42,554 nt of DNA from assembly GCA_964453885.1 (NCBI GenBank), contig CAYVPU010000001.1, positions 1 through 42,554 of the forward strand, written 5' to 3'. The DNA is from an uncultured Anaerolineae bacterium. Lineage in GTDB: Bacteria; Chloroflexota; Anaerolineae; CAYNKW01. The notes below the pieces were generated by a model. It was not told the origin of the DNA. It searched no databases and saw only the letters and a program-made list of their open reading frames with translations. The position numbers and the translations under genes were made by a program. This document shows positions 1 through 42,554 of this stretch, piece after piece. Positions within the stretch are counted from its first letter, which is position 1. Every line of letters begins with the position of its first letter.

Positions 1-466
1 AAAACGCGAGCCTACGCCTGTACCCGATTGCCAGGTCAACCCGGGTCACAGGCGTGGGTGGGGGCGTGATGGTGGCGGTCGGGGCCCCGGTGGCGGTTGG
101 GGTTGAGGGGGGGGTGGAGGTAGACGTAGGGGTAGACGTAGCGGTGGGCGTATGTGTCTGTGTTGGCGTAGGGGTAGGCGTAGCAGTGGGTGTATACGTC
201 GGTGTGAAGGTCGGTGTAGCAGTATGGGTGTTGGTGGGTGTAGGGGTCGGCATTGGCGTGGCGGTGCGGGTAGCGCCAGGTGTATGTGTCTGGGTTGGTC
301 TAGGCTCCAGGGTCAAAGAGAGCGTTGGCGACGGACCGAGGGGCGTCGGCGTCGTGCCGGTGTCACTGCGTAACAACAACCGCCCGGCGACAACACACGC
401 CAGGCAGATGGCCAAAGTCGTCAAGAATATGGCCAATGCCATTTCAGAGAGTCGTGAGGTTGTCAT
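1..466 (-). CDS. Membrane-anchored Thr/Pro-rich protein, N-terminal part only (gene runs off the left edge)
   Basis: Absent from the ORF track because it has no stop in the window. Reading the reverse strand from ATG at 466 (second in-frame ATG at 442) gives [32 protein letters not shown], one hydrophobic helix. About 110 aa of TPTPT-type low-complexity linker follows, open down to position 1. The + strand ORFs 54..590 (GV-rich) and 152..373 are its mirror images. Confidence 0.55.
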
Positions 467-543
467 GCGATTCCGTCTCAAGCTTGCGGCGGATCACGAT
501 CCACTTTCTGCGTCACTGGGCAGTTGTCCAGTGGAAGCTATGC

Positions 544-963
544 TTAACTTTCCCGCAACCGCGCCAGGAAATCGCGAGCGGAGAGGATAGAGATATCGCT
601 GACCTGCTCAAGATCCAACAGATCCCTATCGCCGCTAACAATGACATCGGCTTCCCCGGCGACAGCGCAAGCGATGACCCAATCATCATCCGGGTCACGA
701 CAGATGCGAGGCACTTCCTCAGGCAGATCCACGATCTCGCTCAGACCAGCAATGAGAGCCACGAAACGGACGCGGGTCTCAGCACCATAGTAGCGGTGGA
801 GCCGGGGATACTCCAACACTCTGGTCAATTCCTCCAGCAGAACCGGCGCCGTCAACAGCGTAAAATCACCGCGTGCCAGGTGGACGTCTATCACTTTAGC
901 TATCGGGGGACGATGGGAGATCAGGTAGCTGACCAGGAGATTGGTGTCCACCACGGCGCGCAT
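544..963 (-). CDS. PIN-domain toxin (VapC-like ribonuclease, PIN_3-type)
   Basis: ORF track 544..984. Position 984 is TTG, and the first ATG is at 963, giving MRAVVDTNLLVSYL. Acidic residues sit in VVDTN, LLEEL and VSGDRD, as expected for the PIN fold. The ATG overlaps the upstream antitoxin stop in TGATG (961..965). Confidence 0.8.
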   Translation of the reverse strand: MRAVVDTNLLVSYLISHRPPIAKVIDVHLARGDFTLLTAPVLLEELTRVLEYPRLHRYYGAETRVRFVALIAGLSEIVDLPEEVPRICRDPDDDWVIACAVAGEADVIVSGDRDLLDLEQVSDISILSARDFLARLRES

Positions 964-1259
964 CAGGCCCTCCGCGTCGCCCAAAGTGCTTCATCTACCA
1001 GAGCGGCTGTCTCTTCCTCAGAAAGAGCTGCGCGGGCGCTTACCTCCTCGGCGATGCGCCGCAGTTCAGCCAACCAGGCGGCTCGTTTCTGGCTGACTGC
1101 TCGCCACTCCATGTAAGCCCCGAATTCCTCGTAGGGAATTATGACAGCCTGAGGTGTATCGTAACTCCGAACGACCACCGGCTCCCGTTTCAATCGGACA
1201 CGGTCCAGAATCTCCCGCGAGCGCCGCCGCAAGTCTGTCGTCTGCACAGTCCAGGTCAT
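963..1259 (-). CDS. Phd/YefM-type antitoxin
   Basis: ORF track 963..1316. The internal ATG at 1259 is preceded by GAGGAGG at 5-nt spacing. The product MTWTVQTTDLRRRSREILDRVRLKREPVVVRSYDTPQAVIIPYEEF matches the Phd/YefM N-terminal pattern. It is translationally coupled to the PIN gene. Confidence 0.7.
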   Translation of the reverse strand: MTWTVQTTDLRRRSREILDRVRLKREPVVVRSYDTPQAVIIPYEEFGAYMEWRAVSQKRAAWLAELRRIAEEVSARAALSEEETAALVDEALWATRRA

Positions 1260-1370
1260 CTTTACCTCCTCAATGTAGCACAAGTTATGCCATGTTGCTG
1301 TGCCAGTATACCACATTCAACGACCTGCGTCAAAAGAGGACAGTAAGCCACTTTTGAAAAGGGCATAAAG

Positions 1371-1403
1371 AACGACGGAGCTATCCTACCATGCTCCGTC
1401 GTT
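1371..1403 (-). terminator. Intrinsic terminator candidate downstream of secDF
   Basis: Perfect 11-bp stem AACGACGGAGC (1371..1381) / GCTCCGTCGTT (1393..1403) with an 11-nt loop, 30 nt after the secDF stop. On the minus-strand RNA it is followed by CUUUAUGCCCUUUUC. Confidence 0.55.
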
Positions 1404-1433
1404 GCCATCCATTCGGAACTCTGTTTTCCGCGC

Positions 1434-3833
1434 TTACGCAGTGGCTGTTGCCCTCTTGCGGCGGAACAACCGGCCCAGTTCGCCGCTTTCCCACACCACC
1501 AGCAAGGGCACGGCGACAAAGATAGACGAATAGGTGCCGCTCAACATGCCCACCAGCATCGTGGCGATGAACTGCTCGAGGCTGGCGCCGCCAAAGAGCA
1601 ACAGCGCGACCATGACAAAGATGGCGTTCAATTGCGTCGCCAGCGAGCGGTGGATAGTCTCCAGGATGCTGCGGTTGGCCACCTTCTCAAAGTTCTCGCC
1701 CCGCCGCCGAGGAATGTTCTCCCGGATGCGGTCAAAAACGACGATGGTGTCCTGCACCGAGAAACCGATGACGGTCAGGATGGCTGTCAGGAACAAGGCG
1801 TCCACTTCCCAGCCAAACAACACGCCGAACAGCGCAAAGAAGCCCAGGGCCACCAGGATGTCGTGGATCATGGCGACGATAGCCGATACACCGTAACGGT
1901 AGGCGCGAGGCACCCGGCGGAAGGCCCACCAGATGAAAGCCAGGATAACCAAAGATGCCACCACGACAGCGGTAGTCGCTGCCTGTGTCACCTCACCGCC
2001 GATGGCTGGCGACACTGCCGTCACGTTGCTCGCTTCGCGAACGATGCTGGCTATGCTGTTCTCCAGGTCGGCTTCAATGGCTTGCAGTGAATCCGTGTCA
2101 ATAAAGGCGGACCGTATCTGCCAGGTGTTCTCGGAGAGGTCGCCTAGCCGCCGCACCTCTGGATTGGTGATGCCGTGGGCGGTAAAAACATCGCGGATGG
2201 CGTCCTCGCTGCCAGATTCGGTAAATTTGTAGACTAGTAGGCTGCCGCCGGTAAAGTCCACGCTAAGGCGTACCGGCGCACCGGTCGAGACCGTCGAGAA
2301 AATCATGGCCGCAATGCCCAGCGCAATGACAACGCCGGAAAAGCTAAAGTACCATTTGCGCCGTCCCACAATGTCAAAGATAAAGCCCGGCTTTTTGTCC
2401 GGGGTGGCCTGGGGCATAAGCTTGGGCGTCTCACTGCTCCTCTCTACACCCAACAGCCAGGGCTTGTCTTGCAGACGATCACCGATCCAGGAGAAGACGT
2501 TCTCCATAAAGGTGCGGGTCACCAGCACCGCTGTGAACATGCTGAGCACCACACCAATAAAGAGCGTAATGGCAAAACCCCTGACCACGCTGGCTCCAAA
2601 GTTGGAGCCAAAGTAGGCCAGGATAGCGCAGGTGATAATGGTCGAAATGTTCGAGTCGCGGATGGACGTCCACGCCCGCTCAAAGCCAGCACGCAGTGAG
2701 GGCCACAGGGAGCGTCCCGCCCGCAGCTCTTCTTTCATGCGCTCGAAAATGAGAATGTTGGCGTCTACGGCCATGCCAGTGGATAACAAAAAGCCCGTGA
2801 TACCCGGCAGGGTCAACGTAACCGGAATGAGCTTGAACACAGCAAAGTTAGTCAGCGCGTAGGTGATGAGAGCCAAATCAGCCAGGAGGCCGGGCAAGCG
2901 GTAGTAAATCAGCATGAAGAGAAGCACAATGGACAGGCCGATAGCGCCGGCGCGGATGCTCTTTTGCACCGACTCTTGCCCCAAAGTAGGGCCAACTTTG
3001 CGCGTCGTCTCCACGCGCAGGGGAATCGGTAGTGAACCGTAGCGCAGTTGCACCGCCAGTTTCCTCGCCTCCTCCACCGAAAAGTTGCCGGTGATGCGTC
3101 CACTGCCATCAGGAATGGCGGTCTGGATACGAGGGCAAGAGATCACCTGCTTGTCCAGCACGATGCACAAGAACTGATTGATGTGGCTCGCTGTGTGGTC
3201 GGCGAATATCTTGGCCCCCTCGTCGTTCAATTCAAAGTAAATCTCCAGCCCGCCATATTGATCACGCCCGACAGCAGCCGTTTTTAGTAGTGAGCCAGTC
3301 ATCACCGTATGATACACGGTGCCGGTCACCGTCTGTGTGGTAGTGATCGGTTCTGTACCCGTTTCACCGTCGGTCATGTAATCGGTCTGGAGCGCTGTAC
3401 CGACCTCGAACTTGTCGGCCTCACCGGGAGATATGTAGCCCACGTCCACGAACTCGAGCAAGCCGATCTCACGGATGGTGGCAATGGCCAGTTCTTCGTC
3501 CTCTATGCCCGGCAGCTCGACGATGATACGCCGATCACCCTGCGTCTGCACCAGCGGTTCCACCACGCCCAAACCGTTGACCCGGTTCTCCACAATCACC
3601 CGCGCTGTCTCTATCGCCTCCGAATCAATCTCCTGATCGGGCGGCAGGTCCACTTCCAGCAACACCTGCACGCCGCCTTGCAAGTCCAGACCCTGGTGCA
3701 CCTTGATATCCCGGTCGAACGTCCAGTCGGCAATCTCGAGGTGGATGCCGGGGTTGGTGGGCAAGTCAACCCAGGCCACCGCCAGAACCAGCACGATGAT
3801 AATAGCCAACACTGTAAACTTTCGATCTTTCAT
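1434..3833 (-). CDS. secDF: Protein translocase subunit SecDF (fused SecD-SecF)
   Basis: 799 aa. N-terminal signal anchor, SecD periplasmic region with the GLDLQGGV motif, two 6-TM blocks, and a SecF-like C-terminal half. RBS GGGGAGGAAG lies upstream of ATG 3833. Confidence 0.95.
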   Translation of the reverse strand: MKDRKFTVLAIIIVLVLAVAWVDLPTNPGIHLEIADWTFDRDIKVHQGLDLQGGVQVLLEVDLPPDQEIDSEAIETARVIVENRVNGLGVVEPLVQTQGDRRIIVELPGIEDEELAIATIREIGLLEFVDVGYISPGEADKFEVGTALQTDYMTDGETGTEPITTTQTVTGTVYHTVMTGSLLKTAAVGRDQYGGLEIYFELNDEGAKIFADHTASHINQFLCIVLDKQVISCPRIQTAIPDGSGRITGNFSVEEARKLAVQLRYGSLPIPLRVETTRKVGPTLGQESVQKSIRAGAIGLSIVLLFMLIYYRLPGLLADLALITYALTNFAVFKLIPVTLTLPGITGFLLSTGMAVDANILIFERMKEELRAGRSLWPSLRAGFERAWTSIRDSNISTIITCAILAYFGSNFGASVVRGFAITLFIGVVLSMFTAVLVTRTFMENVFSWIGDRLQDKPWLLGVERSSETPKLMPQATPDKKPGFIFDIVGRRKWYFSFSGVVIALGIAAMIFSTVSTGAPVRLSVDFTGGSLLVYKFTESGSEDAIRDVFTAHGITNPEVRRLGDLSENTWQIRSAFIDTDSLQAIEADLENSIASIVREASNVTAVSPAIGGEVTQAATTAVVVASLVILAFIWWAFRRVPRAYRYGVSAIVAMIHDILVALGFFALFGVLFGWEVDALFLTAILTVIGFSVQDTIVVFDRIRENIPRRRGENFEKVANRSILETIHRSLATQLNAIFVMVALLLFGGASLEQFIATMLVGMLSGTYSSIFVAVPLLVVWESGELGRLFRRKRATATA

Positions 3834-3878
3834 GAATCGTTTCTTCCTCCCCGTTAGATTTAGCAGTCAAACGGAGTG

Positions 3879-3907
3879 ATTATAGCTCATGGGAGAGCAA
3901 CTGTCAA
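3879..3907 (-). promoter_or_regulatory. Consensus sigma-70-type promoter for secDF
   Basis: On the minus strand: TTGACA (3902..3907), 17-nt spacer, TATAAT (3879..3884). It lies about 45 nt upstream of the secDF start. Confidence 0.6.
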
Positions 3908-3932
3908 ATCAAAACCGAACGCACAATTCTCA

Positions 3933-3972
3933 ATTCTCCACCCTCCATTCCCATTCTCCAATCTCCATTCCC
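3933..3972. repeat. Tandem 20-bp direct repeat (2 copies, 18/20 identical) between divergent promoters
   Basis: ATTCTCCACCCTCCATTCCC (3933..3952) and ATTCTCCAATCTCCATTCCC (3953..3972). A partial AATTCTC unit precedes them at 3925..3931. The repeat ends 2 bp before the -35 box of the + promoter. Confidence 0.7.
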
Positions 3973-3974
3973 GC

Positions 3975-4003
3975 TTGACAAAATTGATGAGGTACATTAC
4001 AAT
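3975..4003 (+). promoter_or_regulatory. Near-consensus sigma-70-type promoter reading toward the D-aminoacylase gene
   Basis: TTGACA (3975..3980), 17-nt spacer, TACAAT (3998..4003). The predicted TSS near 4010 leaves a leader of about 215 nt before ATG 4224. Confidence 0.6.
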
Positions 4004-4007
4004 CCAG

Positions 4008-4153
4008 CAATTCCCGTTATGGGAAAATGCCAAGTTGTAGCCGCGATTTCGTAATCGCGCAGGATGCTTTACGTAGCACAATGCACTGTCCTGGACGACA
4101 GTACAGGGTACAGGGTACGCGATTTGGAAATCGCGGCTACAAAGCGGGAATTG
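4008..4153 (+). repeat. 146-bp hairpin-forming inverted-repeat element (candidate MITE or structured 5' leader RNA)
   Basis: Outer arms CAATTCCCG (4008..4016) / CGGGAATTG (4145..4153). Inner arms TTGTAGCCGCGATTTC (4035..4050) / GAAATCGCGGCTACAA (4127..4142). All arms are perfect complements. Apical hairpin ACTGTC/GACAGT (4085..4102). The element is flanked by the 8-bp direct repeat TACAATCC (3998..4005 and 4157..4164). Confidence 0.5.
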
Positions 4154-4223
4154 GTGTACAATCCCTGCAGGCGGCCGCCCATATCTCAGCAGCGATGGCA
4201 ACATTTCATAAGGGGAAGGCTAC

Positions 4224-5780
4224 ATGGATATTATCATTCGCAACGTAGACATCCTGGACGGCAGCGGATCGCCAGTTTTCCACGCCGACGTTGGGCTGGA
4301 AGGTGATCGCATGGCCGAAATCGGCGACCTGTCGGCGGCCACGGCCGACACGGTCATAGACGGCACGGGTCTCACCGCTGCGCCTGGCTTTATTGACATA
4401 CATTCTCACTCTGATTTCACGCTGCCTATCAACCCCCGCGCCGAGAGCAAGGTACGCCAGGGTGTGACCACCGAAGTCATCGGCCAGTGTGGCTCCAGCC
4501 CGGCACCGATAGATCCCATATCAGGGGAGGGTGTGATGGCTGCCCATCCCGACTTGCCCTGGGAGTGGAATACCTTTGGCCAGTATCTGGATTTCCTGCG
4601 CCGGCAGGGATTGTCGGTCAACGTGGTGCCGTTGGTCGGTCACGGCATGATCCGGGGCACGGGCATGGGGCTCGCCGAACGCGCTCCCACTGCCGACGAG
4701 ATGGGGACTATGAAGCGGCTGGTGGCCCAGGCCATGGACGAGGGCGCGTGGGGCATGTCCACGGGGTTGATCTATCCCCCCAGTGTCTATGCTTCCACCG
4801 AAGAAATAGTCGAACTGTGTCGCGTCGCTGCCGAGCGAGATGGCTTTTACTTTAGCCACATCCGGGGCGAGGAGCTTACGCTGTTAAAGGCCGTCGCAGA
4901 GGCCAGCGAGATCGGCGAGCAAGCTGGCTTGCCAGTGCAGATCGCTCACTTTAAGGCCGCCAGGCCGGAAAGCTGGTCGCTACTGCCCCAGGCCCTGGCA
5001 CTTCTTGACGATGCGCGCGCGCGAGGTCTCGACATAGCGGCGGACCGGTATCCCTACATCGCCTCCAGCACCGGCCTCTCGGCCCAACTGCCCAACTGGG
5101 CCCACGACGGTGGACGGACTGTCTTGCTGGAGCGTCTACAATCGCCCGACGTCCGCCGACGTATCCTGGAACACCTCCCCGTTCGCTCGCCGCATTGGGG
5201 CAGAATAGTCATCTCTTACTCGCCCAATTGCCCCGAATTCGAGGGTCTGAGCGTGGCGGAAATCGCTGAGCAGCGCGGCACAGACCCGGCTGAAACCTGC
5301 CTGGACATTTTACTGGAAGCAGAGGCCCGCGTCTCGGCCGTTCACTTTGGAATGAGCGAAGAGAACTTGCGGACCGTGCTCCGTCATCCAGCGGTGATGA
5401 TCGGTTCCGATGGCTCGGCGCGCGTTCCTAAAGGCCCGCTGGGCGAGGGTAAAGCCCATCCGCGCAGCTACGGCACCTTCCCGCGCGTGCTGGGCAAATA
5501 CGTGCGCGAGGAAGGCGTGCTATCGTTGCCCGAGGCCGTCCACAAGATGAGCGGCCTGCCTGCCGAACGCCTCGGCCTTTCCGACCGGGGACGCGTGGCC
5601 AAAGGGATGAAGGCCGACCTGGTGCTCTTTAATCCCGGCACCATCCGCGACAAAGCTACATTTTCGGAGCCATACCAGTATCCAGTCGGCATCGAATACG
5701 TCTTTGTAAACGGTCAGACCGTGGTGACGTCGGAGGGTCACACCGGCGCGCTGCCGGGGCAGATCTTGCGTAAAACGTGA
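4224..5780 (+). CDS. N-acyl-D-amino-acid deacylase (D-aminoacylase), amidohydrolase superfamily
   Basis: 518 aa. The N-terminus MDIIIRNVDILDGSG, the metal-binding GFIDIHSHSD motif and the overall length fit the D-aminoacylase family. RBS GGGGAAGG lies upstream. Confidence 0.85.
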   Translation: MDIIIRNVDILDGSGSPVFHADVGLEGDRMAEIGDLSAATADTVIDGTGLTAAPGFIDIHSHSDFTLPINPRAESKVRQGVTTEVIGQCGSSPAPIDPISGEGVMAAHPDLPWEWNTFGQYLDFLRRQGLSVNVVPLVGHGMIRGTGMGLAERAPTADEMGTMKRLVAQAMDEGAWGMSTGLIYPPSVYASTEEIVELCRVAAERDGFYFSHIRGEELTLLKAVAEASEIGEQAGLPVQIAHFKAARPESWSLLPQALALLDDARARGLDIAADRYPYIASSTGLSAQLPNWAHDGGRTVLLERLQSPDVRRRILEHLPVRSPHWGRIVISYSPNCPEFEGLSVAEIAEQRGTDPAETCLDILLEAEARVSAVHFGMSEENLRTVLRHPAVMIGSDGSARVPKGPLGEGKAHPRSYGTFPRVLGKYVREEGVLSLPEAVHKMSGLPAERLGLSDRGRVAKGMKADLVLFNPGTIRDKATFSEPYQYPVGIEYVFVNGQTVVTSEGHTGALPGQILRKT

Positions 5781-5888
5781 ACTGATACGGCGCTGGCTTT
5801 ACGCATCACGTTTTACGTTTTACGGAGTCATTGCTAATCCATTGCCAGAACCAAAATGGCGTGAAAGAACACAATATTAGGAGGACTT

Positions 5889-6887
5889 TTGGTGTCAAAC
5901 GAAATTCGCGTGATCCAGTACGGACTCGGGCCTATTGGAAGTGCAGTGGCACGTCACGTCGTGGAGCGGTCGGGGCTGGAGATGGTCGGGGGCGTGGACA
6001 TTGACCCAGCCAAGGTCGGCAAGGACGTCGGCGAGGTCATTGGCCTGGGCCGTCCCCTGGGCTTCAACGTGGCCGAAAAGCTGGCGCAAGTCCTGGCACA
6101 AGCTCAGGCCGACGTGGTGCTGCACACCACCAGCTCCTACTTTGACTTGTTCAAGTCCCAGGTCATCGAGTTCCTGGAAGCGGGGCTGGACATCGTCTCC
6201 ACGGCCGAGGAACTGTCCTTCCCCTGGCTGGCCCACCCCAAAGAGGCGGCCGAAATTGACGCCGTGGCCAAGAAAGCAGGCAAAACTGTGCTGGGCACCG
6301 GTGTCAACCCTGGCTTTATCATGGACTCGCTACCCCTCGACCTGACGGCTATCTGCCAGCGGGTGGATCGCATTGACGTGACGCGACACATGAACGCCTC
6401 GCTGCGGCGAGGCCCTTTCCAGGCCAAGATCGGCTCCGGCATGACAATAGAGGCTTTTAACGCCAAGATGGCCAAAGGCCGCATGGGCCACGTGGGTCTG
6501 CCCGAGTCCATGCACATGGTCTTTGACACGCTGGGCAAAAAGCTGGTCCGCTACGAGTCGAGCGTCGAGCCGGTGGTGGCCGACAAGTTGGTCAAGACCG
6601 ATTTCTTTGAGGTGCAGCCAGGCCAGGTACGGGGTCTTAAGCAGGTGGCCCAGGGCTACACCGACGAATGTGAGTTCGTGACCCTTACCTTCATCGCCGC
6701 GTTAGACGAGGGCGTTGACGGGGACACCATCAAGATCACCGGCAAGCCCAACCTGGAGGTCAAGCTCAAGGGCACCAACGGCGACATTGCAACGGTGGCC
6801 GTCGCCGTCAACGCCATCCGCCGCGTGCTTGAAGCCGCGCCCGGCCTGGTCACGATGCGAGACTTGCCCATCGTGACGAATTGGTAA
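5889..6887 (+). CDS. DapB-fold NAD(P)-dependent dehydrogenase (2,4-diaminopentanoate / native amine dehydrogenase-like)
   Basis: GTG start preceded by AGGAGG. Rossmann N-terminus IRVIQYGLGPIGSAV, a central GTGVNPGF motif, and a size of about 330 aa resemble dihydrodipicolinate-reductase-like amine dehydrogenases. The exact substrate cannot be told from sequence. Confidence 0.6.
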   Translation: MVSNEIRVIQYGLGPIGSAVARHVVERSGLEMVGGVDIDPAKVGKDVGEVIGLGRPLGFNVAEKLAQVLAQAQADVVLHTTSSYFDLFKSQVIEFLEAGLDIVSTAEELSFPWLAHPKEAAEIDAVAKKAGKTVLGTGVNPGFIMDSLPLDLTAICQRVDRIDVTRHMNASLRRGPFQAKIGSGMTIEAFNAKMAKGRMGHVGLPESMHMVFDTLGKKLVRYESSVEPVVADKLVKTDFFEVQPGQVRGLKQVAQGYTDECEFVTLTFIAALDEGVDGDTIKITGKPNLEVKLKGTNGDIATVAVAVNAIRRVLEAAPGLVTMRDLPIVTNW

Positions 6888-6924
6888 AGAGTCCACGGGA
6901 AAGTAGCCACGCTTTCCCATACAC

Positions 6925-6962
6925 AAAAAATGCTCCCGCTGGACACCGCGTCCAGCGGGAGC
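6925..6962 (-). terminator. Intrinsic terminator of the kinase gene in a convergent gap
   Basis: Perfect 13-bp stem GCTCCCGCTGGAC (6932..6944) / GTCCAGCGGGAGC (6950..6962) with loop ACCGC, followed on the minus strand by AUUUUUUGUGU. A second weaker hairpin GGGAAAG/CTTTCCC (6897..6918) lies after the + strand gene. Confidence 0.7.
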
Positions 6963-6972
6963 ACGCCTGTGG

Positions 6973-9240
6973 CTACTCTGCCTGCAGTATTCTCAACTCC
7001 TCCTCTGCCTTGCTCTGCCACTCCTCGTCAGGGGCGTTTTCCCACACCATCTTGAAATCGGCGATGGCTGCCTCGGTCTGCCCCAGTTCTTTGTAAATCA
7101 GCCCCCGGCGGTAACGGGGCAGGTACTCGTCGGGATACTCTTTGATGAGCGTGTCCAGGTCACTCAGAGCATCTTCGTCTCTGCCCAGAGCGTGGTAGGC
7201 CAGCGCGCGGTCGAGGTAGGGGCTGTCGTCCTCAAAGTAGGGCCAACGGTAATCCTCGTCTTTGTCTTTCATTACCTCCGTGAAATCAGAGATCGCCTCC
7301 TCGTAGCGCCCGGCAGCAGTGTGCACTCGCCCGCGACCATAGTGCGCGCCGCTGTGCTCTGGTTCCAGCAAGAGAACCCTGTCAAAGTCTTGCAGAGCGG
7401 CGTCCAGGTCGCCCATTTCCAGGAAAGTAGCCGCCCGGTGGTAGTAAAGGTCCAGATTAGTCGGTTCAAGCTGAAGCGCCTCGTCGTAGCAGGCTATGGC
7501 TTGCTCGTACTCGCCCATGGCGTAATAGACGAAACCGAGCATCTCCCAAGCATAGTCGTCGTCTGGGGCTAGTTCCACCGCCTGAGCCAGATCGGACTGC
7601 GCCAGGCCGTATTCATCCCGCCAGAGGTAGAATTCCCCGCGCATCTGCCAGGCCTCGACAAAATCGGGCGCCAGTTCGATGGTCCGATCGAGGTCGGCCA
7701 AAACAAAGTCTTCATCAGCATCGTGGATGTACCAGTCGTAGGTCTGAGCGCGTCTATAGTAGGCTTCCGCGTGATTCGGCTGCAGTTCGATGGCTGTCGT
7801 CAAGTCGCGCAGAGCATCTTCTCCGCGCGCCTGGTCGAGGTAGAGACAGCCACGCTCGTAATAGGCCTCGACCATGTCCGGTTCCAGGGCGATGGCCTGG
7901 GTCAAGTCGGCCTCGGCTTCCGCCTGTTGGCCAACTTGGCAATAGACTACCCCACGCAGGTAATACGCTTTGGCAAAGCCCGGCTCGGCCTCGATGGCCT
8001 GGGAGAGTTCCCGGATCGCCTCCTCAATGTCCCCATCCTCAAAGGCAGCGGCGCCCGCCTCGTAGTGGGCTATCGCCTCGGGCAGTGGGGTAAAGGGTGC
8101 AGCAGGGAGCGCTGTCCCCGTAGCTGGGGAGGTTGGTTGCGGGATTGCGGGCGCAGTGGGAGGCACAACTTTTGTGAGGCTGGCAGTCGTTGACGTGGCG
8201 GCGACCGCGACGGTGGAGAGCGTTGTCGGTTCTGGCTCCCCACCCAGGTTAAGCAGGACGAGCAGCGCTATCGCGATCAGTCCCACGACGATCAGACCCG
8301 CAACTCCTACGAGTGCCCAGTGGTGCATCCGCCTGGGTGTGGGTGTCGGTGCAGCGGCCTCCACCACCAGCTCCGGGGGCTCAGACGGCATCTCGATTGG
8401 CATCTCTATCCTCTTGAGACTGACTTCCAGCGCATCGGCCAGCACGCCTGCTGACTGGTAGCGGTCGTCCGGTGACTTGGCCAGCGCCTTGAGGATGACC
8501 CGTTCCACGTCCGGCGGTATATCGGCACTCACCTGGCGTGGCAGGGGTAACGGCTCGTTGAGATGCTTCAGAACAATCGCTAGCGGTGTATCGGCGTCGT
8601 ATGGCACTTGTCCAGTGACCATCTCGTAAAGGATCACGCCCAGTGAATAGACATCGCTCCGCACATCGCCTGGCTCTCCCTGGCCCTGCTCCGGTGACAT
8701 GTAGGCCGGCGTGCCGACCATAGCGCCAGTGGCAGTGTAGCGTGGGCCTCCCACGATGCTGGCAATGCCAAAGTCGGCCAACACCAGCCGCTCGCCATCA
8801 AACATGATGTTGGCCGGTTTGACGTCGCGGTGGATGCGGCCCTGCCCATGAGCGTAATCCAGTGCATCGCAGAGGGCACGAAATATCTGCGCCACATCTT
8901 CCAGCGACATCCGCTCGTCCTCCGCGTTGAGCCGCCGGAGCCGCGCCTTGAGCGTCTCGCCGCCGATGTATTCCATGACCATGTAATACGTATCGTCTTC
9001 GATGTCGAAATCGTACACCTGCACGATGTGTGGGTGGCGCAACGTCGCCACAGCTTTAGCCTCTCGCTTGAAGCGCCCCACAAAACTCTCGTCCTCGGCC
9101 AGGTAGCCGTGCATCACTTTGACCGCCACGTCCCGTTCCAGGTTAGGCTGGTAAGCGTGGTATACCTCGGCCATGCCGCCGCGTCCCAGCCGCTCGGTAA
9201 GGCGATACTTGCCCAATGTCTTGCCCGCCAAATCTGACAT
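6973..9240 (-). CDS. Ser/Thr protein kinase with transmembrane helix and extracytoplasmic TPR-repeat domain
   Basis: Hanks kinase motifs are present: GRGGMAEVY, HRDVKPANI, DFG, SPE. One TM helix (ALVGVAGLIVVGLIAIALLVLL) is followed by a Pro/Thr-rich linker and then about 8 TPR-like AYYxRG repeats. Confidence 0.9.
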   Translation of the reverse strand: MSDLAGKTLGKYRLTERLGRGGMAEVYHAYQPNLERDVAVKVMHGYLAEDESFVGRFKREAKAVATLRHPHIVQVYDFDIEDDTYYMVMEYIGGETLKARLRRLNAEDERMSLEDVAQIFRALCDALDYAHGQGRIHRDVKPANIMFDGERLVLADFGIASIVGGPRYTATGAMVGTPAYMSPEQGQGEPGDVRSDVYSLGVILYEMVTGQVPYDADTPLAIVLKHLNEPLPLPRQVSADIPPDVERVILKALAKSPDDRYQSAGVLADALEVSLKRIEMPIEMPSEPPELVVEAAAPTPTPRRMHHWALVGVAGLIVVGLIAIALLVLLNLGGEPEPTTLSTVAVAATSTTASLTKVVPPTAPAIPQPTSPATGTALPAAPFTPLPEAIAHYEAGAAAFEDGDIEEAIRELSQAIEAEPGFAKAYYLRGVVYCQVGQQAEAEADLTQAIALEPDMVEAYYERGCLYLDQARGEDALRDLTTAIELQPNHAEAYYRRAQTYDWYIHDADEDFVLADLDRTIELAPDFVEAWQMRGEFYLWRDEYGLAQSDLAQAVELAPDDDYAWEMLGFVYYAMGEYEQAIACYDEALQLEPTNLDLYYHRAATFLEMGDLDAALQDFDRVLLLEPEHSGAHYGRGRVHTAAGRYEEAISDFTEVMKDKDEDYRWPYFEDDSPYLDRALAYHALGRDEDALSDLDTLIKEYPDEYLPRYRRGLIYKELGQTEAAIADFKMVWENAPDEEWQSKAEEELRILQAE

Positions 9241-9371
9241 CGCAATCCCTCCTGGTGTACCCTATCTACAACCCCACGCTTTCATTATACCATATTTTGG
9301 GAATGTGCGCACTGAACTTGTTTTGCTCCGAAACCTGTGCTATAATTACTGCCACTGGCAAAGGACTGGGC

Positions 9372-10922
9372 ATGGAGGCAACGAAAACGCGGGGCAAAAT
9401 CATTAGCACCCTCCGAGATCGTCGGCGCATTGAGGAGACCATTCGCCGCCTGGCCTGTATCTCTGGGTCGGCAGAAGCAGAATGGGAAGCAAGGTGCGTC
9501 GCTGATATGGGAGATCAGGTCATCCCGGCCCTCACTGGCCTGTTGGATACCTCCGACCCCCGACTCCTCGGAGCCATTGGCCTCGTCGCGACATGCCTGG
9601 ATCACAAAGAGATTGCCCTGGCATTGCGAGATGTGGCCATCTGGTCGGACCGCTCGGATCGCGCCCGCATATCTGCGCTGCTCATCCTGGAAAAATTCCT
9701 GGACGAGGAGATGGACGACTCGCTGTACCAGGGGCTGGAATCGCCTGAAACAGTGGTAGCGCAGTCGCTGGTAGAAATGACCGAGCATGCTATCCGCGAC
9801 CGGGGCATCCTGCACGAATACGTCCGGGCCACTGAACAGCAACCGGACGACGTGATTGAGTTGATTGTTGACATCACGTTTGACCTGGGGCCAGAACGAG
9901 CGGTGATGCCCTTCTGGGCGTTGGCTCAAAGCAAACGTCAGGACGTGGCCGAATCGGCTCTGCATCGCATGGGCAGCCTGCGGTCGCCTGACTCAGGGAT
10001 CATGCTGCAAGCCCTGCTGCCGACGCTTGCGCCAGCGCGACATGCTTTGGTGGAACGCTCCCTCCGCAAACTGCGGTTCAGTAGCGTGGACGTGCCACCG
10101 TTGCCCTCGCCGCAACCAGCGTGGCGGGCATTGATCAGCCCCGTGGACGGCCAGGGCTCGCAAAGCATCTGGTTCTCGCTCGATCCCCAGCAAGACGCGC
10201 CAACCCGCGTCTTGAGAGTGTTAGTCAACGATCTTGCCGGCGTCCAAGGTGCGGCCTGGGACCGGAATGGCGAATTGGCGAAATATCTGCCGCCGAAACA
10301 ATCCCTGGGCACAGTTCATCACGTTGCCCTTCCTGGCGCGTCCACGGCGTTATCCTTGTTGGAGACGACGTTCGACACCGGGCGGCGACTGGTGCAGGAA
10401 GCCTTGGCCATCAACCATGACAAGGATCAGGTTCCACCCCTGGGCTATGCCGTGTTGAGCGATACCCTATGGAAGTGGATGGGTAACCAACTGGCCGAGC
10501 GTCCCTCGATTGAGCAACCCTCGGAAGCGGAGGTGGTCGCTCTTTGTTCCCGCACGGCCGACCTGCTGAGCCACCCGGCGTTTGAAACCTGGTTTGTTCA
10601 GAGCGAAGCGGTATTGAACGTGGCCAGGAGGTTCGGTTTGTGGACGTTGTTTCACGGGCCGCCAGGGAAGAACCCAATGGTGAATGACTTGATTCGCCAT
10701 CACTTTTCGACGGAGGGCATCGCGCGCTATCGCCGCCGGCTGGAGAGAACGGCCGAGTGGTTATGGCTGGCCGGCGAGAAAGAAACCGCCCGGCTGGCCC
10801 TGGTCGCTGCCCTCACGCTGAAAGAGAGCGCACCGGAAAACCATCCATTGGCCCAGCGCATGGTGCAAGTGGGCCTGGCCTTTGCCATCCAGAGTCTGGC
10901 TTTAGACCCCAATCAACAATAG
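9372..10922 (+). CDS. Hypothetical protein (helical-repeat-like, no recognised catalytic motif)
   Basis: ORF track 9216..10922. A 9216 start would overlap the divergent kinase start and its promoter region. ATG at 9372 (MEATKTRGK) lies downstream of a TTGTTT-17-TATAAT candidate promoter (9318..9346). The sequence is Leu/Ala-rich and helical in character. Confidence 0.6.
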   Translation: MEATKTRGKIISTLRDRRRIEETIRRLACISGSAEAEWEARCVADMGDQVIPALTGLLDTSDPRLLGAIGLVATCLDHKEIALALRDVAIWSDRSDRARISALLILEKFLDEEMDDSLYQGLESPETVVAQSLVEMTEHAIRDRGILHEYVRATEQQPDDVIELIVDITFDLGPERAVMPFWALAQSKRQDVAESALHRMGSLRSPDSGIMLQALLPTLAPARHALVERSLRKLRFSSVDVPPLPSPQPAWRALISPVDGQGSQSIWFSLDPQQDAPTRVLRVLVNDLAGVQGAAWDRNGELAKYLPPKQSLGTVHHVALPGASTALSLLETTFDTGRRLVQEALAINHDKDQVPPLGYAVLSDTLWKWMGNQLAERPSIEQPSEAEVVALCSRTADLLSHPAFETWFVQSEAVLNVARRFGLWTLFHGPPGKNPMVNDLIRHHFSTEGIARYRRRLERTAEWLWLAGEKETARLALVAALTLKESAPENHPLAQRMVQVGLAFAIQSLALDPNQQ

Positions 10923-11010
10923 CTGGCACTTGGACATTGGCTGTTTAGACGATTAGCGCCTCTGCAACAATGCAGGGGCCCTCAACATCCAAGACAGGAG
11001 ATCAAGCAAT

Positions 11011-11205
11011 ATGTTTGGAAGTCTGGGTACACCGGAGCTATTACTCATTCTGGCGATCGTCCTCCTCATCTTCGGCGTAGGCAAGTTGCCGCAGTTGGGC
11101 AAGGGACTGGGACAGAGCATCCGCGAGTTCCGCGCCAGTCTTGCTGGAGAGGACGAAGAGGAGAAAGACAAAGATCGAGTAGAGGAGGAAGAAGCCACCA
11201 ACTAG
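11011..11205 (+). CDS. tatA: Twin-arginine translocase subunit TatA/E
   Basis: 64 aa. N-terminal TM helix with the FGxGKLPxLGKxLG hinge motif (IFGVGKLPQLGKGLG) and an acidic C-terminal tail. Confidence 0.9.
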   Translation: MFGSLGTPELLLILAIVLLIFGVGKLPQLGKGLGQSIREFRASLAGEDEEEKDKDRVEEEEATN

Positions 11206-11223
11206 ACTCCCTGATGGTCGCCT

Positions 11224-13614
11224 CTATTTAGACGCTAACCGGACCACTGTGACACCTGTTCCACCCTCTCCCTCCTCACCGCTGCGGAACGAGGCCACCA
11301 AAGCGTGGCCGGGTAGCGCGTCGCGCACTGCCTTGCGGAGCGCCCCGCTTCCCTTGCCGTGGACGATGCGCACCCAGGGCAACCCTGCTAGAAAGGCACT
11401 GTTCAAATACTCCTCCAGCCGGGCCAGCGCGTCGGCTACGCGGTAGCCGCGCAAGTGCAACTCTATGCCCGGTGAAGGCGCTGGCGGGAGCGAAACTGCC
11501 TTTGCAGCCGATGGCAACCTGGGAATGACAGGCTGGTCACGCAATTCCACGTCCTCTGGGCGTACCCGCACGTGGAAGCGTCCGATCTGCACCTCTACGC
11601 CATCTTTTGCCAATTCCAGCACCTCGCCGTCCACACCCAGCCCGGCGACGAGCACCGTATCGCCCACCTGCAAGGGTCGCCGGGGCAAGACCTGGGGCCT
11701 GGGCGGAGGTGGTGGGACGGGCAGGCTCTCGTCCAACGCCTGGACCTCCGCCTCGATCTGGCGCAGTGGTTCCTGGATGGCAGTCGCTGTTGCCATCCGG
11801 CCGCGCAGACGGCGTATCTCCTGCCGTACCTGGGCCAGTTCCTCCTGCGCCTCGGCTCGCGTCGCCTCCAGGACTTTCCACCGTTCTTCCTCAAAGCCCG
11901 CCAGCCGGTTCTCCAATCTGCAGGCCGCCGCCTCGGCCGCCTGGCGAGCAGCCTGGGCCTCTTTGTGCGCCTCCGACGTCGCCTCGCGGTGGGTCTTTAT
12001 CTCCTGCAGCATATCCTCAGCCGCCAGCTCGTCGGTGGAAAGATGGCTACGTGCGTTCTCGATAATAGCTGGCGGCAAGCCCAGTCGGGTGGCAATGGCA
12101 AGTGCATTAGAGCGGCCAGGCAAGCCAATGGTCAATTCATAGGTCGGAGAGAGCGTCTCCACGTCGAACTCGACGCTGGCGTTTTCCACTCCGGGCGTGG
12201 TGTGAGCATAGGCTTTTAGCTCAGCAAAGTGCGTGGCCACAAAGGTTGTGACGCCTCGCCGGAGCAGGTGCGCCAGGATAGCCTGGGCCAGCGCTGCGCC
12301 TTCCACCGGGTCGGTGCCAGCGCCCAGTTCGTCCAGCAACACCAGAGATCGCTCGTTTGCCCCGTCGAGGAGGCGGATGATGTTGGTCAGATGGGCAGAG
12401 AAGGTGGAGAGCGATTGCTCAATGGATTGCTCGTCGCCGATGTCAGTGCATACGCTCTCGAAAACAGAAATGACCGAATCTTCGCGGGCCGGGATGTGTA
12501 ATCCGGCCTGGGCCATAAACGTGAGCAGGCCTACCGTCTTTAACGTCACCGTCTTGCCGCCGGTGTTGGGGCCAGTGATGACGACGATGTAATAATCCTC
12601 ATCCAGGTGCACGTCTACCGGCACCACTGTTGCCTGATCCAGAAGCGGGTGACGCGCCTTGATCAATCGTAAGACTGAGCCAGGATGACGAGAAGGTGCA
12701 TCGGTGGCAGGTGGCGGCTCCCTGAAAGGCATCAACTGGGCTTCAGTCGCATTGAGGTCCTCAGCGTAGCGGGCCTTGGCAAAGGCCAGATCCAGTTCCG
12801 CCAGCGCCTCCACGGTGCACGCGACGAACGGCGCTTCCTCGGCCACCTGTGCCGAGAGTTGCGCCAGGATGCGTTCTACCTCGCGCACCTCCTCCAGTTC
12901 CAGCTCCCGCCATCGGTTATTCAGTCCCACCGTAGCCAACGGCTCGATAAACAGCGTCGCGCCGCTGCTAGACTGATCGTGGACGATGCCAGGAATGCGC
13001 CCCTTAAAGTTGGTCTTGAGTGGGATGACGTAGCGACCGTGTCGCTGCGTGACCAGAGCCTCCTGCAAATAGGCCGCGTTGTTCGGTGAGGCCAGGATAC
13101 GGTTCAAGCGGTCCATCAGCCGGTCGTAGGCGATTTTCAGTTCGCTGCGGATGCGGGCCAGTTGCGGGCTGGCGTTGTCCACCACCTCGCCGCGATTGCC
13201 GAGGCAGCGTTGGATCTCGCTCACCACGCCCCGACACTCCTCGATGCGACTGGCCAACGCTGCCAGGCGTGGAAACTGGTCAGCCGTTCGGGCCAGGTTT
13301 CTTTTCAGCTTCCGGCCGCTCAACAGCGTCCCGGCGATCTCGAGCAGATCCGTGGGCAACAACGTCGCACCTCGGACCGCTGCCTCTACGCTGGGACGCA
13401 CGTCCCTGGCTCCTCCCACGCCTATCGTTCCCTGGACGTCCCAAAGCCGCCGCGCTTCGCTGGTCTCCTGCTGGCGGGCCCGCGCCTCGTCCAGATTAGT
13501 CACAGGGCGCAAAGCGTGGGCAAGTTCCCGCCCAGCAGAAAAGTCGGTGTATTCAGCCAGACGGGCCAGTATCTTGGGGAATTCCAAGGTTTCCAGGTAC
13601 TTTTCGTCCATCAT
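11224..13614 (-). CDS. mutS2: Endonuclease MutS2 (MutS domain plus C-terminal Smr domain)
   Basis: Walker A GPNTGGKT, a long coiled-coil region, and a C-terminal Smr-like LHLRGYRVADAL...IVHGKGSGALR. The start is set at the MMDEKYLETLEF ATG pair (13614/13611) rather than the ORF-track 13725. Confidence 0.9.
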   Translation of the reverse strand: MMDEKYLETLEFPKILARLAEYTDFSAGRELAHALRPVTNLDEARARQQETSEARRLWDVQGTIGVGGARDVRPSVEAAVRGATLLPTDLLEIAGTLLSGRKLKRNLARTADQFPRLAALASRIEECRGVVSEIQRCLGNRGEVVDNASPQLARIRSELKIAYDRLMDRLNRILASPNNAAYLQEALVTQRHGRYVIPLKTNFKGRIPGIVHDQSSSGATLFIEPLATVGLNNRWRELELEEVREVERILAQLSAQVAEEAPFVACTVEALAELDLAFAKARYAEDLNATEAQLMPFREPPPATDAPSRHPGSVLRLIKARHPLLDQATVVPVDVHLDEDYYIVVITGPNTGGKTVTLKTVGLLTFMAQAGLHIPAREDSVISVFESVCTDIGDEQSIEQSLSTFSAHLTNIIRLLDGANERSLVLLDELGAGTDPVEGAALAQAILAHLLRRGVTTFVATHFAELKAYAHTTPGVENASVEFDVETLSPTYELTIGLPGRSNALAIATRLGLPPAIIENARSHLSTDELAAEDMLQEIKTHREATSEAHKEAQAARQAAEAAACRLENRLAGFEEERWKVLEATRAEAQEELAQVRQEIRRLRGRMATATAIQEPLRQIEAEVQALDESLPVPPPPPRPQVLPRRPLQVGDTVLVAGLGVDGEVLELAKDGVEVQIGRFHVRVRPEDVELRDQPVIPRLPSAAKAVSLPPAPSPGIELHLRGYRVADALARLEEYLNSAFLAGLPWVRIVHGKGSGALRKAVRDALPGHALVASFRSGEEGEGGTGVTVVRLASK

Positions 13615-13737
13615 CGTCCCGTTGATAGTAGGGGCGAGGCAAGTCGGAGAGTGGGTTGTTTGCTTCGACATTGTCAATTCGACTTGCCTCGCCCTTACTT
13701 CTGTGAGAGCAAAAGAGGGTGACAAGGGAGAAGCTGA

Positions 13738-14289
13738 TTAGAGGGGAGTAGCAAAGATTTCGGGCAATCCACCGGGTATCCAAGGAGCAACGGTGTACAG
13801 GCCCAGCCGGAAAGCATAGTGGAAAACGGTGAGCATGACAGAGTTATTGACTAGCGTCACGAGTGTGCGCCCAAATTCTTCAGCCCCAATCCAGGGTGCA
13901 TGGCCAATGACGTTAAGCGCCGTGCCGGCCAATCCCAACCAGAAAACCGACGTAGCAAAGCCCAGCACCAGCCCTCCTGTCTGGTTCACCAAAGGAGGGA
14001 GCTTTTTTACCCAACTGACATTTTTTTCAATGTCGCGGCACACGAAACTCAGAACGTTCAGCACAATGATCAGAACCGTCATGAAGCCCAGTATGTTAGC
14101 TGCTGACCACGTAAGAGAAGGGAACAAAGCCTTGAACCCACGGCCGAAAAGGCGGTACGCCCACACCCCCACTACCATAGAGATGTAAATGGAGATCAAA
14201 CCCATGGCTTGCTGAGCCAGGCCACGCACAAAGCCGATCAGGACTCCCACAGCCAGCCCCAGTGATAAGATCAGGTCCACAACAATCAA
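13738..14289 (-). CDS. cvpA: CvpA-family membrane protein
   Basis: 183 aa with four hydrophobic helices. TTG start with GGAGG 6 nt upstream. The position directly upstream of mutS2 is a common cvpA-mutS2 arrangement. Confidence 0.75.
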   Translation of the reverse strand: MIVVDLILSLGLAVGVLIGFVRGLAQQAMGLISIYISMVVGVWAYRLFGRGFKALFPSLTWSAANILGFMTVLIIVLNVLSFVCRDIEKNVSWVKKLPPLVNQTGGLVLGFATSVFWLGLAGTALNVIGHAPWIGAEEFGRTLVTLVNNSVMLTVFHYAFRLGLYTVAPWIPGGLPEIFATPL

Positions 14290-14412
14290 GACACACCTCC
14301 TTCAAACAAAAAGTATAGCACATTCTGGTCAAAAGGCAAAAACGTCGAGCTTTTGCGTTGTTTGACAAATGTGGTACAATTGGACAACCACAACGTAAGA
14401 CAAGGAACTCTC

Positions 14413-15078
14413 ATGCTCAATCGCACTTTTCATTGGACCTTGGCGCTGGTCCTGGTTTTCCTGATCCTGGCCCTGCCGGCTTGCGGCAAGACAGGAGGAC
14501 AAAACGCTCCCACTACTGTCTTTACCGGGCCGCAGCTTCTCTTCGAAGACGAGTTTAGCGACGAAACCTCTGGCTGGCTGGAAGCCACCGACGTCGAAGC
14601 CAGCCAGGGCTATCGCAACGATCAATTCTTCTTTGAGATTCGGGCCCCAGACCTCATCGCCTGGGACAATCCCGGTGGCAATTTTCAGGATTTTGTCCTG
14701 GAGGTCGAGGCCAGACAGGTGTCCGGCGCTGCGGGAAACTCTTACGGCGTGTTGCTTCGCTACATAGACGATGGCAATTTCTATCGCTTCGATCTGACCG
14801 GCGATGGCTACTATGCCGTCTCCAAATCGGAGTACAGAGAGTGGAACATCCTGGTAGATTGGCAAGAGTCAGCGCACGTCAAACCGCTGGGAGAGGTGAA
14901 CCTCATAAAAGTCGTTTGCCAGGGGCCCAGGATGACCTTTTACGTCAACGATCAGGAGCTGGTCAGTGTAGAGGATAGTTCCTTCGAGCGCGGCGATGTG
15001 GGCCTGTTCGCCAGCACTTTTGCCAATCCCAACATTGAGGCCGAGTTCGACAACCTGGAAATCTGGGAGCCCGAATAG
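14413..15078 (+). CDS. Putative lipoprotein with concanavalin-A-like/LamG-like beta-sandwich domain
   Basis: Start set at ATG 14413. Signal peptide MLNRTFHWTLALVLVFLILALPAC has a lipobox-like LPAC. The mature part (GNSYGVLLRYIDDGNFYRFDL, MTFYVNDQELV, GDVGLFAS) resembles lectin/glucanase-fold domains. Confidence 0.65.
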   Translation: MLNRTFHWTLALVLVFLILALPACGKTGGQNAPTTVFTGPQLLFEDEFSDETSGWLEATDVEASQGYRNDQFFFEIRAPDLIAWDNPGGNFQDFVLEVEARQVSGAAGNSYGVLLRYIDDGNFYRFDLTGDGYYAVSKSEYREWNILVDWQESAHVKPLGEVNLIKVVCQGPRMTFYVNDQELVSVEDSSFERGDVGLFASTFANPNIEAEFDNLEIWEPE

Positions 15079-15096
15079 GGGATAGCTGTGTGCCGC

Positions 15097-15124
15097 TTGA
15101 CAGGAACAGCGAGGCGGCTATAAT
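15097..15124 (+). promoter_or_regulatory. Consensus sigma-70-type promoter upstream of ogt
   Basis: TTGACA (15097..15102), 16-nt spacer, TATAAT (15119..15124). It lies 43 nt before the ogt start. Confidence 0.55.
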
Positions 15125-15166
15125 AATAGGAGTACAGACAACCATAGGGAGAGGGGAAGGCGCAAT

Positions 15167-15670
15167 TTGGCTCAAGTCATTATTGGAGTATGCGAGACAG
15201 CTTTTGGCTGGGTCGGTATCGCGCGCTCACCTCGGGGCTTGTTGGCTCTGACCCTTCCCAGGCCAGATGAAGAAGCGGCACTGCGACCCCTGCTGGATCG
15301 CTGGGGCTACGACGCCCAACGGGACGACGTAACTCTGGGCAATCTGCAGGAAAAGCTGCGCTGCTATTTTGATGGTCAACCAGTTTCCTTTGACGAGCCA
15401 CTAGACATGAGCTTCGCCACCGACTTTCAGCGACGTGTGTGGAAGGTGACGCGCCGTATCCCCCGGGGTCAGACGATGACCTATGGCGAAATCGCCCGCC
15501 AGATTAAATCACCCCGAGCGGCCCGCGCCGTGGGTCAGGCAATGGCCCGCAACCCGTGGCCGGTGATCGTGCCCTGCCACCGCGTGGTGGGCCATGACGG
15601 TCAGTTGACCGGGTTCGGCGGCGGGCTGACTATGAAACAGCGTTTGTTGGAGATGGAAGAGGCAAAGTAG
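15167..15670 (+). CDS. ogt: Methylated-DNA--protein-cysteine methyltransferase
   Basis: Active-site PCHRVVG motif and a TYGEIA helix-turn-helix region. TTG start preceded by a GGGAGAGGGGAAGG purine tract. Confidence 0.9.
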   Translation: MAQVIIGVCETAFGWVGIARSPRGLLALTLPRPDEEAALRPLLDRWGYDAQRDDVTLGNLQEKLRCYFDGQPVSFDEPLDMSFATDFQRRVWKVTRRIPRGQTMTYGEIARQIKSPRAARAVGQAMARNPWPVIVPCHRVVGHDGQLTGFGGGLTMKQRLLEMEEAK

Positions 15671-15683
15671 GAGCGGAGCACGC

Positions 15684-16796
15684 GTGCGCATCGGCATTGA
15701 TGCGCGGTTGGTCTATTACAGCCAGGCCGGCATCGGACAATACATCTTGAGTCTGGCCAAGTGGCTGGCACAGATTGACGGCGCCAACGAATACGTGCTC
15801 TTGCAAAGTCGCAAGGACAACACCACCATCATTGAGCAGGCCAACTTTCGCCGGGTCTCGCTGTGGACGCCTTCGCACCATAGATTCGAGCAACACGCAC
15901 TGCCAGCCGAGATCGCCCGCCTGAGGTTGAACCTGCTCCACAGCCCCGATTTTATTCCGCCTTTCCGGGCGGCTTGCCGCACTGTCATTACCGTTCACGA
16001 CCTGGCTTTCCTGCTTTTTCCCCAATTTCTGACCAAAGAGAGCGCGCGCTATTATGGGCAGATCGATCAGGCTGTGCGCCAGGCCGACCATATCATCGCC
16101 GATTCAGAAAGCACACGGTGGGACATCCTCCGCTTGTTGGGTGCCCCGCCTGATAAAGTCAGTGTCGTCCACCTGGCGGCCAACCCCATCTACCGGCCCA
16201 TTCCCCTGGCCCACGCTCGCCAGCGAGTGGCAGAAAGGTTCGGCCTCACCGGCGATTTCATCCTGTTCGTCAGCACTATTGAACCACGCAAGAACCTGCC
16301 CACCTTGCTGCGAGCCTATCGTCAATTGCTGGATGCCTACAAGCTGGACGTGGGGCTGGCCCTGGTCGGCAGAGAGGGGTGGCTCTACGACGAGATCCCG
16401 CCATTGGTCGAGGAGTTGCGCTTGACCGACCGGGCACGCTTCCTGGGTCGCGTGCCCATTGAGGACTTGCTGCACCTCTATAACGCGGCCGGCCTGCTGG
16501 CCCATCCGGCTCTTTACGAAGGGTTCGGCCTGACACCGTTAGAGGCGATGGCCTGCGGCACGCCGGTTGTCGTCTCCAACACATCGTCGCTGCCGGAGGT
16601 GACGGGCGACGCCGGGCTGCTCATCGAACCAGAAGACGTGGATGCCTGGGCCGCTGCCCTCTGGCGCGTCTTTTCCGACGACGACCTGCGCGACGAGTTG
16701 TCGCAGAAGGCCCTGGCTCGCTCGCGCGTTTTCTCCTGGGAGCGCACTGCCCGCCAAACACTGCGCGTCTATGAACAAGTTTTCCAGGACCGCTGA
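15684..16796 (+). CDS. Glycosyltransferase family 4 (GT-B fold)
   Basis: GTG start 13 nt after the ogt stop. The C-terminal half carries the typical GT4 [18 protein letters not shown] motif. Confidence 0.85.
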
Positions 16797-16828
16797 CGCT
16801 CTATCTTGCCGTTCGTAATTTGCCCATC

Positions 16829-18151
16829 ATGCGCATCTTGATCCTTACTCCCCAAGTGCCCTACCCACCCCGGCAGGGCACGACCATCCGCAACTTTAAC
16901 CTGATCGCCCAACTGTCTGCCCGGCACGAGGTGCATCTTTTGACCTTTGTCGAGAAGGAAGGTCAGTTAGCTGGGGCTGCGCCGCTGCGCGAATGTTGCG
17001 CCAGCATACAAACTGTCGTCGCCCCACAACGTCGGGTGTCAATGCGCCTCCGTGACCTGTTCCTGACGTCCCACCCGGACATGGCCCTCCGCTTGCGTTC
17101 GCCGGCCTTTCAGCGGGCACTGGGCGAGGTCGTTTCGCGCCACCCCTTTGACGTGATCCAGGTCGAAGGCATCGAACTGGCCCAGTACGCCCTCTGGCTG
17201 CAGGGCCACCGCCCGCCTGGGTTGCCGTCTTTGCCCTCTCCCCTCTCTTCTGATAGCCGGCCTCTCCTGGTCTTTGACGATCACAACGCCGAATACGTCC
17301 TCCAACAGCGCGCCTTTGAGATCGATTTGCGCCAGCCGGGCCGGTGGATCGGGGCGGCGTATTCGTTCGTCCAGTGGCGGCGTCTGCGTCGCTACGAAGC
17401 CCTCGTCTGCCACGTTGCCGACCGCGTCGTGGCTGTCTCGGAAGCCGACCGTGACGCTCTGCGCGCCCTGGCGCCGGGTCTGGACGTGGCCGTTGTACCC
17501 AATGGCGTTGACGTGGGCTATTACACCGGCTACCGCCCCGATCCAGCGACCTTGCCGGACGTGGGGAGCAGCGCTCCTTCGATCGAGCTTATGCCGAGCG
17601 AGGCCGAGGGACTTGGGGCAGGCCTGGTCTACGTGGGCAAGATGGATTTTCGGCCTAACGTGGACGCCATGCTCTGGTTCGCCGAGGCTATCTTGCCGCT
17701 CATCCAACGGGAGGTGCCGCAGGCCAGGCTATACATCGTGGGCCTGAAACCTCACCCACGCCTGCGCACGCTGGCTGGCCGGCCAGGGATCATCATCACC
17801 GGCGGCGTGCCAGATGTGCGCGCTTACCTCGCCCCGGCAGCGGTCGCCGTCGTGCCACTGCGGATGGGCGGCGGCACGCGGCTCAAGGTGTTGGAGGCCA
17901 TGGCTATGAGCAAAGCGGTCGTCTCCACGACGGTCGGCTCTGAGGGGCTGAGTGCAAGGTCGGGGCAGGAACTGCTCATCGCCGACGCGCCGGCCGACTT
18001 TGCCCGCGCTGTCGTTGCGCTGCTCCGCGATCCGGCGCGTCGGGCTGCCCTGGGTCAAGCCGCCCGCACATTCGTGTCACAGCGGTTCGATTGGCCAACG
18101 ATCGTGCCACGGCTGGAAGCGGCGTATAGAACTAACACGGCCCCGGCATAG
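16829..18151 (+). CDS. Glycosyltransferase family 4 (GT-B fold) with insertions
   Basis: Start set at ATG 16829 (MRILILTPQVPYPP). GT4-like C-terminal motif GGTRLKVLEAMAMSKAVVST. Pro/Ser-rich insertions are present in both halves. Confidence 0.8.
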   Translation: MRILILTPQVPYPPRQGTTIRNFNLIAQLSARHEVHLLTFVEKEGQLAGAAPLRECCASIQTVVAPQRRVSMRLRDLFLTSHPDMALRLRSPAFQRALGEVVSRHPFDVIQVEGIELAQYALWLQGHRPPGLPSLPSPLSSDSRPLLVFDDHNAEYVLQQRAFEIDLRQPGRWIGAAYSFVQWRRLRRYEALVCHVADRVVAVSEADRDALRALAPGLDVAVVPNGVDVGYYTGYRPDPATLPDVGSSAPSIELMPSEAEGLGAGLVYVGKMDFRPNVDAMLWFAEAILPLIQREVPQARLYIVGLKPHPRLRTLAGRPGIIITGGVPDVRAYLAPAAVAVVPLRMGGGTRLKVLEAMAMSKAVVSTTVGSEGLSARSGQELLIADAPADFARAVVALLRDPARRAALGQAARTFVSQRFDWPTIVPRLEAAYRTNTAPA

Positions 18152-18162
18152 TACCGGGGCCG
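18138..18162 (+). terminator. Hairpin terminator candidate in a convergent gap
   Basis: CGGCCCCGG (18138..18146) / CCGGGGCCG (18154..18162) with a 7-nt loop that overlaps the TAG stop. It is followed by CGAACGUUUUCCC. Confidence 0.45.
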
Positions 18163-18196
18163 CGAACGTTTTCCCGCCGCTACGAGTGCCAAAAGC

Positions 18197-20026
18197 TCAC
18201 GGACTGATCACCAGCGGCGCCTCGCTGTACCATCCCGCGACGTTGAGACCATCGTCTGCCTCGGCGTAGATGTAGTAAGATCCGGAAAGACCAGAGGGGA
18301 TAGTCCACCGGTATACGTTTTCGGTGGGTGCTTCTGGATCATAGTTTCTAACAACCAGGGGCAGATAGATGAAATGAGGGCCGGGGGGCGGCGTGCCACC
18401 ACCAGTGCCTGGCGCCAGGATGGCGATAGTGTCCACGAAATTATCGGGGTCCTGGTCGTCATCGTATTTCAGGGTAATGGTCATTGGGCGGTCGCTGGCC
18501 TGGAGAGTCCACTCGATGTCGTAGTCACCGCTGGCCTGGGCAGTCGGGTCGGCGGTGAGCAGCACATAGTCCACGTGTATGTCAAAGTCGTTGGTCCCTG
18601 CCTCCATGAAGTCAAAACGCAATCCTGTCTTGGTCCCTGTCCAGCCGGGGCCAGGTCCGGGAGCCCCGTCCAGGTACCCTTGGGAAAGATCCACAGTATA
18701 GGTGTTCCATCCCTCCCAGATGATGACGTCGTTGAGCGTGTTCATATCCCTCGTATGGTCGTAGGGGTATTCAACAAAGTAGTGAAAGCGGGTGACCCAA
18801 CCATTTGCGGAGATCAGACGATCGTAGCTGTTCGTCCAGTCTCCTTCAGCGTGCCACCGCCAAGTGAGGTATTTGTATTTGCTGGCGTCTATAGGTTTCT
18901 TTACCTTCACCAACAAGTAGATGAAACTCTCCGCGCTAACCACGCGAGCGTGCATCTGTCCGTCGAAGGAGACGTTGTTCAGGCCATGCCACGTCCAGTC
19001 CCAGATGCCGTCACTCAGCACGTCGTTCCAACCATCCATGTCCCAGGGATTGTCCACCACGGCTGTGGCATAGTCTTCCCCGCTGGTCATACTGGGCGCA
19101 GAAAAGTCGAGAATGGGCGCTGGCACGACGGTCAGCGGTCCGCTGCTGTAAGCACCGTCGCCGGGGTCATCATCGCTGTGCTTGATGTAGATGTAATAGT
19201 CGCCCGGCGGGAAGGCTGCCGTCTTCCAGGTGAAACTGCCGTCGTCGGGTTCGTTGACGGCGATCTGGGCAATGGTGCCGTTGCTGAAATTCGTGTCGTC
19301 GTCGCAGTAGATGTCCACCGTCCCACTGTCAGGGCCAGTCCAGGTGACCTCAAAAGTGGGAGAAGTGTCGGGGTCGGTCAGGCGTATCCAGTCGAACTGA
19401 ATCTCGCCGCCCGCTGCCTCCGGAAAGATTCGCAGGCCCTGCATCTGCCCACTCCAACCACTGCCCAAGGTCGTGGTGTAGACGTTCCACCCCGCGTAGG
19501 CATCTCTTGTCCCAATCGTATTCTCCCCATCTGCAATCAAGCCAGCGAAGGACGTCAAGTAATATTCTGTACTGCTTGGAGGGAGGTGCAGGCGAAAGCT
19601 GAGTTGGCTGTAGGTGTCTGCGTCAATGGGGTACTGGGTTCCGATGGGGCCAATGTTGGCGGCACCCGTGTTAAAGCCGGGATATTGAATAAACACACTG
19701 CCGGTGCTAGCCCACGAACCCCCACCGTCGGCAAAGGTGCCTTGCCAGATCCCGTCGGACACAGAGATGTCGCTGACGTATACCTGCCAACGGAGATCCA
19801 GGCGGTCGTTCATATCCCGAGGGTCACCCAGGACCCGGGTGAAAAAGTCGTCTCCCTCGGGAATGACATCGGTGGTCGCGCCTGAGGGGCTGGTGACATC
19901 CACGGTCGCCTGAGTGCCAATGGACGCGGCGAAGGACGGTTGCCAGCTTTCTCCTCGGCCAACGGCCACAAGAAACAGAAAGCAGATCAACAAGCCAACA
20001 GTTCGCCAGTGCGGTCTCTGTCCCAT
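18197..20026 (-). CDS. Secreted beta-rich protein with two tandem (jelly-roll-like + Ig-like) modules
   Basis: Start set at ATG 20026 with a GAAAGGAAAGGG purine tract upstream (ORF-track 20056 is TTG). Signal peptide MGQRPHWRTVGLLICFLFLVAVG. The internal duplication is visible as FDWIRLTDP...GDYYIYIKHSDDDPGDGAYSSGPLTVV versus VDYVLLTADP...GSYYIYAEADDGLNVAGWYSEAPLVIS. Confidence 0.7.
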   Translation of the reverse strand: MGQRPHWRTVGLLICFLFLVAVGRGESWQPSFAASIGTQATVDVTSPSGATTDVIPEGDDFFTRVLGDPRDMNDRLDLRWQVYVSDISVSDGIWQGTFADGGGSWASTGSVFIQYPGFNTGAANIGPIGTQYPIDADTYSQLSFRLHLPPSSTEYYLTSFAGLIADGENTIGTRDAYAGWNVYTTTLGSGWSGQMQGLRIFPEAAGGEIQFDWIRLTDPDTSPTFEVTWTGPDSGTVDIYCDDDTNFSNGTIAQIAVNEPDDGSFTWKTAAFPPGDYYIYIKHSDDDPGDGAYSSGPLTVVPAPILDFSAPSMTSGEDYATAVVDNPWDMDGWNDVLSDGIWDWTWHGLNNVSFDGQMHARVVSAESFIYLLVKVKKPIDASKYKYLTWRWHAEGDWTNSYDRLISANGWVTRFHYFVEYPYDHTRDMNTLNDVIIWEGWNTYTVDLSQGYLDGAPGPGPGWTGTKTGLRFDFMEAGTNDFDIHVDYVLLTADPTAQASGDYDIEWTLQASDRPMTITLKYDDDQDPDNFVDTIAILAPGTGGGTPPPGPHFIYLPLVVRNYDPEAPTENVYRWTIPSGLSGSYYIYAEADDGLNVAGWYSEAPLVISP

Positions 20027-20098
20027 GGTGTTCCCTTTCCTTTCATGATGATCCAAAAGGGATGGCCGTTGCCGACCATCTCCCCACGCCGTTAAGAC

Positions 20099-20127
20099 AT
20101 TATACCATGTCTGTTAAAATGCGTCAA
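20099..20127 (-). promoter_or_regulatory. Near-consensus promoter for the secreted-protein gene
   Basis: On the minus strand: TTGACG (20122..20127), 17-nt spacer, TATAAT (20099..20104), with an extended TG. Confidence 0.6.
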
Positions 20128-20238
20128 TAGGTATAAAGCACCAAAGATTTATCCTGTTCGCTGGGAACGATATTCAAAGCAGGCTGTCTGAAGCTGTATC
20201 AATGGACGGACTTAAGTGGCACAACCGAGGAGAGTTCG

Positions 20239-21603
20239 TCAGGGAAGGCCAATGACGATCGGATGCCCCCAGCCTGCCCAGTCCCAACTGTTGTTGCCAC
20301 GAGGGTAGGTGAGCAAAGTGATCACAACCTCTTGACCGGCATAGCTGCTCAAGTCTATCAGTTCGTCAAACCAGCGTTGGTCGCCGGGGTTGTGCCGGGG
20401 ATCCACCGTCCGCCAATAGATCTGCTCGAAACCCTGGCCGTCATCAAGAATGACCTGAAACTCTACGCCATCTCCCTCTTCCTGCCATACTTTTGGGGAG
20501 AGGGAGACGCTGAAGGACAAGCGTGCCTCCCGTGGCAATGTCAAGTGATAAGACACTTTTGAGGGAGGGTGCATCCAGAGCACAGGTTTTTCTCCCTCCG
20601 GAGTAGAGAACCAACGAGGCGTGACGTATCCTGGATTTCCTGGCGGTGTTTCCACTACTGTGTTCTGGCTGTCTAACATGGCGATGAAATCATAGACTAC
20701 TTGAGGGCTTGCGGGGAAATCAGGGGTAATATCGCCTCTTTTCAGCTTTGTTGTACCCAATTGCCACCTATTCTGCGTCACACCTGTGATCAGGATGGTA
20801 ACTATCACGACTCCCAAAATCCCGAGGCCAAGGTTCTTTCCAAAAAGGGCAGCGTTCCAGGGTCGCCGGCCGTCCTTGGGCCAGTGAAGGGAATAAGCCA
20901 AGACCACCATGACTAGTGCGAGGTTGAGCGCGACCAGGGCTACCAGAGAGCGCCCTTGGAACAAATAAGGTTTGTACTGGCTCATTCGTCGCATCACCAG
21001 ATCGGCTCTCTCTCTCCAGGGAGCTGTCGTCAGGCGAATCACCTGGCCCAGTGCACGCAGCGACGTGGGGCGTGTGTAAAGCGCCATCACCACGTCTCCA
21101 GCAATCGCCCGTCCGTTCAGCGCCAATCTGCGCCTTGCGTCAGAAGCAGCGGACTGACGGCTGAAAACCACTGCCGGAGATTGTGCTTCCGACAAATTCG
21201 GAGCCAGAAGCCTCAGCTCCACGGTTTTGCCCGAGCTGTGTTCCAGAGGCGGAAAGCGGAACGAGTACCTCGTTGGCTCTCCGGTGTCTTGTAGAGGAAT
21301 CTCGCCAGAGTAGGCCGGCTCACCGCCCGGTGCGATCACTATGGCTGTCATTCGTTCGGCGCGGCCGGGGTTGCGCAGCCAGATGTCAACGCCGGCCAGG
21401 TCATCGGTCGGCGCGATGAAACACTGGCTGACGACGTTGGCTCCATAGATGTCGGCCAGGAAGAGCGCTGATTCGAGGGAATTGGACGCTCCCTGCACCG
21501 GCCAGGGGGAGAGAAACGCAATGCCGAACAGAATCGCGCTCATGAGGATGGTTATTACGGTTATCCAAGATTGTCGCCGTCTGACGATGGCAGTCTTTAC
21601 CAC
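20239..21603 (-). CDS. Membrane protein: TM helix, beta-domain, TM region, extra C-terminal extracytoplasmic domain (partner of the upstream GT-C)
   Basis: ORF-track start 21642 is TTG and overlaps the upstream gene by 26 nt. GTG at 21603 has AAGGGG about 10 nt upstream. Hydrophobic segments are WITVITILMSAILFGIAFL, LVALVALNLALVMVVLAY and LGLGILGVVIVTILITGV. The N-terminal domain is collinear with the 37864..38547 product. Confidence 0.6.
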   Translation of the reverse strand: MVKTAIVRRRQSWITVITILMSAILFGIAFLSPWPVQGASNSLESALFLADIYGANVVSQCFIAPTDDLAGVDIWLRNPGRAERMTAIVIAPGGEPAYSGEIPLQDTGEPTRYSFRFPPLEHSSGKTVELRLLAPNLSEAQSPAVVFSRQSAASDARRRLALNGRAIAGDVVMALYTRPTSLRALGQVIRLTTAPWRERADLVMRRMSQYKPYLFQGRSLVALVALNLALVMVVLAYSLHWPKDGRRPWNAALFGKNLGLGILGVVIVTILITGVTQNRWQLGTTKLKRGDITPDFPASPQVVYDFIAMLDSQNTVVETPPGNPGYVTPRWFSTPEGEKPVLWMHPPSKVSYHLTLPREARLSFSVSLSPKVWQEEGDGVEFQVILDDGQGFEQIYWRTVDPRHNPGDQRWFDELIDLSSYAGQEVVITLLTYPRGNNSWDWAGWGHPIVIGLP

Positions 21604-21616
21604 TTTGTTCGGCCCC

Positions 21617-23077
21617 TTACAGATAATATCTGGGCACGACAAACCCCCAGAGACAAATCAAGTTAAAAACCACTGCCCCAATGCGAAGCGCCCGGTGTCC
21701 CCAGGGTTGCAGGGGCCGTGGTAACAGCGTGAGGATACCCAGAGCCAAGAGGGACGAGTTGGCAACCAGCGAGGGCAAGAAATAGCGTCCCTGGCGAGGC
21801 ATAAAGTAACCGGTCTGGCGGGTAAAGGTGAACCCCACGATAGCCCAACTGCCTAACAATGAAAGGAGACCAACCGTCAGCAGGGCAACCTGCCACACCT
21901 GACGATTCAGTTGTCGTCGCCACAGGGTTAGAACCCAGTAGACAATCAGTCCCAAGGCAGCCAACACAATGATCCAGATTAGAACCTCATAGTAAACTGG
22001 CGCGATGCGTGTATCCAGCCAGCCAAACTGGGCCCAGTAAGAGCGGTGGAGGCCCTCTGACAGTGCGTGGCGGTACTTTTCAAGGTATTCCCAGAAAGCC
22101 AGATCAAGTGGCATGCCTTCAGCCTGTCGCTGCGTTGTGTAGAGCATCCCTCCGCCGGCGCTCAAATTGCGATATATCCACCAGCCACAAGCGCTCAATG
22201 TCGAAAGGGGAATCAGCACAGCCCTGGCAACTAACCGCCGCCAAAGCTCGCGGTCCCAGATCAGTCTCAGAATCAATGCCAAGCCGACAACAGACGTGAC
22301 GCTCAGCACGTGCGGTTTGGTCAGAACGGAGGCGCCCAGGGCTATGCCCGTTGCCAAAGCTAGATTCGCGCTCAGTCCCTCTTTAGCGATTCTCATGCTG
22401 AGATAGAGCACCGCCGAAAAGATCAGAGTCGCCAACACATCGGTGTTGATTACAGATCCGATGTGAGTGAACATGGGCTGGAACCCCACCAGCGCGGGCA
22501 CGGTCAGGTGCATAGCCTGCCGATTGGGCAAGGCCAATTTCGCCACGTGGTACGAAGTCAGCGCAGTGAGCGTTAGCAGCAACACGGAGAACACCCGTAC
22601 AGCAGTGGCGCGGCCGAGCAAGTCTGCATGATAGAACAGACGGTAGACGCCTGCCCCAAGCAAGTAATACAACGGCGGCTGATGCATCGCCGTGCTGATT
22701 TTTCCAAGCTCTACCGAGGTGCGTGTGGCCGCGGATAACGAACGGATGGCCTTCTCTCCAGGACCTTCGAAGGAATCTGAAAAAACTTGACGGTCATTTG
22801 GATGGAAAGCCACAGATATTGTCTGCATTTTATCCATGGACAGCAAGATCTCGTCAGAGTAAAAGCAGTCCGTTACTGCAGGGAGTTGGCCATGTTCGGC
22901 GATGAACGCTATCGTACCAAAGTGGCTAGGTTCATCGGGCGCCTGCCAGAGAGGCACAGCCACGGCCCACAGCACTCCATTGACAAATACCAGAATCAAG
23001 AGCACGCAAATTGCCTGTCTTTCATAGTCCAGGGAACGCAGCATTGATCGTGTTTTTTCCTTCAATCCGTCTGGCAA
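21617..23077 (-). CDS. GT-C fold integral-membrane glycosyltransferase (DUF2142-like)
   Basis: 486 aa with more than 10 predicted TM helices. The first external loop carries WQAPDEPSHFG, an acidic PDE motif as in DUF2142/ArnT-like polyprenyl-phosphate-sugar transferases. TTG start with GGAG 7 nt upstream. Confidence 0.65.
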   Translation of the reverse strand: MPDGLKEKTRSMLRSLDYERQAICVLLILVFVNGVLWAVAVPLWQAPDEPSHFGTIAFIAEHGQLPAVTDCFYSDEILLSMDKMQTISVAFHPNDRQVFSDSFEGPGEKAIRSLSAATRTSVELGKISTAMHQPPLYYLLGAGVYRLFYHADLLGRATAVRVFSVLLLTLTALTSYHVAKLALPNRQAMHLTVPALVGFQPMFTHIGSVINTDVLATLIFSAVLYLSMRIAKEGLSANLALATGIALGASVLTKPHVLSVTSVVGLALILRLIWDRELWRRLVARAVLIPLSTLSACGWWIYRNLSAGGGMLYTTQRQAEGMPLDLAFWEYLEKYRHALSEGLHRSYWAQFGWLDTRIAPVYYEVLIWIIVLAALGLIVYWVLTLWRRQLNRQVWQVALLTVGLLSLLGSWAIVGFTFTRQTGYFMPRQGRYFLPSLVANSSLLALGILTLLPRPLQPWGHRALRIGAVVFNLICLWGFVVPRYYL

Positions 23078-23111
23078 ATCGGTCTCCAGTTATGGTAGTT
23101 TCAACCACAAA

Positions 23112-24245
23112 TTAAAAGTTCTTTAGAAAAGACATGACCATCAAATAGGCCCGTAGTAGCGACTTGGGCATCTTGAAGACCAGAGCGTTGAGTCGTTTGC
23201 TGAGTGACAGGCGGTAATTGAGCAACACCATGGCGGCTGCCAGGTAGTCGTTCCAGTGGGATCGCCACGTCCCGTCATACCTGATCTTGAAGCCGAACAA
23301 CTGGCTCAACCGGACTCTGGCTGCTTTGCCGCGTTTCATGGGGATCAAACCCCGGCGTTGCGCGCGGAAAATGGTCTCCGGCGGCACTCGTTGCATAGTC
23401 AGGCAGCTCTCTTTAATCATCTGCTCTATCCAGGTGGCTGCCTGGGGGGTGCGCGCGATAGCGATGGAATGTTTGATAGGATGCTGCCTCAACTCTGGCA
23501 ACCAGGCGTCGCCGCAGGTCAAGTCGGCGTAATCCCCTATTGGGTCTTCGCAGTGCAGGCACTTTATCTCACACTCGAAATGGAGATTGCGGTAGAGACT
23601 AAAGTCTTGAAAGGGGAAACTGACCTCTTGACCATCCCGGAGCCACAGTTTTGTCTGGCCTCGCCAATGTCCCTGCCGGAAGCGCAAGTCGGCAATGTCT
23701 TGTTCCTCGAAGCCTTTTTTCCCGAGCACTTTTTTCAATAGTCCCTTGGAGGAACTGCGCCCGCACACCAGGCCGATGCGCAGCCTGATCTTTTCCGCCA
23801 GGACCGGATCCCGCGCCTCCCAGCGACGGAGTCGCTGTAAATGACAGGGCAGCGCCACGATAGCCAGATGGCCTGTCACTTTTGCCAGTCGCCGGAATTC
23901 GCGCATCAGTGGAAACTCTATATAGATGCTCGATTGACCGCTGAGAATCTCCTGCCGGTTCCGGGCAATGAAAGGCTCTGCTTCGATACGATCGTCCCGA
24001 ATGACGATCCGGCTGATCAATGCTCCTTGAATGATTTCCTGTTCCAGGAGATAGATCAGCAATGCCGAAACTAGTCCTCCCGACGCCGCCTGGATTCGCA
24101 TCTCCTCCTGGCTGGCGTAGCCAAGGTAGCAGGCCTCAAACTGGCCCAGGTATCGCCGGACAGTTGTTTCATCGGGCGTGCCGAACATTTTCCCGGCGAC
24201 GCGCATCAGCAAGTCTTCGAGCCTGTAGCTTGTGTTTCTCGCCAA
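23112..24245 (-). CDS. Coenzyme F420 hydrogenase/dehydrogenase beta-subunit-like (FrhB/FdhB family) protein
   Basis: ASGGLVSALL, ALPCHLQ and CLHCEDPIGDYADLTCGDAW motifs match the FrhB N- and C-terminal domains. No N-terminal ferredoxin domain is present. TTG start. Confidence 0.75.
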   Translation of the reverse strand: MARNTSYRLEDLLMRVAGKMFGTPDETTVRRYLGQFEACYLGYASQEEMRIQAASGGLVSALLIYLLEQEIIQGALISRIVIRDDRIEAEPFIARNRQEILSGQSSIYIEFPLMREFRRLAKVTGHLAIVALPCHLQRLRRWEARDPVLAEKIRLRIGLVCGRSSSKGLLKKVLGKKGFEEQDIADLRFRQGHWRGQTKLWLRDGQEVSFPFQDFSLYRNLHFECEIKCLHCEDPIGDYADLTCGDAWLPELRQHPIKHSIAIARTPQAATWIEQMIKESCLTMQRVPPETIFRAQRRGLIPMKRGKAARVRLSQLFGFKIRYDGTWRSHWNDYLAAAMVLLNYRLSLSKRLNALVFKMPKSLLRAYLMVMSFLKNF

Positions 24246-24260
24246 TTTCAGGTTTTCCCT

Positions 24261-25517
24261 CTAGGTGTCTAGGCCATCCGCCTGAGCCACGCCGAGCAGC
24301 GATGCAGCCAGCTGGGCGTTCTGGCGGGAAGAGCGCATGACATCGGGCAAATACCGCGCGATCCTGGCGCGAACTTGATCCTCGTTTCCTGCCAGCGCCT
24401 CGAACCGCTCCAGCAGTGACGCTGTTGTGAGGCCATGGTAGCCAACGGCCCAATCCTCCAGATCGAACATGGCCAGCACTTCGCGGTATTTGTGGCTCCA
24501 GGCCGTAACCAGCACCGGCACACCTTTGGCCAGGGCTGACACCATGGCGTGAAACCGTGAGGCGATGAAATAGTCACAGTTTCCGATGATGGCACGCAGC
24601 GTGGTCGGCGGATGGTCTTTGAGCACAAGTTGGCAGTGTGACTTGTTTTCCATCAGGTCGTAGATAGTCTGGCAGGTGTTCACATCGCTCGTCCGCCCAC
24701 CTTTTTTGGACGGGTGCACGGCGTGAGCGATCAGCCAGACGCCGTAACGCCCGGAGGCAGTGATCCGGTCGGCAAAGTCAGCCAGAACCTGGCAGTAGTC
24801 AATGCCCTGTCGCTGGCAATAGGCCCTGACGACGGAACTGGCAGCGATGCCCACCAATTTTTTCCCTTCAAAACGATCTAATGCCTGTGTGGCCAGGTTG
24901 GCCTCCAGCGCGATTGTCGCGCTGGCATCGTCTAGAGCAAAAGCAGCGTCGGCGCAGAGCACCACGTTGGTCAAGCCAAGTTCATAAAGATGGCCCTGTG
25001 TGATCTCGCCCCGCGCGGCGATGACTGCCAGACGAGGCAGCAAGAGTTTCGCCAGCCGGCGATTGAGGAAGGTCCTGAACGGTCCCAGAGCCTGCGCGTA
25101 TTTCATCACCGGCTTGCCCACCAGCAAGGCCGGCAGGATGCAGGCCACGTTGTAGGCTAGCACGATCCCACGGCCATCGGAGAAGGTGATGCCACCCATG
25201 TCAATCAGCAATGCGCTGCGATGCAGCGTCGCCAGGATGCGGTTTCGGCGCAGGGGGCCTGGCGGCAGGCGGAGCCGCACTAGCAACCACCAAAGGAACG
25301 CCAGAGGCACAGCTATTAGCAAGGCCACCGGTTTGGCCGAAATGATTTCCACGCGCTCATCCCGGTTAGCCTTCCGGTCGTCTGCCGGGTAGATGCTGAG
25401 CACCCCAAAGCGCGCGTCTTTCATAAGCCTGGAAATGCTTTCCACGCCGCTTTGCAGCATAGAGGCTGCGCCCTTGTTCCCGGAGAGCGTCACACCGATG
25501 ATGGCGATCTCAGGCAT
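24261..25517 (-). CDS. Polysaccharide pyruvyl transferase family protein (CsaB/WcaK-like)
   Basis: 418 aa. The N-terminus IAIIGVTLSGNKGAASML and overall layout are typical of PS_pyruv_trans. The ATG overlaps the upstream stop by 8 nt. Confidence 0.8.
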   Translation of the reverse strand: MPEIAIIGVTLSGNKGAASMLQSGVESISRLMKDARFGVLSIYPADDRKANRDERVEIISAKPVALLIAVPLAFLWWLLVRLRLPPGPLRRNRILATLHRSALLIDMGGITFSDGRGIVLAYNVACILPALLVGKPVMKYAQALGPFRTFLNRRLAKLLLPRLAVIAARGEITQGHLYELGLTNVVLCADAAFALDDASATIALEANLATQALDRFEGKKLVGIAASSVVRAYCQRQGIDYCQVLADFADRITASGRYGVWLIAHAVHPSKKGGRTSDVNTCQTIYDLMENKSHCQLVLKDHPPTTLRAIIGNCDYFIASRFHAMVSALAKGVPVLVTAWSHKYREVLAMFDLEDWAVGYHGLTTASLLERFEALAGNEDQVRARIARYLPDVMRSSRQNAQLAASLLGVAQADGLDT

Positions 25518-26478
25518 GCTTCCATCCCTCCCTCTCAGCCAGCGTGCTGCTGGAAGGGCGCTTGCTCAAGATGTAGCTGAACAACGGCCCCAACATCAGG
25601 CTGGCGGCGATCATGGCACTGCGATTCAGGCCTGCAGAAAGGATGCTGAGGACGCCCTCCACACCCAGCGTCTGCGAAGCAAGCACCAATATCATCTCGG
25701 CAATGCCCAGCCCTGCCGGTGTGACCGGAATCATGGCTGAGATCAGAAAGAGGGTACTGACGATCAAGCTTTTGACCAGGGGCAGGTCTTTGCCAAAGGC
25801 GGCAAAAGAGAAGTGAATCATCAGCAGCGTCGTCCCCGCGTTCACGACCGACAGCGCGATCAAAGTCACCAGCGTGCCGGGGTGTGCAGCGATGATCTGC
25901 CAACCCTCGACTACCTGGTTGATGCTCTCAGCCCACCTTCCGGGCAAGCGGGGCAATCGTCTGACAACAACAAAAAACGTCACAGGCAGCGACAGGCACG
26001 CGGTGAGAAAGAGCGTTAGCACAGGATTGGTGACGCCGAAACACAACCACAAGGCCACCATAGCCAGCAGCCCAATGATAGCGTTGGTGGAAAAGGACAA
26101 TACATACAAGATGGCGAGGGTGCTAAGAAAAAGAGAATAGGGCAGGCTGTGCTTAGTCTTCAAATATACCCCCCGGATGGCTGCCCCGCCCCGGAAGGGG
26201 CTCAAGTAGTTACCCATAGACGTCATCGCCGACAGCCCAAACCACTCCAGGAAGTCAAGGCGTATCTCTAGGCTGCCCTGTATCACCTTGGTGAACAATC
26301 CCATGACCAGTAGTTTGAGAATGGCCAGTCCGAAAAGGAGGGCCAGCCACCCAGCAGACAAGTTGCTCAACAGTGCCAGGTCCTCAGAGTGGCGATAGGC
26401 GTACAAGGCAGCCCAGGTGAGAAACCCTATCACGATGAGCAGGGGAGCATATTTGCGGAGCATTCGCAGAGTCCTCAT
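25510..26478 (-). CDS. Flippase-like membrane protein (UPF0104 / lysyl-PG synthase TM-domain family)
   Basis: 322 aa with about 8 TM helices. The segment GNYLSPFRGGAAIRGVYLK is characteristic of the MprF flippase-domain family. It sits directly downstream of a GtrB-like GT2. Confidence 0.65.
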   Translation of the reverse strand: MRTLRMLRKYAPLLIVIGFLTWAALYAYRHSEDLALLSNLSAGWLALLFGLAILKLLVMGLFTKVIQGSLEIRLDFLEWFGLSAMTSMGNYLSPFRGGAAIRGVYLKTKHSLPYSLFLSTLAILYVLSFSTNAIIGLLAMVALWLCFGVTNPVLTLFLTACLSLPVTFFVVVRRLPRLPGRWAESINQVVEGWQIIAAHPGTLVTLIALSVVNAGTTLLMIHFSFAAFGKDLPLVKSLIVSTLFLISAMIPVTPAGLGIAEMILVLASQTLGVEGVLSILSAGLNRSAMIAASLMLGPLFSYILSKRPSSSTLAEREGWKHA

Positions 26479-26487
26479 CGGCCCGCT

Positions 26488-27372
26488 CTACTTGTCTATC
26501 TGTTGAAAGCGCAGGGTGGTGATCTGCTCGGCCAGCAGACCCATCATCACGATCAATGTCCCCACGCTAACAGAGATCACGATGGGGATAGTCCAACGGC
26601 TGCCGATGATCAACTTGTAGATGGCGTAGAAAAAGCCAGGAAGAAAGATGACCAAGCCAGTGGGTAGAAAAACCTTCAGGGGGCTGAACAGAGTGGCGAT
26701 CCTGGTCATGATCACCAGGAACCGGGCGCCATCGCGCAACAGTTTGATCTTGCTCCTGCCCACCCGTCGAGCGGCCTGGATCGGCTCGTATTTGAGACTA
26801 TACCCGGCCCTGACGATGGCGATGGTCAGTGTCGTGGGATACGAAAAGGTGTTGGGCAGCAGATAGCAGAACTGTACGGCCAGTTCACGCCGGATGGCTC
26901 GAAAGCCCGAAGTCAGATCCTTGATGGTGAATCCCGCCAGATAAGAGGCCAAACGATTGTAAACAGAGTTGGCCAGTTGTCGGTGCCATTCCTGGCTGCC
27001 TTTGACTCTAGCACCCACCACCATATCGTAGCCGTCCTCGACAATGGGCGCGACCAGGCGGAGAATGTCCGCCGCGTCGTGCTGGCCGTCGCCGTCCATC
27101 AGCACGACAGTGTCTCCCTGGGCAGCCCGGATGCCGGCCTTGACCGCCGCGCCGTTTCCCTTGTTGTAAGGCTGCCGGACTACCTGCGCGCCGACCCCCG
27201 CAGCGACCAGAGCGGTGTCATCGCTGGAGCCATCATCCACCACCAGTACTTCAAACCGCCGGCCATCGAGTGCCATTCGCACCTGGTGGACCACGTCGCC
27301 GATGACTTGCGCCTCGTTATAGGCCGGGATCACCACCGAAATCTCTGGTTTTGTTTCCAAAAGTCCTCCCAA
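26488..27372 (-). CDS. GT2 polyprenyl-phosphate glycosyltransferase (GtrB/DPM1-like)
   Basis: ISVVIPAYNE, VVDDGSSDDT and MDGDGQHD motifs plus two C-terminal TM helices match bactoprenol/dolichol-phosphate sugar synthases. TTG start, so the start coordinate is uncertain. Confidence 0.85.
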   Translation of the reverse strand: MGGLLETKPEISVVIPAYNEAQVIGDVVHQVRMALDGRRFEVLVVDDGSSDDTALVAAGVGAQVVRQPYNKGNGAAVKAGIRAAQGDTVVLMDGDGQHDAADILRLVAPIVEDGYDMVVGARVKGSQEWHRQLANSVYNRLASYLAGFTIKDLTSGFRAIRRELAVQFCYLLPNTFSYPTTLTIAIVRAGYSLKYEPIQAARRVGRSKIKLLRDGARFLVIMTRIATLFSPLKVFLPTGLVIFLPGFFYAIYKLIIGSRWTIPIVISVSVGTLIVMMGLLAEQITTLRFQQIDK

Positions 27373-27392
27373 TCAGGCTTCTCTGTGCTATC

Positions 27393-28751
27393 TCACAGAC
27401 CCCACCGCCAATTCACATAGGCCCGCACCTCGCGCCACAGAGCGAGAGGCCCCTCCTGGCGTAGCAGTTGCCAGCCTTTGGCCAGGCGGATGGACCACGG
27501 CGAGGTGATAGAAAAGCGCTGCCCTGACAAATCCCCGTGCAGGCCAGCCTCTTCTCTATCTGCCGCCGGCTGCGGAGCGGCGCAGAAGCGAGCCAGTGGC
27601 CCAATGGCTCGATCCCATGCAAAGCGCGCTCGCACCTGGGCAAAAGCATCTGCCCGGTTGGCCCGCGCATTGGGCTCTGCCAGCAGGGCCAGGATAGCCT
27701 CGGTCACACCCTCCACATCCTTCGGTGCAACAACACAACCCAGATCGTGCTCGCGTACCAGGCCCGCCAGGGTATCACCACCGGTGACAATCATGGGCAG
27801 TCCGGCCCACAGGCAATCGAGCAGGCGCGTGCGGAAGGCAAAATGGGTCTCAATGTGCGGCAGGTGCAGGCTGACGCCAAGGTCAGCCTCCAGCAAATAG
27901 CTCTCCCGCTCCTCGTAGGGGACCCAATCGTTGAAAAAAACGACTTTGTCAGTGAGGCCCATCTCGTCGCTGAGGCGCATTGTGTCAGTCGTCATGCGCA
28001 TGGGGTGCACCCTCGGGTTGGGGTGCTTGACGCCTATGAAGAAGAGCCGCACGTCGTCGCGCTGTTTCGTTATCTGGGCCATGGCCCGGACAAGAGTCAA
28101 CGGATCGAGCCAGTTGTAGATACCACCGTTCCACAGCAGCACTCTGTCGTCGTGGCCGATCCCAGGCACGATGCCTTTCATCATTGGACGATGGTGCTGC
28201 GGCGGGACATTCGGCAGGCCAAAGGACACCACGTCTATCAGGGCCCGCAGAGTCGGGTCGGTGTCGTAGGTTTGGGGGTTGACCCGACCGAGCGCGGTCA
28301 GCACTCCCAGCCAATAATTCCGTTGTTCCTCGCTGGCGCAGATGAAAAAATCACCCATCAGCAACTGGGCATTCATCGCCCGGGTCAGGCCCTGGTGATC
28401 CTGCAGCCGCAGTTTCAAGCCCTTGTCAGCCAAGAGTTGCAGGTTTTCCAGCACAAAGGGGGCATAGATGTCTACGACCACCGTCTGGCTTATTTCTCGC
28501 AGAAAGGGATACTGTGCCAGTGTCAGGCCAGAGACAATGATGCAGTCAGTCTCTGCGGCCAGTTCTTTGAGCCGCTGCCGGTTGTAGGTGACCAGTTCAA
28601 GACCCTCGCTCATCAGTGTTGTCTCGTTAGGGATGGCCAGTGTCACCCGGTTTTCGGTGCACAGCCCACGAGCGAACTCCCAAGCCCGGATGGCTGGGCC
28701 AGCCATGCATTGGTCTACGGTGTCGTGGCTGATGATCAACACTCGGCTCAT
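27393..28751 (-). CDS. GT4-like (GT-B fold) glycosyltransferase, partner of the upstream GT2
   Basis: 452 aa, collinear with the C-terminal half of the 34039..36567 fusion (VLLWNGGIYNWLDPL versus VLLWGGGIYDWLDPL, and others). The ATG overlaps the upstream stop as ATGA. Confidence 0.75.
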   Translation of the reverse strand: MSRVLIISHDTVDQCMAGPAIRAWEFARGLCTENRVTLAIPNETTLMSEGLELVTYNRQRLKELAAETDCIIVSGLTLAQYPFLREISQTVVVDIYAPFVLENLQLLADKGLKLRLQDHQGLTRAMNAQLLMGDFFICASEEQRNYWLGVLTALGRVNPQTYDTDPTLRALIDVVSFGLPNVPPQHHRPMMKGIVPGIGHDDRVLLWNGGIYNWLDPLTLVRAMAQITKQRDDVRLFFIGVKHPNPRVHPMRMTTDTMRLSDEMGLTDKVVFFNDWVPYEERESYLLEADLGVSLHLPHIETHFAFRTRLLDCLWAGLPMIVTGGDTLAGLVREHDLGCVVAPKDVEGVTEAILALLAEPNARANRADAFAQVRARFAWDRAIGPLARFCAAPQPAADREEAGLHGDLSGQRFSITSPWSIRLAKGWQLLRQEGPLALWREVRAYVNWRWGL

Positions 28752-30052
28752 CGTTCGCCGCCCTCTGCCTTGAACATGATTTCAATCTGAAAGCATCGCT
28801 CCAAAACCCGCTGAACGGATTGGTACTCAGCGTCAAAGTAGCTCAACTCTAGAGGCAAGCCAAACAACTCGAAAATCTCTTTATCGGTGCGGCGGCGGGC
28901 GGCCTGGATGCGGGCACGCTTTTCCAGCAGGCGCGGGTAGTGACGGATGAGGTCATCGGCGGCGACCAACCCGCTGAGAGCTTGGGCAGGCACGGCAATG
29001 GAGCCGCCGCTTGCCCGTGCCCGCCTGCGACGGAGCAGACTGGCGAAGGCTGGGTGCGATGAACGCCAGTGCAATTCACCTTTGATCTTGTGATACAGCC
29101 CACGCGGGCCACCTTTCCGGAGCGACTGCCAGGCCTGGCGCAGGTAATAGCCTGTTGTGTATCGAGGCTCACCAGGAGGCTCGGCCTGTGGAGGACCGCT
29201 CTCGCCTTCCAGCCGGAAAGCCGAGGAATCAAGCCCTGCTAGCAGATAGCTTCGCTCCAGCGATAGCATCAACGCTACCGGCAGCACACGCTGGAGGTTT
29301 TCGTGGTCATAGTTCTTGATCAGTGTATACAACGCATTGCGCTCGTAGAGCAGGCGGATCTTTTCGTCGGCCAGGCGGCGGCTGGTGCCGTGGTGCCGAT
29401 GATAGCACACGGCCCGGGGTGCGAACCAGACCTTGTACCCCAACAGCCACAACCGCCAGCCCAGATCGACGTCTTCATAGTAGGCGAAATAATCTGCGTC
29501 GAAACCACCCACAGAAAGAAACACCTCGCGCCGGAAGGCAACCGACGCACCATTGGCAAAGAGCAGGGCGCGCTCCTGATCGTATTGGCCGTCGTCAGGA
29601 TCGCCGTGCCCCACCTGGTAGCTGTAGCCGTAAAAGTTCATGGCCGCGTGGGCAAAATCAATGCGCTTGCCGTCCCAACTGAGGACTTTGGCTGCCACGG
29701 CAGCAATGTCAGAGTCCCGGCCAAAGGGACGCAGTATCTCAGAAAGCCAGTCCGGGGCCACGCGCATATCGTTGTTCAGCAAGGTCACAAACTCGCCATG
29801 CGCTGCTCGTACACCAGCGTTGTTGCCGCCGGCAAAGCCCAGGTTGCGTCCGGTTTCCACAACTTGGACCGTCGGGAAATGGGCCCGCATCCAGTCCACC
29901 GAACCATCAGTGGAGCCGTTATCTACCAGCATCAGCTCCAACTGCTCGGCAGGATAGTCGAGGTCGGTCAGAGACCTAAAGCAGGGCCCCAGGTGTTCTA
30001 GACCGTTGTAGTTCAAAACGATCACGGTAACGGAGGGCGTTTCAGTGCTCAC
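28748..30052 (-). CDS. GT2 glycosyltransferase (rhamnosyltransferase-like) with C-terminal helical extension
   Basis: VTVIVLNYNGLEHL, LVDNGSTDGS and NNDMRV motifs. It is a paralog of 32636..34042 and of the N-terminal half of 34039..36567. GTG start. Confidence 0.85.
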   Translation of the reverse strand: MSTETPSVTVIVLNYNGLEHLGPCFRSLTDLDYPAEQLELMLVDNGSTDGSVDWMRAHFPTVQVVETGRNLGFAGGNNAGVRAAHGEFVTLLNNDMRVAPDWLSEILRPFGRDSDIAAVAAKVLSWDGKRIDFAHAAMNFYGYSYQVGHGDPDDGQYDQERALLFANGASVAFRREVFLSVGGFDADYFAYYEDVDLGWRLWLLGYKVWFAPRAVCYHRHHGTSRRLADEKIRLLYERNALYTLIKNYDHENLQRVLPVALMLSLERSYLLAGLDSSAFRLEGESGPPQAEPPGEPRYTTGYYLRQAWQSLRKGGPRGLYHKIKGELHWRSSHPAFASLLRRRRARASGGSIAVPAQALSGLVAADDLIRHYPRLLEKRARIQAARRRTDKEIFELFGLPLELSYFDAEYQSVQRVLERCFQIEIMFKAEGGER

Positions 30053-30238
30053 CCTGATTCCTCTTGCGCTCGTTGTGTCAAGCGCTCATCGTACCCTGGG
30101 ACAGCATCACTGGTGCTGAACCGCGATTTGAACAGCAGATCACGAACGGAAGCACGATTGCTTTCACGCCCCCCCCTGTTTTGGTTATATCCAACACGTC
30201 AACTCGTGGCCACTGCGGACCGCCCACCGGTAGCATAA

Positions 30239-31108
30239 CTACTCCCGCGCATGTTTGCGCTCCTCCAGGTAGGACGCCAGGCCCTCCTCCCAGGGTAGCA
30301 TGTCGTCCAGGCCGACCGCGCGTAGCGCCGCGTTATCCAGCACCGAGTAGGCCGGGCGGGTGGCTGTAGCGCCAAAGGCCGCTGTGGTGGTCGGCTCCGC
30401 GTTGGGGCTCAAGCCCGACAGCTCCCACATCTTGCGGGCGAACTGATACCAGGTGCACTCGCCACTGTGAGTGATGTGGTATAGCCCATAGTGTTCGGTT
30501 TTGATGAGCTGGGCCAGCTTGCGGGCCAGATCGAGCGTATAGGTGGGGGAGCCGATCTGGTCATCCACCACCTTGATGTCGCGTCCCTCCCGGGCCAAGC
30601 GGAGCATGAGTTCAACAAAGTTGCCCCCCTTGCCGCTGGCCCCCGCTACGCCGTACAACCATTGCGAGCGCACGATCCAGTAGCGATCCAGGATGTAACG
30701 CACCAAGTACTCGCCGGCCAACTTGGCGACGCCGTAGACGTTGATGGGGCTGGGAAGATCTGTCTCGACGTAGGGCCTGCGGCGCTGGGTCTCGCCCCCG
30801 AACACATAGTCGGTGCTCATGTGCAGCAGCGCACAGTCCTGCTCTTTGCAGGCCAGGGCCAGGCTCCGCACGCCGTAGGTGTTCACGGCAAAGGTCTTTT
30901 CGACGTTGGTCTCGCACTCGTCAACCTTGTGGAAGGCAGCGGTGTTGATCACCACTTCCGGGGCGTGACGACTCAGCGTCTCCCGCAGCCCTACCGGCTC
31001 GCAGATGTCCACGTCTCGGTGGGTGAGCGCGATCAAGTCTACGCCGGTCAGGGTCTTGACCAGGTCGCTGCCCAGTTGCCCATTCGCGCCAATAAGCAGA
31101 ACTTTCAT
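30239..31108 (-). CDS. rmlD: dTDP-4-dehydrorhamnose reductase
   Basis: MKVLLIGANGQLG Rossmann motif, STDYVF, and YGVAK catalytic Tyr/Lys. Length is 289 aa. Confidence 0.9.
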   Translation of the reverse strand: MKVLLIGANGQLGSDLVKTLTGVDLIALTHRDVDICEPVGLRETLSRHAPEVVINTAAFHKVDECETNVEKTFAVNTYGVRSLALACKEQDCALLHMSTDYVFGGETQRRRPYVETDLPSPINVYGVAKLAGEYLVRYILDRYWIVRSQWLYGVAGASGKGGNFVELMLRLAREGRDIKVVDDQIGSPTYTLDLARKLAQLIKTEHYGLYHITHSGECTWYQFARKMWELSGLSPNAEPTTTAAFGATATRPAYSVLDNAALRAVGLDDMLPWEEGLASYLEERKHARE

Positions 31109-32172
31109 TGTGTTTCGCCCTCCTGGCGCGGCGCTTCAAAGACTGACCCGGTGATGCTGATGATGCGCTGTGATTCTTCCAGCAGGCGCATCCAGCGGAT
31201 GTTATAATACCGTGGGTTGTCAAAATCGGTATAGTCATAGCGGCGGATCTTTTCCACCATGTCTGTCACCGACTCTTCGATACCTACCTTGGGCCGGAAG
31301 CCGAGCATGTGCTCTATCTTTTTGGTGGAAACGCGATAGCTGCGTATGCCCCTGTAGCCATAGTCCACGCGGACCTCTGTGTCCACCTCCACCTGACGCA
31401 GCGCCTCGCGCACCCGCAGGGCCAACTCAGAGACGCGATAGTTGCGGCGGGAGACGTTAAAGATCTGTCCTTTGACCTTCTCTTCCTCGGCCTGGATGGC
31501 CAGAATGTAGGCCCGGGCCACGTCCCGTACGTCCACCAGGGGCCGCCACATCTCACCACCGTAGTGCAGGTTGAGATAGCCCTGGCTCATGGCAAACTTG
31601 ACAAAGGTATTAACCACCAGGTCGTAGCGCATCCGGTGCGAGAAGCCATAAATGGTACCTTTGCGCAGGATGACGGGACAAAAGTCGTCGCCAACCATGC
31701 TGAGCAGGATCTTTTCTGCCTCTCGCTTGGAACCAGAATAGGCTGCCCTGGGCGAGACCGGCGTTTCCTCGTCCTGAATGATGTCCTTGTCGTCGTTGCC
31801 CACGCCCCGATCGTAGATGGAACAGGAAGAGGCAAATACGTAACGGCGCACGCTGGCTGCCCGGCTCATCTCAGCCAGGGTCCTGGTGGCCAGAGTGTTC
31901 ATTTCGTAGTTGGCTTTGGGATTGTATTCAGCGGTGGGATCGTTGGACAGACCACCGAGGTTAACCACGGCGTCCACGTCCTTCAGCAAGTCCGGTGGCA
32001 GAGCACGCATATCGGCCACCACCAGCTCGACGCGGTCGCGGATCTCTCGCAAGCCAGCCTCGCCGTAGTAGAGACGATCCAGGATTTTGACGGCGTAGCC
32101 CCGTTCCAACAGTTCTTCGGCCAGCACCGAGCCTATGTAGCCCGCGCCACCTACCAGTAAAACTTTGCGCAC
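31105..32172 (-). CDS. NAD-dependent nucleotide-sugar epimerase/dehydratase (extended SDR)
   Basis: GGAGYIGS and YSGSK motifs. The start is moved to GTG 32172, which has GGGAGG 5-8 nt upstream and lies 3 nt after the upstream stop. The ORF-track GTG at 32196 is the alternative. Confidence 0.85.
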   Translation of the reverse strand: MRKVLLVGGAGYIGSVLAEELLERGYAVKILDRLYYGEAGLREIRDRVELVVADMRALPPDLLKDVDAVVNLGGLSNDPTAEYNPKANYEMNTLATRTLAEMSRAASVRRYVFASSCSIYDRGVGNDDKDIIQDEETPVSPRAAYSGSKREAEKILLSMVGDDFCPVILRKGTIYGFSHRMRYDLVVNTFVKFAMSQGYLNLHYGGEMWRPLVDVRDVARAYILAIQAEEEKVKGQIFNVSRRNYRVSELALRVREALRQVEVDTEVRVDYGYRGIRSYRVSTKKIEHMLGFRPKVGIEESVTDMVEKIRRYDYTDFDNPRYYNIRWMRLLEESQRIISITGSVFEAPRQEGETQ

Positions 32173-32174
32173 GT

Positions 32175-32639
32175 CTACCTCCCTTTCACCGTCCACACGT
32201 CCCCGAAGGAATCGGGCGGGATGCGCACCTCATCCGGTTTTTCGCGGTTGTACGCATGGCTGGCAATGCTGATCATCTGCGTGTCGTCCTCTAGCGACAT
32301 CCAACCGTGATAGACACCAGGTGGCACCACGATGAGGGTTGGTTTTCGCTCGCCGATGATGATGGTCATCATCTCGTCTTTGGTCGGGCTGTCATCCCGG
32401 TCATCCACGAGCACAAACTTGGCACTACCGTGGCTGATGAAGAACCAATCCCACAGTTCCGCGTGCTTGTGGTAGGCGCGGATCGTGCCTCGCGTCATGT
32501 CACCCACCAGGTAGACCTGGCCGAACTGGTGTACTATACCGTGGGGCTCGGGGTCGTCGGCACGACGGACGATCTCAATGAGGTAACCCCGGTCGTCCAT
32601 GCGAGTTACCAGCGGTATGACTTGCACATCTTGAATCAT
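32175..32639 (-). CDS. RmlC-like cupin (dTDP-4-dehydrorhamnose 3,5-epimerase family, short form)
   Basis: 154 aa cupin with RGTIRAYHKH and PPGVYHGW segments. Epimerase versus 3,4-ketoisomerase activity cannot be distinguished from sequence alone. Confidence 0.65.
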   Translation of the reverse strand: MIQDVQVIPLVTRMDDRGYLIEIVRRADDPEPHGIVHQFGQVYLVGDMTRGTIRAYHKHAELWDWFFISHGSAKFVLVDDRDDSPTKDEMMTIIIGERKPTLIVVPPGVYHGWMSLEDDTQMISIASHAYNREKPDEVRIPPDSFGDVWTVKGR

Positions 32640-34042
32640 GAACTTGAACCTCCTGTTTTTTGTGGCTTGATGGGATCGTCGCTCTGGGCAACCACCCCGT
32701 TTTTGGACGCAAACTTTCGATCTATGCCGAATATCCGGGCCAGTTCCTCTTGGGCCAGGACATACTCGTCGCCATCGTGGGCCGGCGTAAAGGGCTCACC
32801 GAACAGGGCAAGAATCTCTTGATCGGACCGGCGGCGCATGGCCTGAATCTGCTTTCGTTTCTCCAGCAGATTCGGCAAGTCTACGACGACGTCGTTGGCC
32901 GCGATGACGTAGCTCAGCACGATGTCGGGCGCTTCCACGTCGTCGTGACTGAGGTGGATCAAACGCCACCTCAGCCTCGCTAGCCACCGCCGCCAGCGAC
33001 GACCCAATTCCTGCCTGGTTTTTGCGATCAAAGCCCTAATGTTGCCTTGTCTGAAAGCGTGCCACGCTTCCCGGCGATAATAGGCCGCATCGTAGACAGG
33101 AGTCTTGGGCGAACTCGGCCTGGCGGCAGCCGGGCGCTCGGGACGCGGCGGTGCTGGTGGCCGCCTTTGCGCCGTTGACTGTTGATGGAGACGCAGGAAC
33201 TCTTTACCAGAGTTGAGGTGCGCCCGCTTGAACATCAGCAACAGGGCTACCGGCAGCACGCGCTTCAAGTTCTCATCGTCATAGTTCTTGATGAGGCTTC
33301 GAAGGGCATTTCGCTCATACAGCACAAGTTTCCGGCCCATGTGGATCGCACGCCAGAACCCGTGCCCCCGATGATAAACGACGGAACGGCTGGTAAAGGT
33401 GACGCTGTAGCCCATGACCCAAAGCCGCCAACCCAGGTCGGTGTCCTCAAAGTAGGCAAAGTGATCCTCGTCGAACCCACCCGATCTGAGGAACACTTTC
33501 CGGTCAATCAGCATTGCGCCGCCGCAAGGCGCCAGCACTGGACGATCCTGCCGGTATTGTTTAGACACAGGCTCGCCACAGCCGATCTGCCAGGCATGGC
33601 CACAGAAGCTCAGCACCATGCCAGCGTAATCTATTCGTTGGCCCTCCCAATCCAGGATCATTGAGGTGGTGCAGACGATGCCTTCTTCTGGCCGCAGGGG
33701 CTTGACTAACTCTTTGAGCCAGGCATGATCCACTCGCATGTCATTGTTGAGAAAGGCAACGTATTGACCTTGGGCCCTCCACGCTGCCATGTTGTTACCT
33801 TTTGAAAAGCCATAGTTGCGGTCGTGGCGGACGATTCTTACCTCCGGGAAATGGCGTTGGACAAAGGACACTGAATCATCGGCAGAGGCGTTATCCGCCA
33901 ACATCAGTTCCAATTTGTCACGGGGATAATCCAAGGCCTGCAAAGAGACAAAGCAAGGTTCCAGGTGCTCCAGACCGTTGTAGTTCAGGACGATCACGGT
34001 TACACTGGGCCAGTGGGCCGTGTTTGTGCCGATTTCTCTCAT
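32636..34042 (-). CDS. GT2 glycosyltransferase (rhamnosyltransferase-like), second paralog
   Basis: VTVIVLNYNGLEHLEPCF, LADNASADDS and NNDMRV motifs. The start is set at ATG 34042, which overlaps the upstream stop as ATGA (34039..34042). Confidence 0.85.
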   Translation of the reverse strand: MREIGTNTAHWPSVTVIVLNYNGLEHLEPCFVSLQALDYPRDKLELMLADNASADDSVSFVQRHFPEVRIVRHDRNYGFSKGNNMAAWRAQGQYVAFLNNDMRVDHAWLKELVKPLRPEEGIVCTTSMILDWEGQRIDYAGMVLSFCGHAWQIGCGEPVSKQYRQDRPVLAPCGGAMLIDRKVFLRSGGFDEDHFAYFEDTDLGWRLWVMGYSVTFTSRSVVYHRGHGFWRAIHMGRKLVLYERNALRSLIKNYDDENLKRVLPVALLLMFKRAHLNSGKEFLRLHQQSTAQRRPPAPPRPERPAAARPSSPKTPVYDAAYYRREAWHAFRQGNIRALIAKTRQELGRRWRRWLARLRWRLIHLSHDDVEAPDIVLSYVIAANDVVVDLPNLLEKRKQIQAMRRRSDQEILALFGEPFTPAHDGDEYVLAQEELARIFGIDRKFASKNGVVAQSDDPIKPQKTGGSSS

Positions 34043-36567
34043 TGGCTTCCCCATCGCGACCAGGCCCATCCCTGGATCTTCCACTCCGCGTACTGCCGCA
34101 ATCTACCTTTGAACGCTGCCCAACCACCCGATCGCACGGCTCGCCATCCCTGGGCGAGACGCTGGTGCCACGAGCGCTCGGCTTCAGAGAAACTATCGCA
34201 TCGGGAAACGGTGGGAGGACGCCACAGTTGCTGGTCTGGAGCCAGGCGTGGCTGGCGGCAGAATTCGATCAGCGGCTCCAGGACGCGCTCCCACTGATAA
34301 CGCTCTCGCACTTGGGAAAAACTCTTGTGATACTGCTCCCGCAAATCAGACTTTGAGACCAGATCCAGGATCGCCTGGGCGACGCCTTCCACGTCGCCAA
34401 AGTCCACCACGTGCCCCAGGTTGTACTGCTGTACCAGCTCGCTGGTTACGTCGCCAGTGCTGACTATCATGGGCAATCCAGCCCAGATGTAATCGAGTAT
34501 CCGAGTCCGAAGGCTGTACCGCGTTTCTATGTGAGCAGCATGTAGACTAAGGCCGACGTCGGCTTCAAGAAGGTAGTTTTCCCTATCTTTGTAGGGCACC
34601 CAGTCGTTGAAAAAGACGTAACGGTCCCGCAAATTCAGTTGCTCGCTGAGGCGGACTGTCTCTTCAATCTTGCGCATATGCACGGTGTTGGGACTGGGAT
34701 GCCGAATCCCACCGAAAAAAAGCTTGACATCGGAGCGGTGTTTCACCACCACGTCCATGGCCCAGACGATGACCAGGGGGTCCAGCCAGTCGTAGATGCC
34801 ACCGCCCCATAGGAGCACTTTGTCGTCGGCATTTATGCCGGGCCAGACCCCTTTCAGCACTTGTTTTCTGTGGGCCGGGGAACGCTCGGGCAGTCCGAAT
34901 GCAGCCACGTCAATGAGCTTGCGCAGTTCTTGATCGTGAGCAAAGGTGTCGGGGTTTACGCGATTGAGGGCGCTCAATCTGCCCAGCCAATAGTCGCGCT
35001 GTTGCTCGCTGGCACAAAGGAAAAAGTCGCCAGTGACCAAGAGATCGTTGATAACCGAGGCCGATTTGTGGTGGGTGCTCCACCGAACCAAAGGATGTTG
35101 TTCGGAAAACAGGTGTAGGTTTTCCAGGTCGAAGGAATGGGAAAGAAGCACCACCAACGGGCGAGAGATTGTCCTCAGCCCCGGGTGTTTCTCGAGGACA
35201 TTGCCCGACGTCACGATGACATTAGAAGCCTCTGCCAGTCCCCGCAACGCGGCATCGTCGTACTCCACGATGGCAAAATCATTGGACGTGACGTCGCTGG
35301 CGTAAGGCGAGGCCAGGGTCACAGGGAAGTAGCGGCTGAGCACTCGCGCATACTCCCAATCCCGCGCCGCCTGCCCGGCCATCTTGCGTCCAATTCTGTC
35401 GTCGCTGACGATTAGCACGCGGTTGGCCGATCTCTCGCCGAGCAGCGACTCCAAGCCCCAGGCATCAACAAGAAAATCCTGCGTGGCCCGGTAGGTGTTC
35501 TGAGCCAAACTAGGCTCAAAGGGTTGGCCGAACCGCTCGAATATGTCGCTGTCGGGGCGGCGGCGGAGCGCCTGGACTGCCCGGCGTTTCTCCATGAAGC
35601 GGGGCATGAGGTCTACAACCTGACTGATGCTGGCAAAATTGTCCAAGAGTGACCGGCGCACGACGACAAGACCTTCGCCAGACATCTGCACCGGGATGGC
35701 GCGGGGCGAGTCGTACAGAAGGGGTTTCAGTTCACGGGATTCCGAGCGATACTGCGTGACGTCCTCAACTTGCGTCAAGTAGAGGCGGCGCACCCATAAC
35801 ATCAATGCCACCGGTAAGACCCGTTCCAGGTTGTGCTCATCGTAGTTCTTTACCAGGGCCAACAAGGCATCCCGCTCGTGGAGAAGAGAGCGATCACTTG
35901 CCGGCGTCTTTTCGGCCATCCGTGCGACGGCGGCGGGCACGTACATGACTTTGTAACCCATCACCCACAGTCGCCATCCCATGTCAAGATCGGCATAACT
36001 GCCCTGAAAATCCTCGTCAAACCCGCCGGCATCTAGAAAAATCTGGCGGTCTATGAGCATCGCCATGCTGCTCGGCGCGAGAACGGGCTCTGGTTGCATT
36101 GGGCCATGGAGTGAATCCCGAACGTCACGGGGAAACAGGTGTCCGTGAAAGTTTATGGTCACACTGCCCGATATGACTTTTTCACTCTCTTGGGTCAAAA
36201 TCCTCGAGGTCGCGCAGATTGCTTCGCCCGAGCGCAACGGTTCCATCAGCGCCGTGAGCCAGTTTGGGGATACCTGCAGATCGCTGTTCAGAAAAGCGAG
36301 CCATTCGCCCCGGGCAGCCTGAGCGGCCAGGTTGCGCACCCTGGAGACACTGAGGCTTTGGGGATACCGGACCACACGCAACTGCCGATAGCGAGATTGC
36401 GCACGCTTGACGGAGCCATCGGGGGACCCATGATCCACCAGGATCAACTCGAGACGATCTGGTGGATAGTCCAACGAGTGAAGGGTGGCCAGGCAGGCAT
36501 CCAATTGTGCCTTGCCATCATTATTCAAAACAAGCAGGCTAACCTGCGGGTGTCGTTCAGAGTCCAT
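34039..36567 (-). CDS. Bifunctional GT2-GT4 fusion glycosyltransferase
   Basis: 842 aa. The N-terminal half is GT2 (VSLLVLNNDG, LVDHGSPDGS, NSDLQV). From about ANRVLIVSDD (DNA near 35.4 kb) the C-terminal half is collinear with the stand-alone GT4-like 27393..28751 product. Confidence 0.85.
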   Translation of the reverse strand: MDSERHPQVSLLVLNNDGKAQLDACLATLHSLDYPPDRLELILVDHGSPDGSVKRAQSRYRQLRVVRYPQSLSVSRVRNLAAQAARGEWLAFLNSDLQVSPNWLTALMEPLRSGEAICATSRILTQESEKVISGSVTINFHGHLFPRDVRDSLHGPMQPEPVLAPSSMAMLIDRQIFLDAGGFDEDFQGSYADLDMGWRLWVMGYKVMYVPAAVARMAEKTPASDRSLLHERDALLALVKNYDEHNLERVLPVALMLWVRRLYLTQVEDVTQYRSESRELKPLLYDSPRAIPVQMSGEGLVVVRRSLLDNFASISQVVDLMPRFMEKRRAVQALRRRPDSDIFERFGQPFEPSLAQNTYRATQDFLVDAWGLESLLGERSANRVLIVSDDRIGRKMAGQAARDWEYARVLSRYFPVTLASPYASDVTSNDFAIVEYDDAALRGLAEASNVIVTSGNVLEKHPGLRTISRPLVVLLSHSFDLENLHLFSEQHPLVRWSTHHKSASVINDLLVTGDFFLCASEQQRDYWLGRLSALNRVNPDTFAHDQELRKLIDVAAFGLPERSPAHRKQVLKGVWPGINADDKVLLWGGGIYDWLDPLVIVWAMDVVVKHRSDVKLFFGGIRHPSPNTVHMRKIEETVRLSEQLNLRDRYVFFNDWVPYKDRENYLLEADVGLSLHAAHIETRYSLRTRILDYIWAGLPMIVSTGDVTSELVQQYNLGHVVDFGDVEGVAQAILDLVSKSDLREQYHKSFSQVRERYQWERVLEPLIEFCRQPRLAPDQQLWRPPTVSRCDSFSEAERSWHQRLAQGWRAVRSGGWAAFKGRLRQYAEWKIQGWAWSRWGSQ

Positions 36568-36598
36568 TATAGATGACCTTGTAACTCATTCCTAAACA

Positions 36599-37867
36599 TC
36601 ATCGCTCTGGATAGGGAAATGCTGCTAATTGGCGGCCATCCTTCGCGGTGAGATGCCAGGACGCGGGGATGTGAAACATGCCATGACGTTCCTTGATCTC
36701 TTTTGCGGGCACGACGATGAGCTCGGCGCAATAACGCCTAAAGTCGTAGGCGTGGAGTCCCTCGTAGTCGTGGATGGCAGCGGTGACCAGGTAACGGCCA
36801 GGCAACAGCGGCAGCGAGGGAATACGGTAGTCCATGTACCCAGAACCCTCAATGCTTCTTACCTCGTAACCAGAGAAGACATTATTGGGGCCGCTGACCT
36901 GGGCGCCGCTCTCGTGGTGAATGGCCAGCCCAAACTGGGGCTGCTCGATGCGCTGATGCGCCTGATAGTGCAGGCGCAAGGTTATTTCCTCTCCGGTGAC
37001 AAAGGCGCGCCGGGGTTTAGCCGCCGCATCGAGCAATTCAACCCGTTCCAGTTCCACCTCGCGGCTTCCCCAACGATGTGCTTTGTCAGTGGCATCGGCC
37101 GGCGCAAAGTCAGCTGTGCCCTGGGCCACTATACCATCCAGGTAAGCGTGGGTGACGCGCTCTACATCGCCGGCCGCCTGAATCTGCCCTTGCTCGACCC
37201 AGAGAGCTCTGTCGCACATGCTACGAATCTTTTCCAGTTCGTGAGATACAAAGAGCACGGTCACGCCTTGGCACTTCAACTCGCGGATCTTGTCCAGGCA
37301 TTTGTTCTGGAAGGTGTGATCGCCCACAGCCAGCACCTCGTCAATCAGCAGCACTTCGGGGTCCGAGTGGACGGCAATAGAGAATCCCAGGCGCATGTAC
37401 ATGCCCGAGGAATAAAGGCGCACCGGCGCATCAATGAATGAACCTATGCCGGCAAAGTCTGCGATGTTGTCAAAGCGCTTTTTGATCTTCCTCCGGCTCA
37501 GCCCCAGGATAGAGCCATTGAGAAAGACGTTCTCCCGCCCCGTCAGGTCAGGGTGAAAGCCAACGCCCAACTCTAGCAGTGCCGACACCCGTCCATGGGT
37601 GATGACTTGGCCGGAGGTAGGTTCGATGACCCGCGAGATGAGTTTGAGGATAGTACTCTTGCCCGCGCCGTTGGGGCCAACAAGGCCCACCATCTCGCCG
37701 GGTGACACTTGAAAGCTCACGTCCCGCAGCGCCCAAAACTCCTCGCGAGGGCCGTGCCCTTTGAGGCGGAGGACGTTCAGGGTCAACTCTTGGAAAGAGC
37801 GTGGCTTGTCCCGATGGATTAGAAATCGTTTTGAGACACGGTCAAGACGGACGGCCGGTTTAGTCAA
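36599..37867 (-). CDS. wzt: Polysaccharide ABC-transporter ATP-binding protein with C-terminal glycan-binding-type extension (Wzt-like)
   Basis: Walker A GPNGAGKST, signature YSSGMYMRLGF, Walker B LLIDEVLAVGD, then a beta-rich C-terminal domain of about 170 aa. The TTG start overlaps the upstream stop (TTGA at 37864..37867). Confidence 0.85.
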   Translation of the reverse strand: MTKPAVRLDRVSKRFLIHRDKPRSFQELTLNVLRLKGHGPREEFWALRDVSFQVSPGEMVGLVGPNGAGKSTILKLISRVIEPTSGQVITHGRVSALLELGVGFHPDLTGRENVFLNGSILGLSRRKIKKRFDNIADFAGIGSFIDAPVRLYSSGMYMRLGFSIAVHSDPEVLLIDEVLAVGDHTFQNKCLDKIRELKCQGVTVLFVSHELEKIRSMCDRALWVEQGQIQAAGDVERVTHAYLDGIVAQGTADFAPADATDKAHRWGSREVELERVELLDAAAKPRRAFVTGEEITLRLHYQAHQRIEQPQFGLAIHHESGAQVSGPNNVFSGYEVRSIEGSGYMDYRIPSLPLLPGRYLVTAAIHDYEGLHAYDFRRYCAELIVVPAKEIKERHGMFHIPASWHLTAKDGRQLAAFPYPER

Positions 37868-38547
37868 TGGTCTTCCTCAAAAAACAATCTGGTAGTCTGG
37901 CTAAGGAGCCATGCAGCACCACCGATGGTCGCCATGGCCAAGAGAATGTAAAGCCACCGCTCGCCCCAGATAGAGGGTTTATTCTCGACCAGGCGATCCA
38001 GCAGAGCTGTCGCCTTATCACGGTAAGACCCCTGATAGTAGGCCTGAAAGTGCAGATCCCCTCCTGCCGGTACGCCATTGCGAAACATCATTCCCTGCAG
38101 GTACAGGTCCCGAGGTTGCATCCAGATGGTGATGGCATCGCCTTCGACCGACGACGGGGATTCGACACAGAAGTAAAATGTCCGCCCCGCCGAGTCCGGG
38201 ATGGGCGAAAAAGTGAATGAATGATAAGCAAAGTCTTCCACCTCGCTGGCGTTAAGAGGCAGGGTAAAGACGTCGTCGGGCGCGTCCGGGGCCGTCTTTA
38301 GATAAAAGATCACCTCGCGCGCGTTTGGGCGGGCATATGTGCCCATAAAGATATCAATGCGGTGGAGGTGGTTGTAGCGAGCCAGAAAGGTCTGGCCCAC
38401 CGTCTCTCCGCTGACGATCTGGCCCACTGATTCGGTGTGGGTGTCTTGGGTTTCGATGGGCATTTGGATCTGATTCAGAGCCGAGTAGGCAACGATGACT
38501 AGACCCAAAGCAAGGGCAACCCAGGTGAATACCATCTCACGGCGCAT
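37864..38547 (-). CDS. Bitopic membrane protein: N-terminal TM, extracytoplasmic beta-domain, C-terminal TM (partner of the upstream GT-C)
   Basis: Start set at ATG 38547 (GGAG 9 nt upstream), giving MRREMVFTWVALALGLVIVAY. C-terminal helix WLYILLAMATIGGAAWLL. The middle domain is collinear with the N-terminal domain of the 20239..21603 product. Confidence 0.6.
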   Translation of the reverse strand: MRREMVFTWVALALGLVIVAYSALNQIQMPIETQDTHTESVGQIVSGETVGQTFLARYNHLHRIDIFMGTYARPNAREVIFYLKTAPDAPDDVFTLPLNASEVEDFAYHSFTFSPIPDSAGRTFYFCVESPSSVEGDAITIWMQPRDLYLQGMMFRNGVPAGGDLHFQAYYQGSYRDKATALLDRLVENKPSIWGERWLYILLAMATIGGAAWLLSQTTRLFFEEDH

Positions 38548-39997
38548 GGCTACTGCTCCGTTGAGAGTAGATGCGCACAGGGTTGAGTGGGTAGCCGATT
38601 TCAAAGAGTCGAGCCACAACTTTATATTCTCCCTTGAACCATTCACTCTGAATCATCTCGGCAAACCATCCTGCAGGGACAACCAGATAGTCTGGGTGAT
38701 AGTTCTCTACGGCCCAGAGGGTCGTATCGTCATACGTGCTTTCAGGAGCCATCTGCTTGGCGACCTCTGGTTGAATCAATCCGGCAAAGCCAATTATGGA
38801 ACGGCGAGCGTAATAGCCAATGATACCCACCTCAAGCATTCCTACTGTCGCATCTTGAGGCGTATTGGCAGCCAGCCACTGGCCAGCTTTTCGATAGGCG
38901 ACCTGGCGCCGATCTGAACGTTGCAAACGGTACATTGCAGATTTTGCCTGGGGAGCCAACAGTAAGAGTAGTCCCAGGACCAACAACGCTGGTGCGTAGG
39001 GGCGCAGCAAACGACAACGCCTGGCAATCCACCGCGAAAACGCCACAAGACCCAAGCTTGCCAGTAGTGCGATGGCGGGAGCCAAGGGCCCATAATACCA
39101 AAAATACCGTGAGACGCCCAGAAAAACGTAGGCCAGGAGATACAATCCCGTCCAGAGCAACAAGGGCACCCACTTCCACAGCCGGTTACCGATCACCCAC
39201 GCTGTCCCAAGGATGATAAAGGGAGCGTAGAGGCAATAGAGGGGCACCTTCCCATAGTTGCGCAACAGCCTTGAGAATCCCTGCCAAAAACTGTCGCTGA
39301 TCAGCATGGTGGCCTGTTGCTGCTTGGTGAGTAGGGTGGTGGGAAAAGGTGAACCGAAAAAGAACCAAGCATAAAGATACCAAGGGGCTATCATCAATCC
39401 ATACAAGAGAATCTGTCGCCAGGGGATTCGCCGATGGGTGACTAGATAATGGAATCCCAGAACAGCGGCCACCAGAACACCATCGGTGCGGCTGAGGGCC
39501 ATCAAAGCAGCAAAGAGAGCTGCAAGACTAAGATGATCGGCGGCGTAATAATAGAACGCACCCAGGCCCAGCATGGTGTAAAAGCACGTCTCAGCGCCAA
39601 AAGTGGACAGCAAAAGCGGCGAAAGGCCAAATAACAAAGCCGCGCCAGCGCCCACAACCGGTTGACTCAACCGACGACACAGCAAGTAGAGAAACAAGGC
39701 ACCAATTTCCAGGCTCACTGCGCAGAGAAGGTTGCTCAAGCGGGGCAAATCTAGCCAGACATGTCCCAGCAGAGCCAGCAACAGCGTGTACAGCGGAGTG
39801 GTCGTGCTTTGCACTCGCAGCCCCACATTGTAAACGAACCCACGGCCCTCCATCAGATTCCGCGCGTATCTGTACGTAATGAACGGATCATCGTACCCAT
39901 AGTCGGCCAAGCCCAGGAACAATAGCAAGGCCAGGCCAGCGACGGTGCACACCAATGCCAATGTATGGCGAGTCCCAACTGTCTGTAGTTGTGACAA
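38537..39997 (-). CDS. GT-C fold integral-membrane glycosyltransferase (ArnT/PMT_2-like)
   Basis: Multi-TM protein with the first-loop acidic motif YGYDDPFITYRYARNL and a soluble C-terminal domain. The start is set at TTG 39997, with GGAGG at 40010..40014. ORF-track starts at 40318/40165 lie upstream of the promoter at 40052..40080, and the 40318 start also overlaps xseA. Confidence 0.65.
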   Translation of the reverse strand: MSQLQTVGTRHTLALVCTVAGLALLLFLGLADYGYDDPFITYRYARNLMEGRGFVYNVGLRVQSTTTPLYTLLLALLGHVWLDLPRLSNLLCAVSLEIGALFLYLLCRRLSQPVVGAGAALLFGLSPLLLSTFGAETCFYTMLGLGAFYYYAADHLSLAALFAALMALSRTDGVLVAAVLGFHYLVTHRRIPWRQILLYGLMIAPWYLYAWFFFGSPFPTTLLTKQQQATMLISDSFWQGFSRLLRNYGKVPLYCLYAPFIILGTAWVIGNRLWKWVPLLLWTGLYLLAYVFLGVSRYFWYYGPLAPAIALLASLGLVAFSRWIARRCRLLRPYAPALLVLGLLLLLAPQAKSAMYRLQRSDRRQVAYRKAGQWLAANTPQDATVGMLEVGIIGYYARRSIIGFAGLIQPEVAKQMAPESTYDDTTLWAVENYHPDYLVVPAGWFAEMIQSEWFKGEYKVVARLFEIGYPLNPVRIYSQRSSSHAP

Positions 39998-40051
39998 AAT
40001 GAAAGCTAACCTCCAAGATGGCAACTCCTGGCACGGCCCAGAGCGGCAGCT

Positions 40052-40080
40052 ATTATAGCATCTTCTGGGGAGAAGTTCAA
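40052..40080 (-). promoter_or_regulatory. Near-consensus promoter heading the minus-strand glycan supercluster
   Basis: On the minus strand: TTGAAC (40075..40080), 17-nt spacer, TATAAT (40052..40057), with an extended TG. Confidence 0.55.
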
Positions 40081-40101
40081 ATCTTTCATTGTGGGTTTCA
40101 T

Positions 40102-40130
40102 TTGACAGTTTGGGCAACGTGAGATATGAT
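40102..40130 (+). promoter_or_regulatory. Near-consensus promoter for xseA
   Basis: TTGACA (40102..40107), 17-nt spacer, TATGAT (40125..40130). It lies 60 nt before ATG 40190, which has GGAGGG upstream. Confidence 0.55.
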
Positions 40131-40189
40131 AAGTGGGCGTGAAACGTGATCCGCAAGTCATGCATCACGACCCGTTGGAGGGATAGTCC

Positions 40190-41431
40190 ATGAGTATTAG
40201 AACACGGCGCAGACCATCCCAACTTGATCTCTTTGCCTCCTCCGCCGAGCCAATGACTGTGGCGCAAGTCACCCGCTACGTCAAGAGCTTGCTCGACGGC
40301 GACTATGTCCTCCAGCATTTGTGGGTGGAGGGCGAGGTCTCTAACTTTAGGGTGACGGCCTCAGGACACGCCTATTTCACCCTGAAAGACGACCAGGCCA
40401 GCCTGCGCTGCGTCATGTGGCGCTCCGATGTGAGACAGCAAGACATGCTGCCGCAGGACGGTCAGTCGGTGCTGGCCCATGGACGAATCTCGGTCTATGA
40501 GACAGCAGGGGCCTACCAACTTTACGTGGATCACATCCAACTGGCTGGCGTGGGCCGTCTGTACCTGGAATTCGAGGCCCTCAAGCGGCGGCTGGCCGAA
40601 GAGGGCCTTTTCGACACGGCGAGAAAGCGTGCCCTGCCATCTTTTCCCCGGCGGCTGGGCGTCGTCACCTCGCCGACAGCGGCGGCGCTGCAGGACATTC
40701 TCAATGTGCTGAACCGGCGCTACCCACTCGCGCAGGTGGTGCTGTCGCCCACACTCGTGCAGGGTGACCAGGCTCCGCCCCAAATCGTGGCCGCCATCCA
40801 GTCCCTCAACGACTATTCCGACGTGGATGTAATCATCATCGCCCGGGGCGGTGGATCGCTGGAAGACCTATGGGCCTTTAACGACGAGCGGGTAGCGCGG
40901 GCCATAACAGCCTCGCGCGTGCCGGTGGTCTCGGGCGTGGGACACGAAGTGGATTTTACCATCGCCGATTTTGCGGCCGATGTGCGCGCACCAACTCCCT
41001 CGGCGGCGGCCGAGTTGGCCGTGCCGGACAGGGCAGAGTTGCAAGCCGCCGTGCGCAGACAGTGGATGCGCCTGGCCGGAGTGCTGCAGAGGTGGCTAGC
41101 CGAGCGCCGTCAGTTGCTTGCTAACCTGGCACAAGGCCTTCAGCGCAACTCGCCCGTGGGACGCATCCAAAGCCTCCGACAACGCGTGGATGAACTGTTC
41201 CAGGTCAGCAGCGTCCGCCTGGGGCATCTGTTGGCCCTGCGGCGGGAGCGGTTCAACGGTTTGGTCGGCCGGCTGGTGACACTGAGCCCCTTTGCCACAT
41301 TGGAGCGTGGCTATGCCATTGTTCGCCACAAAGATACCAGGCGCGTGGTGACATCGGTAAAGCAGGTAGTCTCCGGCGAACTCGTCGTCGTCTGCGTACA
41401 AGATGGCGAGTTTGATGCCACGGTGGGTTAG
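40190..41431 (+). CDS. xseA: Exodeoxyribonuclease VII large subunit
   Basis: 413 aa. N-terminal OB-fold region (VWVEGEVSNF, GHAYFTLKD), catalytic central domain and coiled-coil C-terminus are typical of XseA. Confidence 0.95.
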   Translation: MSIRTRRRPSQLDLFASSAEPMTVAQVTRYVKSLLDGDYVLQHLWVEGEVSNFRVTASGHAYFTLKDDQASLRCVMWRSDVRQQDMLPQDGQSVLAHGRISVYETAGAYQLYVDHIQLAGVGRLYLEFEALKRRLAEEGLFDTARKRALPSFPRRLGVVTSPTAAALQDILNVLNRRYPLAQVVLSPTLVQGDQAPPQIVAAIQSLNDYSDVDVIIIARGGGSLEDLWAFNDERVARAITASRVPVVSGVGHEVDFTIADFAADVRAPTPSAAAELAVPDRAELQAAVRRQWMRLAGVLQRWLAERRQLLANLAQGLQRNSPVGRIQSLRQRVDELFQVSSVRLGHLLALRRERFNGLVGRLVTLSPFATLERGYAIVRHKDTRRVVTSVKQVVSGELVVVCVQDGEFDATVG

Positions 41432-41507
41432 TACCTACAGCGTCGCTTCGCTCCTCAGAATGAAAGTCACGTTGTAGGGTTAGACAGAAATAGAGAGAGA
41501 AGTAAAG

Positions 41508-41750
41508 ATGAGTGAGAAGAAAGACAAAGAACCAACCTTTGAGGCCGCCTTTCAAGAGTTGGAAGAAACCGTGCAACGCCTGGAAAACGGTGAACTGACC
41601 CTGGACGAAGCCATCGCTCTCTTTGAGCGGGGCCAGGTGTTGGCCCGGCTGTGCGACGAGAAGCTGGAACAGGCAGAGCTGCGAGTAGACCAACTGCTGC
41701 CCGACGCCGACGGAGGCTATCGCAAAGCGCCTTTTGAAAGGGATGCATAA
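41508..41750 (+). CDS. xseB: Exodeoxyribonuclease VII small subunit
   Basis: 80 aa. The FEAAFQELEETVQRLENGELTLDEAIALFERG motif is typical of XseB, and it lies directly after xseA. Confidence 0.9.
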   Translation: MSEKKDKEPTFEAAFQELEETVQRLENGELTLDEAIALFERGQVLARLCDEKLEQAELRVDQLLPDADGGYRKAPFERDA

Positions 41751-41753
41751 CCC

Positions 41754-42554
41754 GTGCCTGCTCTTTCCTCCTGGTTGACGTCCCCTTTTCTGCCAGCGGT
41801 GGCCCTGGTTGCCGGCGCGGCTATGACTTGGCTCGCTCGCCGGTTCCTTCCGAGCCACTGGCCTATGGTTTCGCTGATCCACCGGGCACTGCCAGTTGTT
41901 TCAGCGTTAGCGGCCGTCCTCGCCATCTGGTCGCTGCGCCAGCCGGTGTCCCCCTCTCGCTTCCTGCTGATCCTTCCACCGACGCTAGGGCTGGACTTGT
42001 CGCTGAGGGTGCAGCTAGACGAGTGGGGACGACTATTTGGACTGTCTCTGTTGTGGCCAGCGCTGACCGTGGCCGGGCTGGGTCTTTTTGGTTCGTCCTC
42101 TGATGCCGGGGACGCAGCAGACCCGCCAGCCTGGTCCCAGTGGTTGTCGTTGCTGGCGGCTGCTCACTTGACGCTGGCCGCCGCTGACTGGTTGACGCTG
42201 GCTGCTGCACTGGTCTTGTTCGACCTCGTCTACCTGGCAACGGCTGCCCCCCAGAGTGAGCGTGGACGGAGCTTCCTGGCCAACGGCCTGAGCGGGCTGA
42301 CGGTCCTCACCGCGGCATTTATGCTTTCCTCCGGCCATCACAGCCTGGCCCTGAGCGGGGGTGAGCCACTGCCGCCCACGGTGGCGCTGCTCATCACCGT
42401 GGCGGCTCTCGTCCGCCTGGCTCCCTATCCCCTTCATTTCTGGCTACCCGATCCCCAAAAAGTCGCGCTGCCAGCCTGGCGTTGGCCAGTGCGGCTTTCG
42501 TCGTCGGTGGTCGGGCTATATCTGGTGACCCGTATCACGCCCCTGCTGGCCGGG
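41754..42554 (+). CDS. Divergent proton-antiporter-like (NuoL/M/N, MrpA/D family) membrane protein, 5' part only
   Basis: Absent from the ORF track because it has no stop before the window end. A GTG 4 nt after the xseB stop opens 267 codons with no stop. The product is strongly hydrophobic and contains LAPYPLHFWLPD, resembling the PFHxWLPD motif of the antiporter-like family. Confidence 0.45.
   Translation, partial: MPALSSWLTSPFLPAVALVAGAAMTWLARRFLPSHWPMVSLIHRALPVVSALAAVLAIWSLRQPVSPSRFLLILPPTLGLDLSLRVQLDEWGRLFGLSLLWPALTVAGLGLFGSSSDAGDAADPPAWSQWLSLLAAAHLTLAAADWLTLAAALVLFDLVYLATAAPQSERGRSFLANGLSGLTVLTAAFMLSSGHHSLALSGGEPLPPTVALLITVAALVRLAPYPLHFWLPDPQKVALPAWRWPVRLSSSVVGLYLVTRITPLLAG

Follow-up and report, generated by a model that had tools for sequence, protein, structure and literature searches.

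A predicted mosaic locus for a cell-envelope glycan in an uncultured Anaerolineae bacterium

Results

Seventeen minus-strand genes and their junctions

The window, by which we mean the whole 42,554-nucleotide stretch of DNA analyzed here, has its nearest named relatives among Anaerolineae or Chloroflexota MAGs, in line with the Chloroflexota host that had been proposed conditionally. ORF calling recovered all 17 of the consecutive minus-strand genes of the original prediction (g1 to g17, 18197..39997, a block of ∼22 kb). The start of g1 is uncertain and may lie at 39997, 40024, or 40165, the last being the choice of the metagenome gene caller. Reading the sequence confirmed every overlap that had been named: 11 nt (ATGCGCCGTGA) between the g1 stop and the g2 start (38537..38547), TTGA between the g2 stop and the g3 start (37864..37867), ATGA at 34039..34042 (g4/g5), 32636..32639, 31105..31108, and 28748..28751 (g9/g10), and 8 nt (ATGCCTGA) between g12 and g13 (25510..25517). 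From g1 to g17 the 16 spacings are −11, −4, 31, −4, −4, 2, −4, 186, −4, 20, 9, −8, 15, 34, −26, and 212 nt. The genes are thus translationally coupled at eight overlapping junctions, and the only real gaps are, as had been claimed, 30053..30238 between g8 and g9 (186 nt) and the one between g16 and g17. A scan of the minus strand of the g8/g9 gap revealed neither a promoter-like nor a terminator-like site, and in one related locus (L093) the homologues of g8 and g9 are separated by 2 nt.

A sigma-70-like promoter candidate lies 5′ of g1 (40052..40080, minus strand; TTGAAC-17-TG-TATAAT, 10/12 matches plus TG), divergent from a promoter-like site of xseA (40102..40130, plus strand). The site is present as predicted, but such matches were not above the expectation from shuffled sequence (5 found versus 2.0, and 9 found versus 7.7). 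The impression that the membrane-protein genes are less GC-rich proved real but small: GC and GC3 are 0.541 and 0.602 for g1, 0.554 and 0.658 for g2, 0.548 and 0.630 for g15, and 0.566 and 0.635 for g16, against 0.556 to 0.63 and 0.67 to 0.83 for the remaining cluster genes.

Genes of the proposed ABC-type route

Searches with Pfam and NCBIfam models reproduced all the domain assignments made earlier. The g3 product (36599..37867) is a Wzt-type ABC ATPase with a C-terminal carbohydrate-binding domain (ABC_tran, 78 bits; Wzt_C, 96 bits), on which the TagH and galactan-Wzt models score 190 to 220 bits. By Pfam, g4 (34039..36567) encodes an 842-amino-acid GT2 + GT4 fusion, an arrangement also seen in L009, L011, and L013, and g5 (32636..34042) encodes a GT2 enzyme of 468 amino acids from the ATG at 34042. 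Farther downstream, the GT2 gene g9 (28748..30052; Pfam) is coupled through its ATGA overlap to the GT4 gene g10 (27393..28751). g4 is a paralogue of the g9-g10 pair: its N-terminal half (g4N) shares 31% identity with g9 and its C-terminal half (g4C) 46% with g10. g5 and g9 share 46% identity. The "triplicated GT2/GT4" set of the original prediction holds for GT2 (g4N, g5, and g9; 31 to 46% identical), whereas GT4 is present just twice (g4C and g10; 46%).

Between these glycosyltransferase genes lie three deoxyhexose genes. g6 (32175..32639) encodes an RmlC/EvaD-like cupin of the NDP-4-keto-6-deoxyhexose epimerase type (dTDP_sugar_isom, 60 bits) that reaches merely 31 bits with the rmlC equivalog model (cutoff, 156); in the PDB it matches EvaD and RmlC best (E 1e-8). 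g7 (31105..32172) encodes a divergent SDR nucleotide-sugar epimerase/reductase (Epimerase, 131 bits; best PDB match 6vo6, E 2e-28), and g8 (30239..31108) encodes RmlD, the dTDP-4-dehydrorhamnose reductase (TIGR01214, 291 bits; cutoff, 224). We rejected g7 as an RmlB equivalog, the dTDP-glucose dehydratase model scoring 60 bits against a cutoff of 365. Dehydratases carry a TDE motif, in whose stead g7 has SSCSIY...YSGSK.

The g10 product belongs to a highly conserved Chloroflexota/Actinomycetota family with >3,600 homologues and ∼50% identity across phyla. A GT2 gene ends at most 400 nt upstream in 48 of 80 related g10-like loci; of the 39 loci flanked by 8 kb or more on each side, 30 have Wzt; and the g11-g14 genes described below occur in only 1 of the 80. 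These frequencies argue that the GT2/GT4 pair belongs to the ABC route.

Profile scans agreed with the earlier claim that the window lacks a PGT, Wzm, RmlA, and RmlB. The PGT, RmlA, and RmlB families had no match, whether in the main ORFs scanned or in the Pfam tables precomputed for overlapping contigs, and the Wzm profile had none in the six-frame translation of the window. From −10 kb to +4 kb around the window, there was also no gene for Wzm, RmlA, RmlB, an initiating transferase, or an LCP-type ligase, so the pathway is incomplete as seen.

A four-gene cassette, probably for a lipid-linked sugar

g11, g12, g13, and g14 form a four-gene cassette. The g11 product (26488..27372) is a polyprenyl-phosphate glycosyltransferase of the GtrB/ArnC/DPMS/AglJ type with C-terminal transmembrane helices (residues 218 to 280). 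It aligns over its full length to ArnC (9hwj, E 2e-25), matches DPMS and GtrB as well, and is hit by the AglJ, PpgS, ArnC, and PgfS models (74 bits for the last). g12 (25510..26478) encodes a stand-alone membrane protein of the MprF-flippase type (LPG_synthase_TM/UPF0104/YbhN; PF03706, 91.7 bits versus a cutoff of 33.4; TIGR00374 "flippase-like domain," 53 versus 43) in which the synthase domain is absent. g13 (24261..25517) encodes a polysaccharide pyruvyl transferase (PF04230, 94.6 bits; cutoff, 25.3) that scores under the cutoffs of the CsaB and WcaK models. Its partner g14 (23112..24245) encodes an FrhB-like flavin/Fe-S protein (FrhB_FdhB_N and FrhB_FdhB_C domains) with invariant C225, C229, C232, and C244.

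The cassette is contiguous in seven lineages (the window, L083/L084, L093, L095, L099, and the JGI contig FN94w89W) and is partly seen in four further contigs (L094, L100, L101, and L102). A g14-like gene lies beside, or is fused to, a pyruvyl transferase gene in every related locus seen; in L093 the two homologues make up a single 805-amino-acid protein. Pyruvylation, previously taken as a free-standing extra, is accordingly part of the cassette. In the relatives, the GtrB-like and flippase-like genes adjoin interchangeable GT-C enzymes or large membrane proteins: the DUF2142 protein of the window is retained in L100 and L101, YfhO takes its position in L083 and L093, and GT87 and PMT_2 (L095) or DUF6798 (FN94w89W) occur elsewhere.

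GT-C enzymes and adjacent β-sandwich proteins

The g1 product (38537..39997) is a glycosyltransferase of GT-C fold (AF2 pLDDT 95.4) whose DD motif is invariant. Its 26 best Foldseek matches are all GT-C proteins, among them ArnT (5f15, TM 0.61), STT3, AglB, PglB, ALG9/12, and AftB. Across 40 homologues, D36, D37, R170, and K225 never vary and D172 is nearly invariant; 19 of the 40 have a weak AftB match. This large family, with ∼11,000 representative homologues, lies outside Pfam. The second GT-C gene, g15 (21617..23077), encodes a DUF2142 membrane glycosyltransferase (PF09913, 65.5 bits; cutoff, 30.1) and is of the WpsI/WpsJ type of Lactococcus (PMC12599335).

Each GT-C gene is followed by one for a membrane protein with a β-sandwich. 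g2 (37864..38547) encodes a bitopic protein of 227 amino acids (227 to 233 in homologues) comprising a transmembrane segment, a β-sandwich, helices, and a second transmembrane segment (AF2 pLDDT 81), with weak Foldseek matches to phage receptor-binding, CBM6, CBM4, and CBM35 folds. g16 (20239..21642) has an N-terminal g2-like β-sandwich, more transmembrane segments, and a C-terminal domain. The two proteins match each other (BLASTP E 9e-8; g2 HMM E 1e-7), and g2 and the g16 N terminus share a previously unannotated CBM-like β-sandwich domain. An HMM of this domain recurs in GT4 proteins, GT-C proteins, and g16: it is fused to GT4/WsaF enzymes (L083, L004, and L005), a YfhO-associated DUF7657 protein (L075), and a large 17-transmembrane protein (L011), and adjoins DUF2142 in L009 and L013. 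In L083 and L093, a g16 homologue comes after the GT-C gene.

g17 and the downstream flank

g17 (18197..20026) encodes an acidic protein of 609 amino acids from the ATG at 20026 (pI 4.1; 16% Ser + Thr), whose N-terminal hydrophobic segment is, by eye, consistent with a signal peptide. It had no sequence match in the PDB, no family among the Pfam and NCBIfam models, and no recognizable S-layer, SLH, or glycosylation-motif features. Homologues with 56 to 64% identity follow the g16-like gene in L083 and L093. The gene has a promoter of its own at 20099..20127 (minus strand; TTGACG-17-TG-TATAAT, 11/12 matches plus TG), preceded by a conserved block with the pattern AAATCTTTGGT and followed by a GC hairpin (20061..20080). 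L083 and L093 keep the −35 hexamer, the extended −10, the upstream block, and the hairpin, and the rest of the spacer has diverged. Because this promoter is conserved, the single 17-gene polycistron originally proposed does not hold; g17 is probably an abundant secreted protein that is transcribed separately. The g17 site (20127..20099) had gone unmentioned in the original prediction and is a better match than that of g1.

A strong terminator-like GC hairpin (18136..18164, minus strand; 13-bp stem with 10 GC pairs) is common to g17 and the convergent GT4 gene next to it. Two such GT4 genes (15684..16796 and 16820..18151, plus strand; Pfam) probably belong to the same glycan locus; in L082, L085, and L087, a relative of the first immediately precedes a g10-like gene.

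Linkage across related loci

Both halves of the locus are contiguous in L093, which runs from Wzt through the rml-like genes to g9-g14, YfhO, and g16-like and g17-like genes. Identity to the window is 73 to 90% for g6-g8 and g10-g14, 53 to 54% for Wzt and g9, 36% for g16, and 64% for g17. The halves are linked in part in L094. Elsewhere they separate: L083 has g9-g17, but neither Wzt nor rml-like genes lie within 10 kb of them, L089 and L091 have g2-Wzt-g6-g7-g8 without g4 and g5 and then a methyltransferase, and the cassette of L095 and FN94w89W sits in other glycan contexts. Splitting into unlinked clusters, which had been named as evidence against a common system, is thus found in some relatives but not outright, since L093 and partly L094 keep the linkage. 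The separate occurrences make coupling of the two stages optional. Judged from these comparisons, the locus is a recombining mosaic rather than a fixed supercluster.

Discussion

The locus most likely specifies a deoxyhexose-containing surface polymer that is made inside the cell and decorated outside the membrane. We put at roughly 60% the probability that it is a mosaic cell-envelope glycan locus with two coupled stages, the best explanation of the gene content and neighborhoods. In the first stage, g4, g5, g9, and g10 would build the polymer on a polyprenyl carrier in the cytoplasm, its 6-deoxyhexose being finished by g8, g6, and the divergent SDR g7. The Wzt protein g3, whose C-terminal domain would recognize the chain end, would export it with a Wzm permease necessarily encoded elsewhere. 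In the second stage, suggested by gene neighborhood and fusions, the cassette would make and deliver a lipid-linked sugar donor: g11 would load the sugar onto polyprenyl phosphate, g13 and g14 would modify the donor sugar or the polymer by pyruvyl transfer and a redox reaction, which might yield a pyruvate ketal or a reduced 1-carboxyethyl ether, and g12 would move the donor across the membrane. g15 would then transfer it onto the exported polymer, assisted by g16 with its CBM-like domain. g1 and g2, encoded beside Wzt, may serve a second decoration or attach the polymer to its acceptor.

This two-stage logic is known from streptococci and lactococci, with several parts swapped here for unusual ones. 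The locus most closely resembles the pathways for rhamnose cell-wall polysaccharides and three-component glycosylation; precedents are the dual Rha-CWPS pathway (PMC9574508) and ABC-exported O antigens that are decorated by a three-component system (PMC11127046). The logic as first proposed fits the comparative data (Wzt with the g10 family; GtrB-like and flippase-like genes beside interchangeable GT-C enzymes) but needs the corrections given above. The parts described as different or missing have more precedent than that wording suggested: in 2015, archaea were predicted to encode an MprF-like flippase next to an AglD-like GT2 and a PMT/STT3-like GT-C (PMC5898192), and lactococcal wall polysaccharide synthesis uses DUF2142 GT-C proteins (WpsI/WpsJ) and a two-transmembrane partner (WpsH) (PMC9574508, PMC12599335). 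Protein or polysaccharide layers of the Chloroflexota envelope are reported as poorly defined (PMC13319060).

Could the locus instead assemble two chains, as in Lactococcus? In that case g11 would prime an oligosaccharide on polyprenyl phosphate rather than supply a single sugar; g9, g10, and other glycosyltransferases would extend it in the cytoplasm, g13/g14 would pyruvylate it, and g12 would flip it. g15 would polymerize it with g16 as a WpsH-like copolymerase, and g1 with g2, like WpsJ, would join it to the ABC-exported chain. In favor of this scheme, DUF2142 proteins have been proposed as the polymerase (WpsI) and the transferase (WpsJ), and WpsH has two transmembrane segments and a large outer loop, a topology shared by g2 and the N-terminal part of g16. 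Two GT-C genes accompany only one GtrB-like gene, and g11 is immediately preceded by g9-g10 in the window, L083, and L093, with the pair close by in L094. We nevertheless regard this scheme as unlikely: most loci have a g9/g10-type pair with Wzt and without the cassette, L095 and FN94w89W have the cassette without g9/g10, and the g2 domain, a compact β-sandwich that also occurs as a fusion to GT4 enzymes of the cytoplasm, is not a Wzz-like coiled-coil copolymerase. Glycosylation of the secreted g17 product, an abundant surface or S-layer-like protein, by g11, g12, and a GT-C enzyme would resemble Pgf of Streptococcus mutans or actinobacterial Pmt, and the ABC-type chain may also reach g17, as in the Geobacillus S-layer glycan. 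The strong conserved promoter and 5′ hairpin of g17, its signal-peptide-like segment and composition, its constant place after GT-C and g16-like genes (window, L083, and L093), the PgfS match of g11, and the poorly defined Chloroflexota layers are consistent with this. It seems improbable to us, given that L095 and FN94w89W carry the cassette without a g17-like gene (L099 is too short to count), that no O-oligosaccharyltransferase of the Wzy_C/PglL type is present, and that g17 is featureless in the searches above.

Least probable, in our estimate, is that g1-g8 (an ABC-type polymer), g9-g16 (another glycan), and g17 are simply neighbors in an island of glycan genes, without a common product. 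The second half of the locus stands without Wzt or rml-like genes in L083, the first half continues into a methyltransferase gene in L089 and L091, the L093 Wzt is only 53% identical where its neighbors are 73 to 90% identical, and 186 nt separate g8 from g9. That gap is, however, free of promoter-like and terminator-like sites and shrinks to 2 nt in L093, and in L093 and L094 the Wzt, GT2/GT4, and cassette genes are co-directional and closely spaced. Moreover, since the g9/g10 family goes with Wzt in other loci, the break cannot fall between g8 and g9. As a variant of this separation, g13 could cap the ABC-type chain with a terminal pyruvate, a signal for the Wzt C-terminal domain, much as a Klebsiella O antigen of the ABC-dependent kind is terminated by terminal pyruvylation (PMC10629545); against this, g13 and g14 accompany g11 and g12 also in loci that have no Wzt nearby.

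Layout of the 17-gene locus

Seventeen successive open reading frames (g1 to g17) occupy the minus strand from about 39997 to 18197, as the original prediction had claimed, and its gene junctions were all real when each was checked in the sequence. On that strand, g1 ends 11 nt inside the beginning of g2 (ATGCGCCGTGA, 38537..38547), a TTGA junction lies at 37864..37867, ATGA junctions lie at 34039..34042, 32636..32639, 31105..31108 and 28748..28751, and an 8-nt overlap (ATGCCTGA) lies at 25510..25517. From g1 to g17, the 16 intergenic spacings are -11, -4, 31, -4, -4, 2, -4, 186, -4, 20, 9, -8, 15, 34, -26 and 212 nt. Homologues and a metagenome gene caller set the starts of g2 (38547, 227 aa), g5 (34042, 468 aa) and g7 (32172, 355 aa); the start of g1 is uncertain (39997, 40024, or the gene caller's choice, 40165). 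Every domain call of the first reading was reproduced with Pfam and NCBIfam. No RNA family was detected anywhere in the window (Rfam, gathering thresholds).

The membrane-protein genes had also been described as less GC-rich, and a small drop was confirmed that is visible in GC3 as well. GC and GC3 are 0.541 and 0.602 for g1, 0.548 and 0.630 for g15, 0.566 and 0.635 for g16, and 0.554 and 0.658 for g2, against 0.556-0.63 and 0.67-0.83 for the remaining cluster genes. The low GC is partly a matter of membrane-protein composition, and the GC3 shift is compatible with gene swapping between loci.

Transcription units

Are the 17 genes transcribed together? The promoter-like site thought to lead them is present at 40080..40052 (10/12 matches plus TG), although matches to the consensus are no commoner than in shuffled sequence. 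Within the 192-nt divergent region between g1 and xseA, promoter-like sites for g1 (-) and xseA (+) stand back to back (within 40052..40130), that of xseA being TTGACA-17-TATGAT (11/12 matches). No promoter-like or terminator-like site was found on the coding strand of the 186-nt g8/g9 gap, and the equivalent gap in a close relative, locus L093, is 2 nt.

The spacer between g16 and g17 carries TTGACG-17-TG-TATAAT (11/12 matches). In an alignment of the g17 upstream spacers from the window (20061..20160, minus strand) and the related loci L083 (19395..19450) and L093 (17300..17400), four elements are conserved while the remainder of the spacer has diverged: the -35 hexamer and extended -10, together with an upstream block (AAATCTTTGGT in form) and, directly before the g17 start codon, a GC hairpin. 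Because these promoter features are conserved in both relatives despite that divergence, we consider g17 to be its own transcription unit, and its upstream region resembles a strong and regulated promoter that has a structured leader. A strong hairpin at 18164..18136 on the minus strand ends this unit. Most likely, g1-g16 form one unit and g17 another, so that a single operon of 17 genes was an overstatement.

The product of g17 is secreted and acidic (pI 4.1, S+T 16%); it has no family in Pfam or NCBIfam, no sequence match in the PDB and no similarity to g16 by pairwise BLASTP. Two plus-strand GT4 genes (15684..18151) converge on g17 and share with it the hairpin terminator at 18136..18164. 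In other Anaerolineae contigs, g10-like genes are immediately preceded by relatives of the first convergent GT4 gene, and the glycan locus therefore probably reaches 15684.

Genes of the predicted polymerization and export stage

The g3 product is a Wzt ATPase (ABC_tran, 78 bits). Models for TagH and galactan-type Wzt score 190-220 bits, under their equivalog cut-offs, and the C-terminal Wzt carbohydrate-binding domain is clear (PF14524, 96 bits versus a cut-off of 30.4). The glycosyltransferases comprise a GT2+GT4 fusion (g4), two GT2 enzymes (g5 and g9) and a GT4 enzyme (g10), with paralogue identities of 40% (g4N/g5), 46% (g5/g9), 31% (g4N/g9) and 46% (g4C/g10). A PDB sequence search with g10 yielded nothing useful. 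The GT4 family of g10 has a great many members, with about 50% identity across Chloroflexota and Actinomycetota. A g9-type GT2 lies just upstream of the g10-like gene in 48 of 80 genome loci, and, of the 39 loci that extend at least 8 kb in both directions, 30 contain Wzt; the g11-g14 genes occur in just one of the 80. These neighborhoods indicate that the GT2/GT4 pair goes with Wzt. In a complete Anaerolineae genome (L082, CP070818.1 2149869..2171233), a g10 homologue with 73% identity is adjoined solely by a GT4 fragment and a YfhO of 987 aa, the rest of the neighborhood being unrelated (DNA polymerase III beta, GidB), so the family is not restricted to ABC-type loci.

Among the deoxyhexose genes, g8 encodes RmlD (TIGR01214, 291 bits versus a cut-off of 224). 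The g6 product is an RmlC/EvaD-like cupin, with PF00908 over its cut-off at 60 bits and EvaD and RmlC structures matching at E 1e-8; the rmlC equivalog TIGR01221 gives 31 bits versus a cut-off of 156. The g7 product is a divergent SDR whose best PDB match is 6vo6. As a stand-in for RmlB, g7 was ruled out by its score (60 bits versus a cut-off of 365) and by its motif, SSCSIY...YSGSK, which we take to lack the dehydratase-type acidic pair.

No Wzm was found in the window (six-frame translation) or in any Anaerolineae-type locus with an HMM for which 14 Wzm proteins that neighbor Wzt in related loci were aligned. This HMM was validated by Pfam on L011, another Chloroflexota locus, and finds Wzm in 32 other loci. 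The window also holds no RmlA or RmlB, no initiating protein of PF00953 or PF02397 and no methyltransferase. When the search was extended over an 80-kb contig and L001, neither the +4 kb flank (Mrp-type antiporter genes) nor the -10 kb flank (a toxin-antitoxin pair, LppX, MFS, DUF3352 and a response regulator) held Wzm, RmlA, RmlB, a transferase for priming or a ligase of the LCP type. They probably lie in another part of the genome. In L001, an overlapping ENA contig, a run of N (12370..12470) falls past the window end inside a membrane-protein ORF, and gene calls there are unreliable.

Could another gene of the locus replace Wzm? We compared the Wzt neighbors of the Anaerolineae-type loci, namely, the window (Wzt at 36599..37867), L003, L005, L016, L089, L091, L093 and L094. 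In at least four of them (window, L003, L089 and L091), the immediate upstream neighbor of Wzt codes for a 2-TM (bitopic) protein with a g2-type, CBM-like domain; in L016 and L094 this neighbor is a glycoside-hydrolase-like/CARDB protein, and in L005 a Cys/Met-metabolism PLP enzyme. We set g2 aside as a substitute since it has two TM helices only and its domain also occurs on cytoplasmic GT4 and large multi-TM proteins, and g1 since it is a GT-C enzyme. Both ideas are further weakened by L011, in which a Pfam-confirmed Wzm (L011 14102..14905) sits 6 kb from Wzt. In three Chloroflexia-type loci (L025, L073 and L081), Wzm is fused into larger proteins of 600-725 aa.

Two GT-C enzymes and a recurrent β-sandwich domain

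The g15 product is a GT-C enzyme by its DUF2142 match (65.5 bits); a PDB sequence search with it yielded nothing useful. For g1, family matches are weak only. Its AF2 model has a pLDDT of 95.4, and the 26 best Foldseek matches of the model are all GT-C enzymes (ArnT, STT3/AglB/PglB, ALG9/12 and AftB). With the g1 fold joining g15, the two predicted GT-C enzymes are real. About 11,000 homologues of g1 were recovered from 1.84 billion representatives; they form a family without a Pfam model. Across 40 homologues, D36, D37, R170 and K225 never vary, and D172 hardly does. Pairwise BLASTP detected no similarity of g1 to g15 or to a 522-aa protein of L091. Some members of the g1 family bear extra Wzt_C-like, GH43 or GH32 β-propeller domains.

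The g2 protein is bitopic, with a TM segment, a β-sandwich, helices and a second TM segment (AF2 pLDDT 81), and its β-sandwich weakly resembles carbohydrate-binding and phage receptor-binding β-sandwiches. An HMM of this domain matches the N terminus of g16 (E 1e-7; BLASTP E 9e-8) and g16-like proteins. It located the domain in the window within 37864..38547 and 20239..21642, in L083 within 3770..4198 and 6834..7259, in L011 within 11459..14080 and in L075 within 14295..16862. Four settings recur: in bitopic proteins, at the N terminus of g16, at the C termini of large GT4/WsaF-type enzymes (L083, L004, L005 and L075), and on large multi-TM proteins that are YfhO-associated or GT-C-like, as at the N termini of a DUF7657 protein (L075) and a 17-TM protein (L011). 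DUF7657 is found together with YfhO in L083, and stand-alone g2-type proteins adjoin DUF2142 in the actinobacterial loci L009 and L013. Since the HMM finds such repeated placements, we regard the domain as a recurrent accessory of glycan loci that has no Pfam model, and it is a candidate new family of glycan-binding domains.

The g11-g14 cassette and its shifting partners

The g11 product is a polyprenyl-phosphate glycosyltransferase by its end-to-end alignment with ArnC (E 2e-25), and DPMS and GtrB also match, C-terminal TM helices included (residues 218-280); its best NCBIfam match is AglJ (137 bits, under the cut-off). The g12 product is a stand-alone PF03706 (MprF flippase-type) protein of 322 aa (91.7 bits), for which a PDB sequence search yielded nothing useful. 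It consists of the TM domain only, without the C-terminal aminoacyl-PG synthase domain, and scores 18.6 bits for the MprF equivalog versus a cut-off of 600; for both reasons we call it MprF-flippase-like and not MprF. No GtrA, SMR, Wzx or MATE flippase is present, which leaves g12, of another family, as the sole candidate flippase. The g13 product is a pyruvyl transferase (PF04230, 94.6 bits versus a cut-off of 25.3) that falls under the equivalog cut-offs of CsaB (71 versus 213) and WcaK. The FrhB-like g14 has four invariant cysteines, and a metagenome scan with its alignment returned five loci.

Homologue names put the host in the Anaerolineae/Chloroflexota, and related loci show how the genes are combined. 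In L093, the same-strand order is Wzt, GT4, g6, g7, methyltransferase, g8, g9, g10, g11, g12, fused g13+g14, YfhO, g16-like and g17-like, with identities of 73-90% for g6-g8 and g10-g14, 53-54% for Wzt and g9, 36% for g16 and 64% for g17. The fusion is a single 805-aa polypeptide (10962..13379) and thereby associates g13 with g14 in the Rosetta-stone sense. L094 carries Wzt, methyltransferase, GT2, GT4, GT2, g11, g12 and g13. L083 carries g9-g14, YfhO, a g16-like and a g17-like gene behind different upstream glycosyltransferases, with neither Wzt nor rml-like genes within 10 kb. L089 and L091 carry a weakly PMT_2-like protein, g2, Wzt, g6, g7, g8 and a methyltransferase. The two stages are thus joined in some lineages and apart in others, and the claim of a fixed supercluster went too far, as its halves are linked (L093) or separate (L083, L089 and L091) by lineage.

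The g11-g14 genes adjoin two GT87 and two PMT_2 genes in L095, and in the JGI contig FN94w89W they follow a MarR gene and precede DUF6798 and a Wzx-type protein. All four genes are present in L099; L100 and L101 have g13, g14 and then DUF2142. These arrangements indicate that g11-g14 form a conserved cassette in which the adjoining GT-C or large membrane protein is interchangeable. A bolder proposal, to which we give a tentative probability of roughly three in ten, is that this is an undescribed mobile cassette with g14 as its FrhB-like Fe-S flavoprotein: it would build an acidic sugar (a pyruvate ketal or a reduced 1-carboxyethyl/lactyl ether) on a lipid carrier, to be flipped by an MprF-type family that is not known to act on polyprenyl sugars and passed to whichever GT-C adjoins (DUF2142, YfhO, GT87/PMT_2 or DUF6798). 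By analogy with MurA/MurB, a carboxyethyl product might arise through a redox partner, and g14 might hypothetically reduce an enolpyruvyl intermediate to the 1-carboxyethyl ether. In the literature searched, FrhB-like proteins are connected with pyruvyl transferases or with carboxyethyl sugars only through a gene-count mention in Klebsiella cps loci.

A proposed two-stage scheme compared with known systems

The original prediction of a cytoplasmic ABC stage followed by an extracytoplasmic lipid-linked stage is largely right once its framing as one operon in a fixed supercluster is removed, and this refined scheme is the best-supported reading of the gene content. In stage 1, the GT2/GT4 enzymes would polymerize a chain that Wzt would export, as family membership and co-occurrence with Wzt suggest. 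In stage 2, the cassette would feed a lipid-linked donor to a GT-C enzyme, to which the recurrent neighborhood, the g13+g14 fusion and the swap of DUF2142 for YfhO point; YfhO is a known GT-C of lipoteichoic acid glycosylation. The target of g13 and g14 may be either a lipid-linked sugar or the polymer end, and there is an ABC-dependent O antigen that is capped by terminal pyruvate (PMC10629545). Against a polymer-end target, however, g13 and g14 stay beside g11 and g12 even where no Wzt is near.

The two-stage scheme follows the logic of three described systems, namely, rhamnose cell wall polysaccharide synthesis, three-component decoration of ABC-exported glycans and an archaeal MprF-like flippase neighborhood. 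Rhamnose cell wall polysaccharide synthesis uses the DUF2142 proteins WpsI/WpsJ and the 2-TM WpsH (PMC9574508, PMC12599335, PMC9746298). The Rgp/Gac/Wps systems of streptococci and lactococci (PMC9574508) share with the window Rml-type enzymes, cytoplasmic GT2/GT4 rhamnan-type polymerization with ABC export, a GT-A that loads sugar on undecaprenyl phosphate, a flippase (a candidate one in the window), GT-C enzymes (DUF2142 proteins included) for outer side chains and, by topology, a 2-TM accessory protein. Of the lactococcal PSP set (WpsA/B, G, H, I, J), DUF2142 is present, and g2 and g16 share WpsH-like topology (two TM helices and a large outer loop), by a comparison of topology only; the g2 domain is a β-sandwich also fused to cytoplasmic glycosyltransferases. 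In contrast to these systems, the flippase-like protein of the window is of the MprF/PF03706 type and not Wzx, the lipid-linked module includes the pyruvyl transferase and FrhB-like pair, the host belongs to the Chloroflexota, and a GacJ/WpsB-like activator, RgpF, RmlA, RmlB, Wzm (RgpC), TagO/GacO and LCP were not found nearby.

Decoration of an ABC-exported glycan by a three-component system has a precedent in Citrobacter GT136 (PMC11127046). Such systems (GtrA/GtrB/Gtr*; CsbB/GtcA/YfhO; Citrobacter GT136) likewise bring together a synthase for a polyprenyl-phosphate sugar, a flippase (a candidate one in the window) and a GT-C that works once the polymer is exported, and YfhO fills the GT-C slot in L083 and L093. 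Here, however, the PF03706 protein replaces the GtrA/SMR/Wzx/MATE flippase, the cassette always has a pyruvyl transferase and an FrhB-like protein, and a CBM-like bitopic protein goes with the GT-C. An archaeal neighborhood of an MprF-like flippase, AglD-like GT2 and GT-C was predicted in 2015 (MJ1079/MJ1080; arCOG00899; PMC5898192), and it resembles the window in its AglD/AglJ-like GT2, MprF-flippase homologue and PMT/STT3-like GT-C. The archaeal case is a prediction of N-glycosylation without a pyruvyl transferase, an FrhB partner or an ABC-type polymer, whereas the present locus is bacterial. With the ABC pathways of Escherichia coli O9a, Klebsiella and the Geobacillus stearothermophilus S-layer, the locus shares a Wzt with a C-terminal binding domain and multidomain GT polymerases, and in four relatives (L089, L091, L093 and L094) a methyltransferase adjoins Wzt or the rml-like genes, as a capped chain predicts. 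Unlike those pathways, the window has no methyltransferase or kinase terminator, adjacent Wzm, or WaaL or WsaB-type ligase. The locus departs from the described systems in four respects: its flippase family in a bacterial setting, its embedded pyruvyl transferase/FrhB pair, its CBM-like partners and its lack of an adjacent Wzm.

Anaerolineae, of which few have been cultured, are plentiful in sludge, sediments and hot springs. Chloroflexota have ill-defined wall and surface layers (PMC13319060), and the locus offers a concrete, testable parts list for an Anaerolineae surface glycan. If the cassette proposal is true, it would give roles to stand-alone MprF-flippase-like (UPF0104/YbhN) proteins and to FrhB-like proteins beside pyruvyl transferases, both widespread and unexplained, and would add a new flippase family to three-component glycosylation. 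New families might be defined for the β-sandwich that g2 shares with g16 and for the large group of g1 homologues. Among the unrelated neighbors in the window are a PhdYeFM/PIN toxin-antitoxin pair (544..1316, minus strand), a Ser/Thr kinase with a long TPR array (6973..9240, minus strand) and an Ogt-type methyltransferase (15167..15670, plus strand); MutS2 and CvpA lie between the unrelated neighbors and the glycan locus.
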